NCBI GenBank assembly: GCA_016204355.1
Contig: JACQKT010000016.1
Span: 47,269-111,268 of the forward strand
From: Candidatus Liptonbacteria bacterium
Lineage (GTDB): Bacteria > Patescibacteriota > Minisyncoccia > UBA6257 > 2-01-FULL-56-20
Length of the DNA: 64,000 nt
Direction of reading: 5' to 3'
The notes under the pieces were generated by a model. That model was not told where the DNA came from. It was given only the letters and a program-made list of their open reading frames with translations, and did no database searches. This document shows positions 1 through 64,000 of the stretch, piece by piece. How positions within the stretch are numbered: position 1 is the first letter of the stretch; each line of letters starts with the position of its first letter. Made by a program: the position numbers and the translations under genes.

Positions 1-1719
1 CGGCCGGCGCTTCGTCTGGCCGTATATGAATTGGCCTATCTGATCCCTTATAAGGGTTTTGAGATAATCTGCTTCGATCTGCTGGTAGCTCGGAATCCGT
101 CCGACGAGTCCGCGCAGGCGTTTTCTTATTTCCTCCAAGATCTCCTTGTTTTCCTTGAGATAAATGAATCCGCGCGAGATTATGTCTGGGCTTTTTATCA
201 GCCGTCCGTTCTGCCGCTGAACAGTAAGAATGACGACAATCATTCCTTCCTGCGCGAGATTGAGTCGGTCTCTCAACACGACTTCCTCGACGTCGCCGAC
301 TCCGAGCCCGTCAACCATAACGTATGTCGCCGGCACTTTTTCGTCGGTCGGCACAAGCGAATTTTTCGTAATCAGGGCAACTTGTCCGTTATCGAGAAGA
401 ACAATTTGCTCGGGTTTCATGCCCAGTTCTTTCCCGATTTTAACGTACGATTTGCGTTTAAAATAATACCCGTGAATCGGCACGACGAATTGAGGATTAA
501 CTATCTGCAAAACAAGTTTGACGTCTTCCTTATTCCCGTGTCCGCTGGCATGGATGTCGAGAAGTTTGGAATTATAAACTTCATCAACCTGACGGGCGAT
601 ATTGTCCTGCAGCATCTGTACGCTGCGTTCGTTTCCCGGAACGACAGAAGAGGAAAAAACCACCGTATCGGTCGGTTTCAAGTGGATAAACTTGTGCTCG
701 CCGTTGACTATGCGCATAAGGCCTGCTTTCTTTTCGCCCTGCGCTCCTGTCGTCAAAATTATTATTTTCTCGTCTTTATGCCGCGCCGTTTCCTCAAGAG
801 GAATTAGTATATCTCTTTTCTCCTTGAGATAGCCGAGATTTTTTGCGATTTCGAGGTTCGTTTTCATTGAACGCCCGTTGACAGCAACTTTTCTCCCTAG
901 TTTTTCGGCAATTTTTATTATCTCGATGAGTCGGTCCACTATCGATGAGAAAGCCGCAATTATCACGCGTCCCTTGGCGCCTTTTATCAGCATTTCGAGA
1001 TTTTCTTCCACCGTTCTTTCCGACATCGAGAATCCGGAAAATTCGGCGTTCGTGCTGTCCATGAAAAGCGTGTGCACGCCGAGCTTGCCGAGTTTTTCGA
1101 AACTTTCCATATTCTGCGGTTTACCGTTCCTGTCTATGTCCAGGCGGAAATCTCCGAAGCTCGCCATGTTTCCCAAAGGAGTTTTCAAAATGAAGCCGAG
1201 CGATTCAGGAATGGTGTGTCCAACGCTGAAAAATTCCGCATCGAAATGTTCGGAAATCTTCACTCTGCTCCCGTCGGTTACGGTTTCGAAATTAAGCTTG
1301 GGAACATTGGTAAATTCCTCATGGCGTTTTTCAACCATGGCTCGAGTGAATTTCGAAGTATAAATTATCGGATTACCCATCCTCTCGAGAAGATAGTGTA
1401 TCGCGGCTATGTGGTCGTAATGTCCATGCGTAAGGATTATTCCGCGGATATTTTTCTTTTTTGCTTCAAGATAGCTGACGTTGGGAATGATGTAGTCGAT
1501 TCCGGGAGTTTCTTCCTCGGGGAATTGAATCCCGACGTCAACGACAATTATTTCGTTTTTGTATTCGAAAAACGAACAGTTCCGTCCGATTTCTTCAAGT
1601 CCGCCGAGTGCGGCGAACCGGACGTGCTCCTTTTCGGGCGCCGCAGGGTGTTTTTTGGGATGGCGGACCGCCGCGCTGGCAGGCTCGATTATTTTTATCG
1701 TTTTTTTCTGTCTTATCAT
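1..1719 (-). CDS. rnj: Ribonuclease J (metallo-beta-lactamase/beta-CASP RNase), 3' end beyond window start
   Basis: Minus-strand translation from ATG at 1717-1719 reads MIRQKKTIKII...GIILTHGHYDHIAAI (HxHxDH motif) and continues open to position 1. It is absent from the ORF track because no stop lies in the window; the + strand ORFs here are antisense shadows. Confidence 0.8.
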   Translation of the reverse strand, partial: MIRQKKTIKIIEPASAAVRHPKKHPAAPEKEHVRFAALGGLEEIGRNCSFFEYKNEIIVVDVGIQFPEEETPGIDYIIPNVSYLEAKKKNIRGIILTHGHYDHIAAIHYLLERMGNPIIYTSKFTRAMVEKRHEEFTNVPKLNFETVTDGSRVKISEHFDAEFFSVGHTIPESLGFILKTPLGNMASFGDFRLDIDRNGKPQNMESFEKLGKLGVHTLFMDSTNAEFSGFSMSERTVEENLEMLIKGAKGRVIIAAFSSIVDRLIEIIKIAEKLGRKVAVNGRSMKTNLEIAKNLGYLKEKRDILIPLEETARHKDEKIIILTTGAQGEKKAGLMRIVNGEHKFIHLKPTDTVVFSSSVVPGNERSVQMLQDNIARQVDEVYNSKLLDIHASGHGNKEDVKLVLQIVNPQFVVPIHGYYFKRKSYVKIGKELGMKPEQIVLLDNGQVALITKNSLVPTDEKVPATYVMVDGLGVGDVEEVVLRDRLNLAQEGMIVVILTVQRQNGRLIKSPDIISRGFIYLKENKEILEEIRKRLRGLVGRIPSYQQIEADYLKTLIRDQIGQFIYGQTKRRP

Positions 1720-1801
1720 TTTTTTGCTTTCCGTATTTTGACGGTCCATTTTATCGATAAACTATTCCGTCGTTGCGGTCTTATGCGTTTTATGTTTTGT
1801 G

Positions 1802-1882
1802 TGGGCAGAGAGGGACTTGAACCCTCAAGCCTTGCGGCATACGGCCCTGAACCGTACGTGTTTGCCATTTCACCACCTGCCC
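1802..1882 (-). tRNA. tRNA-Leu (anticodon CAG), long variable arm
   Basis: The reverse complement gives GGGCAGG acceptor stem, anticodon loop TTCAGGG, a 13-nt variable arm, a GGTTCAAGTCC T-arm and discriminator A. The acceptor stem pairs 7/7 (one G-U). Confidence 0.7.
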
Positions 1883-1888
1883 GAACTA

Positions 1889-2890
1889 TTACTTCATCAA
1901 TTGTTTCAGATTGCTGACGATTTTTGGGTTTACAATGTTGAATTCTGCCTGCGACACGCCGTTGAGTTTTCCAAGGAAGTAGCTCGTCCAATCCGCCAAA
2001 ATCATCATATTCCAGATCTTTTCCAATTCCGTTTTGCCCTCGAGCTTCAGTTCGATCACTTTGACGCCTTTGTTTTTAAGAAGCTTTTCCGTAAATCCGA
2101 GTCTTTTTCCCATTCTGGGATGCAAGTCGCTTTTCAAAAAAATCGCCGCGGTTTTAAATTTCTTACTGTCGAACCCCACCAGCTCGTTATGATTCATTTC
2201 CGGCAAAACGTTGTTGAACGCCGGATTCTTGGCTGTTTCGTTTATTTTTATTTTCCAAATGTATCCTAAATGTCTATGTTTTTCGTCGGTGTATATACAA
2301 ACCGTTTTTCCTTTCAAAGTTGAAGCTATTTTTTTACCTGCTTTTTTGAACCGCGCCGGTTTTATGTTCTTCGAACAGTCTTTTACCTTTACTTTCAATC
2401 CTGCGGCTTTGAGTAATTTCCCTAATCCGTAAAACATGATACCAACGGATTGCCTTGGCGTCAAGCTGTCGCTGAAAAAAGAGACCATCGGAATTCCTTT
2501 TTCCTCGGAAATTTTTTTTAGCTCTCCTCCAGTGGTAAGAGTTGCCGCAAGCACTTTCTTTTTTGTTTTAAGAAGCGTTTTTAATCCCGACAAGGTTTCT
2601 TCCGTATTGCCAGAAAAAGAAGCGAAAATATAAAGGGGCCTCCGGATTTTAAATTCCGGACCAGATATGTCAGGCAAGCCGTAATCATTCCAGGTGATCA
2701 CCGGTATATTCAATCCTATTTCTTTTTTGACGGCTTTTATCAAATTGCCGGCAAGCCCGGAGCCACCCATACCGGCTATCACAAGAGCATCCGGTCTGCC
2801 CCCCGAGAGTTCTTGAAGATTATGCGGCCAAAGGGTTCTCTCCGTTAACTGCCTGTTGAAGCCGATTATATTTTTTTCAAGAAAGTCCAT
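1889..2890 (-). CDS. Bifunctional phosphoglucose/phosphomannose isomerase-type SIS-domain protein
   Basis: SIS motifs AGMGGSGLAGNL and FASFSGNTEETL; ~330 aa archaeal-type PGI/PMI architecture. Confidence 0.55.
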   Translation of the reverse strand: MDFLEKNIIGFNRQLTERTLWPHNLQELSGGRPDALVIAGMGGSGLAGNLIKAVKKEIGLNIPVITWNDYGLPDISGPEFKIRRPLYIFASFSGNTEETLSGLKTLLKTKKKVLAATLTTGGELKKISEEKGIPMVSFFSDSLTPRQSVGIMFYGLGKLLKAAGLKVKVKDCSKNIKPARFKKAGKKIASTLKGKTVCIYTDEKHRHLGYIWKIKINETAKNPAFNNVLPEMNHNELVGFDSKKFKTAAIFLKSDLHPRMGKRLGFTEKLLKNKGVKVIELKLEGKTELEKIWNMMILADWTSYFLGKLNGVSQAEFNIVNPKIVSNLKQLMK

Positions 2891-2905
2891 TTATCGAATT
2901 ATACC

Positions 2906-4555
2906 TTACTTGAATGATCTTGCGGTTTTCAGATACCAATCGTGCACGTTCGCAAACCTGCCGGAAGATTCGTCTATCAGGCCTGTGTCTACGCCCTGAA
3001 GATCTTTTCTCGAGAAATAAACGTAATAAGGGGAGTAAAGGAAAACAGCCGGATAATCTTCGGCGATCAGATTTTGCAAATCTTTTATTTTTGATGTGCG
3101 CCCGGAATCATCGATGTCCGTATTTATGTCGGTTATCAAATTGTCTGCCTGTTTACTGTTGTACAAAGACAAATTCAAGCCCGGATAAAATCTTTGGGAT
3201 GAATGCCAAAAAGAAAATAGATCTGCCGGCGGATTAAGCATGTTGCCGAAGAGAACGGCCTGGTAATTTCTGTTTTTTATGGTATCACTCGTTATTTCTT
3301 CGGGCGAGATAGAGATTATGTTCATTTTTGCTCCTACGTCTGCCCAGTACGATTGAAGCTTCTCGGCGGTTTTTTGAAGAAAGGGTATTTGCGGGACGGA
3401 AAGATTGAATTCCAGGGCGACCTTAACTCCCTTTATTGTTTTTTGTCTTACTGTGGAAGAACCCGTGAAAATCCATCCACCGTCGTTGAAAATTTTCTCT
3501 GCGGCATTTTTGCCCTGGATATTGTTTTGGCTTTCCTCGTCTTGCAGGATTGAAGAAGAAAAAGGCCCGAAGCGGACTTCGCCGTTGCCGTTGAGTACTT
3601 CACTCACAAAATTGTCGCGATCGACTGCGGCGCTCAATCCCTGTCGCACTTTTTTATCCTGTAGCGCCAGATTTTGTCCCTGATTGAAAAAAACCGCATA
3701 GTAGCTCGGAAGGAAAAAAACATGAGCCTCATAAGAACGTTTTATGTCTTCTATGCGTCCCGATTCCACCGCAAACCCGTCTATTTGGCTGGAATTGAAA
3801 GCCGATATCATATCGTCCTGGTTCGAATAAAACCTTAAATCGAATTCGGTTATAAGAGGGCGACTGGCGAAATAAAAATTATTCGTTTTAAGGTTGTAAG
3901 ATTTTATGAAGCCGTCGTCGCGGATTTCGTAGGAATCGAAAACATACGGGCCGCTGCCGACCGGCTGAAGATTGTACTTGGACAACCGCCAATTCGAGAC
4001 GGGCGTTTCGGCAAACAAGTGCTTGGGGATGATATACAGTTTTTTAAGATTTTGCGGGAAAAAAGCATACGGGCTGCCCAAACTTATCTGAAGTTCCAGC
4101 TCGCTTACTCTCTTAATCGCAACTCCTTGCCAGCTCGAATAGAGAGGTGATCCGGAATCGGTGTCCTGTATTTTTTGGACGGTGAAAATAACATCGTCGC
4201 TGGTAAGCTTCTCTCCGTCGGACCAGCGTATATTTTCTTTCAGTCGTATGTCCCAATCGCGGTTGTCGTTAATTGAAACTATTTTGTCCGATAAATCGAC
4301 AAGATTGCTGAAAACAAGCTTCACTATGCTTCTGTCAGCGTCATTTGAGGCAGTAACGGGGTTTATATGCGAGGGTTGTCCCACTATGCCTTCAGTATAG
4401 TTTCCTCCCCTCGCCGGGACTACAACCGTTTTCTGATTTACCAGAACCGCGCCGAGACTTACGGAACTTCCCAGGGCAAGAATCAGAGCGATCATAAAAA
4501 TCACGCGTTCTGTTCTCGAAAGAGCAAAAAAAATTTTTTTGAAAATAAAGCTCAT
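2906..4555 (-). CDS. ABC transporter substrate-binding protein, family 5 (Opp/Dpp-like), N-terminal TM/signal anchor
   Basis: 549-558 aa with an N-terminal hydrophobic segment and SBP_bac_5-like length and composition. Start uncertain (ATG at 4555 preferred, 4582 possible). Confidence 0.55.
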   Translation of the reverse strand: MSFIFKKIFFALSRTERVIFMIALILALGSSVSLGAVLVNQKTVVVPARGGNYTEGIVGQPSHINPVTASNDADRSIVKLVFSNLVDLSDKIVSINDNRDWDIRLKENIRWSDGEKLTSDDVIFTVQKIQDTDSGSPLYSSWQGVAIKRVSELELQISLGSPYAFFPQNLKKLYIIPKHLFAETPVSNWRLSKYNLQPVGSGPYVFDSYEIRDDGFIKSYNLKTNNFYFASRPLITEFDLRFYSNQDDMISAFNSSQIDGFAVESGRIEDIKRSYEAHVFFLPSYYAVFFNQGQNLALQDKKVRQGLSAAVDRDNFVSEVLNGNGEVRFGPFSSSILQDEESQNNIQGKNAAEKIFNDGGWIFTGSSTVRQKTIKGVKVALEFNLSVPQIPFLQKTAEKLQSYWADVGAKMNIISISPEEITSDTIKNRNYQAVLFGNMLNPPADLFSFWHSSQRFYPGLNLSLYNSKQADNLITDINTDIDDSGRTSKIKDLQNLIAEDYPAVFLYSPYYVYFSRKDLQGVDTGLIDESSGRFANVHDWYLKTARSFK

Positions 4556-4568
4556 TTCAACAATGCAC

Positions 4569-4596
4569 AATACACAATGCACAATACAAAGAGCCG
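4569..4596. repeat. Perfect 14-bp tandem duplication (acaatgcacaatac x2) at the 5' end/leader of the SBP gene
   Basis: Read directly: 4569-4582 and 4583-4596 are identical. Confidence 0.8.
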
Positions 4597-4617
4597 CGAC
4601 CTACCCAACCTTGGGGC

Positions 4618-4839
4618 TTAGATCAAAAGCTGAGCAACGGCAAGCCCAAGGAAAATTATGGCCAGAGCTATGGTGGCGGAAAATATTATCTTTTCCATCC
4701 CTCTCCTTGTCTGGTAGAAGGAACTGTCTCCGCCGCCGCCGAAAATACCGGACAAACCGGCAGAGCGCTCCTGAAGAAGTATCAGGATTATTATTACCAC
4801 CGAAACGATGACCTGGGTTACCGCAAGTATGGTTCTCAT
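4618..4839 (-). CDS. secG: Preprotein translocase subunit SecG
   Basis: 73 aa, two TM segments, ILLQ...SAGLSGIFGGGG glycine-rich loop typical of SecG. Confidence 0.7.
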   Translation of the reverse strand: MRTILAVTQVIVSVVIIILILLQERSAGLSGIFGGGGDSSFYQTRRGMEKIIFSATIALAIIFLGLAVAQLLI

Positions 4840-4964
4840 TATTTATAAAAAATTAACATTATTTTTTTGTTGTTACAATCGGCAGCGAGGCAGGTGTAAA
4901 AACTTGAAGCGCTTTTATTTCTGCAGAGCGAACCGATTGAAGTATTGCGATTATACCGCAATAT

Positions 4965-5318
4965 TTACTCTTTTGTCGCCAGATGAAAAATGAAATTTAC
5001 CAATCCTATGATTATCGACGAATAGAGAAGGGCAAAGACGCTTTCAATAGTAAGGTCTTGAGAAAGTATGTCAAGGATATATAAGACCAACATGTTGACG
5101 AAAATCAATCCGAAGCCGAGCGTGAGGATAATTATCGGTCCCAAAAGAAGCTTCAGCAAAGGCTTAAGAAACATATTCAAAGCCGTCAAAATCAGCGCAA
5201 GAATAGCAAGGTTTTTTAGGCTTACATCGAGATTGAATCCACTGATGAAGTAAGCCGCGGCGAAAAGCGCGACTCCGTTTATCACAACAGCCACTATCAA
5301 TTTGGCTATGAGTTTCAC
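4965..5318 (-). CDS. Phage holin family protein (superfamily IV/Phage_holin_4_2-like small membrane protein)
   Basis: 117 aa with 3-4 TM helices; pattern resembles the widespread chromosomal 'phage holin family protein'. Confidence 0.5.
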   Translation of the reverse strand: MKLIAKLIVAVVINGVALFAAAYFISGFNLDVSLKNLAILALILTALNMFLKPLLKLLLGPIIILTLGFGLIFVNMLVLYILDILSQDLTIESVFALLYSSIIIGLVNFIFHLATKE

Positions 5319-5373
5319 TTTATAATTTTACCACATCGGCGGGCGGAGGCTTCCCTCTTTTCGCCCAAAGGAT

Positions 5374-6609
5374 TCAATTTTCGCGGCCCAAAAAACTGTT
5401 TTTTCTGCGGTGTCTATGAAATCTGACAGCAAAATCGTGCGTTTGAGAAACAACCGCAGGAATTATTTTTTTCAGTTCGTCGGAAGCATTCTCTATTTTC
5501 ACTCCTTTTTTTTCGAGTCCATATATTGTTTTTTCCGGTTTTGCGAAAGAAATCATTTTTATTCCGCCCGTTCCTGTTTTGGAAAGACTGGATTTCGCCG
5601 CAGCCAATTGTCCTTTCCCTCCGTCAATTATCATAAGTCCGGGATAGGGCCATTCCGGATGCCTAAGCCGCCTGGAGATAGTTTCTGCCATTGCCGCCGT
5701 ATCGTCTCCTGGTTTAGCCGTTCTTATGATAAATTTTCTCCAAAAATCCTTTCTTGGAGAAAGAACGCCCTTCCCGTCGGTTCCCGAAAAAAGCCAGGCA
5801 GTCATTCCCGCAACGGTTTCTTTGCCCGATAGATGCGAAACATCGTAACCCTCGACCAAATAAGCGGCAGCCGGCATTTCGCGATCCGCGGGCAGCGAGT
5901 CGAAATTTTCCAAATATTCGCGGTGCGCGAGTATTTTATCGAGCGCCGATTTTTCTTCCGGCTTCAAATTTTTCCCGAAGTTCTCCGGATTTTTCCCGAG
6001 AAGGACGTTTTTTATCACCTCTATATTTTTTTTGTACCGACTCAGCTGTTTTCGTTGCAGGACATTTTTTTTGCAGCAGAAGCCATAGCAGTTTCCGATC
6101 TGAGAATTAAGACAGTCACGCAGGTGCTGTTTCGGACATGTGCAATAAGGGAAGTAGCGTCGGAGCATCCTTAATACCAGGCGAAGAGCGCGACCTTCCG
6201 TAAACGGACCTACGACGCTCCCGGTTCTCGGTTTGTATGTCGCATTTTGCAATTGATTTTTGTGCGCCACCAGTATTTTCGGGAATTCATCAACGGTGAA
6301 CACTGCGTAAAAATAACTTTTGTCGTCGCGCCATATTACGTTGTACGGAGGATTGTATTTTTTAATTAGCTTCGCTTCCTCTATTAAAGCTTCTATTTCC
6401 GAGCGGAGCGGAACAAGTTTCAATTCCGTTGCATTTTCGCGCAGTCGGCTGTTTTTTAAGTCACTTTCTTTAAGATATGAATGAAGCCTGTTTTTCAGAT
6501 TCGACGCCTTGCCGACATAAATAGGCGTCCGTTTTTCATAAAAAACGTAAACGCCCGTCGTTTTCGGCGCTTTTTTAATGACGTCTTTTACTTTCTGCCA
6601 ATTATTCAC
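5374..6609 (-). CDS. uvrC: Excinuclease ABC subunit C, compact form (GIY-YIG + Cys4 + RNase H-like endonuclease domain; no HhH tail)
   Basis: GVYVFY...IYVGKASNLKNRLHSY (GIY-YIG); CTCP...C...CYGFCC cysteine cluster; IIDGGKGQL and THDFAVRFHRHRRK match the UvrC C-terminal nuclease domain. 411 aa versus ~600 for canonical UvrC. Confidence 0.65.
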   Translation of the reverse strand: MNNWQKVKDVIKKAPKTTGVYVFYEKRTPIYVGKASNLKNRLHSYLKESDLKNSRLRENATELKLVPLRSEIEALIEEAKLIKKYNPPYNVIWRDDKSYFYAVFTVDEFPKILVAHKNQLQNATYKPRTGSVVGPFTEGRALRLVLRMLRRYFPYCTCPKQHLRDCLNSQIGNCYGFCCKKNVLQRKQLSRYKKNIEVIKNVLLGKNPENFGKNLKPEEKSALDKILAHREYLENFDSLPADREMPAAAYLVEGYDVSHLSGKETVAGMTAWLFSGTDGKGVLSPRKDFWRKFIIRTAKPGDDTAAMAETISRRLRHPEWPYPGLMIIDGGKGQLAAAKSSLSKTGTGGIKMISFAKPEKTIYGLEKKGVKIENASDELKKIIPAVVSQTHDFAVRFHRHRRKNSFLGREN

Positions 6610-6680
6610 AAGGAAGTTATATCGCGGGCGAATGAATGGCGCAAATTGCCGGATAAATGTCAGTACTTTATTTCATAGCC

Positions 6681-8222
6681 CTATGTCAGATTTTGAAGCA
6701 GGCTTTCTCCGTTCATGTCCGACGGTTTGTCGATGTTCATCATCTCGAGAACGGTCGGGGCGACGTCCGAAAGCACTCCGGTAATTTCTCCCAAGGGATT
6801 TCTCCAGTTCGGAAATTTCCTTCCTTTGAATTCTGGCGCAACAAGATAAAACGGCACGGGGTTCGGATCGTGCTGCGTTTCGAATTCTCCCGTTTGCGGG
6901 TCCATCATTTCTTCAAGGTTGCCGTGATCAGCCGTGATGATTATTGCCGTATCGTCGTTAATGCCTACTTTTAATATCTTGCCGATTTCTTCATCGATTA
7001 CTTTCGCCGCTTTCAGTCCCGCCTGAAAATTTCCCGTGTGGCCTATCGTGTCGGCATTCGCGTAATTCGCAAGTATAAAATCGAAAGAACGGTTCGTTAT
7101 TGCTTCCACGATTCTGTCTGTCACCGCCGGCGCCATCATCTCCGGGCGCTCGTCGATATGCGGGACGGAAAGGGAGGGAATAAGAACGCGATATTCGTTT
7201 TTGAAGGCAGCTTCGCGGTAGCCGTTGAAAAAATATGTCACGTGGGCGTATTTGTAGGTTTCCGCGACGCGCAGCTGCGTTTTGCCGGAGTCCGAGAATA
7301 TTTTACCCAAAGGATTCTCCACGCTATCGGGAGGGAATGCGGCCGAGACGGGGAACTTGCGCTCGTATTGAGTCATGGTCGTTATGGAAAGGTTTTCGAA
7401 TTTCCTCACGGGGAATTTGTCGAATCTATCTGCTATGAAGGATTCCGCGAGCTGGCGTATCGAATCTTCCCGGAAATTGAAAAATATGACGGAATCGTTT
7501 TCCTGAACGGATTTTTCAGGAGATACCCGTATGGGGGAGAGGAATTCTTCGCTGGGATTTTTCGAATAATTGTTTTTTATTGTTGTCGCCAAATCCGTGG
7601 TTGTTTCGCCGTCTGTCCCTGTGATGCAATCGTAAGCGCGCCGGGTTGCCTCCCAGTTCTGGTTTCTGTCCATGCCGTAAAACCTTCCCGTGAGAGTGGC
7701 AAGTTTTTCAAGCGGTATTTCTTTGAGAAATTTTTCCAAAGTATGAGGCTCGCTGTCTTTGCCGTCGGCGAACAAATGCAATTTCACGTTGTCGACTTTT
7801 TCCTGTCCGGCCATTCTCAGCAAAGCGTCTATATGGTCGAGCGAAGCATGAACGTTCGCTTTTGAAAGAAGGCCGATAAGATTTACTCCCGAATTGTTTT
7901 TCCGCGCGTGTTCGAAAGCTTTTTTAAGCGCATGGTTGGCGAAAAAACTGCCGTCGCGTATCGAAAGTTCTATCCGCGGGTAATACTGATAAATCACTTT
8001 TCCGGCTCCGATGGTGAGGTGTCCGACCTCGCTGTTTCCCGTTTCGCCCCACGGAAGACCGACGGCTATGCCTGAGGCCTGCAGACTTCCCGCGGGAAAG
8101 TTTTCTTCAAGCCAAAGGAAATTTTCCGGTTTCGCCATGTAAATGGGGTTGGAATCGTCTTTTCTGCCTATTCCCCATCCGTCGAGAATCAATAAAACAA
8201 CAGTCTTTTTCATTGGTTTCAA
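6681..8222 (-). CDS. gpmI: 2,3-bisphosphoglycerate-independent phosphoglycerate mutase
   Basis: VLLILDGWG, SEVGHLTIGAG, ITADHGN motifs; 513 aa. Confidence 0.85.
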   Translation of the reverse strand: MKPMKKTVVLLILDGWGIGRKDDSNPIYMAKPENFLWLEENFPAGSLQASGIAVGLPWGETGNSEVGHLTIGAGKVIYQYYPRIELSIRDGSFFANHALKKAFEHARKNNSGVNLIGLLSKANVHASLDHIDALLRMAGQEKVDNVKLHLFADGKDSEPHTLEKFLKEIPLEKLATLTGRFYGMDRNQNWEATRRAYDCITGTDGETTTDLATTIKNNYSKNPSEEFLSPIRVSPEKSVQENDSVIFFNFREDSIRQLAESFIADRFDKFPVRKFENLSITTMTQYERKFPVSAAFPPDSVENPLGKIFSDSGKTQLRVAETYKYAHVTYFFNGYREAAFKNEYRVLIPSLSVPHIDERPEMMAPAVTDRIVEAITNRSFDFILANYANADTIGHTGNFQAGLKAAKVIDEEIGKILKVGINDDTAIIITADHGNLEEMMDPQTGEFETQHDPNPVPFYLVAPEFKGRKFPNWRNPLGEITGVLSDVAPTVLEMMNIDKPSDMNGESLLQNLT

Positions 8223-8315
8223 TTGTAAGCCATTTAAAAATCAATGGAAACAAGAAGCGTTTTGCCTTGACCACGCACCTATCGTTGCAAAATATGTGCA
8301 TCAGAAAATTTATAA

Positions 8316-8345
8316 GGCGAAGCCGCCTTTCGGCTCCGCTTTTTC
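8316..8345 (+). terminator. Orphan intrinsic-terminator-like hairpin (GGCGAAGCCG-ccttt-CGGCTCCGC + TTTTT) in the gpmI-rny divergent spacer
   Basis: Stem-loop plus T-run read directly; no + strand gene ends upstream of it. Confidence 0.35.
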
Positions 8346-8380
8346 GCATATACATAATCCGCGCCGCGATAGGGGGGGGG

Positions 8381-8410
8381 TTGACGCCGCCATGCCTTAA
8401 CTTGTAAAAT
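8381..8410 (+). promoter_or_regulatory. Putative sigma70-type promoter of rny (TTGACG-18 nt-TAAAAT), immediately preceded by a G9 homopolymer (8372-8380)
   Basis: Hexamers and spacing read directly; 125 nt upstream of the rny ATG. Confidence 0.4.
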
Positions 8411-8534
8411 AAATCCAACTTAAAGAGTCATAAAATAACTGTACATTCCTAAAAAATTCAGGATCCGGCGCCAGGGCAAAAAGCGCGACGGCGCGGGAAA
8501 TAAAATAAAATGAAGAATTTAGGGAGAAAAATTA

Positions 8535-10058
8535 ATGAATATTTCGTTTCCGCTTTTGGCAGGCGGGGTGGTTTTGGGTTTGTTAATAGGGTATTGGGCG
8601 AGGCATTTTCTGGCTTCGAAGCAGGCAGGCTCAATTGAGAGAAAAAGCAAGGAAGCCCTCGAAGAGGCCGAATCTAGATCCAAAAAAATAGTTTTGAGCG
8701 CGGAGGAAAAAGCCGCGGCGGTTTTGGTTGAAGCGAAGGAAGACGAAAAGAAACGGCAGTCTGAGATACGAGAAATAGAAAAACGCCTCATGCAGCGGGA
8801 AGAATCGCTCGATAAAAAAATATATTCCCTCGAAGAAGGAGAAAGTTCCCTAAAGAAAAAGGAGGAGTCTCTGAAGGAGAAAGAAAACGAGATCGGAGAA
8901 CTGAAAAATAAAATACAAAAAGAACTCGAGAAGGTAAGCGGCATAGGCAGAGAAGAGGCGAAAGCAGCGCTTTTCAAGGAAGTCGAGGACCAAAGCAGAA
9001 AAGATCTGGCCGAAACATTGCAGAAACTAGACCGCGAAAGAAAGGAAGAAGTCGAAAAGAAGGCGGTGGATATAATGACAACCGCGCTCCAACGTTACGC
9101 CCGTTCGCATATTTCCGAACTTACGACCACGCTCTTCCCTTTATCCGACGAGGAATTTAAAGGAAAAATAATAGGACGGGAGGGGAGGAATATCCGCGCA
9201 TTGGAACGCGCAACCGGAGTCGAGTTCGTGATAGACGAAACTCCGGATAGCGTTGTCATATCGTCTTTCGACCCGTTCCGCAGGGAGGTGGCAAGGCTTG
9301 CTTTGGCGAAGCTTGTTAAAGACGGACGCATACAGCCGGCGAAAATAGAAGAAAAAGTGGAGGAGGCAAAAGAAGAATTGCAAAAGAGGATGATAGAAAT
9401 AGGAGAAGAAGCCGCCGCAGAAATCGGGATTTACGATCTTCCAAAAGAAATAATCCAGCTTCTCGGCAGACTTAATTTCCGGACCAGTTTCGGACAGAAC
9501 GTTCTAACTCACTCCATAGAAATGGCCCACTTGGCAGGAATGATGGCGGCGGACCTGGGGCTCGATGTTCAGGTCGCCAAAAAGGGCGCCCTTCTTCACG
9601 ACATAGGAAAAGCGATAGACCACGAAGTCGAAGGGACGCATGTCGATCTCGGCAGGAAACTTCTGAAAAAATACGGGATAGACGAACGCGTTATCCAGGC
9701 GATGCAGTCGCACCATGAAGAATATCCATACGCGATTCCCGAGGCGTTCATAGTCACGGCGGTGGACGCACTGTCGGCTGCGAGACCGGGGGCGAGGCGT
9801 GGCACTCTCGAGAATTACGTGAAACGGCTTGCGGACCTCGAAAAAATAGCGGGAGAATTTCCCGGAGTGAAAAACGCGTACGCGATTTCCGCCGGACGCG
9901 AGCTGAGAGTTTTCGTCATTCCCGAAAAGATAGACGATTTCGGCGCGCTGGAATTGGCGCGCCAAATTGCCAATCGTATACAATCCGAGTTAAAATACCC
10001 CGGCGAGATAAAAGTAAACGTCATTCGCGAAGTCAGAGCGGTGGAGTATGCCAAGTAA
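8535..10058 (+). CDS. rny: Ribonuclease Y
   Basis: N-terminal TM, long coiled-coil, KH region (IIGREGRNIRALE), HD domain (LLHDIGKA...HH). Confidence 0.9.
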   Translation: MNISFPLLAGGVVLGLLIGYWARHFLASKQAGSIERKSKEALEEAESRSKKIVLSAEEKAAAVLVEAKEDEKKRQSEIREIEKRLMQREESLDKKIYSLEEGESSLKKKEESLKEKENEIGELKNKIQKELEKVSGIGREEAKAALFKEVEDQSRKDLAETLQKLDRERKEEVEKKAVDIMTTALQRYARSHISELTTTLFPLSDEEFKGKIIGREGRNIRALERATGVEFVIDETPDSVVISSFDPFRREVARLALAKLVKDGRIQPAKIEEKVEEAKEELQKRMIEIGEEAAAEIGIYDLPKEIIQLLGRLNFRTSFGQNVLTHSIEMAHLAGMMAADLGLDVQVAKKGALLHDIGKAIDHEVEGTHVDLGRKLLKKYGIDERVIQAMQSHHEEYPYAIPEAFIVTAVDALSAARPGARRGTLENYVKRLADLEKIAGEFPGVKNAYAISAGRELRVFVIPEKIDDFGALELARQIANRIQSELKYPGEIKVNVIREVRAVEYAK

Positions 10059-10141
10059 TATGGATTTAAAAATGGAGATTTATGATTTGTGAATGGGAAA
10101 AATCTTGATTCGTAAATCTTAAATCGTAAATCATCGACATC

Positions 10142-11542
10142 ATGCTTCTAAAATTCTCCAAATTTTTCCTATACGTTTCGCTTTTCAGCGTCTTGATAGT
10201 GATGATATCGACGTTCTTTCCTTTTATCGGAGGGAAGGATTATTTTTTCAGAACGGCGATACAATTGGCGCTGATTTTCTTCATTTTGTGGTGGGGATTT
10301 GAGGCCTCCGACGGAGAAGTTCTGGCGCGGCTGAAAGATATTTTCAGAAAGCCTCTGTTCGCAGCAGTTTCGGCGTTCGCTGCGGCTTTCATGCTGTCCA
10401 CGATTTTCGCATTCGATTCGCACGCCGCTTTCTGGTCCAATTACGAGCGAGGAGAAGGAGGATTCCAAATGCTTCATTACTATGCCTTATTTTTCCTTTT
10501 GGTTTTTCTTTTCAAAGAAAAAAAAGACTGGGAAAGGATTTTCTGGGTTTCCGTGATAGCGGCCGTAGGCATGATACTTTACGGAGTCGGCGCGGCGGTT
10601 TTCGTATCGAATCCCGACGGAAGCCTTTCCAATCCTTTCGGTTTTGTCGGGCCTTATTCCGATTCGGGAAAATTAACGGCGCCAACTTTTATAGGAAGAC
10701 TTTTTTACACGGAGCGATTCCAGGGGTCTCTCGGAAATCCGGCATATGTGGCTCCTTACCTGATGTTCGCGATTTTTTATCTTTTGTGGCTGTGGTTTTC
10801 CGAAAAAAATAAGACTTTGCCGAAAAAATTCGTATATGGAGGACTTGGAGCGCTGTTTTTGGTTTTTTTCCTTCTTTCCAAAACGAGAGGTACTTTTGTC
10901 GGCCTGGCGGGAGCCGTTTTCGTTTTCCTTCTTGTTTTGGCATTCAGTTATCCGAAATTAAGGAAATGGTTCGCGATTTTGATAGCGGCTTTGGCGATAA
11001 TTTTTGGTTCGCTTGTTTACTACAGGAATACGGATTTCGTGAAAAATCTTCCGGCAGGGCGGCTCTTCGATATCGAACTTACCGACAGAACCTTCCAGAC
11101 AAGGCTTTGGACATGGAATTCCGCGTGGCAGGGTTTTTTGGAGAAACCCTTATTGGGATGGGGTCCGGAAAACTTTTCGGGCGTTTTCGACAAATACTTC
11201 GATCCGCGCCATTTCATTCCGGGACAGAACTCGGAAACGTGGTTCGATTACGCGCACAGCATATTTTTCGACTATCTGGTTGAGCTGGGCCTGATAGGAT
11301 TCCTGAGCCACTTCGCGATATTCGCGATATTCTACTGGGAATGGTTTAGAAAATTCCGGCATAAAAACCCCCTTCTTAAGGCGTTGATAGTTTCTCTTCC
11401 CACAAGCTATCTGATACAGGGCTTGGCGCTTTTCAATGTTTTGCCGATATACATAAACCTCTTTTTGTTCCTCGCTTTCGCGTGTTACGAACTTTATTAT
11501 TCCAGGAACGAAACGGTCCATGAAATTTCAAGCGCAACATGA
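10142..11542 (+). CDS. O-antigen ligase/polymerase family membrane protein (Wzy_C-like)
   Basis: ~10-12 TM helices; SKTRGTFVGLAG loop motif; large periplasmic loop; 466 aa. Confidence 0.55.
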   Translation: MLLKFSKFFLYVSLFSVLIVMISTFFPFIGGKDYFFRTAIQLALIFFILWWGFEASDGEVLARLKDIFRKPLFAAVSAFAAAFMLSTIFAFDSHAAFWSNYERGEGGFQMLHYYALFFLLVFLFKEKKDWERIFWVSVIAAVGMILYGVGAAVFVSNPDGSLSNPFGFVGPYSDSGKLTAPTFIGRLFYTERFQGSLGNPAYVAPYLMFAIFYLLWLWFSEKNKTLPKKFVYGGLGALFLVFFLLSKTRGTFVGLAGAVFVFLLVLAFSYPKLRKWFAILIAALAIIFGSLVYYRNTDFVKNLPAGRLFDIELTDRTFQTRLWTWNSAWQGFLEKPLLGWGPENFSGVFDKYFDPRHFIPGQNSETWFDYAHSIFFDYLVELGLIGFLSHFAIFAIFYWEWFRKFRHKNPLLKALIVSLPTSYLIQGLALFNVLPIYINLFLFLAFACYELYYSRNETVHEISSAT

Positions 11543-12168
11543 ATCCCGAAATTAAAAAAATAATAGCCGTTTCGGTAACCATACTGATTGTGATAATCGC
11601 GTATTACGGAACCTATCTTCCGATGAGAAAATCGATGGTTTTTATAGACACAATGCAGCTTTCCGGCAGGGTCAGGACAATAACGGATTTCGAAAACGTT
11701 TTCTCTGTGCCGCTCGACTATCCTTCGCCGGTCGGGCAGGAAGAACTTGTTCGGAGCGTTGCAAACACCGTTGCGAACAACGTCAAAAATATTTCCGATC
11801 CCAGGGGCGTGGAGGAACTCATTGGCTTCATCGAGAAATACTACAACCCGATCATAGAAAGAGGGAGGGGAATGAGTTTCGGCCAGGATGTTTACATAAT
11901 GGGAATGATGAACGAATTCGCCTATTTGCAGACACGCGAACCGAAATATCTCCAAAATGCCGAAAGGTATTTCAAGCAGGAACAGGCTTTGGGACCAAAA
12001 CGCCCGCAATCCCTTTACGGACTTATGGATGTTTACAGGCTTGAGGGAAACGTGGATGAATTCAAAAAAATCGCGGAACAGGTTTTGCGCCAGTGGCCGA
12101 ACGACGCGAGAACAAAGACGTTTATCGAAGAAATGACGGAAAATTCGTCAGGCACGAAAACTCAATAA
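11539..12168 (+). CDS. Hypothetical membrane-anchored protein (N-terminal TM + helical/TPR-like soluble domain)
   Basis: ATGA overlap with the upstream gene; no recognisable catalytic motif. Confidence 0.4.
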
Positions 12169-12172
12169 GAAA

Positions 12173-13201
12173 ATGTCCGAAGATAAAAAAAGAAAGGTTT
12201 CGCTCGTAACCGGAGCCACAGGCCAGGACGGGAGTTATCTGATAGAGCTACTTTTGGACAAAGGATATGAAGTTCACGGAATAATCCGGAGAGCGTCCAC
12301 TTTCAACACCTACAGGATTGACCACATTTTCCAGGACCCGCACGAGAAAAACTTGCGTCTGATATTGCATTACGGAGATCTTGCCGACGCAAACACCGTG
12401 CGTAAGCTTATATACGAAATCGAGCCGGACGAAATTTACAATCTAGGAGCGCAATCACACGTGCGCGTAAGTTTCGATATACCTGAGTATACCGCCAACA
12501 TAACGGGGCTCGGAACACTGCGCCTTCTTGAAGCGATAAAAGACTACGAAGAGCATACGGGGAAGAAAGTTAAATTTTACCAGGCAAGCTCGAGCGAGAT
12601 GTTCGGCGCTGCGAAACCCCCGCAGAACGAATCGACTGCGTTCCAGCCGAGAAGTCCGTATGGCGTTTCAAAGGTTTTTTCTTTTTACATCACCAAAAAT
12701 TACCGCGAAGCCTATGGGATTTTCGCGGTCAACGGAATTCTCTTTAATCACGAAAGCCCGCGCCGCGGAGAAACATTCGTAACGCGCAAAATAACCAGAG
12801 GAATCGCCAAGATAGTCGCCGGTCTGGAAAATAAAATTTATCTCGGCAATCTGGAAGCAAAAAGGGACTGGGGCTACGCCCCGGAGTACGTGGAGGCGAT
12901 GTGGCTCATGATGCAGCAGCCGAAGCCGGACGATTACGTGATAGGCACCGGAGAAAGCCATTCCGTAAAAGAATTTCTTGAAGAAGCTTTCAGGTGCGCA
13001 GGCGTAAAAGACTGGGGAAAATACGTAAGTATCGATCCCCGCTATTACCGCCCAACGGAAGTTGAGAATCTCGTTGCGGATTATGCCAAGGCGAGGGAAA
13101 AACTCGACTGGAAACCGAAAACGGGCTTCAAGGAGCTTGTGAAGATAATGGTTGACCATGACATGAAACAGTACGGTCCCGAAGCAAACGCCAAAAAGTG
13201 A
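12173..13201 (+). CDS. gmd: GDP-mannose 4,6-dehydratase
   Basis: [26 protein letters not shown] (YxxxK), [17 protein letters not shown] signature. Confidence 0.9.
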
Positions 13202-13710
13202 AAAAATTCCGTCCCGTAATAAAACCTATCCCGGAAAAAATTTATCGGATTGTCCATAATTCTTTGCCGATAGTCTGCGCGGACATCGTCGTTTCGGACG
13301 GCAGAGGCCGTTTTTTGATGGTTAAGAGGAAAAATGAACCGGAAAAAGGGAAATGGTGGTTTCCCGGAGGGCGCATCCTGAAAAACGAAACATTGAGAGA
13401 AGGAGCGATAAGAAAGCTCGCGGAGGAGACGGGTCTGAAGCCAAAAAGAGTGAAAGAACTCGGAGTTTACGAATATTTCAATCCCACAGGATATTTCCGC
13501 GGCACAAATACGCACGCGATAGCATTCCCTTTTTACATGGAAATTTCCGCAGCAAAAGTTAAACTCGACGCACAGAGTTCCGATTGGAAGTGGTTTGACA
13601 GGGCAAGCAGCGGCTGGCATCCTTACTTAAAATACTCTCTTAAAAGGGCTGGGTTTCCCTTAAAAGGGAAAAAAAGGAAAAAGGTAAAAATAACTTTTCC
13701 GAAACAATGA
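13198..13710 (+). CDS. gmm: Nudix hydrolase, GDP-mannose mannosyl hydrolase-like
   Basis: Nudix box [24 protein letters not shown]; position directly after gmd as in fucose/colitose clusters. Confidence 0.65.
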
Positions 13711-14891
13711 TACGGCTCATTAAATACACGTTTTATCACGAGAACGAAACAAAGAAAAAACTGGCGGATTTTGTGGTTAAATCGAAACGTCTGAGTTTCG
13801 GTTCGGAATGCGAATCTTTCGAAAGGAATTTCGCCAAGTATCAGGGGAGAAAAGACGCCGTTATGTTCAATAGCGGAAGCTCGGCGAATTTGGCGCTCAT
13901 ACGCGCCTTGCTAAATTTGGGAATTCTCCGCAAAGGAGACGCCGTGGGATTTTCCGCTACAACCTGGTCCACCAATGTCATGCCGCTTATAGAGATGGGC
14001 CTTGAGCCGGTTCCCGTCGACGTGGAAATAGAAACGCTGAACGTATCGTCGGAAACTTTAAAAAAGGCCTTCAAACGCCGGCGGCTGAAAGGATTTTTCC
14101 TGACAAACGCGCTGGGATTTTGCGATGACATCGATAACATAAAAACTTTTTGCAAGCGGAATAAAATTGTTTTCATAGAAGACAATTGCGAAGCGTTAGG
14201 CAGCGTTTTCAAACGGAAAAAGCTCGGCAATTTCGGCCTTGCGGGCACTTTTTCTTTTTACGTCGGGCATCACATGCCGACCATAGAGGGAGGAGCGGTG
14301 GCGACTGACGACAAAGAACTCGCGGCGATGCTCCGCATCGTCCGCGCGCACGGATGGGACAGAAACCTCAAAGAAGCGGAAAGCAAAAAACTGCGCCGGT
14401 GCTTCAAAATAACGTCTCCTTTGTATGCCAAGTACACGTTTTACGATCTCGGATACAATCTTCGCCCTACGGAGATACAGGGGTTTCTCGGAAAAAATCA
14501 GCTCAAATTCCTTCCGGAGATAGTGAAAAAACGTCAGAATAATTTCATCTCGATCGGGCGACAAATATACAGGATGAAGAACAAATATGTTCCTATCGAA
14601 TACGGCCACATGGACGTCGTTTCCAATTTCACTTTTCCGGTGGTATGCCGTTCTGGCAGGATAATGGAAGAATTGGTCAAAAAGTGTGACAAAAAAATAG
14701 AAATAAGGCCTCTGATAGCAGGCGATATAACGCGCCAACCGTTTTTCAAAAAATACGTTAAGCGCTACGCCGATTCCAAAATGACGCCTAATGCGAAAAT
14801 CATCCATGAACGCGGAATTTATTTCGCGAACCATCCCGACCTGTCGGCGGCGGAAAAGAAAACAATAATCGATGTTTTCTCTAAAGGATAA
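13707..14891 (+). CDS. DegT/DnrJ/EryC1-family PLP enzyme with His in place of the Schiff-base Lys: GDP-4-keto-6-deoxy-D-mannose 3-dehydratase (ColD)-like
   Basis: The motif SFYVGHHMPTIEGG has Lys->His, as in ColD/E1 3-dehydratases. 394 aa with no C-terminal Fe-S Cys cluster, which argues against E1/RfbH. It sits between gmd/gmm and an Fcl-like reductase. Confidence 0.55.
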   Translation: MIRLIKYTFYHENETKKKLADFVVKSKRLSFGSECESFERNFAKYQGRKDAVMFNSGSSANLALIRALLNLGILRKGDAVGFSATTWSTNVMPLIEMGLEPVPVDVEIETLNVSSETLKKAFKRRRLKGFFLTNALGFCDDIDNIKTFCKRNKIVFIEDNCEALGSVFKRKKLGNFGLAGTFSFYVGHHMPTIEGGAVATDDKELAAMLRIVRAHGWDRNLKEAESKKLRRCFKITSPLYAKYTFYDLGYNLRPTEIQGFLGKNQLKFLPEIVKKRQNNFISIGRQIYRMKNKYVPIEYGHMDVVSNFTFPVVCRSGRIMEELVKKCDKKIEIRPLIAGDITRQPFFKKYVKRYADSKMTPNAKIIHERGIYFANHPDLSAAEKKTIIDVFSKG

Positions 14892-15807
14892 AAAAATACT
14901 TCTTACCGGCGGCTGGGGATTTTTGGGCAGCGTCGTAAAAGACACGCTTCTGGAGCGTGGCGTGGAAGAAAAAAACATTTATGCGCCGCGGAGCACAGAG
15001 ATGGATCTGAGGAAAGCTGATGATTGCCGCAAGGTTGTTTCCGGATGCGAAGCCGTAATTCACGTAGCCGGCACGGTTGGCGGAGTGGGATTCAACATAG
15101 AGCATCCGGCTATGGCGTTTTACGACAATGCGGCGATGTCGCTCAATCTTCTTGAAGCCTCACGCCTGGAAGGCGTTAAAAAATTCGTCGGCGTCGGTTC
15201 CGTCTGCGAATACCCCAAACTCACACCCGTTCCTTTCAGGGAAGACGACCTTTGGAGCGGGTATCCCGAGGAGACGAACGCCGCCTATGGTTTGGCAAAG
15301 AAAATGATGCTTGTGCAATCGCAGGCATACCGGGCGGAATACGGCTTCAACGCCGTACATTTGCTTTTCACCAATCTGTACGGGCCGGGGGACAATTTCG
15401 ACCTCAAAAATTCGCATGTTCTCGTGGCTCTTGTCAGAAAGGCCGTTGAAGCGGCCGAACGGGGCGACAAATTCATAGACGTTTGGGGGACCGGAAAGGC
15501 GACAAGGGATTTCCTTTATGTGGATGACGCGGCCGAGGCGATAGTTCTTGCGGCGGAAAAATATGACGGAGGAGAGCCGGTGAACGCAGGTAGCGGCCGC
15601 GAAATTTCCATAAAAGAATTGGCGGAGCTTATAATGCGCCTGGTAAAATTCAATGGAGAATTAAAATGGGATACTTCCAAGCCCGATGGACAGCCGCGGC
15701 GCATGCTCGACATTTCCCGCGCGAAAAATGAATTCGGGTTCGAAGCCAAGATGGCGCTTGAGGAAGGACTAAAAAGAACGATTGACTGGTATCTAAAGAC
15801 CCGCTAA
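14872..15807 (+). CDS. GDP-L-fucose synthase family epimerase/reductase (Fcl/ColC-like)
   Basis: ILLTGGWGFLGS, YGLAKK (YxxxK), DVWGTG...RDFLYVDD; typical Fcl architecture. Confidence 0.75.
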   Translation: MFSLKDKKILLTGGWGFLGSVVKDTLLERGVEEKNIYAPRSTEMDLRKADDCRKVVSGCEAVIHVAGTVGGVGFNIEHPAMAFYDNAAMSLNLLEASRLEGVKKFVGVGSVCEYPKLTPVPFREDDLWSGYPEETNAAYGLAKKMMLVQSQAYRAEYGFNAVHLLFTNLYGPGDNFDLKNSHVLVALVRKAVEAAERGDKFIDVWGTGKATRDFLYVDDAAEAIVLAAEKYDGGEPVNAGSGREISIKELAELIMRLVKFNGELKWDTSKPDGQPRRMLDISRAKNEFGFEAKMALEEGLKRTIDWYLKTR

Positions 15808-15821
15808 AATAACGCCCATCA

Positions 15822-16775
15822 ATGAGCGAATCGAGATTCAAAAAAATATTGGTGACGGGTGGCGCAGGATATGTCGGGACAAGCCTTGTTCCAGAACTTC
15901 TTAAGAACGGATACAAAGTCCGCGTTTTCGACAATCTCCGTTACGGAGGGGACGGATTGCTGCATTATTTCAGCGACAAGAATTTCGAGTTCGTCAAAGG
16001 AGACATCCGCGACAAAAAAGCGGTTGAAAAAGCCGTGGAGGGAACGGATGCGGTCATACATTTAGCCTGCATAGTCGGCTTTCCGGCCTGCAAAAAAGAG
16101 CCGGAACTTTCGCGCGAGATAAACGTCGGCGGAACAAAAAATCTCGTGGAAGCGACCAACGGGAGAGCCCCGATATTTTTCGCGTCAACAGGAAGCACGT
16201 ACGGACAGCTCAAAGAAGACCTTTGCACGGAAAACACACCGGTGAATCCGTTGAGCGATTACGGCAAGCATAAAGTCGAGGCGGAAGAAATAATCAAAAA
16301 CGGAAACAAAGGAGAATACGTGATTTACAGGTATGCCACCGCTTTCGGAGTTTCCGGAAGAATGCGCCTGGATCTTTTACCGAACGATTTTACCTACCGC
16401 GCCGTAAAAGAAAAAAGCCTAATTCTTTACGAAAAAACTTTTCTCCGAACTTTCATACACGTCCGCGATATGGCAAAATCCTTTTTGTTTGCTCTGGAAA
16501 ATTATGACAAAATGAAGGGCGAAATTTACAACGTCGGGGACAACAGCATGAATTGCAGCAAGGAAGATTTGGCGAAAATGATCCGCGAAAAGGTGGATTA
16601 TTATCTTCACTTTGCCGACGTGGGACACGACATCGACCAGCGTGATTATATGGTCTCTTACGAGAAAATAAGTAGTCTCGGTTTCCGCACGACGATTACT
16701 TTGCAGGAAGGAATAGATGAATTGATCAAAGCGGCCGAAGCGCTCGAAGTCAGGAACTCGTATTCCAACGTTTGA
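15822..16775 (+). CDS. NAD-dependent epimerase/dehydratase family protein (SDR)
   Basis: ILVTGGAGYVGT Rossmann motif, YGKHK catalytic YxxxK. Confidence 0.7.
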   Translation: MSESRFKKILVTGGAGYVGTSLVPELLKNGYKVRVFDNLRYGGDGLLHYFSDKNFEFVKGDIRDKKAVEKAVEGTDAVIHLACIVGFPACKKEPELSREINVGGTKNLVEATNGRAPIFFASTGSTYGQLKEDLCTENTPVNPLSDYGKHKVEAEEIIKNGNKGEYVIYRYATAFGVSGRMRLDLLPNDFTYRAVKEKSLILYEKTFLRTFIHVRDMAKSFLFALENYDKMKGEIYNVGDNSMNCSKEDLAKMIREKVDYYLHFADVGHDIDQRDYMVSYEKISSLGFRTTITLQEGIDELIKAAEALEVRNSYSNV

Positions 16776-16791
16776 TCGCGAAGCTCGTAAA

Positions 16792-16829
16792 AAATAAAAA
16801 CACCGCCGAACGGCGGTGTTTTTATTTAC
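16792..16829. terminator. Bidirectional intrinsic terminator between convergent genes
   Basis: A-run, CACCGCC-gaac-GGCGGTG hairpin, TTTTTATTT. Confidence 0.65.
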
Positions 16830-16842
16830 ATGCATATGTGAT

Positions 16843-17958
16843 TTACGCCTTTTGATAAAACTCCTTTATTTTTCCAACGACTTCATCTTTTTGTTCGCTG
16901 GTCAGCTGCGATGACGACGGAAGATAAAGTCCGTTGTCGCCGTAGTGATCCGCCCACGGGAATCTTTCGTCTTTCTGAAGATGCTGATAGACGGGCTGGC
17001 GGTGCATCGGGATGAAGAAAGTCCTTGTTTCTATTCCGTTTTCCGCGAGGAAATCCATAAGCTCGTCGCGTTTCGGCGCCAATAGGCCGAACATCCAGAA
17101 AACCGAAAAAGTGTCCGGTTTTTCGGGGAACAAAGTCAGTCCGGGAACATCTTTTAGTCCGTTTATATAATATTGGGCATTTGTTCTCCTTTTCCCTACC
17201 AGTTCATCAAACCGCTTTAGCTGCGCGGAGCCGAGCGCCGCGTTCAGCGCGGGATAACGGAGATTGAAAGCGACGGTCTTGTGCCAGAAATGCATGTCGT
17301 CGTTGAAATCATAGCTCTTCATGTGGTTAAGGGCGTTCGCTAGAGAATCGTCATTTGTAAGAATTACTCCTCCTTCGCCGGAACTGATTATCTTGTTTGC
17401 GAAAAGCGAGAAGCAGCCGGCAATGCCGAAAGTTCCCGCCATTTTGCCCTTGTATTTCGCGCCGTGAATTTCGGCGGCGTCTTCGACTACGTGAAGATTG
17501 TGCTTTTTCGCGATTTCCATTATTGGGTCCATGTCGCACGGTTCGCCGTAAATATGCACCGGCATTATCGCTTTGGTTCTCGGAGTTATTTTTTCCTCGA
17601 TTTTTTTCGGGTCCATATTGAAACTCTGCTCGGAAGAATCCACAAAAACAGGAATCGCGCCGCAGTGGCTTGCCGCCGCCGGACTCGCGACCATCGTGAA
17701 CGAAGGCATAATGACTTCATCTCCTTCTTTTACGCCGAGAGCTTTCAATACGATAAAAAGCGCGGAACCGCCGGAATTAACGGCGATTGCGTGTTTCATT
17801 CCAAATTTTTCAGCGAATTCTTTCTCGAAACGTTTGACCGGCGGCGCGAAGCCTGAAACGTAATTGTTTTTAATGGCCTCGGTTACGTATTCTATTTCAA
17901 GATTGCTCAAGTCCGGCTCGCATACTCTTATTTTTATCGGCGGATATTCTTTTTTCAT
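16843..17958 (-). CDS. DegT/DnrJ/EryC1/StrS aminotransferase (NDP-4-keto-6-deoxyhexose 4-aminotransferase; GDP-perosamine synthase-like by context)
   Basis: SLFANKIISSGEGG retains the catalytic Lys; co-oriented immediately downstream of the second gmd. Confidence 0.7.
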   Translation of the reverse strand: MKKEYPPIKIRVCEPDLSNLEIEYVTEAIKNNYVSGFAPPVKRFEKEFAEKFGMKHAIAVNSGGSALFIVLKALGVKEGDEVIMPSFTMVASPAAASHCGAIPVFVDSSEQSFNMDPKKIEEKITPRTKAIMPVHIYGEPCDMDPIMEIAKKHNLHVVEDAAEIHGAKYKGKMAGTFGIAGCFSLFANKIISSGEGGVILTNDDSLANALNHMKSYDFNDDMHFWHKTVAFNLRYPALNAALGSAQLKRFDELVGKRRTNAQYYINGLKDVPGLTLFPEKPDTFSVFWMFGLLAPKRDELMDFLAENGIETRTFFIPMHRQPVYQHLQKDERFPWADHYGDNGLYLPSSSQLTSEQKDEVVGKIKEFYQKA

Positions 17959-18020
17959 TGGTTATTAGTTTTGGGTTTAGGCGCCGGTTTTTCGCATGCG
18001 CCGGCGGCCACAACTAAAAC
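17959..18020 (-). repeat. Intercistronic hairpin repeat, copy 1 (full, exactly fills stop-to-start gap)
   Basis: Minus strand reads GTTTTAGTTGTGGCCGCCGG...ACCGGCGCCTAAACCCAAAACT...ATG; homologous to 31408-31463. Confidence 0.7.
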
Positions 18021-18998
18021 TTATTTTTTGTCGACCATCTCGCGCTTCGCTTCTTTCAAATCGTGCTCGAGCATTATCTTTATAAGTTCTTTGAATTTTA
18101 CTTTGGGGTCGAACCCGAAGGCATTTTTTGCCTTGGAAATATCACCGAAAAGTATCGTATTCGTAGCCGGCCGCAAAAATTTAGGATTTACCTTGACGTA
18201 TTTCGACGGGTCTAAATTCACCTGTCTGAAAGTTTCATCGACGAACTCCTGGACCGAGTGCGTTTCGCCCGTTGAAATTATGTAATCGTCGGCCTTCGGC
18301 TGCTGCAAAATGCTCCAGGCGGCTTCCATGTATTCTTTCGAATAACCCCAGTCGATTTTGGCGGAAAGGTCGCCGAGCTCGAGAGCATTCTGGAGACCGA
18401 GCGATATTCTGGCGGCGGCTTTGGTAACTTTTCTCGAAAGGTATTCATCCGGCCGGCGGGGAGATTCATGATTGTAAAAAATCGCCGTGCCCACGAACAT
18501 GTCGTAGGTTTCGCGGTAAAACCTGCTGATTACCGCCGCCAGAACTTTGGCGCAGGCGTACGGGCTTTGCGGCTGGAAGTCCGTATTTTCCGTCTGCGGG
18601 ATATCTGTCGTTTTTCCGAACATGTGAGAAGACAGCGGCTGGAACACTTTTATTTTCGGATTGAGCTGGCGGATTATCTCAAGAAGGCGTCCCACAGCCG
18701 CTCCCGTCACGTTGTACTGAAAATCAACGGCCTCGAAACTCCAGCCGACGTGGTCCTGGTCGGCTTCGTTATAAATTTCGTCCGGCTGAACAGTCGTTAT
18801 TATTCTGTAAAGAGAAGTCGAATCCAAAATATCGCCGCGGTGAAGCGTAATCTTATCCGTAAAATGTTCGATGTTCCGCGTATTGCCGGTCGCGGTTTTC
18901 CGGTACATGCCGTGGACTTCGTATCCTTTCTCCAAGAGCACTTCCGCGAGATAAGAACCATCCTGTCCTGTAACGCCGAGAATCAGAGCTTTTTTCAT
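18021..18998 (-). CDS. GDP-mannose 4,6-dehydratase paralog (divergent; His replaces the catalytic Glu)
   Basis: [35 protein letters not shown]. The active-site stretch reads LSSHMFG instead of SSEMFG. Confidence 0.7.
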   Translation of the reverse strand: MKKALILGVTGQDGSYLAEVLLEKGYEVHGMYRKTATGNTRNIEHFTDKITLHRGDILDSTSLYRIITTVQPDEIYNEADQDHVGWSFEAVDFQYNVTGAAVGRLLEIIRQLNPKIKVFQPLSSHMFGKTTDIPQTENTDFQPQSPYACAKVLAAVISRFYRETYDMFVGTAIFYNHESPRRPDEYLSRKVTKAAARISLGLQNALELGDLSAKIDWGYSKEYMEAAWSILQQPKADDYIISTGETHSVQEFVDETFRQVNLDPSKYVKVNPKFLRPATNTILFGDISKAKNAFGFDPKVKFKELIKIMLEHDLKEAKREMVDKK

Positions 18999-19068
18999 TG
19001 AAATAAAAAGTGCCTTTATCTTACAAAAAGTTTTATAAAAGTAAAAGGGTTGGCAAACAAAGCAGTTT

Positions 19069-20355
19069 TTGACTTTGTTAATGGATAAATTTATCTTTAA
19101 TCAAACAATGAAAATCGCAATTGTATCGATAAATCTCGAGGCGCAAGGCGGGGGCAACCGCCAGATTTTGATTCTTGCAAGAAACCTTCAGAAGATGGGG
19201 AACAAGGTCGCGATATACACAGTCGCCGCAAATAAAGGAGCATTCTCGAAAATTCAGGAAAATTTGGATGTCAGGGTTATTCCTGCGCCGGGCGGAGCGA
19301 TGGACTGGAAAGCGAAACAAACGGGGTTCATCGGCAGAATGCTTTCAAGGATGCACCATTACCGGCAGGAACTGGAGGCGGCGAAGACGATTGCCGAAGC
19401 GATGGACGCCGATTTCGATGTCGTGAACGTGCACGATTTCGCCTATCAGGCGGCGTATTTTTACAAAAAGAGAAATCCGTCGTGCCGCGTCGTCTGGACA
19501 ATGAACGAGCCGCCGTATATTCATCTTAAAAAAGACGACTTCCTTTCCAATATCGGCAGTATCGTTTACAACAAAATGCGCGATTTCACTGAAAAGAAAT
19601 TCATTCGTGCCGTCGATGCCGGGGCTGTTCTCGCGCCTTTCCAGATGGAGTGGTTGAAAAAAAGGGGAGTAAATGAATCGAGAGTGATAATAAGCGGCGT
19701 CGATTTCGATGACTTCTACGCGCCGGCAAAAAGATTGCCTCAGGATTTGAGCAAAGAGCCCTTCGGCAAGGCTCAGAGCGGGCCGCTGAAGTTGATGACG
19801 CTCGGAACGCCGAACAAATATCGCCGGTACGAAGACGCGATAATTGCCGCTAAAATTCTCCGCGATAAGGGATTGAATGTTCGCCTAGATGTCGTTGCCA
19901 ATAACGTCTGGCAGGAAAACGAATATTGCGGAATGCTCGAAAAGCTCGTTAAAGAAAACAATCTCGAAAGTATCGTAAAGCTGAGTTTCGCGGGCGTTTC
20001 AGAAGAAGAACTGCGCCGGCTTTACAAGGAAAGCCATATACTTTTGCATCTTATCCACGTGCCGCCTATAAGGAGCGGTTCGACTTTCGGACTCGTTATA
20101 TGGGAAGCGATGGCGGCGGGAATTCTTGTTATAGCAAACCACGAACCGAAGCTCGGCTCGCGGCTGACCGACGGCGAAAACGCGGTTTTCGTAAAGCCCG
20201 AGAACGCCGCCGACCTTGCCGAAAAAATAGAAAAAATCGCCTCGCAGCCGGAACTATATTTCAAAATCGCGCAAAGCAGCCAGCGGTTCGTCAAAGAAAA
20301 CATATCGTGGGACATTTATGCCCGCGAAATGATGGAGTTGTTTACCCCAGTATAA
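19069..20355 (+). CDS. Glycosyltransferase family 4 (GT-B, retaining)
   Basis: MKIAIVS start region (probable true start ~19108); C-terminal EAMAAGILVI motif; paralog of the GT4 at 29.1 kb. Confidence 0.75.
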   Translation: MTLLMDKFIFNQTMKIAIVSINLEAQGGGNRQILILARNLQKMGNKVAIYTVAANKGAFSKIQENLDVRVIPAPGGAMDWKAKQTGFIGRMLSRMHHYRQELEAAKTIAEAMDADFDVVNVHDFAYQAAYFYKKRNPSCRVVWTMNEPPYIHLKKDDFLSNIGSIVYNKMRDFTEKKFIRAVDAGAVLAPFQMEWLKKRGVNESRVIISGVDFDDFYAPAKRLPQDLSKEPFGKAQSGPLKLMTLGTPNKYRRYEDAIIAAKILRDKGLNVRLDVVANNVWQENEYCGMLEKLVKENNLESIVKLSFAGVSEEELRRLYKESHILLHLIHVPPIRSGSTFGLVIWEAMAAGILVIANHEPKLGSRLTDGENAVFVKPENAADLAEKIEKIASQPELYFKIAQSSQRFVKENISWDIYAREMMELFTPV

Positions 20356-20370
20356 AATATTTATTGCCGG

Positions 20371-20616
20371 CGGTTTGTAAAGAAAACCGTCTCGCAGGCC
20401 GAACGGGCATGGTGCGTCATCCGTGTTTTTCGGAACCGCGGTTCGTACACTCCTGCGGCGTACGCCCGCTGCCTCTCGCTCCGACGTATTCGCAAAGCGA
20501 ATAACCAAGCCGTCGGAGCTCCGAGAGCTTCCTTAAAAATACGGATGACGCGAGCGAGGCCGAGAGCGAGCGCAAATTCCTCGCTGGGGAATTTGATAGC
20601 GTGTTTTCGTACAAAC
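20371..20616. repeat. GC-rich ~245-bp imperfect palindrome with nested inverted repeats (MITE-like or structured-RNA element)
   Basis: Terminal inverted repeats GCCGGCGGTTTGTA / TACAAACCGCCGGC; internal pairs GCGTCATCCGT/ACGGATGACGC and CTCTCGCTCCGACG/CGTCGGAGCTCCGAGAG; centre TATTCGCaaaGCGAATA. Confidence 0.7.
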
Positions 20617-20634
20617 CGCCGGCGGGAAAACTTA

Positions 20635-21831
20635 TTAAGAAATAACCTTGAACTTCGGGATGGAAACTATGAATTTCCCGCCCCTCTTGAAGAATCCTTT
20701 TTCTCTTTCCTTCTTTTTGAAGGATTCGATGAACCCCCACGGGAGAACGAAGAAATAATCGGGCTTTTCTGCCCTTGCATTACCCTCTTTTATTATCGGA
20801 ACCAATGTTCCGACGGTGAACTTGCCCCATTTTTTGGGGTCTTTGTCGGCAGCGGCGGCGATCAGTTTCGAGTTCAAGCCGTAATACTGGAGAATCGTGT
20901 TTCCCTTCGTTGAAGCTCCGTAAGCGTAAACCTTCTTTCCTTTTTTAACTTCCTTTTTGATGAACTCGACGGTTTTTTTCTTGTTTTCGACGAGACGTTT
21001 CGCGAATGCCTTGTAGTCGAATTTCAGTTCGCGGTATTTTATGCTTCCTTTCTTCAATTTTCTCGCGAACAGGCGGTAGCTGCCGCCGTTTATGCCGTTT
21101 TCCTCGACTTTGAAAATTTCCAATCCGTTTTTCTCAAAAAGATAAACCAGCGAGGGATAAGAATAAAATTCCAAATGTTCGTGGCAGATATTTCCAACGT
21201 CGTTTTTGAGAATCATCGGCTTGAGCGTCATCATCTGGGCGATGAAAAGGCCGTCGTCGGCGAGAACGCGCGCCGCGTCCCTGACGAACTGACTCGGGTC
21301 TTCCATGTCGTAGAACATCCCGATGGCCGTGATGATTTTCGCTTTCGGCAGACCGAGCTTGTCATATGTTTTCTTGTACCAGAAATCGTGGATGGCATAA
21401 TCGGCGTTTTTGCGGAGTTTCGCCTGAAGGTTGTCCGCCGGCTCACAGCCAACGCGAATGTATTTCTTCGGAACGAAACCGAGCATTGTGCCGTCGTTGG
21501 CGCCGATATCGAGAAAAACATCGCCTTTTTTCGGCTTGGCCATTTTTATGGTCTGCGAAACTATTTGCTTGAGGTCGCTGACGATGACGTTATTTATTCC
21601 GGACTCGTACCAGTAGTGGCGCGAGTACATAAGTTCCTGCGGAGCCGTGTGCTTGAGTTGAAGAAGGTCGCATTTCGGATTTTGGCAGAGGACCAGTTCG
21701 AGAGGCGAGCGCATTCCTTTTTCTTTTCTGCTTTTTACGAAAGTGGAAACGTAAAGATTTCCGAGATTGAGAATGCTTTTGAGTTTATTCGACCCGCAGA
21801 GCCGGCATGTTTTTCTTGTGATTATTTTCAT
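20635..21831 (-). CDS. SAM-dependent methyltransferase with N-terminal zinc ribbon and C-terminal C-methyltransferase domain (TylCIII/NDP-hexose 3-C-methyltransferase-like)
   Basis: Start taken at MKIITRKTCRLCGSNK...CQNPKC (4-Cys ribbon); LDIGANDG SAM motif; C-terminal Methyltransf_14-like region. The upstream 84 codons of the ORF are intergenic. Confidence 0.65.
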   Translation of the reverse strand: MKIITRKTCRLCGSNKLKSILNLGNLYVSTFVKSRKEKGMRSPLELVLCQNPKCDLLQLKHTAPQELMYSRHYWYESGINNVIVSDLKQIVSQTIKMAKPKKGDVFLDIGANDGTMLGFVPKKYIRVGCEPADNLQAKLRKNADYAIHDFWYKKTYDKLGLPKAKIITAIGMFYDMEDPSQFVRDAARVLADDGLFIAQMMTLKPMILKNDVGNICHEHLEFYSYPSLVYLFEKNGLEIFKVEENGINGGSYRLFARKLKKGSIKYRELKFDYKAFAKRLVENKKKTVEFIKKEVKKGKKVYAYGASTKGNTILQYYGLNSKLIAAAADKDPKKWGKFTVGTLVPIIKEGNARAEKPDYFFVLPWGFIESFKKKEREKGFFKRGGKFIVSIPKFKVIS

Positions 21832-21877
21832 GAGGTATATGTTAAAGGAAATGTTATTAAGGGGCAATATCCGGGGG

Positions 21878-21905
21878 TTGACAGCTGCCGTCCATAGGCT
21901 ATAAT
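21878..21905 (+). promoter_or_regulatory. Near-consensus sigma70 promoter (TTGACA-16 nt-TATAAT), 11 nt before the ATG (near-leaderless)
   Basis: Read directly; drives the RHH-cysD-cysN operon. Confidence 0.6.
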
Positions 21906-21916
21906 TACCTGTAATT

Positions 21917-22129
21917 ATGAAATACACCACCGTTTCCATACCGGAGCCGCTCAACAAAAAGCTCCAAAAAATCATCAAAAACAGCGGGTTTGCCTCGACT
22001 TCTTCTTTTGTTACCTTCATTCTCCGGGAGGTTCTTTCCCAGCAGAACGAAGACGGCGAAAAAGAAAAAGTGTCTTTTGACAAAGAAAGCGTAAAGGAAC
22101 ACTTGAGAGCGCTCGGCTATCTTAAATAA
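21917..22129 (+). CDS. Ribbon-helix-helix (CopG/MetJ-like) DNA-binding protein
   Basis: TVSIPEPLNKKLQKIIKNSGFASTSSFVTFILREVL matches the RHH beta-strand/helix pattern; 70 aa. Confidence 0.6.
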   Translation: MKYTTVSIPEPLNKKLQKIIKNSGFASTSSFVTFILREVLSQQNEDGEKEKVSFDKESVKEHLRALGYLK

Positions 22130-22153
22130 AATATCAAGCCAATTTTCAATAAC

Positions 22154-22939
22154 ATGAATGCGCGTTTAAAAGAACTCGAAGAAAAAAGCATATCGGTCAT
22201 AAGGGAAGCGAAGGCGCGCTTCAAGAATATCGCCATGCTTTGGAGCATGGGCAAAGATTCCACAGTAACGCTTGGGCTCGCCCGGAAAGCGTTTCTCGGA
22301 GAAATTCCGTTTCCCGTAATACATATCGATAACGGCATAGATTTTCCGGAAACTTACGAACTCCGCGAGAAAGTTTCCAAAGATTGGGGATTCGAAATGG
22401 TTGTCGAAAAAAGCATAGTCAAACGGGATAAAATTTCCGGAGTGGATTGCTGCGGCGCGAACAAAACGGACGCGCTCAAAAAAGTCATGGATGAAAGAAA
22501 AATCGACGCGCTAATAGTTTCCATACGCCGCGACGAACACGGCATCCGCGCCAAGGAACGCTATTTTTCGCCGCGCGACAAGCAGTTCAACTGGGATTAC
22601 AAAAATCAGGCGCCGGAAATTTGGGACTATCTTTCGGATTTTCCGGGGAGCGACCATGTCCGCGTGCATCCGCTTCTTCACTGGCAGGAAATAGACGTTT
22701 GGAAATATCTTAAAGCCGAAAATCTTCCGGTCAATCCGCTTTATTTTTCGAAGAACGGAAAAAGATTCCGTTCGCTCGGATGCACGAAGTGCACGGTGGC
22801 AATGGATTCGGAAGCCAAAACCATAGACGAGATAATCGCCGAACTCGAAAAAACAACCGATTCCGAACGCGGCGGCCGAGCGCAGGACAAAGAAAAGGAA
22901 TATGTGATGCAGCAGTTGCGGGCGTTAGGGTATATGTAA
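22154..22939 (+). CDS. cysD: Sulfate adenylyltransferase subunit 2 (PAPS-reductase-fold ATP pyrophosphatase)
   Basis: LWSMGKDSTV PP-loop; overall collinear with E. coli CysD including the C-terminal ...RALGYM tail. Confidence 0.8.
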   Translation: MNARLKELEEKSISVIREAKARFKNIAMLWSMGKDSTVTLGLARKAFLGEIPFPVIHIDNGIDFPETYELREKVSKDWGFEMVVEKSIVKRDKISGVDCCGANKTDALKKVMDERKIDALIVSIRRDEHGIRAKERYFSPRDKQFNWDYKNQAPEIWDYLSDFPGSDHVRVHPLLHWQEIDVWKYLKAENLPVNPLYFSKNGKRFRSLGCTKCTVAMDSEAKTIDEIIAELEKTTDSERGGRAQDKEKEYVMQQLRALGYM

Positions 22940-22965
22940 TTTTGGGTTTAGGTGTAAGCGCCAGT
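22940..22965. repeat. Intercistronic hairpin repeat, partial copy in inverted orientation (left end of insertion)
   Basis: TTTTGGGTTTAGGTGTAAGCGCC is ~identical to the 17969-17987 arm. Confidence 0.55.
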
Positions 22966-22973
22966 TAAATATT

Positions 22974-23410
22974 ATGGATGAGAAACAAAACCGGAAAACA
23001 ATTAAAAACTTCACGGATTTAGAAGTTTATCAAAACAGTTATAGTGCCTGCATTCGCGTTCATAAAGAATTACTGCCCCTACTTCCAAAGAACGAGAAAT
23101 TTGATTTATGCGATCAACTTTCTCGTTCAACAAAGGCGGTTCCAAGATTAATTGCTGAAGGATATGGCAAAAAGCATCAGAAAGAAAGCGGGATTCCAAA
23201 AATATTTAGACGATGCTATGTCTGAATGTAATGAAACTATTGTCGGAATATCACAATGCCGAGATATTTACTTACGGTATCGACAAAAATTTATGCAGCG
23301 AATTAATGGAAATATACAGCATAACTGCGCGTCAACTTTTTCGATTAGCCGAAGCATGGGATAAATTTGCTTTGGGTTACAGAAATAAAAAAACCAGCGG
23401 CCAAAACTAA
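22974..23410 (+). pseudogene. Four-helix-bundle protein (23S rRNA intervening-sequence protein family), disrupted by two +1 frameshifts
   Basis: Frame 0: FTDLEVYQNSY...LSRSTKAVPRLIAEGYGKK. The family pattern continues in frame +1 (GFQKYLDDAMSECNETIVGISQCRDIYL) and then frame +2 (LCSELMEIYSITARQLFRLAEA). Confidence 0.5.
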
Positions 23411-23414
23411 ACCC
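23393..23414 (+). repeat. Intercistronic hairpin repeat, partial copy abutting the cysN ATG (right end of insertion)
   Basis: CGGCCAAAACTAAACCC-ATG versus CGCCTAAAACTAAACCCAAACCC-ATG at 31441-31466. Confidence 0.55.
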
Positions 23415-24584
23415 ATGCCCACTCCAAGCATAGTAGTTCTTGGCCATAAGGACCACGGTAAATCCACATTTCTGGGACGGCTTCTTTTTGAGACAAACTC
23501 GGTTCCCGCCGATAAAGTGCAGACAATCAAAGAAATCGACGCCGAAGCCGGGCGTCCTTTCGAATGGGCGCATCTTCTCGACAGTTTCAAAGAAGAACGT
23601 GAGCAGGAAATGACGTACGATACCGCTTCGGTCTTCGTAAACGGCCGCGATGGGGCCTTGTACGTTTTCATAGACGTTCCCGGGCATTCCGAGCTTGTCC
23701 ACCAAATGATCTCCGGCGCTTCCAGGGCGGATATGGCGATTTTGATGGTTTCTGCCAAAGAAGGAATAGACGAAATGAGCGTCGGGCACCTTATGCTCGC
23801 GGAGTTCCTCGGCTTGGAAAAACTAATCGTCGCCGTAAACAAGATGGACGAGTTCGGGTATGAAGAAGCGGCGTTCAGCGGCATAAAAGAAAAGGTGGAA
23901 AAAATACTGGTCGGCAAATTTTCCGCGGAAGACGTTCATTACATCCCTCTTTCCGCGCGCGAGGGCGAAAACATAACGAAAGCTTCTTCGAAAATGCAGT
24001 GGTACGAAGGTTCAAGCGTTTTTGAAAAAACGGAAGAAATTATCGGTGGAATGAAGCCAGTTTCTTTGCCGTTGCGCGCGGTTGTCCAGGATGTTTACAT
24101 CCGCGCCGGAAATCGGATAGCGGCAGTCAGCGTCAAAAGCGGCGAAATGAAAAGAGGAGAAAAAATCGTTGCGCTGCCGTCCGGAAAAGTTTTTGCGGCC
24201 GATAAATTACTTTCCGTTTCCGGGGACGAAACGCAATCGGTCAAAGCAGGGGAAAACGCCGGAATTTTCGCCGAAAAGGAATGGGAAATTTCCCGCGGAA
24301 CAATCATCGCTCCAGAAAATAACAGGCCGAATTTCGCGAAAGACGCCGACAGCGAGATTTTTCTTTTCGAAAATTTCAAACCGAACGAAGCGGCAACCGT
24401 GGAATGCGGTTCGCTGAACGCTTCCCAGGGATTGATCCCGTCAGCCGCGCCGAATAAAATCCAGAAGCTGAAACTTAACCTTTCTTCCCCGGTTCTTTTC
24501 GACAAAGAAGAAACTTTTTTGAACAAGTTCGTGATAAAGCAAGGCGGTGATATAATCGGGGTCGGCAGGATAAAAGACTTTTAA
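23415..24584 (+). CDS. cysN: Sulfate adenylyltransferase subunit 1 (GTPase, EF-Tu-like), short form without APS-kinase domain
   Basis: GHKDHGKSTF (G1), DVPGH (G3), NKMD (G4). Start placed at ATG 23415, supported by the shared upstream repeat; the ORF extends further upstream into the pseudogene. Confidence 0.75.
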   Translation: MPTPSIVVLGHKDHGKSTFLGRLLFETNSVPADKVQTIKEIDAEAGRPFEWAHLLDSFKEEREQEMTYDTASVFVNGRDGALYVFIDVPGHSELVHQMISGASRADMAILMVSAKEGIDEMSVGHLMLAEFLGLEKLIVAVNKMDEFGYEEAAFSGIKEKVEKILVGKFSAEDVHYIPLSAREGENITKASSKMQWYEGSSVFEKTEEIIGGMKPVSLPLRAVVQDVYIRAGNRIAAVSVKSGEMKRGEKIVALPSGKVFAADKLLSVSGDETQSVKAGENAGIFAEKEWEISRGTIIAPENNRPNFAKDADSEIFLFENFKPNEAATVECGSLNASQGLIPSAAPNKIQKLKLNLSSPVLFDKEETFLNKFVIKQGGDIIGVGRIKDF

Positions 24585-24586
24585 TC

Positions 24587-25948
24587 ATGTCCAAAAAACC
24601 CAACGTAATACTTATAACCCTCGACGCGTTGCGCCCGGACCATCTGGGCGTTTACGGCCACAAGAAAAATACAAGCCCGTTTCTCGACTCGCTTGCGGAA
24701 AGAGGGGTTGTTTTCAAAAACTCTTTTTCGACCGGTTCGGCTACGCCGCAATCTTTCCCGGGAATACTGTCTTCGACTTACCCGCTGGATTTCGGCGGAT
24801 ATTCTCGGGAAGCGTTAAATAAAAGGACCTTGATTTCGGAGGTTTTTCAAAAAGCCGGTTATAAAACGATGGGATTCCACTCCAACGCCTATCTTTCGGA
24901 ATATTTCGGATATGGCAAAGGATGGGATGTTTTCAGGTATCTTAACTACTTCAAGAACAGCGGCGTTTCGCGGGCGATGCGTAGCAGCACCTGGCAGGCG
25001 AAGTTCGCCAAAAAACTTTTCGACTGGGAAACGAAAGGAGCCGAGAAGAAAACGATTTTTGGCCGCATAGCGAAACTGCTCGAGCCGGTTATTTCCACGC
25101 TGAGAAAAATCTATCTGAACATAGTCCGGCCGATTCCTCCCTATTACACTGCCTTCGAGATGAACGAAGCGGTAAAAGAAGAAATAAAAGAGAAACAGAA
25201 CAAGCCGGTTTTTCTTTGGGTTCACTACATGGACGCGCACGACCCTTACGGGCTTTTTCTGCGCAAAGGAAAAAATTTTTTCCCGAAAATGAAGTCGTAT
25301 TTTCTCGATTATCTTATGACTTTTTTCGGGGAATATCCGAAAGTGAACCGGCTTTTCAGGAGGTTTTATCTGGAGATGTACGACGAAGGCATACGGAATA
25401 TAGACAACGCGCTTAAAGAGCTTTTTGCTCGTCTTTCCGAAAGGGGAATCCTAAACGACGAAACCGCTGTTTTCATAACCGCTGACCACGGCGAAGAATT
25501 CGGCGAACACGGTGGGTTTATACATCCGCAAAAAGCTTTCGGCGAGAACATAAAAGTTCCTCTGATTGTTGTCGCTCCGGAGAAATTTGCCGGAGAGCCG
25601 GGGAAAACGGAAACGCCGCGTTCGCTTATCGACCTTGCGCCGACGATGCTCGCGTATTCCGGAATCTCTCAGCCGGCGAATTTCAGGGGTAAAAATATTT
25701 TCGACGGCGAAGAAAGAGACGTCATAATAGAACTTTCAACGCACGAAGCCGACCTTTCCGGAATCAGCCTTAAGGCGTCGGCGATAATTTCGGAAGGCCA
25801 CAAACTTATAAAAATGAAATCATGCAGTTTGCTTTTTTCGCTCGACGACCCGAGGGACGAAAAAAATCTTTTCGGGAAAAACGAAAAAATTGATTCGTTG
25901 CTCGGGAAGAAGCTTGAAAAATTCTTGAATTCAAACCGCAACAAATGA
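24587..25948 (+). CDS. Sulfatase-like alkaline-phosphatase-superfamily hydrolase/transferase, cytosolic, Thr at the nucleophile position
   Basis: ITLDALRPDHLGVYG, TSPFLDSLAERGVVF. The sulfatase signature C-x-P-S-R is replaced by T-P-Q-S-F. No signal peptide or TM segment. Confidence 0.6.
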   Translation: MSKKPNVILITLDALRPDHLGVYGHKKNTSPFLDSLAERGVVFKNSFSTGSATPQSFPGILSSTYPLDFGGYSREALNKRTLISEVFQKAGYKTMGFHSNAYLSEYFGYGKGWDVFRYLNYFKNSGVSRAMRSSTWQAKFAKKLFDWETKGAEKKTIFGRIAKLLEPVISTLRKIYLNIVRPIPPYYTAFEMNEAVKEEIKEKQNKPVFLWVHYMDAHDPYGLFLRKGKNFFPKMKSYFLDYLMTFFGEYPKVNRLFRRFYLEMYDEGIRNIDNALKELFARLSERGILNDETAVFITADHGEEFGEHGGFIHPQKAFGENIKVPLIVVAPEKFAGEPGKTETPRSLIDLAPTMLAYSGISQPANFRGKNIFDGEERDVIIELSTHEADLSGISLKASAIISEGHKLIKMKSCSLLFSLDDPRDEKNLFGKNEKIDSLLGKKLEKFLNSNRNK

Positions 25949-27021
25949 GAAGTCTTTATATTTTATTGGCAGGCGCGGACCAGTTCCCGAAAAGCTTTTT
26001 CGAAGGCAAAGGAATTTTTTTCCGGCCGTACGACGGTGGGAGCCCCAACGCACTTTTTTGGAACGATTTTTACGAAACGTGCGCCAAAAAAGGAGTATCT
26101 GTTAAATCCTATACGGAATGGAACAGAGAAAAGTCCAAGCCCGACGACATACTGCTCGTTTTAAACCACCCCGGCGAAACGTTGCTCTGGCGTCTTTATT
26201 ATTATCTCCGCTATCCCAAGGCGGGAGGGGGATTTTTACTTAAACGCAGAACATTTTTCCGCGAAAATTATAAATTTTTCAAAAGGAGGATTTTGATGCA
26301 GCTCGAACCGCTTGTCGCGATGCCATACGTGTATTCGCAGCTCGACGACGTTGTAAGGGCTGGTTTTTACGACAAAATTTTCATTACGAGCCGCGTTTCG
26401 AACGAAAAGTGGGAATACTTCAACTATTTCGAACATCGCGCCAGAAATATAATAAGCCCGCATTTTGACGCCTCCAAAACAAAGTACATAACGATGGTGA
26501 ATTCGAATGTCAGGCCGCATTCGCTAAAAGGCGACCTCTACGGCGAGCGGCTGAAAGCTATAAAATTTTTCAGCAATTCCCTCGATTTCGACCTGTACGG
26601 CTTCTATTGGGATTTGCCGGTAAGGCATCCGTTGTATTTCGGCTACGACAAATACGTAAAGAAATCCTGGCGCGGAAGAATCCCGGACAAATTGAAAACC
26701 GTCAGCGAATACAAATTCTCAATTTGCTTCGAAAACGGCGCGTATCCGGGATGGGTCAGCGAGAAAATTTTCGATTGCCTGGCCGCCGGTTCCATCCCCG
26801 TTTATCTCGGAGCTCCGGACATAGAAAAAATCGTTCCGCAGGATTGTTTCGTAGATTTCAGAAAATTCGGAAGTTATGCGGAGTTAAATAAATTTTTGCA
26901 CAATCTTTCCGAGAAGGAACTGGAAGAATACCGAAATAGGATAAAAAAATTTCTTAGCGCACCTGCGGATTACGGCAAAGTGAAAAAATTCGCCGATAAG
27001 GTTATTGGGGTAATCAAGTAA
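25945..27021 (+). CDS. Glycosyltransferase family 10 (alpha-1,3/4-fucosyltransferase-like)
   Basis: YKFSICFENGAYPGWVSEKIFDCLAAGSIPVYLG matches the GT10 FEN-x-YVTEK-type motif. Confidence 0.6.
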   Translation: MRSLYILLAGADQFPKSFFEGKGIFFRPYDGGSPNALFWNDFYETCAKKGVSVKSYTEWNREKSKPDDILLVLNHPGETLLWRLYYYLRYPKAGGGFLLKRRTFFRENYKFFKRRILMQLEPLVAMPYVYSQLDDVVRAGFYDKIFITSRVSNEKWEYFNYFEHRARNIISPHFDASKTKYITMVNSNVRPHSLKGDLYGERLKAIKFFSNSLDFDLYGFYWDLPVRHPLYFGYDKYVKKSWRGRIPDKLKTVSEYKFSICFENGAYPGWVSEKIFDCLAAGSIPVYLGAPDIEKIVPQDCFVDFRKFGSYAELNKFLHNLSEKELEEYRNRIKKFLSAPADYGKVKKFADKVIGVIK

Positions 27022-27029
27022 AAGGAAAT

Positions 27030-27872
27030 TTACTGCGTTGTGCTCGAGGCGGTAGATGTCGGATTCGGGTTGTATGCGCCGATGTAATACGGCAATGCGT
27101 ATTTTTGCGCTTCGGTGAGGGATTGGTAGCTGTTGCGGGTGTCGCCACGGGCAACATCTGAACTTAAAAGAATCTCTTGCGGATAAGCGGCTTGTAGTTG
27201 CTTGACTCTCGAATCGTTCTCAGCCAATTCTCGCAATTGAGCGTTTGATAAGTTAGGATTGACACTGATTAGCTTGGTCACGCGCGGAAAAGAATTGACG
27301 TGATACCTGTTTTCTTTTTCGCTGTATCTTGTCGGCAAAAGGTAGGTCACTCCTGGCTGGAGCATATAACCAGCTTCAGGATGGTCAGCCGGAACCAAAA
27401 GATCGCCGTAGTTTATTCCGCCTACTACATATAAAACACCGTCTATGTATCCCCCTGTCTGACTAACAATAATAATGCCTCGTGCGCTTCCCTTGATATT
27501 GTAGGCAACCTCCGCTTCAAAATATGTTTGTGGGCGAAGCGCACCTGAGGGTGTGTCGATTTGTTTTATAATCTTCGCTACGAATACGTTATGCGATCCT
27601 CCGACTAATATTCTGTCGTTTGAAAAATCCGCCGCCCATTCATTGTGAATTTCTCTTATAACCAACGGCCCGCTTTTTTCAGCTCCATTCGTGGTTGTTG
27701 CACCTTGCGTAACACCAGATATTTCATCGGACGATTGTGTTACTTTTTCAGTAACAGCAGGAATACTCACGATAATGTCTGGTTCCGAAATTCTGTAGAA
27801 GTAAAAATAGACACTGGTGCCAATAACCACAAGCACGACAATACTTCCTACCAATAAACTTAATTTAGTCAT
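27030..27872 (-). CDS. Hypothetical secreted/membrane-anchored protein
   Basis: N-terminal TM anchor, Thr/Ser-rich linker, C-terminal PNPTSTASSTTQ; no identifiable domain. Confidence 0.4.
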   Translation of the reverse strand: MTKLSLLVGSIVVLVVIGTSVYFYFYRISEPDIIVSIPAVTEKVTQSSDEISGVTQGATTTNGAEKSGPLVIREIHNEWAADFSNDRILVGGSHNVFVAKIIKQIDTPSGALRPQTYFEAEVAYNIKGSARGIIIVSQTGGYIDGVLYVVGGINYGDLLVPADHPEAGYMLQPGVTYLLPTRYSEKENRYHVNSFPRVTKLISVNPNLSNAQLRELAENDSRVKQLQAAYPQEILLSSDVARGDTRNSYQSLTEAQKYALPYYIGAYNPNPTSTASSTTQ

Positions 27873-27920
27873 GTTTACGTTGTATTAACATTTTGCGTTA
27901 TTATTTTCGACTTTTGAAAT

Positions 27921-28118
27921 CTATGGCCAGAAATAGTTAAAATCTTCTATATCACGATTACCAAGCCAAGTTTGCGTAGTTTGTATGTAATACATAACGT
28001 TACTTATTATACTATGCGCCAAACCCAATGCATGTCCAAGCTCATGAGCAAAAGTATTCTGCGTTGATGAGCCGCCTGATTGGTTAATCGTGTAAAGTAC
28101 CCATACTGCGCGGCCCAT
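27921..28118 (-). pseudogene. Remnant of a matrixin/metzincin zinc metalloprotease (C-terminal 65 aa only)
   Basis: HELGHALGLAHS (HExxHxxGxxH) + Met-turn SNVMYY + LGNRDIEDFNYFWP. The in-frame upstream sequence hits a stop after 18 codons with no protease N-terminal half. Confidence 0.45.
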
Positions 28119-28179
28119 TTGCTGCGAAAAAGTAATTGATTTTAAATAGAACTGATGCGATAATTGGCTTTATCCAAGC

Positions 28180-29097
28180 ATGAGAAAATTACTCATAAAA
28201 CCATATGTTTTTCTGAGAAACCTTTTCAGAGGAAGAGGTTTATCGAGAATAAAGTTTTTGAAGAATATCAATCTCGCGGCGGACAAGTTTCTTAGGGGCA
28301 AGACCGAAGAATTCATGATGAAAAGAGGCGGGAAAATGTACATGGACCCGTTCGGTTATCTGAGCGAGAGATTTCAGGAATACGAGCCGTACGAAAGCGA
28401 CCTTATCGAGTCGCTTCTTAAGGAGGGCGACACATTCGTGGACATTGGCGCGTCAATCGGCTGGTACACGCTCATCGGCGCGAATAAAGTCGGTCCTTCG
28501 GGGAAAGTTTACGCTTTTGAGCCCGACCCGAGGAGTTCCGCCCTTCTTCGAAAAAACGTTGACGCGAACGATTACAAAAACGTCACAGTAGTTGAAAAAG
28601 CCGTTTCCGAAAAAGTCGGCGAGCATGAAATATTTTTAAGGGAAGAAAAATGGGGGAATAATTCTTTTTTCAATCCGATGCAGGACCCGGAAACTTTGGT
28701 GCTTCCTTTCGTAAGGGGCAATTCACCCGAAGGATACGCGAAAGAGACCAGCGTTAAGACGGTTTCGCTCGACGATTATTTCAAGGATACGCGCATAGAT
28801 TTGATGAAAATCGACACCGAAGGAGCGGAAAATCTCGCCTTGAAGGGAGGAAAGGGAGTTTTTACGAAAAACAGGAACATAACCGTAATCTGCGAATATA
28901 TCCCGTTCATAATGGAAGCCACCGGTGGCAAAGGCGAACACGAAAGATTTCTGCGCGGTTTCGAGGAACTTGGTTTTTCCATTCAGGACCTTGATGAGCA
29001 CGAAAAACGCCTGGTGCCTGTTTCCGTAGAAGAAGTTCTTGAGAAATATACAGCTGGGAAACGCAACGGCACGAATCTGCTTTTCAAGCGCGCCTAG
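28180..29097 (+). CDS. FkbM-family SAM-dependent methyltransferase
   Basis: VDIGASIGWYT...VYAFEPDP...MKIDTEGAE pattern of TIGR01444. Confidence 0.65.
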   Translation: MRKLLIKPYVFLRNLFRGRGLSRIKFLKNINLAADKFLRGKTEEFMMKRGGKMYMDPFGYLSERFQEYEPYESDLIESLLKEGDTFVDIGASIGWYTLIGANKVGPSGKVYAFEPDPRSSALLRKNVDANDYKNVTVVEKAVSEKVGEHEIFLREEKWGNNSFFNPMQDPETLVLPFVRGNSPEGYAKETSVKTVSLDDYFKDTRIDLMKIDTEGAENLALKGGKGVFTKNRNITVICEYIPFIMEATGGKGEHERFLRGFEELGFSIQDLDEHEKRLVPVSVEEVLEKYTAGKRNGTNLLFKRA

Positions 29098-29122
29098 TGC
29101 GTTGTGTACCGGCGACAAAGAC

Positions 29123-30349
29123 GTGGAGAAAAAACCCCTTAAAATTGGAATAGTTCACCTCGACCTTTCCCATCCAATGGGTGATACGTATTCGGTTGCC
29201 TGCATAGCGCAAGGTTTAAGACGGCTTGGGCACGAGGTCTCGGTGTGGACACCGGTGTTCGATGCCGGGCCGTTCGCCGACAAGTGGAAAGGACTTGAGC
29301 TGAAAATAATCCCTTCGGACAAGCCTTTAAGCAAAGTTCTCGAATACATAAATTCGCCGAACCCGCTAAAGAAAATCATCGGGAGATTGAAAGTGCGCCG
29401 CTGGTCCGACGCTTCGGCGCGCGCGATTGCCGCAACACTGCCGGCGAACCTCGACGTTCTCGACTGCCACAACTGGTACGCGTACCGCGCCGCAAAATAT
29501 TACCGGTCGCGCAATCCGTCGTGCAGGATAGTCTGGATAATGCATGATATGCCCTCCAATTACAGGGCGAAAAAAAATCCGGTAACGAATATTTTAAGCT
29601 GGCTTGCGTTCAAACTGGAACCGTTGGCGGAAAAAGATTACTACCGTTACGTCGACGAAGTTATAGTAATGGACAAACACAGCATTCCGATCGCCGCGCA
29701 GTGCGGCAAGCCGGTGGCACTCTTATATCTCGGACTCGATTATCCGCATTTCGAACAGCCTGTAAAAATACGCGACGAATTTAAAAAGGGGCAGGTCACG
29801 CTTCTCGGTGTCGGCGCTTTGAGCCCGTATCGGAGATACGAAGACATCGTTTCTGCGGTTTCCATCCTTCGGAAAAATGGAATAAAGGCGAGCGCGATGA
29901 TTGTGTGCCGCGACGCCTGGGGGAATCCCGGCTACCGAAAATCATTCGACGAATTTGTTGAATCATCGAACGCGGCGCCGTACATTACCATCAATTACGA
30001 AGGCGTGAGCGCGGAGGGGCTGCTCGAAACTTTTCGCGCCACGGATATTTTCGTTTTTCCGAACGACATAGAAATATGGGGGATGGCGGCGTTCGAGGCG
30101 ATGGCGGCGGGAATGCCTTTGATAGTTTCGAACGTGACGAGCGCGGCGATGTACCTGAAAGAAAGGAACGGGGCGGCGCTTTTCGTCGACCCGCGCAGGC
30201 CGGAGCAAATAGCGGCAGCGGCGGAAAAACTGATAAATGACCGCGAACTTTATCTCAAAATGGCGAAGGACGGCCAGAAATTCGTAAAAGAAAACTTGAG
30301 TTGGGGCGCTTACGCAAAAGGTTTTCTCGATGCTGCTTTCAAAAAATAA
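29123..30349 (+). CDS. Glycosyltransferase family 4 (GT-B)
   Basis: LKIGIVHLD start region (GTG 29123 or ATG 29176; the ORF opens at 29039, overlapping the upstream gene); FEAMAAGMPLIVSN; paralog of the GT4 at 19.1 kb (SRNPSCR-VW motif shared). Confidence 0.7.
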   Translation: MEKKPLKIGIVHLDLSHPMGDTYSVACIAQGLRRLGHEVSVWTPVFDAGPFADKWKGLELKIIPSDKPLSKVLEYINSPNPLKKIIGRLKVRRWSDASARAIAATLPANLDVLDCHNWYAYRAAKYYRSRNPSCRIVWIMHDMPSNYRAKKNPVTNILSWLAFKLEPLAEKDYYRYVDEVIVMDKHSIPIAAQCGKPVALLYLGLDYPHFEQPVKIRDEFKKGQVTLLGVGALSPYRRYEDIVSAVSILRKNGIKASAMIVCRDAWGNPGYRKSFDEFVESSNAAPYITINYEGVSAEGLLETFRATDIFVFPNDIEIWGMAAFEAMAAGMPLIVSNVTSAAMYLKERNGAALFVDPRRPEQIAAAAEKLINDRELYLKMAKDGQKFVKENLSWGAYAKGFLDAAFKK

Positions 30350-30358
30350 CCCACATTC

Positions 30359-31414
30359 ATGCGCATAATTTACACCGGCATCCAATATTCGTTCTACAAA
30401 AAAGAAGCGGGGTTGAGCTTCGAACACAACAATTTTTATTTGAGCCTCAAAGACTTTCCGGGGGTAGAGATAAAGTATTTTCCGTTCGACAGGATTCTCG
30501 AAGTGGGCAAGAAAAAATTCAACGAGGAACTTTTTGAAGCCGCAAAATCATGGCAGCCGGATTTGCTTTTCGTGTTCATGCTTACGGATGAGGTAAGCAA
30601 GGAAACTCTTTCCAAGATTAGGCGCGAAACGCAAACGAAAACGCTGGCTTGGTTTTCGGACGACACTTGGAGATTTTGGAGTTATTCAAAGCATTGGGCG
30701 CCGTTTTTCGACTGGGTTGTGACCGTTTACGACGAGCCGTTCGAGTGGTATCAAAAACTCGGATTCAAAAACGTAATAAAGTCCTGCTGGGCGGCGAATA
30801 CGAAGCTTTATAAACCGTCAGCAGACGAATTGCCGACGACAGACGTGAGCCTCGTCGGTTCCTGGAACAAGGGTCGGAAGAGAGTTATCGATGCGTTGAG
30901 AAAGGCGGGAGTGAAAGTTTCCGTATATGGCGCGGGTTGGGGCGAAGGAAGAATTTCCGAAGAAGGCATGATAAAACTTTTCGGGAGCAGCAAAATAAAT
31001 CTTGGCCTTAACCAGCCGAACATGGATTATTCGGCAAAGTCGCTCGGCAAACTTTTTTTCAGAAGGAGCGTTCACAGAATAGTGCCGGATTTTTGGCATT
31101 TCCCGCGAAACCTCCATTCTTTTTTGGTCGGCAGGAAAATTTCGCAAATAAAGGCAAGGGTTTTCGAGATACCGGCTTGCGGAGGATTTCTTCTAACGGG
31201 ACACGCAAAAGGCCTGGAGCGTTATTACGAAACGGGGAAAGAAATAGCGGTTTACAAAAACGAAGAAGAAATTCCGGAAATCGTCAAATACTATCTGGTT
31301 CATGAGGAAGAAAGAAAAAAAATCGCCCGCGCCGGATATGAACGGACAATCCGCGACCATGTTTACGAGAAAAGGTTCGACGAGATATTTAGTAAAATTG
31401 GTTTAAAGTTTTAG
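30359..31414 (+). CDS. CgeB-family glycosyltransferase (DUF3880 + Glycos_transf_1_2-like)
   Basis: C-terminal KARVFEIPACGGFLLT typical of CgeB-like GTs. Confidence 0.55.
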   Translation: MRIIYTGIQYSFYKKEAGLSFEHNNFYLSLKDFPGVEIKYFPFDRILEVGKKKFNEELFEAAKSWQPDLLFVFMLTDEVSKETLSKIRRETQTKTLAWFSDDTWRFWSYSKHWAPFFDWVVTVYDEPFEWYQKLGFKNVIKSCWAANTKLYKPSADELPTTDVSLVGSWNKGRKRVIDALRKAGVKVSVYGAGWGEGRISEEGMIKLFGSSKINLGLNQPNMDYSAKSLGKLFFRRSVHRIVPDFWHFPRNLHSFLVGRKISQIKARVFEIPACGGFLLTGHAKGLERYYETGKEIAVYKNEEEIPEIVKYYLVHEEERKKIARAGYERTIRDHVYEKRFDEIFSKIGLKF

Positions 31415-31463
31415 GTGTGGCCACCAGTACTCAAGACCGGCGCCTAAAACTAAACCCAAACCC
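31408..31463 (+). repeat. Intercistronic hairpin repeat, copy 2 (full; overlaps the upstream stop, abuts the downstream ATG)
   Basis: TTTTAGGTGTGGCC...ACCGGCGCCTAAAACTAAACCCAAACCC-ATG. Confidence 0.7.
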
Positions 31464-32426
31464 ATGACCAAACCCCTTGTTTCAATATTAATACCGGCAT
31501 ACAACGCGGAAAAATATGTTAAAGCCGCCGTAGACTCCGCGCTCGGTCAAACCTATCCCAATATAGAAGTAATAATCGTCAACGACGGCTCGACGGACGG
31601 CACCGCGGGCGTCGTAAGGCCTTATCTTGAAGACAAAAGAATTGTTTACTTCGAACAGCCCAACGGCGGAATTTCGAAGGCAAGAAACAAGGCATTCGAA
31701 CTTTCTCGCGGAGATTACATAACGTTTCTCGATGCCGATGACATTGACGCTCCGGCGAAAGTCAAAGAGGAAATGAATTTTTTCGAAGCCAATCCGGAAT
31801 GTGGAGTCGTCTATTGCCGCGTCTTGAGTTTTTACGACGACGCTCCCGGGAAAATGTACGAATACGGTAGACATATGCCAAGCGGCGATATTTTTAGACA
31901 GCTTTTACGCCATCAGTTCATCAATCCCGGTTCGGTAATGCTCCGGCGGGAAATTTTTGCATCCGAAAAAGGCTTCAATCCGGAGTTCCGCGATGCCGAA
32001 GACTGGGATTTGTGGAGGCGCTTGGCTTACCGTGGCGTAAAATTCGGCTTCATAGACAAACCGCTTCACTATAATCGCATAACCAAAAAAAGCCTGTCCG
32101 GTTTTCACAATCAGGCGAAAATGAAAAGCATGAATCTAAGAAGTTTTCGGGAGCTTTTCGGAAAAATGACGAAAGCCGAAAGAAAAAAATACGGCGCCCG
32201 GAAAATCATTCGCTTGCTGAAAATAAAGCTTGCTATTGCTCATCTTCTGCTTGAAGAAAAAAAAGAAGCACTCGCCATTTTTAAAGACGCCCTTAAGAAC
32301 AATTGGTGGGTGGTTTTTTATCCGTTAATAGTTTTCTTGATTCTTCTAATTCCCAGAAAATTGATTTCTGCGGTAATAAAGTTCTTTTGGCAACTGAAAC
32401 ACAGGATGTTATTCTATCAGCAATGA
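31464..32426 (+). CDS. Glycosyltransferase family 2
   Basis: VSILIPAYNAEKYV...IVNDGSTDGT...FLDADD. Confidence 0.8.
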   Translation: MTKPLVSILIPAYNAEKYVKAAVDSALGQTYPNIEVIIVNDGSTDGTAGVVRPYLEDKRIVYFEQPNGGISKARNKAFELSRGDYITFLDADDIDAPAKVKEEMNFFEANPECGVVYCRVLSFYDDAPGKMYEYGRHMPSGDIFRQLLRHQFINPGSVMLRREIFASEKGFNPEFRDAEDWDLWRRLAYRGVKFGFIDKPLHYNRITKKSLSGFHNQAKMKSMNLRSFRELFGKMTKAERKKYGARKIIRLLKIKLAIAHLLLEEKKEALAIFKDALKNNWWVVFYPLIVFLILLIPRKLISAVIKFFWQLKHRMLFYQQ

Positions 32427-33475
32427 AAAAGGAAAAGATTTTGATAACCGGAGGAGCTGGATTTATAGGAAGCCATACGGCGGACGCCTTAACTAAAAGA
32501 GGATATTCGATAGTCATTTTGGACAACCTCCAGCCGCCGGTTCACAACGGACGCTGGCCCAACTATCTTCTTAATAAAGGGTACAAACTGATACGCGGGG
32601 ATGTCAGAAAGAGAGAAGATTGGTTGAAGGCGTTTAAAGGCGTTTCGTACGTTTACCATCTCGCCGCCTATCAGGACCAGCGTCCGGATTTTAGCAAATT
32701 TTTCCATACGAACACGGTTAGTTCGGCGCTGCTTTACGAGTTGATTCTAGAAAAAAAATTGGAGGTAAAAAAAGTAATTCTTGCCAGCACGCAGTTCGCA
32801 TACGGCGACGGAATATATCAGTGCAAACATGACAAAAAATTGTTTTTCCCCGAACCGCGGACCGAAAAGCAGTTTAAATCGAAAAAGTTCGACATTCTCT
32901 GCAAGCACGGGAAACCGGCAAAGTTTTTCCCATTTAAAGAAGACCAGCAGCTAACCCCGACAAATTCCTATGGCCTTTCGAAAGAGGCAATAGAACGTCT
33001 GGCATTGAGATTCGGAAAGACATACGGGATTCCCACTACTCTTTTGAGATATTCCATAGTTCAGGGGCCGCGACAGTCTCCTCGGAATCTTTATTCCGGA
33101 GCGCTTCGCATATTCGTGACACAGGCATTGGCAAAAAAACCTATTACGGTTTATGAAGACGGGAACGAGACGCGCGATTTTGTAAACATTGAGGATGTCG
33201 TTTCGGCGAACATCCTTTGCCTGAAGAATAAAAAAACCGACTTCGAGATTTTCAATGTCGGCGGCGGAAAAGCACACAAAGTCATCGACTTCGCAAAAGC
33301 GGTTAAAAAAATAACCGGCTCCCCATCGCCCATTGTGGTCGGAGGATTCAGGCGGACTGACACGCGCCACGCGGTATCAGGCGTATCAAAACTCAAAAAG
33401 CTCGGCTGGCGGCCTAAATTCGGGATAGAAAAATCTGTGCGCGATTACGCCGCGTGGTACAAAGAAAATTTTTGA
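32423..33475 (+). CDS. NAD-dependent epimerase/dehydratase (UDP-sugar 4-epimerase/4,6-dehydratase-like SDR)
   Basis: Start at MKKEKILITGGAGFIGSH (ATGA overlap with the GT2 stop); YGLSK YxxxK. Confidence 0.7.
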   Translation: MKKEKILITGGAGFIGSHTADALTKRGYSIVILDNLQPPVHNGRWPNYLLNKGYKLIRGDVRKREDWLKAFKGVSYVYHLAAYQDQRPDFSKFFHTNTVSSALLYELILEKKLEVKKVILASTQFAYGDGIYQCKHDKKLFFPEPRTEKQFKSKKFDILCKHGKPAKFFPFKEDQQLTPTNSYGLSKEAIERLALRFGKTYGIPTTLLRYSIVQGPRQSPRNLYSGALRIFVTQALAKKPITVYEDGNETRDFVNIEDVVSANILCLKNKKTDFEIFNVGGGKAHKVIDFAKAVKKITGSPSPIVVGGFRRTDTRHAVSGVSKLKKLGWRPKFGIEKSVRDYAAWYKENF

Positions 33476-33487
33476 TACGGCATTAAA

Positions 33488-34114
33488 ATGTTAACGAAGT
33501 TGAGCCTTCTTGTAAGGGGCATTCTTACTTTCAAAGACTGGCATCTTTGGGTTTTGGACAGATTCAAATTGCTCGATAAAAGCGTGCCGAGATTGTTCCG
33601 CCTACGGAACGGCATTTCTTTTCTTTTGGTTCAGGAGGGGGAAATCGAACAGGGATTCGGTTCGTTTCAAGAAATTTTTATAGAGGACAGATACAACAAA
33701 TACTATAAATTAAAACCTGGTGATACCGTTTTAGACATCGGTTCCGGGATAGGAGAGTTCCTGGTTTATTCCGCAAAGCGTGGAGCAAAAGCGACCGGTT
33801 ACGAGACAATCGAGAAAAGGCTTCTTCTAAGCAAAGTAAATCTTTCGATAAACAAGTGCAATGCGGAAGTTTCCCTCAAAAAGGTAACTTCGCTGGACGA
33901 TATAGCCGGGGCGGACTTTCTCAAGATGGACATAGAAGGAGGAGAATTCGAAGTTTTCAAGAACACAAAAGATTTGAGGAAGTTCAGGAATATTGCTATG
34001 GAATTCCATGCTTCGCCGGAACATATTGAAGAAAAACTGAAGGCGCATGGGTTTGGTGTGAAAACGGAGTATGTCGGCGAGAAATGCGGGTATTTATATG
34101 CGATCCGTAAGTGA
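33488..34114 (+). CDS. FkbM-family SAM-dependent methyltransferase (second copy)
   Basis: VLDIGSGIGEF...ATGYE...DFLKMDIEGGEFEV. Confidence 0.65.
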   Translation: MLTKLSLLVRGILTFKDWHLWVLDRFKLLDKSVPRLFRLRNGISFLLVQEGEIEQGFGSFQEIFIEDRYNKYYKLKPGDTVLDIGSGIGEFLVYSAKRGAKATGYETIEKRLLLSKVNLSINKCNAEVSLKKVTSLDDIAGADFLKMDIEGGEFEVFKNTKDLRKFRNIAMEFHASPEHIEEKLKAHGFGVKTEYVGEKCGYLYAIRK

Positions 34115-34153
34115 TTTTAAAAACTGACAGCAAACTGGATAAAATCCATTATT

Positions 34154-35761
34154 ATGCAACTTCAGTCGAAAATCAGCATTTTTCTCGAAAACAAAAGAAC
34201 GCGTTTGATTGCGCTTGTTACACTAACCACACTTTACGGAATTTTACTTGCGCAAAACATCGCCGCACCATTCTGGGGGATTCTTGATGATGAACCGGCT
34301 TTATTCGGAATTGCGGCTAAAAGCTGGATAGTACATTCTCCGATGGCATTCGGCTTCGGGCTATGGCTTCCTGAATGGATATGGGGTGGAAACGGATATT
34401 TTTTCCATCATCCCCAATTCATCGGTATTCCTCTCTATTTGTCGTATTTGTTTTTCGGCGTCGGTGAATGGCAGACGCGGCTTCCAGCGATACTATTTTC
34501 CCTTCTTTCGCTTGTCGTGTTCTGGTTTTTGATCGAACGCGCATTCCGCAATCATTTTTTGACGCTCACCGCGTCTTTCTTTTTAGCGCTTTTCCCCACT
34601 TCTGTTTTTTTCGGCAGAATGATGTCGTTTCACACAGTAGTCGGGTTCTTCACTCTTCTTTCTTTTCTTCTTTTGCTTCTTATTGAAACAGAAAAGAAAC
34701 AAAAATACGTTTGGTTTTTTCTCCTTAGCGTTATTATCGGCGGTCTTACGGACTGGACTTATTTCTTGGCCTCGTTAGCGGCCTGGATGTATATAGTTCT
34801 CAGAAAAGATATGGCTTATCGCCGCGTTTTGTTATGGACGTTGCCGCTGGCAGCGCTATTTTCCGTTGCAATAACCGCACTTCAAGTGGTTCTCTTGGGG
34901 GGCGTTGCCGCAATTTTAGAGGTGCCGAGTACTTTTATTGACCATACCACGCAATATCATGCTTCATTTATAAAACTGATTCTATTCAGGGGAGAGAATG
35001 AGGTCAGGATGTTCACTGGTATAGGCCTTGCGCTTGCCTTGGTGGGCGCCGTGTTCTTGTTTAGGAAAAAGGAACATCGGCTTTTCGCCGGAATGCTTGC
35101 TTTTCAAGGCGCGGTATATCTGGCGTTAATCGGCGGCTGGTCTTTGGCTCAAAACCACCCTTTTTGGAGTTTTCATCTGATACCTTTCATTGCCCTGGCG
35201 GCCGCCTACGCGCTTCAAAAAGTCAAACATATTGCATTTATTGCGTTGGTTGCGATTTTCATTTTTGAAAGCGGCTGGCTCGTTTACGGATTGTTCAATA
35301 CAAAGTCTTTTGAAAAAGACGATTACGCGCTTTTCAAAAAGGCCAACCGCGGAGTTCCGGCGCAAGAACCAATTTGTTCGGGCAGAGTAAATCCTTCATA
35401 CGCCCAGTCATTTGTTTTTGGTCACGATATGGAATACGGTTTGTGCGCCAATTCCCGTTATGCCGTAATGAGAAGATGGGAGCCGGCAATCGAATACGCC
35501 AAACAAATATCCTACGGCTTTGACAAACCCTTTTCTTCGAACATAAGAAAAAGCTCGCCGGAAGTCGCTCTTGTCATGGAAATAGTAAAATTATTTCCGG
35601 AATTGAAGGCGCGCGTCGCGCATCTTATAAGCGGCGGCGACGCCGACTATCGTGAGAAGATTGCAATCGCTGCAGAAGAAGCGTCTCTTAGACAGCAGCG
35701 CGGATTCACGGAAACAGAATGCTCAACCAATTTTTGTTTTTATATAATTTATATAAAATGA
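34154..35761 (+). CDS. GT-C fold membrane glycosyltransferase (PMT_2/ArnT-like, GT39/GT83 type)
   Basis: ~11 N-terminal TM helices with a DDEP first-loop acidic motif; large C-terminal extracytoplasmic domain. Confidence 0.5.
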   Translation: MQLQSKISIFLENKRTRLIALVTLTTLYGILLAQNIAAPFWGILDDEPALFGIAAKSWIVHSPMAFGFGLWLPEWIWGGNGYFFHHPQFIGIPLYLSYLFFGVGEWQTRLPAILFSLLSLVVFWFLIERAFRNHFLTLTASFFLALFPTSVFFGRMMSFHTVVGFFTLLSFLLLLLIETEKKQKYVWFFLLSVIIGGLTDWTYFLASLAAWMYIVLRKDMAYRRVLLWTLPLAALFSVAITALQVVLLGGVAAILEVPSTFIDHTTQYHASFIKLILFRGENEVRMFTGIGLALALVGAVFLFRKKEHRLFAGMLAFQGAVYLALIGGWSLAQNHPFWSFHLIPFIALAAAYALQKVKHIAFIALVAIFIFESGWLVYGLFNTKSFEKDDYALFKKANRGVPAQEPICSGRVNPSYAQSFVFGHDMEYGLCANSRYAVMRRWEPAIEYAKQISYGFDKPFSSNIRKSSPEVALVMEIVKLFPELKARVAHLISGGDADYREKIAIAAEEASLRQQRGFTETECSTNFCFYIIYIK

Positions 35762-35803
35762 GTGGTATGAAAAGAATTTTTAATTCTGATATAAAGAACT
35801 CGA

Positions 35804-35945
35804 TTCAAGTAAATAGAGCCATTCCAAGAATCAGCCACAACAGGCGGAAAACAGACATATTGTCGAACATAGCCGCCACCATAAGCCCGGTCAGGGAAGA
35901 GAGAATATAAACCAGCCATAACCTGTTTTCAACGACAGAATTTTT
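35804..35945 (-). pseudogene. C-terminal remnant of an O-antigen-ligase-family gene (paralog of the 36819-38057 gene)
   Basis: Minus-strand translation ENRLWLVYILSSLTGLMVAAMFDNMSVFRLLWLILGMALFT* aligns with the C-terminus ERLWVAYLFASLVGLFVASIFDNMSAFRLMWLILGLAAFV* of the intact ligase. Confidence 0.55.
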
Positions 35946-35949
35946 TATT

Positions 35950-36822
35950 ATGGAACCGATAAAACCTTCGCCGGAAAAGTGTCCGATATGTTTTTCGCCG
36001 CCCGATCCCGGAGAAGAAATTAAATTTGTTGAAAATTATCAAAACCCGAAAGGGAAGTGGTCGCTGTATCAATGTCCCAAGTGTAGAGTTCAATTCTGGA
36101 CACCTTTTGAATACTACGAAGCCGATTACCGCTCCCAGCATATAGACGGCGGAAGCCATTTCTTTTTGCCTTGGAACTATCGTCAATTTTTCAGGTTTCC
36201 TCATCCGAAAGGAGCCAGAATTCTTGATATAGGATGCGGCTCGGGAGAATTTTTGGCGCTTTGCAGAGACGAGGGATATTCGGTATACGGTCTCGAGATC
36301 AATCAAGGATTGGTGAATAAAGTGAAAGAAAACGATATCGAATGCTTTTTTGGGTACCTTAGCGATTTTGTAAGTGAGTTCAAACGAAAGAATATCGAGA
36401 GTTTCGATGTTGTTACTTTTTTTGAAGTCATGGAGCATCTTATCGATCCAATCGGATTTCTAAAAGACGCAAATTCAATATTAAAGCCGAGTGGCGCGGT
36501 GGTTTTTTCGGTGCCATTCAGGGAGCGAAGTGAAATTTTTAAAATGATAGACTATCCTCCGGGACATCTCACGCGCTGGAACGCCGCAGCGCTATCGTAC
36601 GCCGTAAGGAGAGCGGGATTCGAGCCGGAAATTATCATAGCGAGGCCCATAAGTCTCCAAGGCGTTGCGGGACAGTTTTTCCAATCGGGCAAATTGCGGC
36701 GATTCAGTCCGATTGCGAAATTTGCAACGGCGTGTTTTTTGGGATTGCTGTTCTGGCTGCCGCTGAAGTTAAGTGGCGGCAACGGAAATAGAATATTCGT
36801 GATTGCGAGAAAAAAGAGTTAG
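35950..36822 (+). CDS. Class I SAM-dependent methyltransferase with N-terminal zinc ribbon
   Basis: CPICF...CPKC ribbon; ILDIGCGSGEF SAM motif; 3' end overlaps the ligase gene stop. Confidence 0.65.
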   Translation: MEPIKPSPEKCPICFSPPDPGEEIKFVENYQNPKGKWSLYQCPKCRVQFWTPFEYYEADYRSQHIDGGSHFFLPWNYRQFFRFPHPKGARILDIGCGSGEFLALCRDEGYSVYGLEINQGLVNKVKENDIECFFGYLSDFVSEFKRKNIESFDVVTFFEVMEHLIDPIGFLKDANSILKPSGAVVFSVPFRERSEIFKMIDYPPGHLTRWNAAALSYAVRRAGFEPEIIIARPISLQGVAGQFFQSGKLRRFSPIAKFATACFLGLLFWLPLKLSGGNGNRIFVIARKKS

Positions 36823-38057
36823 ACGAACGCAGCCAAACCCAAAATAAGCCACATCAGCCGAAAAGCAGACATGTTATCGAATATCGAGGCGACGAATAAT
36901 CCGACAAGTGAAGCGAAAAGATATGCGACCCACAACCGTTCTTGAATAACGAACCTCTTCATTTTCAGGAAAACATTTTTTAAGGCGGCAAAGAGAAGCC
37001 AAACGAAACCCGCAAAACCGATAGGCCCGGCAAGAACCATAAATTCAAGAACGGTATTGTGCGGGCCCTGTTTTCCGAAGCCGACGTTAACAGGTTGATA
37101 ATTAACGCCGAAACCGAGCGGCGAATTAAGAAGCTTTTCGGTATATATTCCCCAAAGTTCCAGGCGGTACGGTTCGGAAAGTATGCCCGAAACCGGTTTC
37201 AATCCCGGAACTTCGACGTTTTCTGTCGGTGGGGTGCTTACGTTTTGCGGAAAAATTTTGACGGAAACCATTGTTTTTATCAACGGGTTAAGAACTGAAA
37301 AAGCGAGAAGCAAAATCAGAAATGCAAAAAAACCTCCGGATATGATTTTTTTCAAGTTGCCGCCAGACCAGATAAGAATCAAAAGAAAAAGAGATATAAC
37401 CAATCCGAGCCAGGCAGCTCTTGATTGTGTCCAGAGAAGTACGGCTGAAAGTCCGACGGCTATTGCGAGGTAAGCGAAAAAAGTTTTTCTAAGTGGCTTG
37501 ATTTTTTCGAGCGTGAGAACGGCAATACAAGTCAGGCTGACAATGAGATAATAGCCGACATTCGACGGCCAATTTTCAAAAAGTTTAAAACGATACATCG
37601 CAATCACAAAATCGGCGTTCGGTAAAATAAGGGTCGGCAGGTAAACGAGTGTCGAAAGCTGCGCAAACGCAGCTTTTTTATAAAAATTTCCGTCGAAGGT
37701 TTGGAAAAACGAAACAAGGAAGAGAATCGCGAAAACTTCGGCAAATCTGCCGATTGTCAGAATTCCCTCTTTCGTGAAACCAAGTCCTTCGGAGAAATAC
37801 CCGCCTAGCGACGCAAGGACAAGCCCTAGACAAATCAACGAGAGTCCGGTCAAAACGTTTTTGTTGCCGAGAAAGTTTTTATAACCTTCTTTGAACCGGA
37901 GAATGACGTATAAAGCGATCAGGGCAGAAAGAAAAAAAAGAATGTCGCTCGAGCGTTTTATCCAAAAAGGATAGGAATTATTCCTGACTATAAGCAGCGC
38001 CACGCCTGCGAGAAAAAAATATTTTCCCGCAACAATTATTTTTTCTTTAATCGCCAT
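36819..38057 (-). CDS. O-antigen ligase/polymerase family membrane protein
   Basis: Polytopic; WTQSRAAWLGL loop motif typical of Wzy_C/WaaL-family proteins. Confidence 0.55.
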   Translation of the reverse strand: MAIKEKIIVAGKYFFLAGVALLIVRNNSYPFWIKRSSDILFFLSALIALYVILRFKEGYKNFLGNKNVLTGLSLICLGLVLASLGGYFSEGLGFTKEGILTIGRFAEVFAILFLVSFFQTFDGNFYKKAAFAQLSTLVYLPTLILPNADFVIAMYRFKLFENWPSNVGYYLIVSLTCIAVLTLEKIKPLRKTFFAYLAIAVGLSAVLLWTQSRAAWLGLVISLFLLILIWSGGNLKKIISGGFFAFLILLLAFSVLNPLIKTMVSVKIFPQNVSTPPTENVEVPGLKPVSGILSEPYRLELWGIYTEKLLNSPLGFGVNYQPVNVGFGKQGPHNTVLEFMVLAGPIGFAGFVWLLFAALKNVFLKMKRFVIQERLWVAYLFASLVGLFVASIFDNMSAFRLMWLILGLAAFV

Positions 38058-38136
38058 TTACCTAACTATAGTATCAAACTTGCCGCCAAAAAGTTACTTT
38101 GACACATCGTTTTCTTTGTTTTATTATTTTGAAACT

Positions 38137-39150
38137 ATGATAGTTGTATGCGCTCCTCTTCGCATAAGTTTTGTCGGCGGCGGAACAGACCTACCGGATT
38201 TTTACCGCAGGCATCCTGGCCGCGTGATTTCCACGGCAATAGATAAATTTGTCTACGTTGCCATAAACAGGACGCCGCTAATTCCAAAAATATCGGCGCG
38301 GTATTCCATTTCCGAAACCGTCGATAAACCGGACGATCTCCAGCACACGCGCATAAAGGCGGCGCTTTTGGATCTCGGAATAGACAAAGGAATAGAAATA
38401 GGCTCTTTTGCGAGCTTGCCGGCCAAGACCGGGCTGGGCTCTTCCTCCACCTTTTCTGTGGCCTTGATGAAGGGACTGCATGCCTTCAAGGGAAATAAGC
38501 TCGACAAAAAGGAAACCGCGGAAGAAGCTTCGCGGCTCGAAATAGAACTTCTCGGCGAGCCGATAGGCAAGCAGGACCAGTACGCCGCGTCTTTCGGCGG
38601 GTTAAACGTGGTCCAGTTCAACCCCGACGAGAGCGTAAACGTCGACCCTGTTCTTTTGGACTATAAAAAACGTCTCGGACTGGAAGGCAGTATGCTCTTA
38701 TTCTTCACGGGGATTACCCGCATGGCATCGAGCGTTTTGACGGAACAAAAATCTAACATCGACAAAAAATTCGAGACATTGAAAGAAATGGCCGAGTCGG
38801 TTCACGATTTTAAAGGACGGCTTTTGGCCGGCGACTACAAAGGGCTCGGCGAAATGCTTCATCAGGGATGGTTGAGAAAAAAGAGTTTGGCCTCGAATGT
38901 TTCCAACTCCGTCATTGACGACATTTACGGCGCCGGAATAAATGCCGGGGCGTGGGGCGGAAAAGTGCTCGGTGCCGGCGGAGGAGGATGCGTCATGTTC
39001 CTTGTTCCTGAAGGTAAAAAACCGGCGGTTCGCGAAGCGGTTGCCAGAATCGCCAAAGAAAAGGAACTCAAAGATTTCCAGGAAATTCCCGTAAAATTCG
39101 TCCAGTCCGGCGTCGAAATACTTTTTAACGGCGACGAAATGAAAAAATGA
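38137..39150 (+). CDS. hddA: GHMP kinase, D-glycero-alpha-D-manno-heptose 7-phosphate kinase-like
   Basis: RISFVGGGTDL, PAKTGLGSSST (GHMP ATP motif); first gene of a heptose cassette. Confidence 0.7.
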   Translation: MIVVCAPLRISFVGGGTDLPDFYRRHPGRVISTAIDKFVYVAINRTPLIPKISARYSISETVDKPDDLQHTRIKAALLDLGIDKGIEIGSFASLPAKTGLGSSSTFSVALMKGLHAFKGNKLDKKETAEEASRLEIELLGEPIGKQDQYAASFGGLNVVQFNPDESVNVDPVLLDYKKRLGLEGSMLLFFTGITRMASSVLTEQKSNIDKKFETLKEMAESVHDFKGRLLAGDYKGLGEMLHQGWLRKKSLASNVSNSVIDDIYGAGINAGAWGGKVLGAGGGGCVMFLVPEGKKPAVREAVARIAKEKELKDFQEIPVKFVQSGVEILFNGDEMKK

Positions 39151-39758
39151 AAGATTTTATCACCGAATTTTCAAAAAAATCAATTGAGGCGATAGAAAAT
39201 CTTCCGCACGAAGAAATTGCCAAAGCATTGAACATTCTGCAGGGAGTTTACGAGCGCGACGGCAGAGTCTATATCTTCGGCAACGGCGGTTCGTGGGCGA
39301 TAGCCGGACACTGGGTTACCGATTTCAACAAAACCGTTTTCAGTCATCACCTCGGCGAGCACAGCAAGCGTTTCAGAGTCAGCAGAATTCCGGCGACCGA
39401 AGAGGAACTTACGGCATGGGCGAACGACATCGGTTACGACATGGTTTTTGCCGGCCCGCTCGACAATGTTTTGGAAGATTGCGATGTCGTAATAGCAATT
39501 TCAAGTTCTGGAAATTCAACAAACATAATTAAGGCAGTCGAAGTGGCAAAAAAACACAAAGTTCCCGTGATCGGTCTTTCGGGATTCGACCCGTCGAATA
39601 AGCTGAACCAGATTGCCGACGTAAAAATTCACGTGCCGACGCCGAAGGGGGAATATGAGGTTGTTGAAAGCACGCACGACACGATAATGCATCTGATGAC
39701 CAAGTATTTCAAAAACTACTTCGACCATTTGGTGGAAGGGAAGCAAGGTAATGGTTGA
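39147..39758 (+). CDS. gmhA: D-sedoheptulose 7-phosphate isomerase (SIS domain)
   Basis: IFGNGGSWAIAGH, AISSSGNS motifs. Confidence 0.75.
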   Translation: MKDFITEFSKKSIEAIENLPHEEIAKALNILQGVYERDGRVYIFGNGGSWAIAGHWVTDFNKTVFSHHLGEHSKRFRVSRIPATEEELTAWANDIGYDMVFAGPLDNVLEDCDVVIAISSSGNSTNIIKAVEVAKKHKVPVIGLSGFDPSNKLNQIADVKIHVPTPKGEYEVVESTHDTIMHLMTKYFKNYFDHLVEGKQGNG

Positions 39759-40500
39759 TTTATCAAACTACAAGGTTTTTATTTTGGCTGCCGGTCTGGG
39801 AACAAGATTGGGGGATTTAGGAAAAAATTTGCCTAAAGTAATGTTTCCCGTCGGCGGTAAACCGCTTTTGGAAAACACAATAAACCTTTTAAAATTCCAG
39901 GGTTTCGGAAACTTCATTTTAAATACCCATTATTTCCCGGAGAAAATTGCGGGTTATTTCAGCAAAGGAGAAAAAATGGGCGTTTCAATAGAATATAGCG
40001 ACGAATCAAAAAAACTGCTTGAAACTGCCGGCGCAATAAAAAAAGCGGAGAATTTGCTGACGGAAGATTTCGTTCTTATATATGGCGACCAGGTTTTTTC
40101 TTTGGATATTAGGCCTTTAATCGAATTGCACAAAGACAGAAAAGCTCTTGCTACCATTGTTTTGAAACGTTCCGATGAACCGCAAAACGGAGATTTGGTA
40201 GAGATTGATCCAAAAACTTCAAAAATAACCGGATGGCATCAACGGCCTCATAACTTTAAAAATTTTAGCGAAAATATGTTTTTAAACGCCGGCATTTATG
40301 TGCTTTCAAAAAAAATAACAGAATTCATCCCCGAAGGAAAATCAAGGCTGGATATAGATATTTTTCCGGCGCTTGTAAAAAACGGGGCGGCGATATACGG
40401 ATTTCCGACTGGCGAAAAAATTCTGGACATAGGAACTCCGGAAAAATATGAATATGCCAAGAAATGGTATGAAGAACAAAAGAGCGTTATTTCTCGATAG
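39751..40500 (+). CDS. hddC: D-glycero-alpha-D-manno-heptose 1-phosphate guanylyltransferase-like nucleotidyltransferase
   Basis: ILAAGLGTRLGDLGKNLPKVMFPV NTP_transferase motif. Confidence 0.7.
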   Translation: MVDLSNYKVFILAAGLGTRLGDLGKNLPKVMFPVGGKPLLENTINLLKFQGFGNFILNTHYFPEKIAGYFSKGEKMGVSIEYSDESKKLLETAGAIKKAENLLTEDFVLIYGDQVFSLDIRPLIELHKDRKALATIVLKRSDEPQNGDLVEIDPKTSKITGWHQRPHNFKNFSENMFLNAGIYVLSKKITEFIPEGKSRLDIDIFPALVKNGAAIYGFPTGEKILDIGTPEKYEYAKKWYEEQKSVISR

Positions 40501-40993
40501 GGACGGCGTAATTTGCGAGGCCATGCCGCGCGGTCAGTATTTGACGCGCCTGGAAGAGTTCAAACTTTTGCCGGGCATAATAGGATTGATAGACGAAGCC
40601 AAGAACAAGGGATATTTTGTAATAGTTATCACAAACCAGCCGCAGATTTCCAGAGGAATGGTAAGCGAGGCGGAAGTAATTTCAATTAACGATAAGATGA
40701 ACGAATTGCTCGGCATGAAATTGGACGCGATTTATTATTGTCCGCACCGAAATGAGGACAACTGCGATTGCCGCAAGCCGAAGCCCGGCATGTTTTTGAA
40801 AGCAGCAAAAGATTTCGATATAGACTTTTCAGGATCGTTTTTCTTGGGGGATAGCGATAAAGACGTTAAACCCGGAAAAGCGATCGGTTGCAAAACAATA
40901 TTTTTAAAAAACGAACATAACGGTGAAGAACTTAAAAATTGCAGTCCCGATTTCGTAATAGAGTCTTTAAAAGAAGCGGAAAAAATTATTTGA
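40469..40993 (+). CDS. gmhB: D,D-heptose 1,7-bisphosphate phosphatase (HAD-IIIA)
   Basis: LFLDRDGVI motif I, CDCRKPKPGM, GDSDKD. Start could also be ATG 40448. Confidence 0.75.
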   Translation: MKNKRALFLDRDGVICEAMPRGQYLTRLEEFKLLPGIIGLIDEAKNKGYFVIVITNQPQISRGMVSEAEVISINDKMNELLGMKLDAIYYCPHRNEDNCDCRKPKPGMFLKAAKDFDIDFSGSFFLGDSDKDVKPGKAIGCKTIFLKNEHNGEELKNCSPDFVIESLKEAEKII

Positions 40994-41005
40994 CTAAAAA
41001 AAATC

Positions 41006-41032
41006 GGCTGCACACGCGGTGCAGCCTTTTTG
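41006..41032 (+). terminator. Intrinsic terminator after gmhB
   Basis: GGCTGCAC-acgcg-GTGCAGCC + TTTTT. Confidence 0.65.
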
Positions 41033-41058
41033 CAGTATTCGAGAACTTGGTGTTTATT

Positions 41059-41856
41059 TCACGGCGCGAGCAGGAAATCCCTGGTGGCTTCGTGCGGCCA
41101 CGGCAGGACGAACGGCGTGCCGAGATCGAGTGCCGCGAACTCGCTGCCACCCCAATTGTTGAGAATCGGAGTGTAACGGGCCCACCATTCCGTTTCGCTG
41201 TGTAAGGCGATGAAGAGGCAGTAGTCTGGCTGGTTGAACTTGTTGTTGAACATTTCTACCAGTTTCCAGCTCTCGGTGGCGAACTTGGACAGGTCAGATT
41301 GTGGTATGTAAGAAACCTTGGGAAAGATAAAGGCCTGTCCGGCCCTTGTTCCACCCAGGTGCACACTGAACGCGTCGCTCGACCAAAGAGGCGTAAGTAA
41401 CCCTTCGCAGTCAAGATTCTTCGGCTTGGTTGGCGGTTCGCATATGTGCCAGTGCAGATGTGGCAAATTCTGCCCGGCGCCGTAGCCGATATGCGTGTAA
41501 ATCCATATCGGAAACAAGTGTCCTCGCGTACGGACCACGTCGTCGATTGCGAGCCGAAGCATCGTTTCCAGAGTTTCCTTACCACCGAGCGACCATAACT
41601 TGTCGATCGGCCAACAGTAGGCAGGGATGAGAAGCCGGTGATAGGGCCACGGCGTATTGGAATTCTCGAAAGTTTTCCACCAGCCGGGTTCCGGGATATA
41701 TTCGTCTATTTGTTCCCGAGAGCACAACGGGCAATCGGACTGGTTTGCCGGCAGAGTCATGCGAACTTGCCAGGGACGAGTCGTTTTCACCGTTGTTCTT
41801 GTCCCGCCGCTCAATGTGGAAAATCCACCGGGTGCCATGTTTATGATTCCAGCCAT
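41059..41856 (-). CDS. GalT-like HIT-superfamily nucleotidyltransferase/phosphorylase
   Basis: RPWQV...CPLCSRE resembles the GalT N-terminal Zn site (RPWQG...CFLCAG). The histidine motif is HLHWH (canonical HxHxH, not GalT's HxHxQ). Local GC is visibly higher than neighbours. Start uncertain (ORF opens at 41955). Confidence 0.45.
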   Translation of the reverse strand: MAGIINMAPGGFSTLSGGTRTTVKTTRPWQVRMTLPANQSDCPLCSREQIDEYIPEPGWWKTFENSNTPWPYHRLLIPAYCWPIDKLWSLGGKETLETMLRLAIDDVVRTRGHLFPIWIYTHIGYGAGQNLPHLHWHICEPPTKPKNLDCEGLLTPLWSSDAFSVHLGGTRAGQAFIFPKVSYIPQSDLSKFATESWKLVEMFNNKFNQPDYCLFIALHSETEWWARYTPILNNWGGSEFAALDLGTPFVLPWPHEATRDFLLAP

Positions 41857-42055
41857 ACAGAATTCCTTTCCGCGGCGATGCCGCAAAATAAATCGGTGTA
41901 TTAGTATTTCAATCCGCAGTTTTAAGGCCTGCGGAACTGCCGTGCATTTAATCATAAAAATGGTAATTTGTCAAAGAAATTTGTATGGACGAAATTGTTA
42001 TTAAAAAATGCGGCGGGCGGTTTTGGTAAACCGCGTCGCCGCGTGCAGGACCGAA

Positions 42056-42907
42056 CTACGGGAAACTCAATCCCATTACCTGGTAAACGCGCTGGGATTT
42101 CCGAAAACCGTTGAGCGCGAGAATCTGCTCGTGCAGGTGTCCGTTCGAGAGCACCAAGCTGTTGCAGTTTTCGAGAGACCACGGATTACCGAAGTGGTCG
42201 GTCACTTCGCCGCCTGCTTCTTCCACCAAAAGCGCAATCGGCAAGTTGTCCGTCGGTTTGTTGCCCGTGGAAATCAGCACATCTGCGCTTGTCGGCAGGG
42301 ACGAACCCGATGCAATTCGCGTTCCTGACCAGCAACTGGAAAGGCAGAGACGCGTGCGTTTCGTGTTACGAATTGCCCGTAGCGCGAACTCATTGCCTGT
42401 GCCGAAGTTATTTTGCGTTTGCCCTTCCAAAAGCAAGAATGCTTCCTTCAGGGTCTTTTTTTCGGACACGCTGATTCGTTTCGGAGTCTCGTTCATCTGG
42501 AATTGCCAAGCTCCCGCGCCGCGCAGGGCTAGGTAAAGCCCGGCCGGGTGAAAAGGCAGGTAGATAACGGACATCGCGACCTCGCCGTCGTCAATGAGTG
42601 CCAGCATTGAGCCGAAGATCGGCGCCTCGATGGCGGCGTTGTGTGTGCCGTCGCAGGGGTCGAGAACGAAAAACTTCGTTTCTTTCGGTGGCCACTCGCT
42701 GTCTTTTTCTTCGCTGATTACAGGAATACCGGCGAAATTTTCGGAAAGGAAATCCGAGATCCGCTTATCGAGATCGTCGTCCATTTCTCCCACGAGCTCG
42801 CCTTCGGCTTTGGAACGCAGGAGTTGCCCCTTAGCCAGATATTTTTCGTAAACAGGCTTGAGCCCTGTGAATACCCCATAAAACATGGTCATCAGTGCTA
42901 GTTCCAT
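42056..42907 (-). CDS. Inositol monophosphatase family protein (SuhB/CysQ-like)
   Basis: VLDPCDGTHN (DPIDGT motif), LLVEEAGGEVTD (WDxAAG-like). Confidence 0.7.
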   Translation of the reverse strand: MELALMTMFYGVFTGLKPVYEKYLAKGQLLRSKAEGELVGEMDDDLDKRISDFLSENFAGIPVISEEKDSEWPPKETKFFVLDPCDGTHNAAIEAPIFGSMLALIDDGEVAMSVIYLPFHPAGLYLALRGAGAWQFQMNETPKRISVSEKKTLKEAFLLLEGQTQNNFGTGNEFALRAIRNTKRTRLCLSSCWSGTRIASGSSLPTSADVLISTGNKPTDNLPIALLVEEAGGEVTDHFGNPWSLENCNSLVLSNGHLHEQILALNGFRKSQRVYQVMGLSFP

Positions 42908-43023
42908 ATCTACCCCCTCCTTGAGGTGTGGAGTTACAGGAAGTTAAGAAACTTCGAGAATAATAATTATTTTCGGCATAGTTTGTCAAAAGATTTTTAA
43001 ACTGCTAATTTTATGGAACGAAT

Positions 43024-43845
43024 ATGGCAAAGGTGTCAATTTTGCTCGCCACATATAACCGCGCAGGACTCATAAAAGCCGCAGTTGAAAGCGTCAAAAA
43101 ACAATCTTTCCAGGATTGGGAAATCATCGTTGCCGATGACGGTTCGACAGACAGTACTCCGGAAGTCGTAGCAGGGTTGGCAAAAGACGAGTCCCGCATA
43201 ATTTATACGAGGAGCGATATCAATCAGGGAATTTCCAAAAACTACAATCGCGGCTTGAAAATTGCAAAAGGCGAATACATAGCGATGCTCGACGACGATG
43301 ATATTTGGAGCGACCACGACAAATTGGAAAAGCAAGTGGAATTTTTGGATAAAAACCCCGAATATGTCGGTTGCGGCGGAGGTGTAATCGTTATCGATGA
43401 AAACGGCGGCGAAATTTACAAGTATCTCAAGCCGGAGACCGACGAAGAGATAAGAAAAAAAATGCTTTTCGGGAACCCGATGGCCAACAGCACAACCGTT
43501 TTCAGAAAAAGCGCCGGCGAGAAAGTCGGCTGGTACGACGAAACAACAAGATATTCCGGCGACCGCGATTTCTGGCTTAAAATGGGGCTTATCGGCAAAC
43601 TTTATAACTTCCCGGAATATTTTTCTTACTATCTCTTGTCCAATGACAACACTTCGGTAAAAAGAGCACGGCCTCATCTCAAGGCGTCGCTCATGATAAT
43701 GGAACGATACAAGGACAAGTATCCGGGATATCTGCCGGCACTTGTTTTTAACAGGCTTCAGTATTTTTACGCGTTTTTGCCGGAAATAGTAAGAAGAAAA
43801 ATACATCCGGCACTAGCAAGAATTAAGAGGAAACTTGCCGGGTAA
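43024..43845 (+). CDS. Glycosyltransferase family 2
   Basis: VSILLATYNRAGLI...VADDGSTDST...AMLDDDD. Confidence 0.8.
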   Translation: MAKVSILLATYNRAGLIKAAVESVKKQSFQDWEIIVADDGSTDSTPEVVAGLAKDESRIIYTRSDINQGISKNYNRGLKIAKGEYIAMLDDDDIWSDHDKLEKQVEFLDKNPEYVGCGGGVIVIDENGGEIYKYLKPETDEEIRKKMLFGNPMANSTTVFRKSAGEKVGWYDETTRYSGDRDFWLKMGLIGKLYNFPEYFSYYLLSNDNTSVKRARPHLKASLMIMERYKDKYPGYLPALVFNRLQYFYAFLPEIVRRKIHPALARIKRKLAG

Positions 43846-43904
43846 TAGAAACTCGGCTGATTTTATTTTGCTCGGCAAAAAAAGACGAGCAAATCGAATT
43901 TTCA

Positions 43905-45401
43905 CTACCCGGCTTGCAGGATGGACCTAGCTTCTTTCAGAATAGATTCTTTCAGCAGATATAGCATGGTTAGATAAAGAAGTCCCGCAAGCGGAATCGC
44001 AAGGAGTATATGCGCGCCCATTCTCAAAATCGCGTAAAGAAAAAGGGCCGAAACCGCGGACGATAAAAGGATTTTCCCTACTTTTAGGTTCAGGTCGAAT
44101 CCTACTATCCGCCAGGCAATGTACCAGAGATAAAAATCGGCAATTATCGATGACAAGAGGGTTGCGACTGCCGAACCGTTTATGCCGTACCTCGGTATAA
44201 GAAGAAGATCGAACGCAACGTTCAAAAAGCCTCCGATAGCCGCGTAGACTATCAGAACCCTTTGTCTGTTGTATACAAAAATCACGTTGTTCAATATGAC
44301 GGCCATGGAACCGAAAGTGAAAGTCATAAGAAGAAGCTGGAAAGACAAAGCCGCCGGCGCGTATTCTGCGCCGAAAAGAAGATTGATAATCTCGTTGCCT
44401 GCCGCTATTCCGCAAAAAGCTACGGGAAGCGAAAATGAAAAAGCGAATCTTAAAATATTTCTCAAAGCAATTCTGATTCTTTCCTGCTCCTCTTTTATAA
44501 ATCTTGAAAATATCGGCAGGGAACTCGATGCGAGTACGCCGCCGAAGATATAGAGAAGTTGTATGACTCTAACCGAGGCCGAATAAAATCCGACGTCCGT
44601 CGCCGAGCGGAACCAGCCGATGATCAGAATGTCGGTGTTGAGAAGCAAAAGTCCGAGAACTCCGGAAATGGCAAACGGCCAGGCGGATGAGAGAATTTCT
44701 TTTACAAGCGATTTCGAAAAATTCGACAGTGTTCCAGCAATATCTTTCCTGAGCACGTAAGAAGTTGCCAAAAGACCGATGGCTGTGCCAACCGCATAAG
44801 CCAATGTGAACGACATCACAGTCGGGCGCAGATAAAGCGCTCCGAATCCGAAAGCGACTATTGCAACGTTCGTAAGAAGATAAAGCGCCGCTTCCACCTC
44901 CATTTTTTCTCGCGCCCTTATGAGAGAAAATCCCAAATTTCTAAAGGTGTCGAATACAAGAATAGCCGCCATAATGGGCAAAAGGCGGTCAACTCCCGGG
45001 AGAGTGGCAAATTCGGGAGCCACGAATATGACCACCAAAACTCCCATTGCCAAAAGGAGAATTTTGATGAAAAACGAAGTCGATATTATCTGAACCTGCC
45101 TGAGCAGGTCTTCCTTTGCCTTTGCGCTTTCGCGCGTGAGAATGGAATCTATCCCGATGTCGACGAAAATCGTCAGAAAAGCGACCAATGTTATGCCGTA
45201 AGAAAAAACACCCCACCCGGCGGCGCCGAGAACGCGGGCGGCATAAATTATTACCGCGGCGCGTATAAAGCGTCCGCCGAGATTGCCTACCGCGAGCCAA
45301 AAAGCGTTCTTCGCGAGAGTCTGCCTGTTGGTCAGATTTTTAAAAAGAAAATTCTTGACCTCCACACCAAACGAGGATTCTTTTTCGTTTTGCGAATTCA
45401 T
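43905..45401 (-). CDS. wzx: Oligosaccharide flippase (Wzx/MOP superfamily polysaccharide biosynthesis protein)
   Basis: ~14 TM helices; 498 aa; typical Wzx composition. Confidence 0.7.
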   Translation of the reverse strand: MNSQNEKESSFGVEVKNFLFKNLTNRQTLAKNAFWLAVGNLGGRFIRAAVIIYAARVLGAAGWGVFSYGITLVAFLTIFVDIGIDSILTRESAKAKEDLLRQVQIISTSFFIKILLLAMGVLVVIFVAPEFATLPGVDRLLPIMAAILVFDTFRNLGFSLIRAREKMEVEAALYLLTNVAIVAFGFGALYLRPTVMSFTLAYAVGTAIGLLATSYVLRKDIAGTLSNFSKSLVKEILSSAWPFAISGVLGLLLLNTDILIIGWFRSATDVGFYSASVRVIQLLYIFGGVLASSSLPIFSRFIKEEQERIRIALRNILRFAFSFSLPVAFCGIAAGNEIINLLFGAEYAPAALSFQLLLMTFTFGSMAVILNNVIFVYNRQRVLIVYAAIGGFLNVAFDLLLIPRYGINGSAVATLLSSIIADFYLWYIAWRIVGFDLNLKVGKILLSSAVSALFLYAILRMGAHILLAIPLAGLLYLTMLYLLKESILKEARSILQAG

Positions 45402-45488
45402 GACTTCATATCCAAGTTTATACTTTTATCCTTGTTATGGTGTGCGGGTTGATATGTTCCGCCATTCTGGTTTATACTTTGGCTTATT

Positions 45489-46190
45489 ATGAAAGCAGTG
45501 ATTTTGGCCGGCGGCGCAGGCACCCGTCTTCGTCCGATAACATATGAGATCCCGAAACCGCTTTTGCCCGTCAAGAAAAAACCGATAATCAGCCACCTGA
45601 TAGAACTTTTTTTGAAGCACGGCGTTTCGGAAATAGCCGTGCTCGCGAGCCGCTCGCACGACAAGGATTTTTTAAGCTGGAGAAAAAATTTGGAAGGAGA
45701 ATTAGCTGAGGCAAACATTAACATATTTTTCGAGGACGAACAAAGAGGAACTTTCGGCGGCCTTGAACTTTTAAAAAATTGGCTGAACGGCGAGCCGTTC
45801 ATTCTCTCCAACGGCGACGAGCTGAAGGATTTCGATTTGTCCGCGATGAAAAATTTCCACGAAGAAAAAGGCGGAATTGGAACGATTGCATTAGTGTCAG
45901 TTCAAAATCCCTCCGAGTACGGCGTGCCGGTCATGAGCGGCCACCACATAAATGAATTTTTGGAAAAGCCGAATCCGTCCCCTTCGAACTATATTTCCTC
46001 GGGATTATACATACTTGAGCCGAAAATCTTCGATTACGCCGACTTTTCGAACAGATTTATAATGATCGAAAAAGATATTTTCCCGGAAGTGGCGAGCAAC
46101 GGCGAACTTGTGGGGTTTATGGTTGAAAAAGGAAGGTGGTACGATTGCGGAAATCTCGAGAGGTGGGAAAAGGCAATCAAAGAGTGGTGA
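45489..46190 (+). CDS. Sugar-1-phosphate nucleotidyltransferase (NTP_transferase family)
   Basis: MKAVILAGGAGTRLRPITYEIPKPLLPV. Confidence 0.75.
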   Translation: MKAVILAGGAGTRLRPITYEIPKPLLPVKKKPIISHLIELFLKHGVSEIAVLASRSHDKDFLSWRKNLEGELAEANINIFFEDEQRGTFGGLELLKNWLNGEPFILSNGDELKDFDLSAMKNFHEEKGGIGTIALVSVQNPSEYGVPVMSGHHINEFLEKPNPSPSNYISSGLYILEPKIFDYADFSNRFIMIEKDIFPEVASNGELVGFMVEKGRWYDCGNLERWEKAIKEW

Positions 46191-46203
46191 TAATCCGAAG
46201 TTA

Positions 46204-47148
46204 TTACAGCGTTTCAAGAGTTCTTCCTATTCCTTCTTCGAATTTTATTTTCGGCTTCCAGCCGAGAATTTTTGTCGCGCGGCCGCTGTCGAGAGCAATT
46301 TGATAAATTTCCCCTTTGCGGTAAGACGCATAACGAGGCGTGTCAACGGGTCCTTTCTCTTTTATTTTTTCGACAAACGAAATTTCTTTTTTAATAGTAT
46401 CGAATACTTTCTTGTCCGTTATTTTTTTACCCCATCCGAGATTCAATATTTCGTTTACGCCTTTTTTCAGTCCAAGAATGTTTGCTTGGGCTATGTCTTC
46501 AATATAGGTATAATCGCGCGCCTTGCTACCGTCGCCGAAGATTGTCGGTTTAATGCCTTTTTTCATCAATCTTGCGAAAATCGGGATAACGTGGCTGATA
46601 TCCCTTGGGCCATACACGTTTGGATAGCGGAAAATTAAGTACTCAAATCCAAAAGATTTGCCGTAAAATTTCACTGTTTCCTCTCCGAGAAATTTGGAAA
46701 GCCCGTATGGAGATATAGGCGCAAGTGCGATACTTTCGTGGACTGGAATTTTTTTCGGCTGGCCATAAATTGTTCCGCCGCTTGAAGCGAATATGAACTT
46801 TTTCCTGTAGCCCGCCGATCCACTGCCATATTCCCCGAACGTAAGAAGAAGATTGACGGTGCCGATAAGGTTGGTTTCGTACGTCAGAATTTGATTGTCG
46901 ATGGACGACATGACCAAGGAAACAGCCGCATGATGATTTACCATCGTTGGTTTCTCGTGTTTGAAAATTTTTTCCATCTCCGGAAAGTTTCTGATATCAG
47001 ATTTGTAAAATTTCGCTTTCGGATTTAGATTTTTTCTGAAGCCGGTCGAGAGATTGTCCACAACGATCACTTTGTGCCCCGCTTTAACGTAGTCGTCGAC
47101 AATGTGAGAAGCTATAAATCCCGCTCCGCCAGTAACAAGTATTTTCAT
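46204..47148 (-). CDS. NAD-dependent epimerase/dehydratase (GalE/UDP-sugar epimerase-like)
   Basis: ILVTGGAGFIASH, YGLSK. Confidence 0.7.
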   Translation of the reverse strand: MKILVTGGAGFIASHIVDDYVKAGHKVIVVDNLSTGFRKNLNPKAKFYKSDIRNFPEMEKIFKHEKPTMVNHHAAVSLVMSSIDNQILTYETNLIGTVNLLLTFGEYGSGSAGYRKKFIFASSGGTIYGQPKKIPVHESIALAPISPYGLSKFLGEETVKFYGKSFGFEYLIFRYPNVYGPRDISHVIPIFARLMKKGIKPTIFGDGSKARDYTYIEDIAQANILGLKKGVNEILNLGWGKKITDKKVFDTIKKEISFVEKIKEKGPVDTPRYASYRKGEIYQIALDSGRATKILGWKPKIKFEEGIGRTLETL

Positions 47149-47202
47149 AATGATATTTCTTGCATTATACTATAAGCATGCCAACGTCGAAATTCAATGT
47201 GA

Positions 47203-47748
47203 TTATTCAACCATAGGCGGAAAATCAAAACATTCATAGTTCTTTTTTGAGCTACCATCTATGGTAACGATTTCGAATTCTGATTGTAGCTTCTTAAGTC
47301 TTTCTATTTGATCTTGGGCATGCTTTTTAACAATTGCCAAAGTCCGTTCGCTGTTCCACCAGCGCTTTTTCTGTTGCCGCTCATAAGTTTCTCTGGAGGC
47401 CGTGTTTATGAAAATAGTTCTATGTTTGCAACGGGGCAGGGCCGTTTTTACCGCCCTTAGTCTGTCTTCATCCAAATCGATGTTTTGCCCTTTTATTAAA
47501 ATGACCGAGTTCGGTTTATCCGCCAGTTTTACAATAACCGCAGGCAAATCCCCCCGCCTCTCTTCATTTCCATCGCCCTCTGCCTGAACGACCCAATTGA
47601 TGCTCTCCATGCAGGGAATTATTTCTTTTCCGGTCCATCCGAGTCCACGCAAAACATCGGCCGGTTTTTTCTCGGAGATAGTTTTTATAAAAGTTTCTTT
47701 TCCTGCACTGCTGTTGCCGTATACCCAAACAATTTCAGTTCCATCCAT
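47203..47748 (-). CDS. P-loop NTPase/small kinase-like protein of unknown specificity
   Basis: Walker A VYGNSSAGKET; GDGNEERRGD and LDEDRL acidic stretches; 181 aa. Confidence 0.4.
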   Translation of the reverse strand: MDGTEIVWVYGNSSAGKETFIKTISEKKPADVLRGLGWTGKEIIPCMESINWVVQAEGDGNEERRGDLPAVIVKLADKPNSVILIKGQNIDLDEDRLRAVKTALPRCKHRTIFINTASRETYERQQKKRWWNSERTLAIVKKHAQDQIERLKKLQSEFEIVTIDGSSKKNYECFDFPPMVE

Positions 47749-47757
47749 TTGACTAAC

Positions 47758-48741
47758 TTATTTCTGTGGGTCTTTTCTGGAGAGCAGGGCGTCTGCCGGA
47801 GAGAAACGGTAATCAAAACCAGTTGATTTTATTTTTGAACCGTCCACGTTTATCGGATAGACAAGCCCGGCCGAGGAATCCGGATGAGTCGGTATCCTTC
47901 CTAAGGTCAGATTCCACGCGAGCCAAAAAAGCGGGCGCACGAACGATTTAGGAATTTTTATAACGATTTTTCCGAGAAGTTCCGCCATTTCGCGGGCTGT
48001 AAGAAAAGAAGGCGGAGCGAAGTTATATATTTCTTCCGATCCTTTTTTGCCGGGGGAGTTGATTAATTTGATTATTGCTCCGGCAACATCTTCTTCATGA
48101 ACGAATTGCCTCGCCCACGCGGGGTCGGTTTCTATCACGAACGGAAGAATTTTTCTGACGAAAGATATCAAGCTTATCGATTTGCTTTTGAGACTTTGTC
48201 CGATTGGACCGGTAACGCTGCCCAGCCGCAGAATCACCGTTTCTGTTTCGGGATTCTTTTCGGAAGTAATCTTTAAAAGCATTTCTTCAACTTCTTTTTT
48301 CTGAAGCCCGTAGGGTGATTTGTTTTCTCTAAGCGGAAAATTTTCTTTCAGCAAGACCCCGACATTTTCTTCCAATGCGCCGTAAGCGGCGACGCTGCTC
48401 GAATATATCAGCCTTGGGATTTTGTTTTCAAACGCGAAATCGAATAGATTCCGGCAGTTTGCGAAATTTTCTTCGGCGGTTTCCCGGACTTTCCCGTAAG
48501 GGCTTCTTATCTTGAAAGCGAGATGGATAATGACGTCGAACGGGCCGTGCTCTAGGGCTTCTTCTTCCCATCCTGGTTCCGCAAGGTTATGTTTTATCCA
48601 GAAAAGCTTTCTGTTTTCCATACCTTGCGGTTGAGACAGAAGGTCTATTCCGACTATTTTTTCTACGTTTTCTTCCTCAAAAAGTTTTCCAAGAAGGACG
48701 CGCGCTATATACCCCGCGCTTCCCGTCAATAGTATTTTCAT
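47758..48741 (-). CDS. NAD-dependent epimerase/dehydratase family protein
   Basis: Start at MKILLTGSAGYIA; SPYGLQK YxxxK. Confidence 0.65.
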   Translation of the reverse strand: MKILLTGSAGYIARVLLGKLFEEENVEKIVGIDLLSQPQGMENRKLFWIKHNLAEPGWEEEALEHGPFDVIIHLAFKIRSPYGKVRETAEENFANCRNLFDFAFENKIPRLIYSSSVAAYGALEENVGVLLKENFPLRENKSPYGLQKKEVEEMLLKITSEKNPETETVILRLGSVTGPIGQSLKSKSISLISFVRKILPFVIETDPAWARQFVHEEDVAGAIIKLINSPGKKGSEEIYNFAPPSFLTAREMAELLGKIVIKIPKSFVRPLFWLAWNLTLGRIPTHPDSSAGLVYPINVDGSKIKSTGFDYRFSPADALLSRKDPQK

Positions 48742-48748
48742 TTTTGTT

Positions 48749-50083
48749 TCAGCGGCCCTGTGCCGTAAAAAGCACTTTAACCGTTTTGGCGATGATTGCA
48801 ATGTCCAGTGCTATAGACCTGTTTTTTATGTAATAGAGATCATAGGCAAGGCGTTCTTTCGTTTGCTCAAGAGACGCGGTAATAGGATATTTCGTTTGCG
48901 CCCAACCCGTAACCCCGGGACGCACGAGCGTTCTTACGGAGTAATAAGGAATAGTTTTTTCGAGTCCATGGTAGAAATCCAAGAAATCAGGCCTGGGGCC
49001 AACAAAGGAAATGTCTCCTTTGATTATATTTATAAGCTGGGGAAGCTCGTCCAAGTGTGTTTTTCTAAGCAATTTCCCGATGACGGTTATTCTTTTGTCA
49101 TTTTCTTCGGGCCAGGCGTGCGCTTCGCTTACTTTCATTGTTCTGAATTTGTATATTATGAATTCTTTTTTGTTTCTTCCAACCCGCGCCTGTTTGTATA
49201 TAGCGGGCCCAGGCGAAGAAATTTTTACAAGAAGCGCTATGAGTATTTCAAGCGGAAGAAGAATTACGCCTAAAGCCGCCGCCAAAATAAACTCAATTGC
49301 CCTTTTCAGGTTGTCGTAGAATTTGTCCTTTTCCACAATCTCGTCCAGAAACCATTCTTCGCTTACTTCGTCCAGCGGAACTTTTTGGAAAATTATTTCA
49401 TAAAAAGCGGGCAAATCTATGACATCAATGCCCAGCGTAAGAAGACTGTAAAATACTTTTGCCGCCCCTGGTTCGCTTTTGAAATATCTCGGGATTACGA
49501 TCAGGTTTATTTTGTTATTGTGGACAAGCCTTTTCCAATCGTCGATTTCTTTTAGGGAAGAGTTCTCCTTGCCATCAAGCCAGATCGTAAGTTCATAGCC
49601 GAGCTGGGAATTTTCTCTTATAAGTTCGGAAATTTCCCGCGCCGCCCGGCTTGAGCCGACTACGGCAATTTTCGTTTTGGCCTGGAATTCAGCCGTGAAC
49701 TTGTTGAAAGAGCGGCGCCAAACGGTTTCAAGCGCCGTAAAAATAATTATGAATATCAATAAATTCGTTTTCGGAGTAATTCCGAAATAGGGGATCAAAT
49801 AGAAGAAGGTCATTGATAGAAAAGCATTTACCGCTATGGCAAGCCAAAGCGTTTTCAAAAAATCGATATTGTTGCGCAATCGTTTTGGGTCATAAAGTCC
49901 GGAAACGTAAAAAACGATCAGCCAAAGCACAAAAACTGCGCTGAACGGCATCAGGTGACTGTCTATAAATCTGTCGAAATCCGAGCCATACCGAAAAATA
50001 AGAGTCAAAAACAAACTCAAGTAGAGCGCCAGAACATCCCCGATCAAGATAAAAAAAATTTTTACTTTATTGTCTGTTTTCAT
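48749..50083 (-). CDS. wbaP: Undecaprenyl-phosphate hexose-1-phosphate transferase (WbaP/CpsE-type initiating sugar transferase)
   Basis: N-terminal TM block; C-terminal PGPAIYKQARVGRN...FIIYKFRTM...DELPQL...ISFVGPRP motifs. Confidence 0.85.
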   Translation of the reverse strand: MKTDNKVKIFFILIGDVLALYLSLFLTLIFRYGSDFDRFIDSHLMPFSAVFVLWLIVFYVSGLYDPKRLRNNIDFLKTLWLAIAVNAFLSMTFFYLIPYFGITPKTNLLIFIIIFTALETVWRRSFNKFTAEFQAKTKIAVVGSSRAAREISELIRENSQLGYELTIWLDGKENSSLKEIDDWKRLVHNNKINLIVIPRYFKSEPGAAKVFYSLLTLGIDVIDLPAFYEIIFQKVPLDEVSEEWFLDEIVEKDKFYDNLKRAIEFILAAALGVILLPLEILIALLVKISSPGPAIYKQARVGRNKKEFIIYKFRTMKVSEAHAWPEENDKRITVIGKLLRKTHLDELPQLINIIKGDISFVGPRPDFLDFYHGLEKTIPYYSVRTLVRPGVTGWAQTKYPITASLEQTKERLAYDLYYIKNRSIALDIAIIAKTVKVLFTAQGR

Positions 50084-50663
50084 GTGGTTTGATTTTACTC
50101 ACAATAAAATGGTGTTCCAGCCGGTAATGCGGTTTCCACCAAAGAACGTAAAAATTGGCCAGCACGAAAGCAACAGCCCATATCACCGATGTCCAATAAT
50201 CGTATCCCCACAGAACTCCTATAACAGCCGCAAAGCAGAACAATGTGCCGAGTCCGTCAATCCGTATTTTCATGTAAAGAAGTTTCGAGTATCCCGCCAG
50301 CCGCGTCAAGAACACGTATTTAAGCGTAGCTATAATAAAAAGCAAAGTCGAAATAATCGTAAAATTGAGAACAGAGTTCAAATTGAACGTTAAAAGAAGC
50401 ATGCACGCTCCGAGCGCAGCGTCGACCAACTGCTGGCCGGGATGTTCTTTCGGAGTTATGCTCGCGAACGAACGCACGGAAAAGTAGGTATTTGTAAGCA
50501 GGGTTGCATAAAAAATAACCAGCGGCCACGATTTTTCCCAGTCTGCGACGTAATTCAGCGACACGAGAAAAATTATCGCGAATGCAGCCGTAACTGCGGC
50601 TGCGCGGCGGCGCGCATAAGGAGTGAATCCCGCGCCGATATTAGATAAAGGATTTATTTCCAT
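50067..50663 (-). CDS. Hypothetical polytopic membrane protein
   Basis: 5-6 predicted TM helices; 17-nt overlap with wbaP. Confidence 0.4.
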   Translation of the reverse strand: MEINPLSNIGAGFTPYARRRAAAVTAAFAIIFLVSLNYVADWEKSWPLVIFYATLLTNTYFSVRSFASITPKEHPGQQLVDAALGACMLLLTFNLNSVLNFTIISTLLFIIATLKYVFLTRLAGYSKLLYMKIRIDGLGTLFCFAAVIGVLWGYDYWTSVIWAVAFVLANFYVLWWKPHYRLEHHFIVSKIKPHENRQ

Positions 50664-50737
50664 AAAAACATCCTCGAAATACTTTTCGTACTATAAGTAC
50701 ATATGTAAATTCAATATTACGTCGGCGCAGGACAAGT

Positions 50738-51451
50738 TTACCTGACATCTTGATAATGCTCGGTGAACGGCTTTTTAAAAATAACCCCCCAAACAAAGTT
50801 GATTGCGTACACCAAATATGTTTTTAAAACACCTTCTTTCATTAGGCGTCGGCCGGAGCCATAGACGAAAAAATTCATCCGGAAAACAACCTTGCCCACC
50901 CTATGCAGTCTTCTGGCGATATCGGTGTCTTCCCCATAAAATTTTATGTTTGTGTTAAAACCTCCTATTTTTTCGATGGCGTCCCGACGGGCCACAAAAT
51001 TGCCTCCGAGTATCATATAGCCCACCAGCCGGTAAGTAATAGGCGCGAACCACCAGCCGCCATCAGCCAGAAATTTTTTGAATCTTGGTATGCCGTAGTA
51101 ATACCGGGGGCCGCTGAGGGCGACAACAGACGGATTTTCAAATTCGGAAAGAGCTATTTTTAGCCAGCCATCTTTCAGGACACAATCGGCATCGATATAC
51201 GCCAGTAAATCGCCCGCCGCTTCTTTAAGTCCTCTTTGCCTGGCGTATGTCAGGCCTTTGTTAGGCTCATTGACGACGTGGATACCCTTGTACTTTCGAG
51301 CGATTTCGTCAGTACGGTCTGTGGAAGCGTTGTTGACAACGATTATCTCCGCTTCACGGGGATTTTCCCCCAGTTCTTTCTGGATGGAAGCGATGCAATT
51401 GCCGACGTAGTTTTCTTCGTTATAAGCAGGGATTACGAAGCTGATGCGCAT
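50738..51451 (-). CDS. Glycosyltransferase family 2
   Basis: ISFVIPAYNEE...VVNNASTDRT...YIDADC. Confidence 0.8.
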   Translation of the reverse strand: MRISFVIPAYNEENYVGNCIASIQKELGENPREAEIIVVNNASTDRTDEIARKYKGIHVVNEPNKGLTYARQRGLKEAAGDLLAYIDADCVLKDGWLKIALSEFENPSVVALSGPRYYYGIPRFKKFLADGGWWFAPITYRLVGYMILGGNFVARRDAIEKIGGFNTNIKFYGEDTDIARRLHRVGKVVFRMNFFVYGSGRRLMKEGVLKTYLVYAINFVWGVIFKKPFTEHYQDVR

Positions 51452-52647
51452 TATTTTCTACGGTGATTATTATACTCCCTTATCGCTTTTTCGTAAATTT
51501 TTTCCCACTCTTTCGCGATGCTTTCAGAACCGAAATTCAACGCGAATTTTCTTGCGCCTGCGCCGAGTTTTTTTCTCGCTTCGGGATTTTTGAAAAGGAA
51601 AATTATTTTTTGAGCAAGGGCTTCGGGATTATCCGATTCTACCAATATTCCATTGTTCTTTCTTATGTATTCAGGCAGCGCCCTGGCCTTTACTCCTATC
51701 ACCGGCAAACCGGATGCCATTGCCTGCATCATAACCATGCTTTGCGTATCGGAAGTGCTTGTTATCGCAAAAATTTCCGACGCGTTATAGACTTCCGCAA
51801 GAACCGGTTTCCCCAAAAACCCCATGAATTTGACGGAAGCGCTGATTCCAAGTTTGGCGGCAAGCGATTTCAGATCGTTTTCCGCGCTGCCGTGGCCGGC
51901 AACGGCCAGTTCCGCTTTGGAAAATTCTTTTTTTACGAGGGGCATGGCTTTTATTATCACCTCGATTTTTCTTTCCGGTGAAAAGCGGCCCGCATGCACA
52001 ACAGTGCAGCCGGAGAAGCCGAATTTTTTTCTGAGCCAGTTTTTATTCGGAAGCGGAGAAAATGTTTGTATATCAAGCGGATTGGAAATAACGTGTGATT
52101 CTTTTTCCAATCCGTAAAATTTCATTTCGTCTATGACTGAACGGGAAGGTGCAGTTATCAAGTCGCATTTGCCGTAATACCAATTGACGTAGCGGAGTAT
52201 TTTGTTTTCCGCCCATTCGCCCTTGAGCGGGCTGTACTTCATAAATTCTTTTATTGCTGTGTGATTTGTTCCTATAAGCGGTTTTTTCAGGACTCTCGCG
52301 CACCATAGAGCTTCAAGTCCGGCCCCAAAAAAAAGCTGCGTATGAATGATGTCCGGATTGAATTTTTTGGCGTTGGAATATACGAAGGGGTGGGGAATTA
52401 TCGCGCGTCCCTGCCCGGTGCCGGTTGGATAAGGAACGGAGAATAATCTGACAATGCTTATGTCTCTGCCTAGGTCGATCTCCTGCGGCGGCAGACCTGT
52501 CTTGGCATAGTTTTTCCGAACGTAGCGCGGAACGTAAAAACGTATTTGATGCCCGCGGCCCGCCAGCTCCTTTGCGAGCGATATTATCGAGTCGGATATA
52601 CCCGATATTTCGGGGTAAAAATTGTCCGAAAAAATGGCGATTTTCAT
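51451..52647 (-). CDS. Glycosyltransferase family 4 (GT-B)
   Basis: Start at MKIAIFSDNFYPEISGIS; EAxxxG-type C-terminal motif QAMASGLPVIG. The upstream 64 codons of the ORF are intergenic. Confidence 0.8.
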   Translation of the reverse strand: MKIAIFSDNFYPEISGISDSIISLAKELAGRGHQIRFYVPRYVRKNYAKTGLPPQEIDLGRDISIVRLFSVPYPTGTGQGRAIIPHPFVYSNAKKFNPDIIHTQLFFGAGLEALWCARVLKKPLIGTNHTAIKEFMKYSPLKGEWAENKILRYVNWYYGKCDLITAPSRSVIDEMKFYGLEKESHVISNPLDIQTFSPLPNKNWLRKKFGFSGCTVVHAGRFSPERKIEVIIKAMPLVKKEFSKAELAVAGHGSAENDLKSLAAKLGISASVKFMGFLGKPVLAEVYNASEIFAITSTSDTQSMVMMQAMASGLPVIGVKARALPEYIRKNNGILVESDNPEALAQKIIFLFKNPEARKKLGAGARKFALNFGSESIAKEWEKIYEKAIREYNNHRRK

Positions 52648-52664
52648 AAGCGGCTGTATAATTA

Positions 52665-53618
52665 ATGCTAATGGAAAAGTTTGGGTTTGAAAACGAAGAA
52701 AATCGGCGGTCTTTTGAAGAACAATTTCGAGAAAGGGAAGCGATAAAAACCGACGGTGGCAAAGTCGATACGATTGATGTAGATCTTGGCTCTCCGGACA
52801 AAGTGCCGGTTCTGATGGCTCCGGCATGGGGATGTACAATGAACGTTTATGAAGCGGCTATTAAGCAACTTGCGGAAGAAAGTTCCGAGCCGGATGACAA
52901 AGGCAATAAAAAAGAAAAACGGAGAGTGATATCACTCGATTACGCGCGTTTCGGCGGCTCGGGAACTTCTCCTGCGGAAGCGGTTGAAGAGTATCCCGAG
53001 GAAGAAATAAGAAAAGCGAAAGCGATACTCGGCGTGCTAAAGGAAAAAGGCATCGAAAAAACCGACGCCATCACACACTCGGAGTCGGCAATAAACGTGA
53101 TTATGGCTGCGTTGGTCGAGCCGGAAAAATTCCGCAACATAGTTTTGTTCGCTCCGGCAGGGTTGATCGGCAAAGACACTTTTACTCGTCTGGTTAAAGG
53201 ATTTTCCGGCCAGTTCAAAGGGCGGGCCGGCGTGGAAAGCATGTCGACAATTCCAGTCACCGAAACCGAGAAAAAAGTCGGCGCGGTGGCCGGCAAGGAA
53301 GGCGCTAAATATTTCGCCAAAAATCCGCTGCGGGCGCTGAAAGAAGGTGTTGCGATATCCAACAGTCAGATACACGAGGCCCTAAGATACCTCCACGGGA
53401 AGGACATCGGCGTCTGCGTCATATCTGGAGTCGATGATCCGGTTTTTCCGATGAAACGGCTACAGAAGATTGTCAAAGCCGACATGCTTGACGGGTTTCT
53501 TTCCGTTCGCGGAGGACACGGCGCCGTAGGAGAACACCCGGAACATTACATTGAGGCTGCAAAAGGAATGCTTGCTGCCATGGAAAACAAGCAGGTGAAA
53601 AATTCTCTTGTCGGTTAA
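52665..53618 (+). CDS. Alpha/beta-hydrolase-fold protein (paralog of 62541-63548)
   Basis: ITHSESA nucleophile elbow, C-terminal GGHGAVGEHPE; shares the VLMAPAWG N-terminal block with the second copy. TATAAT at 52658-52663 directly precedes the ATG. Confidence 0.5.
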   Translation: MLMEKFGFENEENRRSFEEQFREREAIKTDGGKVDTIDVDLGSPDKVPVLMAPAWGCTMNVYEAAIKQLAEESSEPDDKGNKKEKRRVISLDYARFGGSGTSPAEAVEEYPEEEIRKAKAILGVLKEKGIEKTDAITHSESAINVIMAALVEPEKFRNIVLFAPAGLIGKDTFTRLVKGFSGQFKGRAGVESMSTIPVTETEKKVGAVAGKEGAKYFAKNPLRALKEGVAISNSQIHEALRYLHGKDIGVCVISGVDDPVFPMKRLQKIVKADMLDGFLSVRGGHGAVGEHPEHYIEAAKGMLAAMENKQVKNSLVG

Positions 53619-54337
53619 TCTCCTTCGAGTTCTTCGGCGACTTTTTCCGTAAGCTTTTTGTAAGCGTAATAAACCCCTGTGCCGACGACTATTGCAGCGA
53701 GTATCACATATCCCAGATTGTCCACATAAATCGATATCGAATCATAGGCTTCGCCGAAATAATATCCGATGGCGATGAAAATCACCGCCCTTACGAAAGC
53801 TATCAGAAAATTTATCAGGGAAAATTTTTTTACAGACATGCGCGTTGAGCCGACAAGCATCAGCCCTGGTACCGGAAGTATTGGCGCGAGTTTTATCGCG
53901 GTGAGTGTTTTCCCGGGATGGGAATGGATCAATCTTTCCAGCTTCTCCATTTTTTTCGTCGATATTCCGAAGCGGTGCCCGTATTTTTCAATCACGGCGA
54001 TTCTGCTGAAATATCCTACGGCGTATAAAATCAAATCAATGGCAAGTTCTCCGAAAACCGCTATTGAGAAAACCAGCCATATATTCAGATAACCGAGCGC
54101 CGAAGCGAAAGCGGCTGCAGATATTATTACCGGACCGAACATAAACATCCCGAGAAATGTCAGGAAATATCCTCCGGCAATTACCCATTGAAGCGCTCCC
54201 GAGAAAGAAATTGCTTCCGAGAGCGCGGCTCTGTTGGTTTTATAGAAATCAGAGTGGAAAACCGCCGCGGCGAACAATGTTATTGTCGCGGCAAGAATAA
54301 GAAAATATGCAATTTTCTTCATATTCTGCCTAATCAT
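53615..54337 (-). CDS. DedA/SNARE-associated (VTT-domain) family membrane protein
   Basis: Polytopic; G-rich re-entrant loop region FGELAIDLILYAVGY. Confidence 0.55.
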   Translation of the reverse strand: MIRQNMKKIAYFLILAATITLFAAAVFHSDFYKTNRAALSEAISFSGALQWVIAGGYFLTFLGMFMFGPVIISAAAFASALGYLNIWLVFSIAVFGELAIDLILYAVGYFSRIAVIEKYGHRFGISTKKMEKLERLIHSHPGKTLTAIKLAPILPVPGLMLVGSTRMSVKKFSLINFLIAFVRAVIFIAIGYYFGEAYDSISIYVDNLGYVILAAIVVGTGVYYAYKKLTEKVAEELEGD

Positions 54338-54428
54338 ACCAGTTTTACTGGGCCCAGTCCGTCCTGCGCGAATGGCTGTGGGATTTTGCCAAAACCAGCA
54401 GGTTTGATATTATTTTACTGATGAAGCG

Positions 54429-55079
54429 ATGATTAAAATGTTCAGCGAGCATGAAGGTTTTTGGACTAGTGAAAGGAAAAAATCTCTCTACGCGGGAGTT
54501 TTATTTTTAGCGGTTGCCCTTGTTGCTCAGCGCGCAGCAGGCAATTATTCGGCAAAAAGTGCCACAAATTTTGTCGGCGACATGTTTTTGGACAATATTC
54601 CGACGATAGACTTGGACTACATAATAGTCGACGGAGCTTTTTTGGTCACGGTTATCGGTGCGATAATCCTCGTATTGAGACCGAGATATCTTCTTTTTTC
54701 CCTGAAGGTTGTGTCCTTTTTCATAATTGTCAGATCTTTCTTTGTCAGCCTGACGCATCTCGGAATTTATCCGCACCAAATAACTCTCGGCACGGGAATA
54801 CTTGACCAGATTTACACACTTCTCAATCTCCAGGACGGATTCTTTTTTTCCGGCCACACGGGTTTGACATTCCTTGCGGCGCTGATTTTTTGGGACATAA
54901 AATTCTGGAGGTATTTTTTTCTCACGGTTTCATTTCTTTTTGGGGCGGCGGTTCTTTTGGCTCACGTTCATTACTCGATAGATGTTTTCGCGGCGCCTTT
55001 CATGACATACGCGATTTTCAAGTTTTGCGAACAGGAGCTTTTCCGGAAAGACTACGCTTTGATAAAAGAACGAACTTGA
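54429..55079 (+). CDS. PAP2-superfamily-like membrane protein
   Basis: FSGHTG and HVHYSIDV motifs resembling PAP2 boxes 2-3. Confidence 0.45.
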   Translation: MIKMFSEHEGFWTSERKKSLYAGVLFLAVALVAQRAAGNYSAKSATNFVGDMFLDNIPTIDLDYIIVDGAFLVTVIGAIILVLRPRYLLFSLKVVSFFIIVRSFFVSLTHLGIYPHQITLGTGILDQIYTLLNLQDGFFFSGHTGLTFLAALIFWDIKFWRYFFLTVSFLFGAAVLLAHVHYSIDVFAAPFMTYAIFKFCEQELFRKDYALIKERT

Positions 55080-55112
55080 CATGTTCCTATTCCCTTATAG
55101 AATTAACTTAAA

Positions 55113-55832
55113 GTGATGGAAACAGGAGAAACGGTCAAGAAGGAAAAAGATTATCTGCTGCCGGCTAGCATAATCGTGGCAGCAGTTTTAATTTCCGGAG
55201 CGATAATATACCTTGTAGGGTCCTCGAAAGGCGGAAATAATCAAGGCGGAGATTCCGGAACGATAAGCGATTCTCTGAAAAAAGAAACTCCACGCGATGT
55301 AATTCTCGGCGAACCAAATGCGCCGGTGACGATAATAGAATACGGTGACTACCAGTGTCCTTTCTGCTCGAGGTTTTTCGATACAACGGAAAGATCTATC
55401 CGTGAAAATTACGTAAAGCCTGGAAAAGCAAAAATGGTTTTCAGAAATTTCCAGTTTATTGGAGCAGAATCGGAACTCGCGGCACAGGCGGCGGAGTGCG
55501 CAAAAGATCAAGGAAGTTTCTGGGCTTACCATGACGCCATATACGCCGCGGAACTCAGGGATGGAAAAGAAAACAACGGAAATCTGAATAAAACTTTATT
55601 TGTGCAGATAGCTAACGACCTCAAACTGAATGTAAACGACTTTACCTCGTGCTACGACAGCGGAAAGTACGTGAACCAAGTTAAGGACGACACGTCCAGC
55701 GGAAGTTCTTTGGGAATAAATTCTACACCGACTCTTTTTGTAAACGGCCAGGTGGTGAAAGGAGCTCTCCCTTACGAACAATTCCAGCCGATAATCGAAA
55801 ACGCGCTAAAAGCGGCTACCCAATCTCAATAA
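55113..55832 (+). CDS. DsbA-family thiol:disulfide oxidoreductase, membrane-anchored
   Basis: N-terminal TM; CPFC active site; 239 aa. Confidence 0.8.
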   Translation: MMETGETVKKEKDYLLPASIIVAAVLISGAIIYLVGSSKGGNNQGGDSGTISDSLKKETPRDVILGEPNAPVTIIEYGDYQCPFCSRFFDTTERSIRENYVKPGKAKMVFRNFQFIGAESELAAQAAECAKDQGSFWAYHDAIYAAELRDGKENNGNLNKTLFVQIANDLKLNVNDFTSCYDSGKYVNQVKDDTSSGSSLGINSTPTLFVNGQVVKGALPYEQFQPIIENALKAATQSQ

Positions 55833-55937
55833 CATTATTTCTTTAGTTATGGATTTCAGGTGCGGCGTTACCCCGCAAGGGGACGATTTCGCCCGGGATT
55901 AAAATAAAAGGGCGAAAAACAAAGCAGAAAACAAACG

Positions 55938-56135
55938 ATGGCTTTTGATAACCAGGGAGGATTCAATCGTACGATGCACAAGGCGGGAGACGCAGATGGA
56001 TGCACCGGAGGATGGGCTTGCTCGAAATGTCAGACGTCAATAGAAGAACTTCCCTTCGCGCCGGATCCGAGCCGATTGGGGCAGCTTCTTTGCCGCGACT
56101 GTCACAGAGCGAGAAAGCAGTCTTTCGGACGATAA
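55938..56135 (+). CDS. Small Cys-rich (CxxC...CxxC zinc-ribbon-like) protein
   Basis: CTGGWACSKC...CRDCH; followed by its own terminator. Confidence 0.35.
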   Translation: MAFDNQGGFNRTMHKAGDADGCTGGWACSKCQTSIEELPFAPDPSRLGQLLCRDCHRARKQSFGR

Positions 56136-56163
56136 CTTTAATATAGTTATTGCGGTATGAATT

Positions 56164-56190
56164 TTAAAACCCTGCTAATAGCGGGGTTTT
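56164..56190 (+). terminator. Intrinsic terminator
   Basis: AAAACCCTGC-taata-GCGGGGTTTT then TAAAAT. Confidence 0.6.
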
Positions 56191-56216
56191 AAAATGCCGG
56201 TTCGGGTTGGGGATTT

Positions 56217-56444
56217 TTGACTTTGAAAGCTTCTCCAAATAAAATTACTACCGTGACTCGCAATTATGTCCAACTTGCCATAGGAATATGGATTTTGATA
56301 TCCCCGTGGCTTCTGGGGTTCTACAACATTTCTATCATGATGTGGAGCAATCTGATTGCAGGAATAATCCTGATTTTGGTCAACGTCTGGGCAATTTTCG
56401 GCGAGCCAAAGAACAATCCACAGGGAGGCGGAATACCGGAATAA
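56217..56444 (+). CDS. SPW-repeat small membrane protein
   Basis: WILISPWLLGF SPW motif, two TM helices. Confidence 0.5.
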   Translation: MTLKASPNKITTVTRNYVQLAIGIWILISPWLLGFYNISIMMWSNLIAGIILILVNVWAIFGEPKNNPQGGGIPE

Positions 56445-56477
56445 AAAGGTCGTTCCGGTGTTTAAATAAAAAATAAA

Positions 56478-56711
56478 ATGAGCGTTAAAATTTATACAAC
56501 TCCAAGTTGCGTTTATTGCAGAATGGCAAAGGAGTTTTTCAAAAAGAACAACGTCGAATTCCAGGAACTCAATGTGGTCCAGGATGACAAAGCAAGAGAC
56601 GAAATGGTCAAGAAGTCGCGACAGCTGGCCGTGCCGGTTATCGATGTCAACGGAGAAATATTCGTCGGATTCGACCAGCGCGGGCTCAAAAAGGCTCTCG
56701 GAATCGCCTAA
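56478..56711 (+). CDS. Glutaredoxin/NrdH-like redoxin
   Basis: KIYTTPSCVYC active site; 77 aa. Confidence 0.8.
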   Translation: MSVKIYTTPSCVYCRMAKEFFKKNNVEFQELNVVQDDKARDEMVKKSRQLAVPVIDVNGEIFVGFDQRGLKKALGIA

Positions 56712-56720
56712 AAAGCAGAG

Positions 56721-57638
56721 ATGTACGAGTTGATAATAATAGGCGGCGGGCCGGCGGGTGTCGCCGCAGGAATTTACACTGCCCGGAAAAAAATAAAATC
56801 ACTTATTATAACGGAATCTTTCGGCGGACAGTCTTTTCTTTCCGCCGGAATAGAGAATTGGATAGGAACCAAGTCGGTTTCCGGATTTGATTTCGCAAAA
56901 ATGCTCGAAGACCATCTTCGTGCGCAGGAAGGCATAGACATAATAGACGACGACAGAGTGGCTTCCATGGAAAAATCGGGGGAAAAGTTTTTGCTGACAA
57001 CCAAATCCGGCAAAAATTTCGAAACAAAATATATTTTGATGGCTACCGGAAGCGAAAGAAAAAAACTCAACGTTCCTGGCGAAAAAGAACTTGAAGGCAG
57101 GGGCGTTTCGTATTGCTCTATTTGCGACGCGCCGCTTTTTAAAGACAAGGAAGTCGCGGTAGTGGGCAGCGGCAATGCCGGACTGGAGGCGGTAATCGAT
57201 CTTTTCCCTTACGCAACGAAAATATATCTTTTGGAAAGGTCGGAAATGCTGAAAGGAGACCCTGTCACTCAGGGAAAAATAATTTCCAATAAAAAAGTTG
57301 AAATTTTGAAAATGGCCGAGGTGGTTTCCATCGAAGGGAAAGATTTTGTGTCAGGGATAAGATATAAAGACCTGAAAGGCGGCAACGAAAAAGTAGTTCC
57401 AATCGGAGGCATTTTCGTGGAGATAGGGGCGGTGCCCAGTTCCGAACTCGTAAAGGGCCTCGTTGAAATGACGCCCTATGGAGAAGTTATCGTGGACCAC
57501 AAAACACAGCAGACTTCCGACGCGGGAATCTGGGCGGCCGGCGACATAACCGATGTTTTATACAAGCAAAACAATATTTCCGCGGGCGACGCTGTGAAGG
57601 CGATTTTGAATATAGATGACAAACTGCGCAAGAAGTAG
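56721..57638 (+). CDS. trxB: Thioredoxin-disulfide reductase
   Basis: IIGGGPAG FAD motif, redox CSICDAPLF, VVGSGNAG NADPH motif. Confidence 0.8.
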   Translation: MYELIIIGGGPAGVAAGIYTARKKIKSLIITESFGGQSFLSAGIENWIGTKSVSGFDFAKMLEDHLRAQEGIDIIDDDRVASMEKSGEKFLLTTKSGKNFETKYILMATGSERKKLNVPGEKELEGRGVSYCSICDAPLFKDKEVAVVGSGNAGLEAVIDLFPYATKIYLLERSEMLKGDPVTQGKIISNKKVEILKMAEVVSIEGKDFVSGIRYKDLKGGNEKVVPIGGIFVEIGAVPSSELVKGLVEMTPYGEVIVDHKTQQTSDAGIWAAGDITDVLYKQNNISAGDAVKAILNIDDKLRKK

Positions 57639-57646
57639 CGGAAATC

Positions 57647-57676
57647 TTGACAGAGCGACGTTCTCTCGCATAAAAT
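57647..57676 (+). promoter_or_regulatory. Putative sigma70 promoter upstream of groES (TTGACA-18 nt-TAAAAT)
   Basis: Read directly; ~100 nt upstream of the groES ATG. Confidence 0.45.
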
Positions 57677-57779
57677 GACTCGGCCTTGGGTCGAAAAATA
57701 GCAAAGTGCGAGTAGCTAGTAGCAAATTGTTAAACACTATTTGCAATTTGCAATAAGCCATTTGCCATAAGCAACATTT

Positions 57780-58070
57780 ATGAATTTCAAACCTTTATCA
57801 AACAGGGTTTTTATCGAACCAGTCGAGGAAGAAAAAACGACAAAATCGGGAATTGTTCTTCCCGAAACCGCCGACAAAGAAAAGCCAATGATGGGGAAAG
57901 TTCTGGCAATCGGGCCGGGCAAGCTGAACGAAAAAGGCGAACGCGTTCCCATGTCGGTCAAAGTGGGCGACTCGGTCCTTTTCAAGAAGTACGGTCCGGA
58001 CGAGATAGAAATCGAAGGGAAAAAATATCTGGTCGGCGATGAGGAAGACATCTTAGCAATAATTGAATGA
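57780..58070 (+). CDS. groES: Co-chaperonin GroES
   Basis: 96 aa, KPLSNRVFIEP...GIVLPETA...VGDSVLF. Confidence 0.9.
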   Translation: MNFKPLSNRVFIEPVEEEKTTKSGIVLPETADKEKPMMGKVLAIGPGKLNEKGERVPMSVKVGDSVLFKKYGPDEIEIEGKKYLVGDEEDILAIIE

Positions 58071-58160
58071 CTTGCTAATTTGCACGAATTTGGTCACGAA
58101 TTTCACTAATCATTTGTGAAATTAGTGCTCAAATTAGAGAGTATTAGCGAAACAACAAAA

Positions 58161-59801
58161 ATGGCAAAACAAATTTTATTCGATGAGAACGCGCGGACAG
58201 CGCTCAAAAAAGGAATAGACAAACTCGCGCAGGCGGTCAGAATGACGCTCGGCCCGAGAGGCAGGGCGGTAGTAATAGAAAAAGGATACGGAGCACCTCA
58301 AGTTACTTTCGACGGCGTGACCGTTGCCAAGGAAGTCGAGCTCGAAGACAAGTACGAAAATCTCGGTGCCGATTTCATAAAGCAAGCAGCGGACAAAACG
58401 AACGACAACGTGGGAGACGGAACAACGACATCCGTTGTCTTGGCGCACGCAATGATTGAAGAAGGCGAAAAAGCTATCCGCGACAAAGGTTTTAACGTTA
58501 TCCAGCTCGCCGAAGAGCTAAAAAAAGTTTCGAAAGAAATCGTGAAGTTGCTGGAGGAGCAAAGGGAATCGATAAACGACAACAAAAAAGTTCAGGAGGT
58601 CGCCACACTTTCGGCGAAGGACGGCGAAATCGGAAAACTTATCGCCGAAGTAATGGATAAAATTGGGAAAGAAGGAGTTGTAACAATCGAGGATTCGAAC
58701 ACCATAGGCAACACTTATGAGATTGTGGAAGGAATGCAGTTCGACCGCGGCTATGTTTCTCAATACATGATAACCAACGCGGAAAGAATGGAGGCCGTTC
58801 TCGAAGACCCGCACATTCTTGTAACGGACAAAAAGATATCTTCCATACAGGAACTTCTGCCCTTGCTCGAGAAGCTTTTACAGGAAGGCAAAAAGGAGCT
58901 CGTTATAATCGCCGATGAAGTGGAAGGAGAAGCGATGGCTACCCTGGTTTTAAACAAGCTCCGCGGGATTTTCACGGCTCTGGCGGTGAAAGCTCCCGGC
59001 TTCGGAGACAGAAGAAAGGAAATGCTTCAGGATATAGCCATTGTTACCGGCGCAACGTTCGTTTCCGAAGACGTAGGCAAAAAGCTCGACAGCGTGCAAG
59101 TTTCCGATCTGGGACACGCTCACAAGGTCGTTTCGAATAAAGACAATACGACGATAGTCGGAGGCAAAGGCGACAAGAAGACTATCGATGAAAGAGTAAA
59201 TCAACTCAAAGCGCAGATAAAAAAGACCGATTCGGAATTCGACAAAGAGAAGCTCCAGGAACGCCTTGGCAAACTTTCCGGCGGAGTCGCGGTCATCAAA
59301 GTCGGTGCGCCCGCAGAATCGGCGCAGAAAGAACTCAAGCAAAGAGTTGAAGACGCCGTCGCCGCAACCCGTGCCGCCATGGAAGAAGGAATAGTCCCCG
59401 GAGGAGGAATAGCGCTTTACAATGTCGCAACAAAAATACACGGAAATATTTCCGGCGAGAAAAACGATGCAATAAAAGCGGCGCTCGGAATAGTAGACCG
59501 TGCGTTGACCGCTCCGGTACAGTCGATTGTCGCAAACAGCGGAGAACATTGGAGCAGGGTCGAAGGAGAACTTTCCAAACGCGCAGTCTCCGATTCATGG
59601 AAAGGGTTCAACGCACTGAACAATCAGGTGGGCGACCTTAAAGCCGCCGGCATAGTCGACCCTCTCAAAGTCGTAAAAACTGCTTTTTTGAACGCCGTTT
59701 CGGTGGCGGCGAATTATCTGACCGTCGGCGCCGCGATGACGAATATTCCCGAGAAAAAAGAAAGAGCCGATGGAATGCCTCCGATGGGCGGAGATTACTA
59801 A
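58161..59801 (+). CDS. groEL: Chaperonin GroEL
   Basis: [12 protein letters not shown]..., GDGTTT, C-terminal GMPPMGGDY. Confidence 0.9.
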
Positions 59802-59911
59802 ACAATCCGCTAAAACGCGTATTTCAACAAAAACTCCGCCTGTTATGCGGAGGTTTTGATTCTTGAGAAAACAGTCCGGCGCATTTATACTCCATATCGA
59901 AGGAAAAACAA

Positions 59912-60829
59912 ATGAAACAATACCTCGACCTTTTAAGGGACATCAAGGAGAACGGACACCGCAAGAACGACCGCACCGGTACGGGAACGATAGACGTATT
60001 CGGCAGGCAAATCCGGTTCAATCTCTCGGACGGTTTTCCCGCAATGACGACCAAAAAACTTTTCATGAAAGCGGTGATAGTGGAACTTCTCTGGTTTCTG
60101 CGTGGCGATTCGAACATAAAATTTTTGGTGGATAGTGGCGTTCATATCTGGGACGAGTGGCCTTACAAAGCGTATCTTTTGAAACAAGGGAAACCGGTTC
60201 CGAAAGTAGGAAGTGAAGAGTGGAGTGCCGGCATAAAAGAATTTGCCGCCAAAGTATCCGCCGACGCCGAGTTCGCAAAACAATACGGCGAGCTTGGTCC
60301 CGTTTATGGCTATCAATGGCGGAGTTGGCCGGCGCCGGGCGGAAAAAAAATCGACCAGATTTCGCAGGTTATAGAACAAATAAAGAAAAGCCCGAACTCG
60401 CGGCGGCACATCGTTTGCGCGTGGAATGTTGCGGACATCGAAGAAATGGCGAAAGCAGGGCTTCCTCCGTGCCATTGCCTTTTTCAATTTGACGTTACCG
60501 ACGGCAAACTTTCCTGCCAGCTTTACCAGCGGAGTTCCGACATGTTTCTCGGCGTGCCGTTCAACATCGCGTCATACGCTCTTCTTATGTGCATGGTGGC
60601 TCACGTAACGGGACTTAAGCCGGGAGAATTCGTGCACACTTTCGGCAGTGCGCACATTTACTTGAATCATCTTGAGCAGGTGGATTCACAGCTTTCGCGC
60701 GAGCCGAAGCCGTTGCCCAAGTTATGGCTGAACAAGGAGGTTAAGTCAATCTTCGATTTCAAATACGAGGACATTCGCCTGGAAAACTACGACCCCCACC
60801 CCGCGATTTCCGCGCCGATAGCCGTTTAG
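59912..60829 (+). CDS. thyA: Thymidylate synthase (ThyA, with internal insertion)
   Basis: [17 protein letters not shown] (catalytic Cys), 305 aa. Confidence 0.9.
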
Positions 60830-60837
60830 ATTTTTCG

Positions 60838-61326
60838 ATGAAAACGATTTCCATTATTGCCGCAATGGGAAAAAACCGCGCCATAGGCAACGCGGGGAAA
60901 ATCCCGTGGCATTTGCCTGCCGATCTCGCCCATTTCAAATCGCTTACCATGGGACATCCCGTAATTATGGGCCGAAAAACTTACGAGTCGATAGGAAAAC
61001 CGCTTTTGGGAAGGCAGAATATTGTGGTTACACGCCAGGTCGGGTATCTTGCCGAAGGATGCATTATGGTTACCTCGCTCGAAGATGCCGTTGAAATTGC
61101 GCAAGGAGACGAAGTTTTTATTATCGGCGGAGCGGAGATTTACAGGCAAGCGCTCCCGTTAGCCGACAGGGTTTATCTTACGGTCGTCGATGAGGAATTT
61201 ACGGCGGACGCTTATTTCCCTGAACTCAACGAGAAAGATTGGCGAAGGACGGAAATAATTCAGGGAACGAAAGACGAGAAAAATCCCTACAACCACACCT
61301 TTCTTACATTTGAGAGAATTTCTTAA
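60838..61326 (+). CDS. folA: Dihydrofolate reductase
   Basis: ISIIAAMGKNRAIG...IPWHLPADL...VIMGRKTYESI. Confidence 0.9.
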   Translation: MKTISIIAAMGKNRAIGNAGKIPWHLPADLAHFKSLTMGHPVIMGRKTYESIGKPLLGRQNIVVTRQVGYLAEGCIMVTSLEDAVEIAQGDEVFIIGGAEIYRQALPLADRVYLTVVDEEFTADAYFPELNEKDWRRTEIIQGTKDEKNPYNHTFLTFERIS

Positions 61327-61433
61327 CTTGAAAACGTTTGACTTTCTTTTTCCCTGGAACAATACTGTTGATAGCGTTCGGAGAACTTAACTTGCTCCGA
61401 ATACATTAATAACCAAACTGCCGGAGACGCACT

Positions 61434-61640
61434 ATGATTGTGGTACACGTACTACAAAACGGTCTGGCCATTTGCCTGTTTTCGGACGATATCCCCGTGA
61501 ACTGGCCCGCAGGTCACGGATGGATAAACCCGCATGATGTCGAAAAGATGGGAATCGAAAGTATAACCTGTCCGGAATGCAGGCGGCTGGTAGAGCGGCT
61601 GTTGGAAGGGAAATGGAAAATACGAGTAGAGACCATTTAG
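61434..61640 (+). CDS. Hypothetical small protein (68 aa)
   Basis: ORF only; local GC higher than flanks; translationally coupled to the next small ORF. Confidence 0.3.
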   Translation: MIVVHVLQNGLAICLFSDDIPVNWPAGHGWINPHDVEKMGIESITCPECRRLVERLLEGKWKIRVETI

Positions 61641-61653
61641 AACAGGAGGACTT

Positions 61654-61800
61654 ATGAAAAGCAAGAGAGACGCAAATTGTTCCGGCGGCAATAAGGCCGC
61701 CGAGCGGCCGCCCAAAAGGAAGAGACAAGGCACGCAGAAAGCCATGACGGAAAGTCAGGCACGCGCGTTGAAAAATCTTATTGAAAGGCGCGCCGGCTAG
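61654..61800 (+). CDS. Hypothetical small basic protein (48 aa), possibly DUF3072-like
   Basis: AGGAGG 4 nt upstream of the ATG; not in the ORF track (<60 aa); KAMTESQARALKNLIERRAG resembles the DUF3072 core. Confidence 0.3.
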   Translation: MKSKRDANCSGGNKAAERPPKRKRQGTQKAMTESQARALKNLIERRAG

Positions 61801-61808
61801 CGCAGGTG

Positions 61809-61856
61809 ACGGCGGTTTACTGTCCGGGGCAGTGTGCGAACACCGCCCTTTTTGTT
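61809..61856 (+). terminator. Intrinsic terminator (compound hairpin + T-run)
   Basis: GGCGGT...ACTG-tccgggg-CAGT...ACCGCC then CTTTTTG. Confidence 0.5.
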
Positions 61857-61979
61857 CTGCATTTATCCTCAAATTTGTGTGAAGGATTGCATTTCATTTT
61901 TGCGGTGGTAAAATAAGCCTATGCCGGAAGCGGTTTGGATAATACTCGGAGTACTTTTTATCCTTATGGTGTTGTTTTT

Positions 61980-62537
61980 CATATGAGCATTACGAACATA
62001 ATTTTAATTTTAATCGCAGCGGTCATCATCTGGCTGGTTTTCGTTTACAACCGGCTGATTACGATGCGCAACCGCGCCAAAGAAGCGATGTCGGACATCG
62101 ACGTTCAGACGAAACGCCGGTATGACCTGATACCAAACCTCGTTGAAAGCGTAAAAGGATATATGGCGCACGAGCGCGGAGTTTTCGAAAAAGTTACGGA
62201 AGCGAGAACCAGGGCGATGGGCGCGACCGGAGGGAAAGAAAAACTTGCGGCCGAGAACATGCTTTCTGGAGCGCTGAAAACGCTTTTTGCCGTGGCGGAA
62301 AATTATCCGGAGCTCAAGGCGAACCAGAACTTTTTGGATTTGCAAAACGAGCTGACCGACACGGAAGACAAAATCCAGGCGGCTCGAAGATTTTACAATA
62401 CGAACGTGCGCGATATGAACACCGCCATTCAGGTTTTCCCGACGAATCTGATCGCCGGAGTGTTCGGTTTCAAGGAAATGGAATTTTTCGAATCGGAGAA
62501 CGAAGCGGAACGCCAGCCGGTCAAGGTACAATTCTGA
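61980..62537 (+). CDS. lemA: LemA family protein
   Basis: N-terminal TM then RRYDLIPNLVE...ENYPELKAN...RRFYN; start taken at MSITNIIL. Confidence 0.8.
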   Translation, partial: HMSITNIILILIAAVIIWLVFVYNRLITMRNRAKEAMSDIDVQTKRRYDLIPNLVESVKGYMAHERGVFEKVTEARTRAMGATGGKEKLAAENMLSGALKTLFAVAENYPELKANQNFLDLQNELTDTEDKIQAARRFYNTNVRDMNTAIQVFPTNLIAGVFGFKEMEFFESENEAERQPVKVQF

Positions 62538-62540
62538 TTT

Positions 62541-63548
62541 ATGCCTTTCGAATATCCTTCGGGTTCTTTTGCTGAAGTAAAAAGCAAAGGAGAAGGTGCT
62601 GACGCGATAAAAGTTTACGAAACAGAAAACGGGTTGGTTGAGGTGGAATTGAAAAAAATTGAACCTTCGCCGGAAGCCGAGAAACATAAAACAAAAGAAA
62701 AAGAATCTCTAACGGAGGCGGTTTTGTTTATGCCGGGATGGTCAATGACGCCGGAGTCTAAATCCGCCCGGGAGCTGAGCCAGTCATTCGCCGATTATGC
62801 CAACGTGCCTGCTTATGAAATTTTCGCGCGAGCCGAAAAAATTTCCGGAAGCGGACAGCTTGGACACGAAGCCGAGGCCATCCGCAGATTCATTGAAGAA
62901 AGCGGCTTGAACAATGTTGTCATCAGCGGCCATTCGCAGGGAGGCGATAGGGCTATCGACCTGACTGTACTCCTTCAGGAAAGAAATCCGGAAATAAAAA
63001 TCAGAGGTTTGGTGCTAATGAATACTGTTGGTTTGCATGAACAGGGCAAAGCGGCACTTGTCGGAAATTTCGCCAAAGATGCGGCCATCGGAACGCCCAA
63101 ATCCGTGATGAAAACCGTTCTGGGAATAAGCAGGCATTTCAAAGGGGAAGGCTCTTTTCCAAAAAGGTCTGTGAGGCCGCTTGTCGACGGCCTTTTTGGA
63201 ATAATAAGGGAGGCAGGCAAATCCGGCGCGGGATACCCAAAACGTTTCTTGAACGAAATTTCCAACATGGCGAAGGCCAATGAGCATATCACGGAAGTCA
63301 ATGTGCCGGTTATCCTTGTGCAAGGAGAAAGAGACCCGATTTCCGCTCACGAAAAAATCGCTCCAGTCGACAAGCCATCGGAGCGCGAGAAACTTTTGAA
63401 GGTGAATCTTTTCAAGAACAGTCCTTATGTCCGGATGGTTGTTGCAGAGAAGGCCGGTCACCACAACATGCCGCTGTTCCGCCCGGAATCGGTTGCGCGA
63501 GCATCACTTTACATGTTAGAACGTTTTTATAGGAGCAAGGAAAAATAA
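62541..63548 (+). CDS. Alpha/beta-hydrolase-fold protein (second paralog)
   Basis: ISGHSQGG nucleophile elbow; EKAGHHNMP C-terminal His. Confidence 0.55.
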   Translation: MPFEYPSGSFAEVKSKGEGADAIKVYETENGLVEVELKKIEPSPEAEKHKTKEKESLTEAVLFMPGWSMTPESKSARELSQSFADYANVPAYEIFARAEKISGSGQLGHEAEAIRRFIEESGLNNVVISGHSQGGDRAIDLTVLLQERNPEIKIRGLVLMNTVGLHEQGKAALVGNFAKDAAIGTPKSVMKTVLGISRHFKGEGSFPKRSVRPLVDGLFGIIREAGKSGAGYPKRFLNEISNMAKANEHITEVNVPVILVQGERDPISAHEKIAPVDKPSEREKLLKVNLFKNSPYVRMVVAEKAGHHNMPLFRPESVARASLYMLERFYRSKEK

Positions 63549-63555
63549 TTTTTTA

Positions 63556-64000
63556 TGGCTTCCTTATACACACAACAGGAATCGAACATACGCCGCACGT
63601 GGCTTCTTTTCAGTGTTTTTCTCGTCGTAATTATAAGCATCGGTTGGGCTTTCTCTTATGTTTATAACAATCAGGGGATTCTTTGGTTCGCCGTCATTTT
63701 CAGCACGATATCGAGCATAATCAGTTATTGGTACTCGGATAAAATCGCGCTTTCGATGGCCCGCGCCATCCGGATAGAAAAGAAAGACAACCCTCAGCTC
63801 TACAATATCGTCGAGAATCTTTCGATAACTGCCGGTTTGCCGATGCCGCGTGTATATATAGCACCCGGCCAGCAGATAAACGCTTTTGCCACAGGTCGCG
63901 ACCCGGAGCACGCGGCGGTTGCCGTGACTGAAGGCGCGTTGAAACGCCTTGATAAAACTGAGCTTGAAGGCGTACTCGCACACGAGCTTTCTCACGTCGG
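63556..64000 (+). CDS. htpX: Protease HtpX (M48 zinc metalloprotease), 3' end beyond window
   Basis: Two N-terminal TM helices, then ...LEGVLAHELSHV (HExxH) at the window edge. Confidence 0.8.

Follow-up and report, generated by a model that had tools for sequence, protein, structure and literature searches.

A run of 41 consecutive open reading frames, nearly all devoted to glycan synthesis, spans about 43 kb (positions 10142-52647) of the 64,000-nucleotide stretch of DNA analyzed here (the window). We assign a probability of about 0.72 to the reading that this is a native cell-surface glycan island of Candidatus Liptonbacteria, in which a Wzx-dependent, polyprenyl-phosphate-linked assembly line is housed in a fixed rny-PAP2/dsbA slot. 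Its product should be a heavily decorated cell-surface glycan. The locus encodes seven SDR sugar-nucleotide enzymes, two DegT enzymes, a four-gene heptose cassette, nine glycosyltransferases, four methyltransferases, CysD/CysN, a large phosphoglycosyltransferase (PGT), Wzx, and two Wzy_C proteins, in agreement with the gene inventory of the original prediction. Families were assigned by Pfam, NCBIfam, and PDB matches; among the specific enzyme assignments, only those for GMD1, CysD, and the PGT exceed curated cut-offs. Both edges of the locus coincide exactly with gene boundaries, Wzy_C1 starting at 10142 and the last GT4 gene having its annotated start at 52647, as supported by a 398-aa call in L081.

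Gene content, taxon, slot, synteny, and mosaicism are directly demonstrated. The enzymatic steps of this assembly line, all of which we infer, would begin in the cytoplasm with the manufacture of GDP-6-deoxy and 3,6-dideoxy sugars, 4-amino sugars, and heptoses by GMD1/2, the ColD-like and Per-like DegT enzymes, Fcl-like reductases, GmhA/HddA/GmhB/HddC, the C-methyltransferase, and a GalT-fold nucleotidyltransferase. The WbaP/WcaJ-type PGT would start the chain on a lipid carrier, and eight Leloir glycosyltransferases would extend it. Decoration would be carried out by O-methyltransferases and probably also by a CysDN-coupled sulfatase-fold enzyme (g22) acting as a sulfotransferase. Wzx would then move the unit to the outer face, where the variable Wzy_C2 may polymerize it and the GT-C enzyme may add a branch derived from a lipid-P-sugar. 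Finally, the clade-conserved Wzy_C1 and its TPR partner would pass the product to an envelope acceptor, either protein or lipid, and the carrier would be recycled by DedA and PAP2.

The host is an uncultivated groundwater bacterium with a tiny genome (Patescibacteria, CPR). Its RNase Y is 89-78% identical to those of Patescibacteria/Ca. Liptonbacteria MAGs, and the proteins of the window itself are deposited under Ca. Liptonbacteria; thus, the earlier guess at the taxon was right. The gene content is indistinguishable from that of O-antigen clusters (colitose is found in E. coli O55 and O111, and perosamine in O157 and V. cholerae O1), as would be the case if a diderm bacterium simply used the locus for its LPS O antigen, with Wzy_C1 as WaaL. 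We consider this reading highly improbable given that the close relatives are all Patescibacteria/Paceibacteria MAGs, that genes for lipid A, core, or Lpt functions are missing from the 64 kb, and that a Parcubacterium genome has been reported to lack lpxC and kdsA (PMC5220378). These observations favor a glycan other than LPS, as originally proposed, and speak against the conventional Gram-negative host that had been named as the outcome that would overturn that proposal.

The locus lies between rny (RNase Y) on one side and PAP2/dsbA on the other, and a comparison across relatives, as the original prediction had suggested, revealed islands in the same slot with conserved ends and a mosaic middle. 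The conserved head (Wzy_C1, a TM+TPR protein, GMD, and an Fcl-like enzyme) was seen in approximately 30 relatives. The conserved tail comprises GT2, Wzx, NTP-transferase, SDR, PGT, GT2, GT4, DedA, and PAP2, and the tail and right flank are kept in L083, L085, L086, and L091. The middle is reshuffled among relatives, and neighboring genes differ widely in their identity to the closest full relative (49-92%). Different relatives carry the colitose-like, perosamine-like, and heptose cassettes apart from one another, which bears out the view that the locus is composite. Conserved ends with a reshuffled middle are what diversifying selection on a surface antigen or receptor would be expected to produce.

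Loci in the same slot measure 34.3 kb in CAYIAX010000002.1, about 45.4 kb in QZIV01000007.1, and at least 36.6 kb in CAYHXB010000001.1, and the minimal locus (L018) only 3.8 kb. Large islands at the same spot in relatives indicate that such a locus is a familiar kind of trait shared across the lineage rather than a one-off. The locus resembles O-antigen/capsule loci and also the HVR2 island of SAR11, a precedent from a small genome. It is large for its genome and normal for its clade, and thus its description as exceptional in size was overstated.

The sequence comes from a metagenome-assembled genome, and the locus changes strand 14 times and includes a GC-richer patch (0.52) at 41-43 kb. Small mobile-type remnants are also present, namely an IVP pseudogene here and GIY-YIG, PDDEXK, and Fic genes in the loci of relatives. 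These features could point to a chimeric assembly or to a foreign island acquired recently, in which case the biosynthetic investment would not be this small genome’s own. This explanation is already largely refuted, and we regard it as very improbable. Both flanks and both locus ends are syntenic in many relatives, three locus junctions are reproduced at 100% identity in independently assembled Logan contigs, and almost the whole locus is tiled by collinear blocks in L002, L087, L088, L083, and L091. Furthermore, the GC content of the locus (0.460) is like that of the flanks (0.465), and no long repeats were found. The Logan contigs and the synteny likewise argue against a mis-join of unrelated contigs, a concern raised with the original prediction.

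The genes for chain initiation, export, and transfer, together with other envelope proteins, are as follows.

10142..11542, +, Wzy_C1, ligase-type Wzy_C membrane protein (Pfam Wzy_C E=1.4e-20; 11 TM)
11539..12168, +, g10, single-TM protein with a TPR-like outer domain (weak TPR_19/TPR_14 matches)
27030..27872, -, g24, signal-anchored secreted protein with a Ser/Thr-rich tail (one N-terminal TM segment; no family match)
36819..38057, -, Wzy_C2, variable-region Wzy_C protein (Wzy_C E=1.7e-13)
43905..45401, -, Wzx flippase (Polysacc_synt E=2.9e-35; 14 TM segments)
48749..50083, -, initiating polyprenyl-phosphate PGT, WbaP/WcaJ-type, Bac_transf (TIGR03025 347.8 bits, above 295.6)
50067..50663, -, g47, 5-TM membrane protein beside the PGT (no family match)
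53615..55079, strand not given, DedA/VTT membrane protein and PAP2 phosphatase at the right boundary (weak Pfam matches)

Wzy_C1 comes directly after RNase Y in approximately 30 relatives, always followed by its constant partner g10, and it persists even in L018, where the sugar genes are absent. This retention fits a glycan-tolerant ligase. Its orthologues (n=23) share 75 invariant columns and about 50% identity across loci with different sugar genes. Wzy_C2, which is 64% identical in L087, is barely related to Wzy_C1 (BLASTP E=0.075), and no PDB relatives were found for either protein. Polymerases and ligases of the Wzy_C type cannot be told apart by sequence, and we infer the roles of these two proteins; rather than the two ligase paralogs initially proposed, Wzy_C1 is more likely a conserved ligase-type enzyme and Wzy_C2 a variable polymerase. 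The g47 gene is conserved next to the PGT (73% identical in L086, 49% in L091). In L018, L085, L086, and L091, too, DedA/VTT and PAP2 separate the locus from dsbA, and they possibly function in lipid-carrier recycling.

Perhaps both Wzy_C proteins are instead polymerases for two different repeat units, the product being a capsule or exopolysaccharide that is free or bound loosely and has no covalent acceptor. The locus has the classic set of Wzx/Wzy capsule genes, and a third Wzy_C gene mid-locus in L087 would fit several polymerases for several polymers. However, PCP/tyrosine-kinase and Wza-type functions are absent, and a polymerase would normally vary along with its repeat unit whereas Wzy_C1 does not, which together make a capsule unlikely. 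Neither a chain-length regulator (Wzz/PCP) nor an LCP ligase was found in the window.

The nine glycosyltransferases (three GT4, three GT2, one GT10, one Glyco_trans_1_2, and one PMT_2/GT-C, with the Bac_transf PGT extra) and four methyltransferases (one Methyltransf_13/14 C-methyltransferase, two FkbM-type, one Methyltransf_23) of the proposed island are listed below.

19069..20355, +, GT4a (Pfam Glycos_transf_1, Glyco_transf_4)
20635..22083, -, NDP-sugar C-methyltransferase (Methyltransf_14 E=2.9e-34 plus Methyltransf_13 Zn domain)
25945..27021, +, GT10, fucosyltransferase family (Glyco_transf_10 E=3.2e-17)
28180..29097, +, FkbM-type methyltransferase 1 (Methyltransf_21 E=7.5e-20)
29039..30349, +, GT4b (Glycos_transf_1 E=2.9e-20)
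30359..31414, +, Glyco_trans_1_2 family transferase (E=8.8e-31)
31464..32426, +, GT2a with a C-terminal TM segment, residues 283-301 (Glycos_transf_2 E=1e-37)
33488..34114, +, FkbM-type methyltransferase 2 (Methyltransf_21 E=7e-9)
34154..35761, +, GT-C-like polytopic membrane protein, PMT_2/ArnT-like (PMT_2 26.6 bits, cut-off 26.1)
35950..36822, +, SAM methyltransferase (Methyltransf_23 E=3.5e-26)
43024..43845, +, GT2b, first conserved-tail gene (62-64% identical in L083, L085)
50738..51451, -, GT2c, DPM1-sized (Glycos_transf_2 E=2.3e-32)
51451..52647, -, GT4c (Glycos_transf_1 E=6.8e-34)

GT10 homologues occur in the loci of six relatives, and the C-methyltransferase is 83% identical in L087. 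GT2a, whose NCBIfam matches are generic, is possibly a polyprenyl-P sugar synthase, and GT2c matches dolichyl-P hexose transferase models weakly. The GT-C-like protein has nine TM segments and is 82% identical in L087. Its GT-C call is borderline, and a PMT_2-type GT-C fits Arn/Gtr-style glycan decoration as well as protein O-glycosylation.

The original prediction hinted at protein O-glycosylation, and a general system of this kind differs from our preferred explanation in the acceptor only. Wzy_C1 would then be a PglL/WsaB-type oligosaccharyltransferase moving the flipped glycan onto an S-layer protein or type IV pilins, and the GT-C enzyme would O-glycosylate proteins directly. Wzy_C-type transferases, GDP-heptose, and deoxy sugars are features of Gram-positive S-layer glycan clusters and of the Tannerella O-glycosylation cluster, and Wzy_C1 is kept irrespective of the glycan genes, as for a glycan-promiscuous transferase. 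Furthermore, LPS is probably lacking in the taxon, and S-layer glycosylation has been suggested for CPR bacteria (PMC5220378). Protein O-glycosylation is thus a tentative alternative, somewhat doubtful because the generic Wzy_C domain is accompanied by no PglL_A or other O-OTase-specific signature, no pilin or S-layer gene is in or adjoining the locus, and PMT_2 also spans ArnT-like lipid/glycan transferases. No acceptor protein or export machinery was found in the window.

Sulfation of the glycan was considered based on the following genes.

22154..22939, +, CysD, ATP sulfurylase small subunit (NF003587 294.6 bits, above 195)
22974..23364, +, frameshifted 23S_rRNA_IVP four-helix-bundle pseudogene (PF05635 E=1.4e-12)
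23367..24584, +, CysN-like GTPase subunit (GTP_EFTU E=3e-36)
24587..25948, +, g22, soluble sulfatase-fold enzyme without a formylglycine motif (Pfam Sulfatase E=1.4e-42)
42056..42907, -, inositol-monophosphatase family protein (Inositol_P E=4e-27)

The earlier claim of sulfate activation was too strong: there is just CysD (92% identical in L087) and a CysN-like protein that scores 205-213 bits with CysN models, below cut-offs, and 244 bits with an EF-1alpha model. Neither APS kinase nor a classical sulfotransferase was found in the window. The start of g22 lies 3 nt past CysN, and L087 has CysD, CysN, and g22 in the same arrangement; homologues without CysDN occur in L088 and L060. Members of the g22 family have T/S at the nucleophile site and lack the Arg of C/SxPxR. 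Lacking formylglycine and being coupled to CysDN, g22 resembles archaeal Agl30/Agl31, which are known sulfatase-fold sulfotransferases (PMC11980604), and is a candidate glycan sulfotransferase. The inositol-monophosphatase family protein scores better as HisN (101 bits) than as CysQ (59 bits), and no CysQ was found in the window. The IVP pseudogene has ORFs in two frames and 24-nt inverted repeats on either side (22943-22966 / 23392-23415).

The remaining genes encode deoxy-, amino-, and heptose-sugar enzymes and other proteins.

12173..13201, +, GMD1, GDP-mannose 4,6-dehydratase (TIGR01472 gmd equivalog, 526.6 bits, above 415)
13198..13710, +, NUDIX protein, GDP-mannose mannosyl hydrolase-like (Pfam NUDIX E=1e-20; NF011963 64.9 bits, below cut-off)
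13707..14891, +, ColD-like PLP/PMP 3-dehydratase, DegT (best PDB match ColD 2GMS, E=8e-60, full length)
14872..15807, +, Fcl/ColC-like epimerase-reductase, SDR, or heptose C4-reductase (NF047922, the GDP-L-fucose synthase model, 275 bits, below the 500 cut-off)
15822..16775, +, g15, 6VO6-like SDR (best PDB 6VO6/6VO8, E=7e-86)
16843..17958, -, perosamine-synthase-like 4-aminotransferase, DegT (best PDB perosamine synthetase 3BN1/3DR4, E=2e-87)
18021..18998, -, GMD2, GDP-hexose/heptose 4,6-dehydratase (TIGR01472 344 bits, below 415)
32303..33475, +, g29, GalE-like SDR
38080..40993, +, GDP-heptose cassette: HddA-like kinase, GmhA, HddC-like guanylyltransferase, GmhB
41059..41856, -, g38, GalT-fold HIT nucleotidyltransferase/NDP-sugar phosphorylase (structure model and Foldseek)
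45489..46190, +, sugar-1-phosphate nucleotidyltransferase (NTP_transferase E=3e-42)
46204..47148, -, GalE/RmlB-like SDR, conserved in the tail
47203..47748, -, g44, orphan P-loop kinase
47758..48801, -, g45, divergent SDR (Epimerase E=2.9e-26)

GMD1 is 70-79% identical in relatives, and the Fcl/ColC-like gene of the conserved head is often duplicated there. The ColD-like enzyme retains the ‘HH’ of ColD, where aminotransferases have Lys. GMD2 and the perosamine-synthase-like aminotransferase are also paired in L046 (74%/71% identity). The best match of g15, 6VO6, is what we take to be the C. jejuni GDP-heptose C4-dehydrogenase Cj1427. A pathway of this type has been described, and deoxy-heptoses are also made by GMD-, ColD-, and Fcl-like enzymes (PMC10680097). 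Therefore, of the three nucleotide-sugar pathways originally proposed, the cassettes are present, but their sugar assignments are not unique. The predicted identities are ambiguous between colitose/perosamine and C. jejuni-style modified heptoses.

The heptose cassette is conserved in L024, L083, and L088, and its best NCBIfam scores (HddA 149, GmhA 82, HddC 95.5, GmhB 150.8 bits) are all below cut-offs. The g29 gene accompanies it in these relatives, adjoining GHMP/SIS/NTP genes. The g38 protein was previously without annotation. Its AF2 model (pLDDT 96.2) indicates a GalT-fold enzyme, with ADP-glucose phosphorylase 1ZWJ/2H39 as the best Foldseek match (TMq 0.74, E=2e-12), GalT also among the matches, and HxHxH plus Cys as invariant residues.

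The locus comprises 41 consecutive ORFs (window 10142-52647), nearly all of which belong to glycan synthesis according to the ORF listing and to Pfam and NCBIfam matches. Its ends are real gene boundaries, namely the start of a head gene for a Wzy_C-domain protein (Wzy_C1) and the annotated start of the last GT4 gene. Profile scans covering 59 ORFs of the window reproduced the gene inventory of the original prediction. There are nine glycosyltransferases (three GT4, three GT2, one GT10, one Glyco_trans_1_2 and a borderline PMT_2 GT-C protein with nine TM segments) and four methyltransferases. An Rfam scan of the window returned tRNA as its sole match. The features discussed individually below are as follows.

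5374-6609, minus strand: short UvrC-like protein in the left flank
10142-11542, plus strand: Wzy_C1
22943-23415: element with a 23S_rRNA_IVP pseudogene
27030-27872, minus strand: g24, secreted protein
36819-38057, minus strand: Wzy_C2, mid-locus Wzy_C-domain protein
41059-41856, minus strand: g38, GalT-fold protein
43905-45401: Wzx flippase
47203-47748, minus strand: g44, kinase
48749-50083: PGT, initiating phosphoglycosyltransferase
55113-57638: redox/chaperone block in the right flank

The RNase Y gene (rny) lies directly to the left of the locus, and its product is 89-78% identical to proteins from Patescibacteria, Paceibacterota and Ca. Liptonbacteria MAGs, which confirms that the host is a member of Patescibacteria. 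DsbA, g22 and g44 of the window are themselves entered in the databases as proteins of Ca. Liptonbacteria. An exact-protein look-up of GroEL, run for two possible starts, gave no match. A locus of this kind might also arise if genes from unrelated contigs had been mis-joined or if a foreign island had been recently acquired. However, three junctions were reproduced at 100% identity in independently assembled Logan contigs (SRR12113383/4): GT4c-hydrolase-DedA-PAP2-DsbA-TrxR, GHMP-SIS-NTP-HAD-g38-g39 and PGT-g45-g44-g43, where g39 is an Inositol_P protein, g45 an SDR and g43 a GalE/RmlB-like SDR. Furthermore, nearly the whole locus is tiled by collinear blocks of relatives, its GC content (0.460) matches that of the flanks (0.465), and no long repeats that could mark a mis-join or IS elements were found in the window. 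Both a mis-join, which the original prediction had raised as a concern, and a recent import are therefore very unlikely. Small private insertions are suggested only for the patch at 41-43 kb, which carries g38 and g39 and is richer in GC (0.52) than the remaining locus, and for the g44-g45 pair.

Our main new result comes from comparing the interval between rny and dsbA across the lineage. The head of the locus is shared by about 30 relatives, in which RNase Y is followed by Wzy_C1, g10 (a single-TM, TPR-like protein) and GMD, sometimes by a NUDIX gene, and then by at least one Fcl-like gene, after which the gene content diverges. This rny-Wzy_C1 arrangement is absent from more distant Paceibacteria. 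Likewise, the right end is conserved (GT2b, Wzx, nucleotidyltransferase, GalE-like SDR, PGT, the 5-TM protein g47, GT2c, GT4c, DedA/VTT and PAP2), and a conserved order continues beyond PAP2 with DsbA, glutaredoxin, TrxR, GroES/EL, ThyA, DHFR and LemA. The three sugar cassettes that occur together in the window are found one each in different relatives (L002, L046 and L024), the identity of neighbouring genes to the closest full relative ranges from 49% to 92%, and the coding strand switches 14 times within the window. From these observations, the island has a fixed position, its ends are conserved and its centre is a mosaic.

The size of the interval was measured only where both anchors share one contig.

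Interval between the rny and dsbA anchors in relatives
CAYIAX010000002.1: 34.3 kb
QZIV01000007.1: about 45.4 kb
CAYHXB010000001.1: at least 36.6 kb
CAZADL010000010.1: 3.8 kb

In the last of these (the minimal locus L018), rny and PAP2-dsbA are separated by just Wzy_C1, g10 and a PyrD-like gene. Relatives include one 805-kb chromosome and one 841-kb contig, and judging from these contigs the genome measures roughly 0.8 Mb, of which the island takes up about 5%. It had been described as exceptionally large, and it is indeed large for such a genome, yet the three longer intervals listed make it normal for the clade. A literature search found no earlier account of a rny-dsbA island in Liptonbacteria; papers on the CPR already remark on numerous glycosyltransferases and polysaccharide clusters.

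Two observations concern the flanks. The right-flank redox/chaperone block is syntenic across the clade and includes a membrane-anchored DsbA-like protein and small SPW and glutaredoxin ORFs along with TrxR, GroES/GroEL, ThyA, DHFR and LemA. The position of DsbA beside an envelope-glycan locus implies that there are disulfide-bonded exported proteins. The left-flank UvrC-like protein (411 aa, with a GIY-YIG and a UvrC RNase H domain) is present only in some relatives.

Next to nothing is known about the envelope of CPR/Patescibacteria, and it is at the cell surface that these ultra-small cells make contact with hosts and phages. In this lineage an island of 34-45 kb holds its position, and its ligase-type head and its initiation and flipping tail stay constant while the middle is reshuffled, a combination that, by analogy with O-antigens or the HVR2 region of SAR11 (Pelagibacter), points to strong diversifying selection on the surface glycan. 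The island also supplies concrete genes for testing. In genome ecology, its closest counterpart is HVR2, which is also a positionally conserved, genome-specific surface-polysaccharide island in a streamlined genome (bioRxiv 10.64898/2026.04.03.716430). That report, which cites Wilhelm 2007, describes an HVR2 of 48-59 kb with GTs, epimerases, DegT, GMD and sulfotransferases, and puts its variability down to phage pressure. However, SAR11 is diderm and its HVR is tRNA-anchored and GC-depressed, whereas the island described here has rny and dsbA as anchors and a GC content equal to that of its flanks.

The original prediction assigned three nucleotide-sugar pathways to the locus (GDP-colitose-like, GDP-4-amino-4,6-dideoxyhexose-like and GDP-heptose). 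The corresponding cassettes are all present, but the identities of their products are less certain. In the first cassette, one of two GMD-like genes (GMD1) exceeds the curated gmd cut-off and is accompanied by a NUDIX protein, an Fcl/ColC-like SDR that scores below its cut-off, and a ColD-like dehydratase. The best solved relative of the latter is ColD (2GMS, E=8e-60), and it retains His-His in place of the catalytic Lys. The second cassette pairs GMD2 (344 bits, compared with the gmd cut-off of 415) with a perosamine-synthase-like aminotransferase whose best PDB match is perosamine synthetase (3BN1, E=2e-87). In the third (GHMP-kinase/SIS/NTP-transferase/HAD), HddA, GmhA, HddC and GmhB are the best or near-best NCBIfam matches, all below cut-offs. 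In addition, the best solved relative of the SDR g15 is 6VO6 (E=7e-86), which we take to be the GDP-heptose C4-dehydrogenase Cj1427 of C. jejuni.

The capsule toolbox of C. jejuni acts on GDP-heptose with a GMD-like 4,6-dehydratase, a ColD-like PLP 3-dehydratase and Fcl-like C4-reductases, such that the enzyme types of the GDP-colitose route also make 3,6-dideoxy-heptoses (PMC10680097). Because the same enzyme types are used there on GDP-heptose, the “colitose” and “perosamine” cassettes could by analogy yield 6-deoxy, 3,6-dideoxy or 4-amino heptoses in place of, or alongside, hexose derivatives, and the substrate of the perosamine-like cassette could be a 6-deoxy-heptose. Relatives repeatedly carry GMD, an Fcl-like gene and GT10, and therefore a fucose-type 6-deoxy sugar is probably a constant component of the glycan.

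The C. jejuni capsule loci are the closest in sugar chemistry. They share with the window GmhA/HddA/GmhB/HddC-type GDP-heptose synthesis (putative here), methyltransferases, and C4-dehydrogenase-like (here g15), GMD-like, ColD-like and Fcl-like enzymes (PMC10680097), and in both cases the ends of the locus are conserved and the middle is variable. However, capsule export in C. jejuni runs through an ABC transporter (Kps) and the anchor is lipid-Kdo, whereas the window encodes Wzx and Wzy_C proteins, and no cupin C3/C5 epimerase was seen in it.

The genes present are consistent with a Wzx-dependent pathway. The PGT is of the WbaP/WcaJ type (TIGR03025, 347.8 bits, above the cut-off of 295.6; Bac_transf, E=4.9e-60), and the putative flippase has 14 TM segments and matches Polysacc_synt (E=2.9e-35), with weak matches to the NCBIfam Wzx models. 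In such a pathway, nucleotide sugars would be produced in the cytoplasm, polyprenyl phosphate would be primed by the PGT, and the chain would be extended by Leloir glycosyltransferases and decorated by methyltransferases. Wzx would then flip the unit, and the Wzy_C enzymes would work outside the membrane. The DedA and PAP2 proteins at the boundary may serve to recycle the lipid carrier.

Wzy_C1 and Wzy_C2 are essentially unrelated (BLASTP E=0.075), and the Wzy_C domain alone does not tell a polymerase from a ligase. Wzy_C1 is kept across loci with differing sugar genes, even where such genes are lacking, and has 75 invariant columns across 23 orthologues. Given this retention and conservation, we infer that Wzy_C1 behaves as a glycan-tolerant ligase or oligosaccharyltransferase would. 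Wzy_C2 would be the polymerase, since its gene, like those of polymerases, is in the variable centre. A PDB sequence search found no relatives for Wzy_C1, Wzy_C2 or the GT-C protein, and none of the O-OTase-specific NCBIfam models matched Wzy_C1. Likewise, there was no family match to a Wzz/PCP chain-length regulator among the 59 scanned ORFs, and no LCP, acceptor, pilin or S-layer gene within the window.

LPS is an unlikely product because the host belongs to Patescibacteria. No lpx, kds or lpt genes are present in the 64-kb window, and a Parcubacterium genome that does not include lpxC and kdsA has been described (PMC5220378).

The GT-C protein (g31) is 82% identical in the relative L087, although its supporting matches are weak. 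It adjoins g28, a GT2 anchored by a C-terminal TM segment, and the SDR g29, and this block is also conserved in L087. The trio resembles the three-component Gtr/Arn decoration systems built on GT-C enzymes (PMC11127046). However, no GtrA-type flippase was recognised in the window, the GT2 matches are generic and the GT-C call is borderline. Assigning g28 or g48 (GT2c) as a proven GtrB/DPM1-type enzyme was not supported, given generic or weak NCBIfam matches.

Mechanistically, the island is a Wzx/Wzy-type surface-glycan locus that is closest to O-antigen and capsule clusters. Proteobacterial Wzx/Wzy loci also combine a PGT, Wzx, Wzy_C and many glycosyltransferases in a fixed slot with variable content, and they share GDP-sugar cassettes (GMD-, ColD-, ColC/Fcl- and Per-like) with the window. 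Colitose is found in the E. coli O55 and O111 clusters and perosamine in those of O157 and V. cholerae O1. In contrast to O-antigen clusters, this locus belongs to a Patescibacterium that probably has no LPS, the scans gave no Wzz match, its length is 2-3 times the typical one, and the conserved head is a ligase-type Wzy_C gene with a TPR partner. In the S-layer glycan (slg) clusters of Bacillales and the general O-glycosylation cluster of Tannerella, lipid-linked glycans of the O-antigen kind are used by monoderms or without LPS and are transferred by oligosaccharyltransferases of the Wzy_C type; methylation, GDP-heptose and deoxy sugars occur there too. These systems differ in that their target glycoprotein is known, and the Bacillales slg clusters mostly export via an ABC transporter. 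The known logic of glycan assembly is unchanged by our findings.

Sulfate activation had also been proposed for the locus, and this claim holds in part. CysD scores above its NCBIfam cut-off and the adjacent CysN-like GTPase below its cut-offs. However, the scanned window ORFs include no APS_kinase match, although the rest of the genome could carry a copy of CysC, and no Sulfotransfer_1/2/3-type sulfotransferase was matched by Pfam within the window. Two ORFs were considered for related roles and rejected: HisN outscores CysQ for g39, and g44 has a generic P-loop kinase fold, closest to adenylate and polynucleotide kinases, for which APS kinase ranks 47th or lower.

A soluble protein of the sulfatase fold, g22, starts 3 nt after CysN within the locus (Pfam Sulfatase, E=1.4e-42). 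It was rejected as a true sulfatase, as it has no signal peptide and no formylglycine motif; in its large family, C/S-x-P-x-R is replaced by [T/S]-P-x-S-F. The order CysD-CysN-g22-GT10 is repeated in L087 at 92/74/65/60% identity, and CysDN is not nearby other g22 homologues. Two sulfatase-fold proteins from the N-glycosylation cluster of Halobacterium salinarum, Agl30 and Agl31, were established in 2025 as glycan sulfotransferases by deletion and heterologous expression (PMC11980604). Because of that precedent, g22 is a reasonable bacterial candidate for Agl30/Agl31-type chemistry. The likeness is one of fold and setting, since each is an alkaline-phosphatase/sulfatase-fold protein inside a glycan cluster. 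Furthermore, g22 is soluble like Agl31, and the nearest solved structures (6HHM and 5G2U) are also matched by g22. The archaeal proteins serve an N-glycan, whereas g22 belongs to a bacterial locus and is translationally coupled to CysD/CysN. As in the Agl30/Agl31 system, g22 would act on a lipid-linked glycan. With cysC absent from the locus, APS is a possible sulfate donor.

Taken together, CysD, CysN and g22 might carry out bacterial glycan sulfation with neither APS kinase nor a classical sulfotransferase, and Wzy_C1 with its TPR partner might act as a glycan-tolerant ligase to envelope proteins; we give this combined reading a probability of about one in five. Under it, the soluble, formylglycine-less g22 would use a Ser/Thr nucleophile as the bacterial counterpart of Agl30/Agl31, moving the sulfuryl group from APS made by its neighbours onto the lipid-linked glycan. 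The locus offers a bacterial candidate, genetically linked to ATP sulfurylase, for the newly recognised sulfatase-fold sulfotransferases.

The locus also adds a small unannotated GalT-fold enzyme family. The protein g38 (true start M34) has no Pfam assignment, and its family consists of about 170 cluster representatives of 265-290 aa. An AF2 model (pLDDT 96) has the two-lobed GalT fold of the HIT superfamily, with the closest Foldseek structures being ADP-glucose phosphorylase (TMq 0.74) and GalT (0.65-0.72). Across 48 family members, C42 and the histidines of HxHxH do not vary, with CPFC as the consensus, in keeping with the Zn-site Cys pair of this fold; the motif is HxHxH rather than the HxHxQ of GalT, and Cys residues are conserved too. 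The modelled fold thus places g38 as a GalT-branch HIT enzyme and makes it a candidate new nucleotide-sugar enzyme adjoining the heptose cassette. The kinase g44 is an orphan with only six homologues in 5.8 billion proteins. One of these, in another patescibacterial contig (L089, 9619-10522), directly follows a small HIT protein outside any glycan locus, which hints at a kinase/HIT nucleotide-handling pair. Also within the locus, g24 is a signal-anchored protein of 280 aa with a Ser/Thr-rich linker and tail. It may be an enzyme that processes glycans or a surface protein that is itself glycosylated, and no homologues were found in the retrieved sequences of relatives.

Several small insertions and repeats were also observed. 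A four-helix-bundle gene of the 23S_rRNA_IVP type, which a frameshift has split into ORFs 22974-23225 and 23152-23364, parts CysD from CysN; imperfect inverted repeats of 24 nt (22943-22966 and 23392-23415) lie on either side of it. The element resembles a small, decayed insertion cassette. An 18-nt intergenic motif, GCGSCYAAAACTAAACCC, has four copies at ≤3 mismatches (17965-17991, 22944-22961, 23397-23414 and 31440-31457), compared with 0.25 expected by chance, and two of them form the inverted repeats around the pseudogene. The copies may be scars of insertions or may serve as regulatory sites. The CysD orthologue of L087 (CAYHXB010000001.1, 7587-8660, 92% identical) has an in-frame GIY-YIG insertion of about 95 aa, located approximately where CysD of the window ends and the IVP pseudogene begins. 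Mobile-type small genes also occur in the loci of other relatives, including PDDEXK_3 (L083), Fic together with a 94-aa GIY-YIG protein (L086) and a bAvd-like four-helix-bundle protein (L088).

What the first reader, a model, noticed from the sequence alone, without database searches (positions are those of the whole stretch)
13707..14891. ColD-type PLP 3-dehydratase (Lys->His) completes a GDP-colitose-like pathway
Within the DegT fold, the Schiff-base lysine is replaced by histidine (SFYVGHHMPTIEGG). The co-resident bona fide aminotransferase at 16843-17958 keeps the Lys (SLFANKIISSGEGG). Together with gmd, a Nudix gmm and an Fcl/ColC-like reductase in one co-directional block, this predicts a GDP-3,6-dideoxyhexose (colitose-like) sugar. 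That is rare outside a few Gram-negative O-antigens and unexpected in a CPR-like genome.
Basis: partly seen in the sequence, partly recalled or inferred. Interest (0 to 1): 0.55.

Follow-up and report, generated by a model that had tools for sequence, protein, structure and literature searches.

The report
ColD-type sugar 3-dehydratase in a CPR bacterium
This gene very probably encodes a vitamin-B6 enzyme that removes the 3-hydroxyl from a GDP-linked sugar, so that a tiny uncultured (CPR) bacterium can put a colitose-like dideoxy sugar on its surface. The reading is sound, but such genes turn out to be common in these bacteria, not rare.

Summary
ORF 13707-14891 (+) is a 394-aa DegT-fold protein. 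Its His188 (SFYVG-H-HMPTIEGG) aligns with catalytic His188 of E. coli O55 ColD and with the Schiff-base Lys of the window's own aminotransferase. The E1/SpnQ iron-sulfur cysteine motif is absent. ColD is the best match by sequence (E 8e-60) and by fold (TM 0.83).

The gene overlaps its neighbours in a gmd-Nudix-X-Fcl-like operon. Three other CPR genomes keep the gmd-X-fcl core. A natural GMD::X fusion exists in the family.

Caveats:
- The protein is only 35% identical to ColD, whereas known ColD orthologues share 62-67%. It belongs to a separate deep clade.
- The reductase cannot be told apart from Fcl.
- The Nudix protein lacks Gmm's catalytic His.
- A Cj1427-like dehydrogenase and a GDP-heptose cassette in the same island leave a heptose substrate open.

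The claim of rarity fails. At least 563 species genomes carry relatives, the best 80 are nearly all CPR, and 669 clusters at 50% identity match at E <= 1e-30.

Verdict: a new member of a known kind, of moderate interest.

The parts
13707..14891 (+). ColD-type (His-for-Lys, Fe-S-free) PMP/PLP-dependent nucleotide-sugar 3-dehydratase, 394 aa
   Evidence: Pfam DegT 211 bits. Best PDB sequence match is E. coli ColD 2gms, E 8e-60, against E1 at 7e-43. AF2 model pLDDT 85; the best fold match is ColD, TM 0.83. In an NJ tree it is sister to ColD in 96/100 bootstraps.
14253..14294 (+). Active-site motif SFYVGHHMPTIEGG; the His188 codon is 14268-14270
   Evidence: Aligns column for column with ColD SFYSHHIATMEGG and with the aminotransferase motif SLFANKIISSGEGG. 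The His is conserved in 206/206 close homologues and in 148 of the best 150 cluster representatives.
12173..13201 (+). GDP-mannose 4,6-dehydratase (Gmd), the supplier of the 4-keto-6-deoxy substrate
   Evidence: TIGR01472 526.6 bits (cut-off 415). 54.5% identical to E. coli Gmd. Best PDB match is a GMD, 466 bits. Its stop codon overlaps the start of the next gene.
13198..13710 (+). Nudix hydrolase, GDP-mannose mannosyl hydrolase-like (assignment weak)
   Evidence: The best NCBIfam hit is Gmm, but at 64.9 bits against a cut-off of 146. 32-34% identical to the two E. coli O55 Gmm proteins. The Gmm 'EQHDD' His aligns to Ser. The gmd-Nudix order is the same as in the E. coli O55 cluster.
14872..15807 (+). 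Fcl-family GDP-4-keto-sugar epimerase/reductase (candidate ColC equivalent)
   Evidence: GDPFucSynFcl 275 bits, below the cut-off of 500. 34% identical to E. coli Fcl and 31% to E. coli O55 ColC. Ser107, Cys109, Tyr136, Lys140 and His179 are all conserved. It overlaps the ColD-like gene by 20 nt.
15822..16775 (+). Last gene of the operon: an SDR homologous to C. jejuni Cj1427, a GDP-heptose C4-dehydrogenase. Its role here is unknown.
   Evidence: PDB 6vo6 at E 7e-86, 291 bits. The entry title was confirmed as Cj1427. It is not part of the cassette conserved in L009.
10142..12168 (+). Upstream operon genes: a Wzy_C-domain membrane protein (10142-11542) and a conserved 209-aa protein with no family match (11539-12168)
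   Evidence: Pfam Wzy_C 74 bits. Both are syntenic with L009 (73% and 63% identity), and the second also with L007 (71%).
19069..20355 (+). GT4 glycosyltransferase, adjacent to the gmd-colD-fcl cassette in the syntenic locus L009
   Evidence: Pfam Glycos_transf_1 and Glyco_transf_4. 66% identical orthologue in L009 directly after the fcl-like gene.
25945..27021 (+). GT10 (alpha-1,3-fucosyltransferase family) glycosyltransferase; candidate transferase for the L-fucose-like GDP-sugar
   Evidence: Pfam Glyco_transf_10 63 bits. PDB matches to alpha-1,3-fucosyltransferases at about 1e-10. 58% identical orthologue follows the GT4 gene in L009.
16801..16818 (.). Terminator-like hairpin, readable on both strands, between the convergent + operon and the - strand per/gmd2 pair
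   Evidence: This is a consensus scan only.

Best explanation
The gene encodes a ColD-type sugar 3-dehydratase. It is a fold-type-I vitamin-B6 enzyme in which the usual Schiff-base lysine is a histidine (His188), and it has no iron-sulfur cluster.

The proposed route has four steps.
1. The adjacent Gmd converts GDP-mannose to GDP-4-keto-6-deoxy-D-mannose.
2. The PMP form of this enzyme forms a ketimine with C4 of that sugar. His188 abstracts the C4' proton, the C3 hydroxyl is expelled, and hydrolysis releases GDP-4-keto-3,6-dideoxy-D-mannose plus ammonia. PMP is regenerated from glutamate.
3. The overlapping downstream Fcl-family enzyme, which keeps the Cys/His epimerisation pair and the Ser-Tyr-Lys reduction triad, epimerises C5 and reduces C4. 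That gives GDP-L-colitose or a close stereoisomer.
4. Glycosyltransferases of the island, with the GT10 and GT4 genes as the first candidates, put the sugar on a surface glycan.

Shown here: the fold, the His position, the absence of the Fe-S motif, the gene order and overlaps, the conserved synteny, and a GMD fusion in the family. Inferred: the substrate, the chemistry and the final stereochemistry.
For: - His188 is aligned to ColD His188 and to the aminotransferase Lys.
- The E1 cluster region 'DCYCAPGCDNTC' aligns to 'DRNLKEAESKKL', and there is no C-x-C-x7-C motif anywhere in the protein.
- ColD is the best match by sequence and by fold.
- The clade groups with ColD rather than E1 in 96/100 NJ bootstraps.
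- Positions D159, E162, S183, R219, N251, R253, E332 and R334 are identical to E. coli ColD (the last five spell 'RNRER' there too), and the 'RNRER' pattern is kept in 113 of the 150 family representatives. E1 differs at two of the five, 'RNKGR'.
- gmd is bona fide, and the four genes overlap.
- The gmd-colD-fcl order is conserved in L007, L009 and L024, with gmd 75-80% identical. These loci form the window's own subclade in the tree.
- L009 keeps the order WzyC-unk-gmd-colD-fcl-GT4-GT10.
- P0250 is a natural fusion of a full GMD domain (448 bits) with a His-type DegT domain. Several other family members are fused to SDR reductase-like domains.
- The Fcl-like protein keeps all five catalytic residues.
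- The E. coli O55 colitose cluster shows the same gmd-Nudix adjacency and also contains colC and colD, in the order colC-colD, the reverse of the window's ColD-like-then-Fcl-like order.
- The mechanism is taken from the review PMC8987622.
Against: - The protein is only 35% identical to E. coli ColD and 34% to E1. Characterised ColDs share 62-67% (PMC10440746).
- ColD Ser187 is Gly here.
- The Fcl-like protein is not closer to ColC than to Fcl.
- Only about 12 of the 80 related loci have a GMD within 10 kb. Many pair the gene with a different SDR that resembles a 4,6-dehydratase, or have no SDR at all.
- The same operon ends with a Cj1427-like GDP-heptose C4-dehydrogenase, and a GDP-heptose cassette lies 22 kb downstream.
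- No phosphomannomutase was seen in the window, and no clear ManC.
- The roles I assign to R219, N248, R250, E329 and R331 in binding GDP come from my memory of the ColD structure papers. I could not read those papers here.
Confidence: 0.68

Rival explanations
1. The chemistry is the same, but the physiological substrate is a GDP-heptose. One route uses GDP-6-deoxy-4-keto-heptose from a gmd-like heptose 4,6-dehydratase and gives a 3,6-dideoxy-heptose, as in C. jejuni HS:5. The other uses GDP-4-keto-heptose from the Cj1427-like dehydrogenase in the same operon and gives a 3-deoxy-heptose.
For: - The window carries overlapping genes 38080-40993 that resemble hddA, gmhA, hddC and gmhB.
- The SDR at 15822-16775 matches Cj1427 at E 7e-86.
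- ColD-family enzymes of C. jejuni do act on GDP-heptose 4-keto sugars. With Cj1427 they make GDP-3-deoxy-heptoses in vitro (PMC10440746 and PMC10680097).
- In L072 a 54%-identical Cj1427-like gene lies directly upstream of the ColD-like gene, with no GMD nearby.
Against: - gmd1 scores far above the GMD equivalog cut-off and is 54.5% identical to E. coli Gmd.
- The heptose cassette is absent from the ±10 kb flanks of all 80 related loci, apart from weak hddC- and gmhB-like hits in L054.
- The conserved cassette in L009 has gmd, fcl and a GT10 fucosyltransferase-family gene, but no Cj1427-like gene.
- All four heptose-cassette genes score below their NCBIfam cut-offs.
Confidence: 0.12
2. The 3-dehydratase works as proposed, but the Fcl-like enzyme is an ordinary GDP-L-fucose synthase. 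The 3,6-dideoxy-4-keto intermediate would then be finished by another reductase, for example the Cj1427-like SDR or another SDR of the island. The product would be a different 3,6-dideoxyhexose, such as a tyvelose- or 3,6-dideoxy-talose-type D-sugar, alongside GDP-fucose.
For: - The Fcl-like protein is slightly closer to E. coli Fcl (34%, 187 bits) than to ColC (31%, 155 bits).
- Its best PDB matches are entries named GDP-L-fucose synthase.
- A GT10 fucosyltransferase-family gene is conserved nearby.
- Several further SDRs are encoded in the island.
Against: - The Fcl-like gene overlaps the ColD-like gene by 20 nt and follows it in L007, L009, L024, L042, L069 and L074.
- It scores below NCBI's Fcl equivalog cut-off, 275 against 500.
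- E. coli ColC is itself 39% identical to Fcl, so sequence distance cannot separate the two activities.
Confidence: 0.13
3. The enzyme uses a sugar linked to a nucleotide other than GDP (CDP or dTDP), or it is not a dehydratase at all but a PMP-dependent transaminase or isomerase. On this reading the gmd neighbourhood is coincidental.
For: - JGI annotates homologues as 'CDP-6-deoxy-D-xylo-4-hexulose-3-dehydrase'.
- The best NCBIfam hit is RfbH (E1), though below its cut-off.
- About 13 related loci pair the gene with an SDR whose best, sub-threshold hit is CDP-glucose 4,6-dehydratase.
Against: - There is no Fe-S motif, and no E3-type reductase was seen in the genes scanned.
- The clade is sister to ColD, not to E1.
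- The E-x-R motif (E332, R334) is shared with the GDP enzymes ColD and the window's Per-like aminotransferase, but is G-x-R in E1.
- A GMD::ColD-like fusion exists in the family.
- The catalytic Lys needed for ordinary transamination is absent.
Confidence: 0.05

Closest known systems
ColD (WbdK), GDP-4-keto-6-deoxy-D-mannose 3-dehydratase of E. coli O55:H7 (PDB 2gms, 3b8x, 2r0t, 3gr9)
   Same: Same fold, with TM 0.83. His188 is at the same column and even carries the same residue number. There is no Fe-S motif. D159, E162, S183, R219, N(248/251), R(250/253), E(329/332) and R(331/334) are identical. The gene sits in a cluster with gmd, a Nudix gene and an Fcl-family gene.
   Different: Only 35% identical. 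Ser187 is Gly here. The gene order differs: here gmd-Nudix-colD-fcl forms one overlapping operon, whereas in E. coli colC-colD lie on the far side of gnd from gmd-gmm. The host is a CPR bacterium that presumably has no LPS.
C. jejuni HS:5 and HS:11 PLP-dependent C3-dehydratases (GDP-6-deoxy-4-keto-heptose 3-dehydratase)
   Same: ColD-type chemistry on a GDP-linked 4-keto sugar. The window also encodes Cj1427-like and GDP-heptose-cassette genes.
   Different: Those enzymes are 62-67% identical to E. coli ColD (PMC10440746), so they are true orthologues, while the window protein lies far outside that group. C. jejuni uses a separate cupin C5-epimerase and a separate C4-reductase, not an Fcl-type bifunctional enzyme.
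E1 (AscC/DdhC/RfbH), CDP-6-deoxy-L-threo-D-glycero-4-hexulose 3-dehydrase of Yersinia pseudotuberculosis (PDB 3bcx, 3bb8)
   Same: DegT fold with His in place of Lys. 34% identical, TM 0.78. This is the best NCBIfam hit.
   Different: E1 has a [2Fe-2S] cluster held by four cysteines and needs the reductase E3. The window protein has none of those cysteines at the aligned positions and scores 228 bits against a cut-off of 423.
GDP-perosamine synthase (Per; PDB 3bn1, 3dr4)
   Same: [quoted passage not shown] A Per-like gene lies 2 kb away in the window, at 16843-17958 (-).
   Different: Per keeps the Schiff-base Lys and transaminates C4. The window protein has His and is predicted to dehydrate C3.

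Membership tests
ColD-type (Fe-S-independent) NDP-sugar 3-dehydratases | Fold-type-I PLP/PMP enzyme of the DegT/DnrJ/EryC1 family | tested here: met
   Pfam PF01041 211 bits. AF2 model pLDDT 85. Foldseek best match is ColD, TM 0.83.
ColD-type (Fe-S-independent) NDP-sugar 3-dehydratases | Catalytic His replaces the Schiff-base Lys (ColD His188) | tested here: met
   Gap-free alignment to ColD and its H188 mutants, and to the Lys of the window's aminotransferase. Conserved in 206/206 close homologues and in 148 of the best 150 cluster representatives.
ColD-type (Fe-S-independent) NDP-sugar 3-dehydratases | No [2Fe-2S] cysteine motif and no E3-type reductase partner | tested here: met
   E1 'DCYCAPGCDNTC' aligns to 'DRNLKEAESKKL'. 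The Cys residues lie at 35, 139, 149, 161, 232, 314 and 327 only. No ferredoxin-NADP-reductase-type gene was found among the window genes scanned. The rest of the genome was not seen.
ColD-type (Fe-S-independent) NDP-sugar 3-dehydratases | Cofactor- and GDP-contact residues of ColD (D159, E162, S183, R219, N248, R250, E329, R331) | tested here: met
   All are identical by alignment. Their structural roles are from my memory of the ColD structure papers and were not re-read here.
ColD-type (Fe-S-independent) NDP-sugar 3-dehydratases | Ser187 next to the catalytic His, the residue implicated in the choice between dehydratase and aminotransferase activity in E. coli ColD | tested here: not met
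   It is Gly187 here. Across the family GHH (62), SHH (53) and AHH (15) all occur. The preprint 10.1101/2021.09.04.459008 notes that Ser187 is not conserved among characterised dehydratases.
[quoted passage not shown] | Close sequence relationship (62-67% identity among characterised members) | tested here: not met
   35% identical to E. coli ColD. The clade is sister to ColD but is a separate, deep, CPR-dominated clade.
[quoted passage not shown] | Genomic coupling to GDP-mannose 4,6-dehydratase and a 4-keto reductase/epimerase | tested here: met
   Overlapping gmd-Nudix-X-fcl-like operon. Conserved in L007, L009 and L024. A GMD::X fusion, P0250, exists.
[quoted passage not shown] | Demonstrated glutamate-dependent 3-deoxygenation of the GDP-4-keto sugar | not testable with these tools
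   Needs an enzyme assay.
E1/SpnQ-type (Fe-S-dependent) 3-dehydrases | Four-Cys [2Fe-2S] motif around the cofactor | tested here: not met
   The NCBIfam RfbH model scores 228 bits against a cut-off of 423.
DegT-family sugar aminotransferases | Schiff-base Lys in the S-x-x-x-x-K-x-x-x-x-x-EGG motif | tested here: not met
   His at that column. The PseC, LegC, ArnB and WecE models all score far below their cut-offs.
ColC (GDP-L-colitose synthase), for the neighbour at 14872-15807 | Fcl-family SDR with Ser-Tyr-Lys plus a Cys/His epimerisation pair, specifically related to characterised ColC | tested here: inconclusive
   The catalytic residues are all present. However, it is 31% identical to E. 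coli ColC and 34% to Fcl, and ColC and Fcl are themselves 39% identical.
GDP-mannose mannosyl hydrolase (Gmm/NudD), for the neighbour at 13198-13710 | Gmm-type modified Nudix box and the catalytic His (E. coli 'EQHDD') | tested here: not met
   64.9 bits against a cut-off of 146. The His aligns to Ser, and the Nudix box is 'RKLAEETGL' against Gmm 'RLTMAELGL'. The role of that His is from memory.

The most novel reading that the evidence does not exclude
In this operon the ColD-like enzyme may work with the Cj1427-like C4-dehydrogenase encoded two genes downstream, using the GDP-D-glycero-D-manno-heptose made by the cassette at 38080-40993. That would make a GDP-3-deoxy-heptose or a 3,6-dideoxy-heptose. 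The GDP-3-deoxy-heptoses have, in the one paper consulted here, been made in vitro by mixing C. jejuni enzymes and are called 'novel' there (PMC10680097). More broadly, the large CPR-dominated clade of Fe-S-free 3-dehydratases may have been recruited into several distinct deoxysugar cassettes: one with GMD, one with a different SDR that resembles a 4,6-dehydratase, one with a Cj1427-like SDR, and one with a C-methyltransferase. These could decorate CPR cell surfaces with sugars not yet described.
Probability: 0.1. Interest if true: 0.6.

Novelty: new member of a known kind. Interest (0 to 1): 0.35.

Why it matters
CPR (Patescibacteria) bacteria live attached to host cells, and almost nothing is known about their surface glycans. 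A colitose-like 3,6-dideoxy sugar pathway would mark their surfaces with a sugar class known mainly from Gram-negative O-antigens. The gene belongs to a clade present in at least 563 species-level genomes, and the best 80 matches are mostly CPR. The point is relevant to host recognition, phage receptors and lectin-based detection.

In practice, public records name this protein and its relatives only 'DegT/DnrJ/EryC1/StrS aminotransferase', and RefSeq gives even the characterised E. coli ColD only that generic name. JGI calls relatives 'CDP-...-3-dehydrase'. A His-versus-Lys rule combined with an Fe-S-motif rule would re-annotate hundreds of clusters.

The chemistry itself is not new.

Tried and rejected
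- I looked for a curated ColD model. NCBIfam has none, and its best hit is RfbH (E1), below cut-off.
- I tried to read the primary ColD and E1 structure papers (PMC2533848, PMC2782820) and the Cj1427 structure paper (PMC7509852). None is held. The residue roles I give are therefore from memory plus the review PMC8987622.
- I tested whether the Fcl-like neighbour is a ColC orthologue by fetching the real colC, colD and fcl genes from E. coli O55:H7 CB9615. The result is inconclusive, because the protein is equidistant from both.
- I tested whether the GDP-heptose genes travel with ColD-like genes in other genomes. They do not, which weakens the heptose rival but does not exclude it.
- I tested whether GMD linkage is general for the clade. 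It is not: about 12 of 80 loci have it. The GDP-mannose assignment therefore rests on this locus, its subclade and the fusion protein.
- The single-sequence AF2 model of the SDR at 15822-16775 was poor (pLDDT 49.6). I used its fold search only to read the title of PDB 6vo6.
- Literature searches pairing colitose with CPR or Patescibacteria found no paper that mentions both.
- Both were repeated successfully.
- I considered and rejected the idea that the His is offset from the catalytic column or that another Lys takes its role. The alignment has no gaps for about 100 residues around the motif. The only other invariant Lys, K349, is also present in ColD itself.
Full report
**1. The observation**

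The ORF at 13707-14891 (+) is real: ATG start, 394 aa. It is an exact match to an NCBI protein of a 'Candidatus Liptonbacteria bacterium' MAG, where it is annotated only as 'DegT/DnrJ/EryC1/StrS aminotransferase family protein'. Liptonbacteria belong to the Parcubacteria/Patescibacteria (CPR) group.

The peptide SFYVGHHMPTIEGG is residues 183-196. Pfam assigns the whole protein to DegT_DnrJ_EryC1 at 211 bits. In the phmmer alignment to PDB chains, the segment pairs without gaps with ColD 'SFYSHHIATMEGG'. The three deposited ColD mutants (H188N, H188K, S187N/H188K) differ from wild type exactly at the columns facing Gly187 and His188 of the query. In a MAFFT alignment the same column holds the Lys of the window's own aminotransferase, encoded at 16843-17958 (-), 'SLFANKIISSGEGG'.

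The His is present in all 206 close homologues examined. It is also present in 148 of the best 150 representatives of 50%-identity clusters; the other two are fragments or gapped at this column.

**2. What the protein is**

- The best solved-structure relatives by sequence are E. coli O55 ColD (E 8e-60, 206 bits) and then Yersinia E1 (7e-43, 150 bits).
- An AlphaFold2 model (pLDDT 85) finds ColD first (TM 0.83), then E1, then GDP-perosamine synthase.
- E1's iron-sulfur region 'DCYCAPGCDNTC' aligns to 'DRNLKEAESKKL'. The seven cysteines of the query do not form the E1 motif.
- Of the best 150 family representatives, 147 likewise lack the Cys cluster.
- Positions D159, E162, S183, R219, N251, R253, E332 and R334 are identical to E. 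coli ColD. E1 differs at two of the last five. I recall these residues as cofactor and GDP contacts in the ColD structures, but I could not re-read those papers.
- In an NJ tree rooted on the window's Per-like aminotransferase, the query's clade is sister to ColD with E1 outside, in 96/100 bootstraps.

Identity to ColD is only 35%, whereas the characterised ColDs of E. coli, Yersinia and C. jejuni share 62-67% (PMC10440746). ColD Ser187 is Gly here, a variant common in the family: GHH occurs 62 times, SHH 53 and AHH 15. The protein is best described as a ColD-type enzyme (His present, no Fe-S cluster) from a separate deep clade. It is not a ColD orthologue.

**3. Context in the window**

The gene is the third of four overlapping genes.

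| Coordinates | Gene | Evidence |
|---|---|---|
| 12173-13201 | gmd | TIGR01472 526 bits, cut-off 415; 54.5% identical to E. coli Gmd |
| 13198-13710 | Nudix protein | see below |
| 13707-14891 | this gene | see section 2 |
| 14872-15807 | Fcl-family SDR | see below |

The junctions are GTGA, ATGA and a 20-nt overlap. The operon starts with a Wzy_C protein (10142-11542) and a conserved unknown gene (11539-12168). It ends with an SDR at 15822-16775, before a hairpin that reads as a terminator on both strands.

The Fcl-like protein keeps Ser107, Cys109, Tyr136, Lys140 and His179 of E. coli Fcl, so it should both epimerise and reduce. I fetched the authentic colitose cluster of E. coli O55:H7 CB9615. 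Its order is galF, GT4, gmd, a Nudix gene annotated as GDP-mannose mannosyl hydrolase, manC, manB, a 'fucosyltransferase', wzy, wzx, two GTs, gnd, colC, colD. The gmd-Nudix adjacency is shared with the window. However, the window's Fcl-like protein is 34% identical to Fcl and 31% to ColC, while ColC and Fcl are themselves 39% identical. ColC and Fcl therefore cannot be told apart by sequence.

The Nudix protein's best family is Gmm, but it scores far below the cut-off. The Gmm 'EQHDD' histidine aligns to Ser.

**4. Comparative evidence**

A scan of one genome per species found at least 563 genomes with relatives. The 80 best are almost all Patescibacteria: Levy-, Gottesman-, Pace- and Saccharibacteria and others. 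Some carry 'uncultured Gammaproteobacteria' labels from a bulk TPA assembly set, which I suspect are placeholders. In the 1.84-billion-representative library, 669 clusters match at E <= 1e-30. The claim that the enzyme is rare and unexpected in CPR does not hold at the gene level.

The surroundings vary:
- The window's own subclade (L007, L009, L024, L074) keeps gmd-colD-fcl, with gmd 75-80% identical in the first three.
- L009 is syntenic over RNase Y, WzyC, unk, gmd, colD, fcl, GT4 and GT10, without the Nudix gene, the Cj1427-like SDR or the per/gmd2 genes.
- About 13 loci pair the gene with a different SDR that resembles a 4,6-dehydratase, a second type of Fcl-like SDR, an aminotransferase and a C-methyltransferase.
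- L072 has a Cj1427-like SDR directly upstream.
- About 35 loci have no sugar-modifying neighbour within 4.5 kb.

Gene fusions add independent support. P0250 joins a full GMD domain (448 bits) to a His-type DegT domain, and several relatives are fused to SDR reductase-like domains.

**5. Most likely function**

Gmd makes GDP-4-keto-6-deoxy-D-mannose. The PMP form of the enzyme forms a C4 ketimine. His188 acts as acid/base and the C3-OH leaves. Hydrolysis gives GDP-4-keto-3,6-dideoxy-D-mannose and ammonia, and glutamate regenerates PMP. This mechanism is as reviewed in PMC8987622. The Fcl-like enzyme then gives GDP-L-colitose or a stereoisomer. The conserved GT4 and GT10 genes are the first candidates for transfer; GT10 is the alpha-1,3-fucosyltransferase family.

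My confidence differs by step:
- About 0.9 that the protein is a His-type, Fe-S-free 3-dehydratase.
- About 0.7 that the substrate is the Gmd product.
- About 0.5 that the final sugar is exactly colitose.

**6. Rivals**

1. A heptose substrate. The SDR at 15822-16775 is a clear homologue of C. jejuni Cj1427, the GDP-heptose C4-dehydrogenase (E 7e-86). Genes 38080-40993 look like hddA-gmhA-hddC-gmhB. C. jejuni ColD-type enzymes accept heptose-derived substrates. Against this, gmd1 is a strong GMD, and the heptose genes never accompany ColD-like genes elsewhere.
2. The Fcl-like enzyme is a true Fcl, and another reductase finishes the dideoxy sugar.
3. A non-GDP substrate, or a non-dehydratase activity. 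This is disfavoured by the motif pattern, the tree and the GMD fusion.

**7. Verdict**

The gene is a new, divergent member of a known enzyme kind, in a clade that is widespread in CPR and poorly annotated. The chemistry is known. The interest lies in CPR surface-glycan biology and in better annotation, and it is moderate. No paper in the held library links colitose to CPR.

Noticed in passing
window 38080-40993 (+): Four overlapping genes: a GHMP kinase (best hit HddA), a SIS isomerase (best hit GmhA), a sugar-1-P nucleotidyltransferase (ManC- or HddC-like) and a HAD phosphatase (GmhB-like). [quoted passage not shown] All four score below their NCBIfam cut-offs.
   Followed up: partly
window 15822-16775 (+); L072 about 9048-10000: The SDR is homologous to C. 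jejuni Cj1427, the GDP-heptose C4-dehydrogenase (PDB 6vo6, E 7e-86). It is the last gene of the gmd-colD-fcl operon. In L072 a 54%-identical homologue lies directly upstream of the ColD-like gene, with no GMD nearby. This hints at a natural route to 3-deoxy sugars that combines a C4-dehydrogenase with a C3-dehydratase.
   Followed up: partly
window 16843-18998 (-): An aminotransferase whose best solved relative is GDP-perosamine synthase (3bn1, 297 bits) sits next to a divergent second gmd (344 bits, below the cut-off of 415; 39% identical to E. coli Gmd). This is probably a GDP-perosamine-like branch, convergent with the colD operon.
   Followed up: partly
window 20635-25948: A sugar C-methyltransferase (Methyltransf_13/14) lies on the - strand at 20635-22083. 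It is followed by CysD-like (22154-22939) and CysN-like (23367-24584) sulfate adenylyltransferase subunits and a sulfatase-family protein (24587-25948), all inside the glycan island. This may point to a C-methylated and/or sulfated glycan. L007 has 92%, 69% and 61% identical copies of the last three.
   Followed up: no
window 13198-13710 (+): The Nudix protein between gmd and the ColD-like gene resembles Gmm, but the position of Gmm's catalytic His holds Ser, and the protein keeps a Glu-Glu pair in the Nudix box. It may be a GDP-sugar pyrophosphatase rather than a mannosyl hydrolase.
   Followed up: partly
proteins P0123, P0171, P0193: Some members of the ColD-like family are interrupted by inteins (Intein_splicing, with LAGLIDADG in two of the three). 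The inteins are inserted in the DegT domain near query residues about 190-220, close to the active-site motif.
   Followed up: no
proteins P0250, P0124, P0166, P0199, P0213, P0241: Natural fusions of the His-type DegT domain exist. P0250 is fused to a full GMD domain. The others are fused to shorter SDR reductase-like domains at the N- or C-terminus.
   Followed up: partly
window 11539-12168 (+): A 209-aa protein with an N-terminal hydrophobic segment and no Pfam or NCBIfam match. It is conserved immediately upstream of gmd in L007 (71%) and L009 (63%).
   Followed up: no
L088 (E. coli O55:H7 CB9615, NC_013941.1 2553701-2555787): RefSeq annotates the experimentally characterised ColD as 'DegT/DnrJ/EryC1/StrS family aminotransferase' and ColC as 'GDP-L-fucose synthase family protein'. 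Even the reference enzymes carry no specific name.
   Followed up: yes
window 10142-52839: About 40 kb of the window is one glycan-biosynthesis island. It holds two Wzy_C proteins, at least 8 glycosyltransferases, FkbM and other methyltransferases, PMT_2 proteins, a Wzx-like flippase (43905-45401) and an initiating sugar transferase (48749-50083). That is a large share of a small CPR genome.
   Followed up: partly

What the first reader, a model, noticed from the sequence alone, without database searches (positions are those of the whole stretch)
17959..31463. Family of ~55-60 nt hairpin repeats sitting exactly in stop-to-start gaps
Two full copies occupy the intercistronic junctions gmd2->aminotransferase (17959-18020, minus) and CgeB-GT->GT2 (31408-31463). 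Each has an internal inverted repeat (TTTTAG(G/T)TGTGGCC ... GGCGCCTAAA) and ends in CTAAACCCAAA(CCC) immediately before the ATG, with no Shine-Dalgarno. Two partial copies in opposite orientation (22940-22965 and 23393-23414) bracket the decayed four-helix-bundle gene inserted between cysD and cysN. Four-helix-bundle genes are the classic cargo of 23S rRNA intervening sequences, which have terminal inverted repeats cut by RNase III. That suggests an IVS-like element family colonising mRNA intercistronic sites, where it could provide RNase III processing sites or translation coupling. I do not recognise this arrangement as described.
Basis: partly seen in the sequence, partly recalled or inferred. 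Interest (0 to 1): 0.7.

Follow-up and report, generated by a model that had tools for sequence, protein, structure and literature searches.

The report
Stem-only relics of four-helix-bundle gene cassettes
The two ~60-nt hairpins between genes are gene-less copies of a small, apparently mobile cassette (a four-helix-bundle gene of the kind known from 23S rRNA intervening sequences, enclosed in a long stem) that settles between co-directional genes in Patescibacteria and other bacteria; I found no description of this placement in the papers I could search.

Summary
Copy A (17959-18020, minus) fills the gmd-to-DegT gap. Copy B (31408-31463) fills the GT1-to-GT2 gap. The two "partial copies" at cysD|cysN are the left and right arms of one full element whose loop carries a frameshifted four-helix-bundle (4HB, PF05635/TIGR02436) gene.

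A covariance model built only from the arms of 4HB genes, without A or B, finds A (E 1.6e-11) and B (E 1.1e-8) as the only other members in the window.

In 69 distinct metagenomic 4HB loci:
- The flanks pair with each other better than with flanks of other loci (p 1.6e-7).
- They carry an oriented core, GCCNGT...ACNGGC.
- The genes sit between co-directional ORFs (48 of 56).

Close relatives show filled and empty sites: gmd|DegT is empty in L004, and smallORF|cysD is filled in L004 but empty here. Other cassettes (a different 4HB, a GIY-YIG mini-ORF) occupy the same junctions.

So the hairpins are MITE/REPIN-like derivatives of an IVS-type cassette family living in operons of a Candidatus Liptonbacteria MAG. 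RNase III processing, translational coupling and the way the element moves remain inferred. RNA-level selection on the stem was tested and not shown.

The parts
17959..18020 (-). Copy A: gene-less hairpin element that fills the whole gap between the gmd stop and the DegT-family aminotransferase ATG
   Evidence: Sequence. Fold -19.5 kcal/mol. R1 hit 17964-18027, 45.3 bits, E 1.6e-11. The orthologous junction in L004 is a 9-nt gap with no hairpin.
31408..31463 (+). Copy B: gene-less hairpin element between the Glyco_trans_1_2 GT and the GT2; the upstream stop TAG (31412-31414) lies in its left arm
   Evidence: Sequence. Fold -15.8 kcal/mol, 14-bp stem. R1 hit 36.2 bits, E 1.1e-8. The orthologous junction in L087/L089 holds a different 117-aa 4HB cassette with unrelated arms.
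22940..23414 (+). Copy C: full cassette between cysD and the cysN-like GTPase gene, made of left arm, decayed 4HB gene and right arm
   Evidence: 89% nucleotide identity to the intact cassette of L004 at the same junction. The arms align with A and B. Cofold of the arms -19.7 kcal/mol.
22940..22965 (+). Left arm of copy C (TTTTGGGTTTAGGTGTAAGCGCCAGT), carrying the core GCCAGT
   Evidence: (22.6 bits; part of the training set).
22974..23409 (+). Four-helix-bundle (PF05635/TIGR02436) pseudogene with two +4-nt tandem duplications (GAAA, TTAC) that shift the frame
   Evidence: Three-frame translation. Reconstructed protein scores 50.7 bits against TIGR02436, cut-off 24. 84% identical to intact P0001. 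Insertions located in alignment A4.
23393..23414 (+). Right arm and tail of copy C (ACCAGCGGCCAAAACTAAACCC). It overlaps the last codons and stop of the 4HB reading frame and abuts the cysN ATG
23415..23417 (+). cysN-like start codon derived from the cassette tail (ATA to ATG) after a 12-nt deletion removed the ancestral ATG
   Evidence: Alignment with L004. The ancestral leader AAATT(A/G)GC ATG ACT CCA is shared by L004 and L087.
22130..22153 (+). Empty site: a 24-nt gap between the small ORF (21917-22129) and cysD. In relative L004 this junction carries a gene-less hairpin of the same family
   Evidence: L004 9107-9169, R1 38.7 bits, E 2.2e-8. Sequences; alignment.
21878..21905 (+). Perfect sigma-70 consensus (TTGACA-16-TATAAT) upstream of the smallORF-cysD-[cassette]-cysN-sulfatase gene string, so copy C is probably co-transcribed with these genes
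   Evidence: 12 of 12 matches. Consensus match only; transcription not shown.

Best explanation
The repeats are gene-less, stem-only derivatives of a cassette family. A full cassette is a four-helix-bundle gene (PF05635/TIGR02436, the protein family of 23S rRNA intervening sequences and of DGR Avd) enclosed by a long imperfect stem. The left arm is G/T-rich and the right arm C/A-rich. The arms carry an oriented core, GCCNGT...ACNGGC.

Shown:
- The cassettes lie in gaps between co-directional protein genes.
- They start at or in the upstream stop codon and end a few bases before the next start.
- They are present or absent at orthologous junctions of close relatives.
- They co-exist with gene-less hairpins made of the same arms.

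Inferred:
- They are selfish mobile DNA, comparable to a MITE or REPIN with its ORF-carrying partner.
- They are co-transcribed with the host operon.
- They are tolerated because the compact stem, a stop codon at its foot and an unstructured A/C-rich tail leave both neighbouring genes expressible. In copy C the tail has even supplied the new cysN start codon.
- The stem of the full cassette is a plausible RNase III substrate, as in rRNA intervening sequences. The shorter stems of A (17 bp, interrupted) and B (14 bp) are borderline substrates.
- The conserved core suggests a sequence-specific protein partner, possibly the 4HB protein itself.
For: - Family link: model R1, built from loop-removed arms of 4HB cassettes only, finds A and B at E 1.6e-11 and 1.1e-8 and nothing else in 64 kb.
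- Stem around the ORF: duplex energy of cognate flanks averages -36.3 kcal/mol, against -25.0 for shuffles and -29.8 for non-cognate flanks (p 1.6e-7). In 20 of 69 loci the cognate pair beats all 25 non-cognate partners. Arm sequences differ completely between lineages yet still pair.
- Core motif: GCCNGT in 44 of 69 left arms and ACNGGC in 38 of 69 right arms, against about 5-6% background and 3 of 69 in the wrong arm.
- Intercistronic position: the upstream ORF is on the same strand in 64 of 70 loci, the downstream ORF in 59 of 65, and both in 48 of 56. Median gaps are 55 and 68 nt. None of 20 loci checked contains rRNA.
- Turnover between relatives: gmd|DegT is filled here and empty in L004, with orthologs 73-79% identical. 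smallORF|cysD is empty here and filled in L004. GT1_2|GT2 carries hairpin B here and a different 4HB cassette in L087/L089, with orthologs 77% identical. cysD|cysN carries a 4HB cassette here and in L004 and a GIY-YIG mini-ORF with a 15-bp perfect inverted repeat in L087-L090.
- Gene-less hairpins built from the local arms in other lineages: L023, L068, L012, L062.
- Protein identity: TIGR02436. The AlphaFold model (pLDDT 87.6) is closest to Xcc0516 (2GSC), BT_0352 (2RLD) and Avd (4DWL).
- Not terminators: no T-run follows A or B, while real terminators in the window have one.
Against: - Only three family members occur in 64 kb, so high copy number in this genome is not shown.
- No compensatory base changes occur within the close subfamily (0 of 19 pairs).
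- Sense and antisense duplexes are equally stable (41 of 69, p 0.09). The inverted repeat may therefore matter at the DNA level only.
- No transposase, recombinase or reverse transcriptase is associated with the cassette, and 4HB proteins have no known catalytic activity, so the means of movement is unknown.
- Target-site duplications (TAA/TAAA/ATA next to the arms) are suggestive only, in A/T-rich context.
- Filled and empty sites could partly reflect deletion rather than insertion.
- Non-cognate arms also pair fairly well, because all lineages share G/T-rich against C/A-rich arm composition.
Confidence: 0.7

Rival explanations
1. The hairpins are host cis-regulatory RNA structures (translational coupling devices, processing or stabilising sites) that evolved for these particular operons. 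Their likeness to the 4HB flanks would be secondary.
For: They lie exactly between stop and start of co-directional genes and fold stably. They are in the sense orientation in all four close copies.
Against: The same sequence sits at unrelated junctions: gmd|DegT, GT|GT2, smallORF|cysD in L004. It is absent from orthologous junctions of relatives whose flanking proteins are 73-79% (gmd|DegT) and 69-93% (smallORF|cysD) identical. The orthologous GT|GT2 junction carries a cassette with unrelated arms. No Rfam family matches at E<=1.
Confidence: 0.1
2. The hairpins are purely decay products. Each junction once held a full 4HB cassette and the ORF was deleted in place. The stem-only form never moves on its own, so it is not MITE-like.
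For: Copy C shows decay in progress: two frameshifts and a 12-nt deletion. The orthologous B junction holds a full cassette in L087/L089. A and B keep the last codons and stop of the 4HB frame (AAA/AAG ACC GGC GCC TAA), as in L007.
Against: The cassette at the orthologous B site has unrelated arms, so B does not derive from it. Gene-less copies differ in location between the window and L004 although both share the cysD|cysN cassette. Explaining that by decay alone needs several independent full insertions, each followed by a near-complete ORF deletion.
Confidence: 0.15
3. The hairpins are DNA recombination sites of an integron-like or other site-specific system (attC-like), and the small ORFs are gene cassettes.
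For: They are imperfect inverted repeats between co-directional promoterless genes. Different small ORFs (two 4HB types, GIY-YIG) occupy the same junction in different relatives. A conserved oriented core motif is present. There is no strand bias in stem stability.
Against: The ORF lies inside the hairpin, not next to it. The hairpins are single and about 13 kb apart, not one per short cassette in an array. By reading, the arms run GTT...AAC from the base of the stem, the reverse of attC R''/R' (RYYYAAC...GTTRRRY). No integrase was seen among the neighbouring genes listed, though the window was not scanned completely.
Confidence: 0.04
4. The match is due to chance, contamination or an assembly artefact.
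For: Short motif counts alone are only weakly above shuffles.
Against: Model E-values are 1e-11 and 1e-8. Copy A is reproduced in a separate Logan assembly. Related copies occur in syntenic relatives. The flanking genes are intact and annotated in the NCBI record.
Confidence: 0.01

Closest known systems
23S rRNA intervening sequences carrying an S23p/four-helix-bundle ORF (Leptospira, Coxiella burnetii; PMC4990558), and the 23S_rRNA_IVP-encoding insertions in CPR 16S/23S rRNA genes (PMC11270868)
   Same: The ORF family is the same: TIGR02436, with the fold closest to 2GSC and 2RLD. The architecture is the same: an ORF in the loop of a stem formed by terminal inverted repeats. Both show patchy, transfer-like distribution, ORF decay and ORF-less versions.
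   Different: The host molecule is an mRNA or operon junction between protein genes, not rRNA helix 25 or 45. RNase III excision is not shown here. The stems of the gene-less copies are shorter (14-17 bp) than the 28-bp Coxiella stem.
REP/REPIN elements with their RAYT gene, and MITEs with their parent transposon (established knowledge, not tested by literature search here)
   Same: Short palindromic, gene-less intergenic elements share their arms with those flanking a single ORF-carrying partner. They show presence/absence polymorphism between relatives.
   Different: The partner ORF is a 4HB protein with no known transposase fold, not a HUH or DDE enzyme. Copy number in the 64-kb window is low. 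No clear target-site duplication was found.
Avd, the accessory protein of diversity-generating retroelements (PDB 4DWL, 8UBE; PMC10053308)
   Same: Homologous four-helix-bundle fold: TM-score normalised to target 0.84, rmsd 2.2 A to 4DWL.
   Different: No reverse transcriptase or template/variable repeat lies next to the cassettes in the loci whose gene tables were read.
23S_rRNA_IVP genes noted between cas genes, for example cmr3|cmr2 in Pleurocapsa (PMC3936711)
   Same: The same gene family is wedged between co-directional genes of an operon.
   Different: That paper read the placement as a functional association with CRISPR-Cas. It did not describe flanking stems or gene-less derivatives.

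Membership tests
23S rRNA intervening sequence (IVS) with S23p ORF | ORF of the PF05635/TIGR02436 four-helix-bundle family | tested here: met
   The reconstructed window protein scores 50.7 bits against TIGR02436 (cut-off 24) and P0001 scores 55.4 bits. PF05635 is recorded on all listed homologs. The model is closest to 2GSC and 2RLD.
23S rRNA intervening sequence (IVS) with S23p ORF | Terminal inverted repeats that form a stem enclosing the ORF | tested here: met
   Cognate flanks average -36.3 kcal/mol, against -25.0 for shuffled and -29.8 for non-cognate flanks, p 1.6e-7. Window C, L004, L005 and L007 were cofolded.
23S rRNA intervening sequence (IVS) with S23p ORF | Inserted in an rRNA gene (23S helix 25 or 45) | tested here: not met
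   No rRNA in the window or in 20 loci. The elements are flanked by protein ORFs on the same strand.
23S rRNA intervening sequence (IVS) with S23p ORF | Excised from the transcript by RNase III | not testable with these tools
   Needs transcript end mapping or an in vitro cleavage assay.
MITE / REPIN-type non-autonomous element | Short gene-less element whose ends match those of a longer ORF-carrying element | tested here: met
   R1, built from 4HB cassette arms only, finds A, B and L004 9107-9169. Other lineages give the same result with their own arms.
MITE / REPIN-type non-autonomous element | Many dispersed copies in one genome | tested here: inconclusive
   Two gene-less copies and one full copy in 64 kb. 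The rest of the 115-kb contig and the genome could not be fetched.
MITE / REPIN-type non-autonomous element | Insertion polymorphism and target-site duplication | tested here: inconclusive
   Filled and empty orthologous sites are shown. Flanking TAA/TAAA/ATA direct repeats can be read at A, B, C and the L004 copy, but the boundaries were chosen after the fact in A/T-rich sequence.
MITE / REPIN-type non-autonomous element | Partner ORF is a transposase (DDE or HUH/RAYT) | tested here: not met
   The ORF is a four-helix bundle with no nuclease or transposase family hit.
Integron attC site | Hairpin lies beside, not around, each cassette ORF, in a co-oriented array next to an integrase gene | tested here: not met
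   The ORF lies in the loop. The hairpins are single and about 13 kb apart. No integrase appears among the annotated neighbours, but the scan of the window was incomplete.
Intrinsic (rho-independent) terminator | G+C-rich stem followed by a run of U | tested here: not met
   A and B are not in the terminator scan and are followed by AAACCC-type tails. Canonical terminators occur elsewhere in the window.
Diversity-generating retroelement | Avd-like gene next to a reverse transcriptase and template/variable repeats | tested here: not met
   No RT family appears among the neighbours in the gene tables of L004, L005, L087 and L089. In the window the neighbours are cysD and cysN.
Any Rfam family | Match to a curated covariance model | tested here: not met
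   Only a tRNA at gathering score in the window. Nothing at E<=1 in 17000-32000.

The most novel reading that the evidence does not exclude
Four-helix-bundle cassettes, of which rRNA intervening sequences would be only the first-noticed subset, are a distinct class of mobile element. They target the stop/start junctions of co-transcribed genes. The 4HB (Avd-like) protein recognises the conserved GCCNGT/ACNGGC core of its own stem. Movement goes through the transcript: the stem-loop RNA is excised by RNase III and copied back by a reverse transcriptase acting in trans, as Avd assists DGR retrohoming. The gene-less hairpins are mobilised in trans by the same machinery.
Probability: 0.12. Interest if true: 0.88.

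Novelty: new variant of a known kind. Interest (0 to 1): 0.66.

Why it matters
What 23S rRNA intervening sequences are, and what their conserved 4HB protein does, has been open since 1993 (PMC4990558 reviews the hypotheses).

If the same ORF-in-a-stem cassette also colonises ordinary operons, leaves stem-only relics and turns over between close relatives, three things follow:
- The rRNA cases are one niche of a wider selfish-element family, not an rRNA peculiarity.
- The question becomes testable with comparative data (arms, core motif, filled and empty sites) and simple biochemistry (4HB binding to the core, RNase III cleavage).
- Annotations change. "Four helix bundle protein" genes found inside cas, glycan and other operons (PMC3936711) need not be functionally linked to their neighbours. 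Short hairpins in Patescibacteria operons can be recognised as relics of these cassettes.

Tried and rejected
- The genome-contig scan with the right-arm pattern CCRGCGSCYAAAACTAAACCC gave two hits in unrelated taxa, about the number I estimated for chance.
- Extending the contig failed. Only about 2.4 kb of Logan sequence lies beyond the right end, and nothing was found for the left end.
- Within-subfamily covariation: 0 of 19 pairs show a compensatory change. Support for the stem comes only from the cognate-versus-non-cognate comparison across lineages.
- The sense-versus-antisense stability test for RNA-level selection was not significant.
- Target-site duplication is readable (TAA/TAAA/ATA) but not statistically defensible.
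- I first took L005's 28-nt GT|GT2 gap as an empty site for copy B. I rejected this because those genes are only 22-34% identical to the window's and are not orthologs.
- I considered that the GT2 N-terminus (MTKPLVS) came from the element tail. I rejected this because an unrelated GT2 without a cassette starts MPKPLVS.
- blastn-short with copy C's own arms did not recover A or B at E<=0.01. The covariance model was needed.
- A sequence search of PDB with P0001 found nothing. The fold search did.
- Literature searches for TIGR02436 and for 'S23 ribosomal protein' with 'inverted repeat' found nothing.


Full report
**Source and setting**

The window is part of a 114,963-bp contig of a metagenome-assembled genome named Candidatus Liptonbacteria bacterium (Patescibacteria/CPR). 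Eight window proteins match NCBI entries MBI4085274-MBI4085327 exactly. G+C is 46%. The region from about 12 to 33 kb is a sugar-nucleotide and glycosyltransferase cluster that also holds a cysD/cysN-like pair and a sulfatase. Co-directional genes are tightly packed, with a median gap of 14 nt. Only 6 of 42 ATG-start genes have a GGAG/GAGG/AGGA core upstream. The missing Shine-Dalgarno sequence at the repeat junctions is therefore a property of the genome, not of the repeat.

**The observation**

- Copy A (17959-18020, minus strand) occupies the entire 62-nt gap between the gmd stop and the DegT-family aminotransferase ATG.
- Copy B (31408-31463) runs from inside the last codons of a Glyco_trans_1_2 glycosyltransferase up to the GT2 ATG. 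That gene's stop TAG is part of GTTTTAG.
- The two copies share GTTTTAG(G/T)TGTGGCC(A/G)CC(A/G)G on the left and CCGGCGCCTAAA on the right, plus a C/A-rich tail.
- They fold at -19.5 and -15.8 kcal/mol, z about -2.
- Neither is followed by a T-run, while genuine terminators elsewhere in the window are.
- No Rfam family matches, even at E<=1.

**Reinterpreting the partial copies**

Between cysD (stop at 22937-22939) and the cysN-like gene (ATG 23415) lies a 4HB gene broken by two frameshifts. The sequence after the cysD stop (TTTTGGGTTTAGGTGTAAGCGCCAGT) aligns with the left arm of A and B in the same orientation. The sequence before the cysN ATG (ACCAGCGGCCAAAACTAAACCC) aligns with their right arm. 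This is therefore one full element whose loop holds the gene, and A and B are the same element without the gene.

**Independent test of the family link**

I built a covariance model (R1) only from loop-removed arms of 4HB genes: window copy C, L004, L005, and the inner and outer arms of L007. A and B were left out. A full-sensitivity scan of the window gave these scores:

| Hit | Bits | E-value |
|---|---|---|
| Copy A | 45.3 | 1.6e-11 |
| Copy B | 36.2 | 1.1e-8 |
| Next unrelated hit | 12.8 | 0.22 |

The window thus holds exactly three members. Copy A is also present in a separate Logan assembly.

**Relatives**

The reconstructed 4HB protein has about 2,000 homologs, all carrying PF05635.

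- The closest, P0001 (84% identical), lies on L004, a syntenic relative. Its cysD is 93%, cysN 75%, gmd 79% and DegT 73% identical to the window's.
- L004 has an intact cassette at cysD|cysN, 89% identical in DNA to copy C. The window copy has acquired two +4-nt tandem duplications (GAAA, TTAC).
- The window copy also lost 12 nt that included the ancestral cysN start. A new ATG arose from ATA in the cassette tail (L087 shares the ancestral leader).
- L004's gmd|DegT junction is a 9-nt gap with no hairpin.
- L004 has a gene-less hairpin (38.7 bits) between the small ORF and cysD, where the window has an empty 24-nt gap.
- In L087/L089 (cysD 92%, GT1_2 and GT2 77% identical) the junction orthologous to copy B holds a different 117-aa 4HB gene. 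Its arms are of unrelated sequence (TACAGACTAC / GTAGTCTGTA).
- In L087-L090 the cysD|cysN junction holds a 75-aa GIY-YIG mini-ORF bracketed by a perfect 15-bp inverted repeat.
- L007 (78% identical 4HB) follows a related GT and has three nested left arms and two right arms.

Junctions are thus hit repeatedly and by different cassettes, and the occupants turn over between close relatives.

**Generality**

Eighty metagenomic loci with relatives of this 4HB were fetched. In the 69 with distinct flanks:

- The 70 nt before the start and the region around the stop pair at a mean of -36.3 kcal/mol. This compares with -25.0 for shuffles and -29.8 for flanks of other loci (Mann-Whitney p 1.6e-7). In 20 of 69 loci the cognate pair beats all 25 non-cognate partners, where about 3 would be expected.
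- Arm sequences fall into quite different types, such as GGTTTAGGTGTGGCCGCCAG and ACGAAGCCCGTATCG, yet each pairs with its own partner.
- Across these types an oriented core persists. GCCNGT is in 44 of 69 left arms (median position -36 from the ATG). ACNGGC is in 38 of 69 right arms (median position +11 from the end of the stop codon). Background is about 5-6%, and only 3 of 69 have the motif in the wrong arm.
- The genes sit between co-directional ORFs: upstream 64 of 70, downstream 59 of 65, both 48 of 56. Median gaps are 55 and 68 nt, about the length of the arms.
- None of 20 loci checked contains rRNA.
- Contexts are varied: glycosyltransferases, O-antigen-ligase-like proteins, radical SAM, dihydroorotase, prepilin peptidase. 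Source names include Patescibacteria lineages, Spirochaetia and Thermodesulfobacteriota.
- Gene-less hairpins made from the local arms occur elsewhere in L023, L068, L012 and L062.

**The protein**

An AlphaFold model of P0001 (pLDDT 87.6) is a four-helix bundle. It is closest to Xcc0516 (2GSC, TM-score normalised to target about 0.90) and BT_0352 (2RLD), and more distantly to DGR Avd (4DWL, 0.84). It passes the TIGR02436 cut-off. No catalytic domain is evident.

**What is and is not shown about function**

Shown:
- The hairpins and the 4HB cassettes are one family.
- The cassette has the ORF-in-a-stem architecture known from 23S rRNA intervening sequences (PMC4990558).
- It lives in intercistronic gaps.
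- It is gained or lost on short evolutionary distances.

Inferred:
- Co-transcription with the operon. A perfect sigma-70 consensus lies at 21878-21905, upstream of the smallORF-cysD string.
- RNase III processing, by analogy with the rRNA elements.
- Tolerance of the insertion because the element abuts or supplies a stop codon and leaves an unstructured A/C-rich leader.

Tests that could have supported an RNA-level role did not. Sense and antisense duplexes are equally stable (p 0.09), and the close subfamily shows no compensatory changes. The oriented core motif suggests a sequence-specific partner, but none is identified. How the elements move is unknown.

**Comparison with what is known**

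- CPR rRNA genes are known to carry insertions encoding 23S_rRNA_IVP and GIY-YIG proteins (PMC11270868).
- 23S_rRNA_IVP genes have been noticed between cas genes (PMC3936711).
- PF05635 is recognised as Avd-like (PMC10053308).
- In the searchable library I found no description of flanking stems around non-rRNA 4HB genes, of their systematic intercistronic placement, or of gene-less hairpin derivatives.

The element fails the rRNA-location criterion of an intervening sequence and the transposase criterion of a MITE or REPIN system. It works like a blend of both. I therefore rate it a new variant of a known kind.

**Verdict**

The central idea, an IVS-like element family in intercistronic sites, is supported and extended. 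The proposed RNase III and translational-coupling roles remain hypotheses.

Noticed in passing
L087 10510-10889 (also L088, L089, L090): At the cysD|cysN junction, where the window has the 4HB cassette, these close relatives carry a 75-aa GIY-YIG mini-ORF. It is tightly bracketed by a perfect 15-bp inverted repeat (ccgagcacataaatt / aatttatgtgctcgg). This is a second kind of ORF-in-a-stem cassette at the same site.
   Followed up: partly
L087 17790-18227 (same in L089): The junction orthologous to copy B holds a different 117-aa 4HB gene (TIGR02436, 118 bits). Its arms have no sequence similarity to the window family, and the left arm encodes the last residues and the stop of the upstream glycosyltransferase.
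   Followed up: partly
L024, ORF starting 18 nt after the 4HB stop (4HB at 801-1238): A GT4 glycosyltransferase reading frame contains a PD-(D/E)XK (PDDEXK_3, GxxExxY-type) domain at residues 249-353, between its two halves. The domain is flanked by low-complexity repeats (NINYNPKYP..., HSDSFVNSDK...). This looks like an in-frame insertion of another mini-ORF cassette.
   Followed up: partly
L007 255-842: The closest JGI relative has three nested left arms and two right arms around one 4HB gene. Its arms contain telomere-like GGGTTTAG(G) repeats with several G-runs. This suggests insertion of elements into elements and possible G-quadruplex potential.
   Followed up: no
window 23403-23417 compared with L004 10425-10451: The window lost 12 nt (AAAATTAGCATG), including the ancestral cysN start codon. 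It now starts at an ATG created by ATA to ATG in the cassette tail, which gives MPTPSIVV instead of MTPSIVV.
   Followed up: yes
69 loci of L004-L086: left arms about 36 nt before the 4HB ATG, right arms about 11 nt after the stop: An oriented core motif, GCCNGT (left) and ACNGGC (right), is conserved across arm types that otherwise share no sequence. The central position is often not a Watson-Crick pair. This may be a protein recognition site.
   Followed up: partly
L018, L019, L026-L029, L031, L033, L040, L044, L046, L047, L053, L055, L060, L074, L075, L078, L086: Nineteen loci share the same downstream gene, a roughly 390-aa GT4 glycosyltransferase. L019 is a 151,534-bp contig, the same length as the longest contig recorded for P0054, which NCBI names Thermodesulfobacteriota. 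The 4HB position seems to be conserved within that lineage.
   Followed up: no
window 21878-21905: A 12-of-12 match to the sigma-70 consensus (TTGACA-16-TATAAT) lies just upstream of a 70-aa ORF with no Pfam hit (21917-22129). That ORF precedes cysD and is conserved in L004 and L087.
   Followed up: no
window 5374-6609 (-): The UvrC homolog is only 411 aa. It matches the N-terminal and C-terminal parts of the 570-620-aa family models in two stretches, so the middle of the protein seems to be missing.
   Followed up: no
window 10059-10141: The 83-nt gap after the RNase Y gene holds a hairpin made of repeated TAAATC(G/T) units (GATTTATGATT...AATCGTAAATC). It is unrelated to the family studied.
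   Followed up: no
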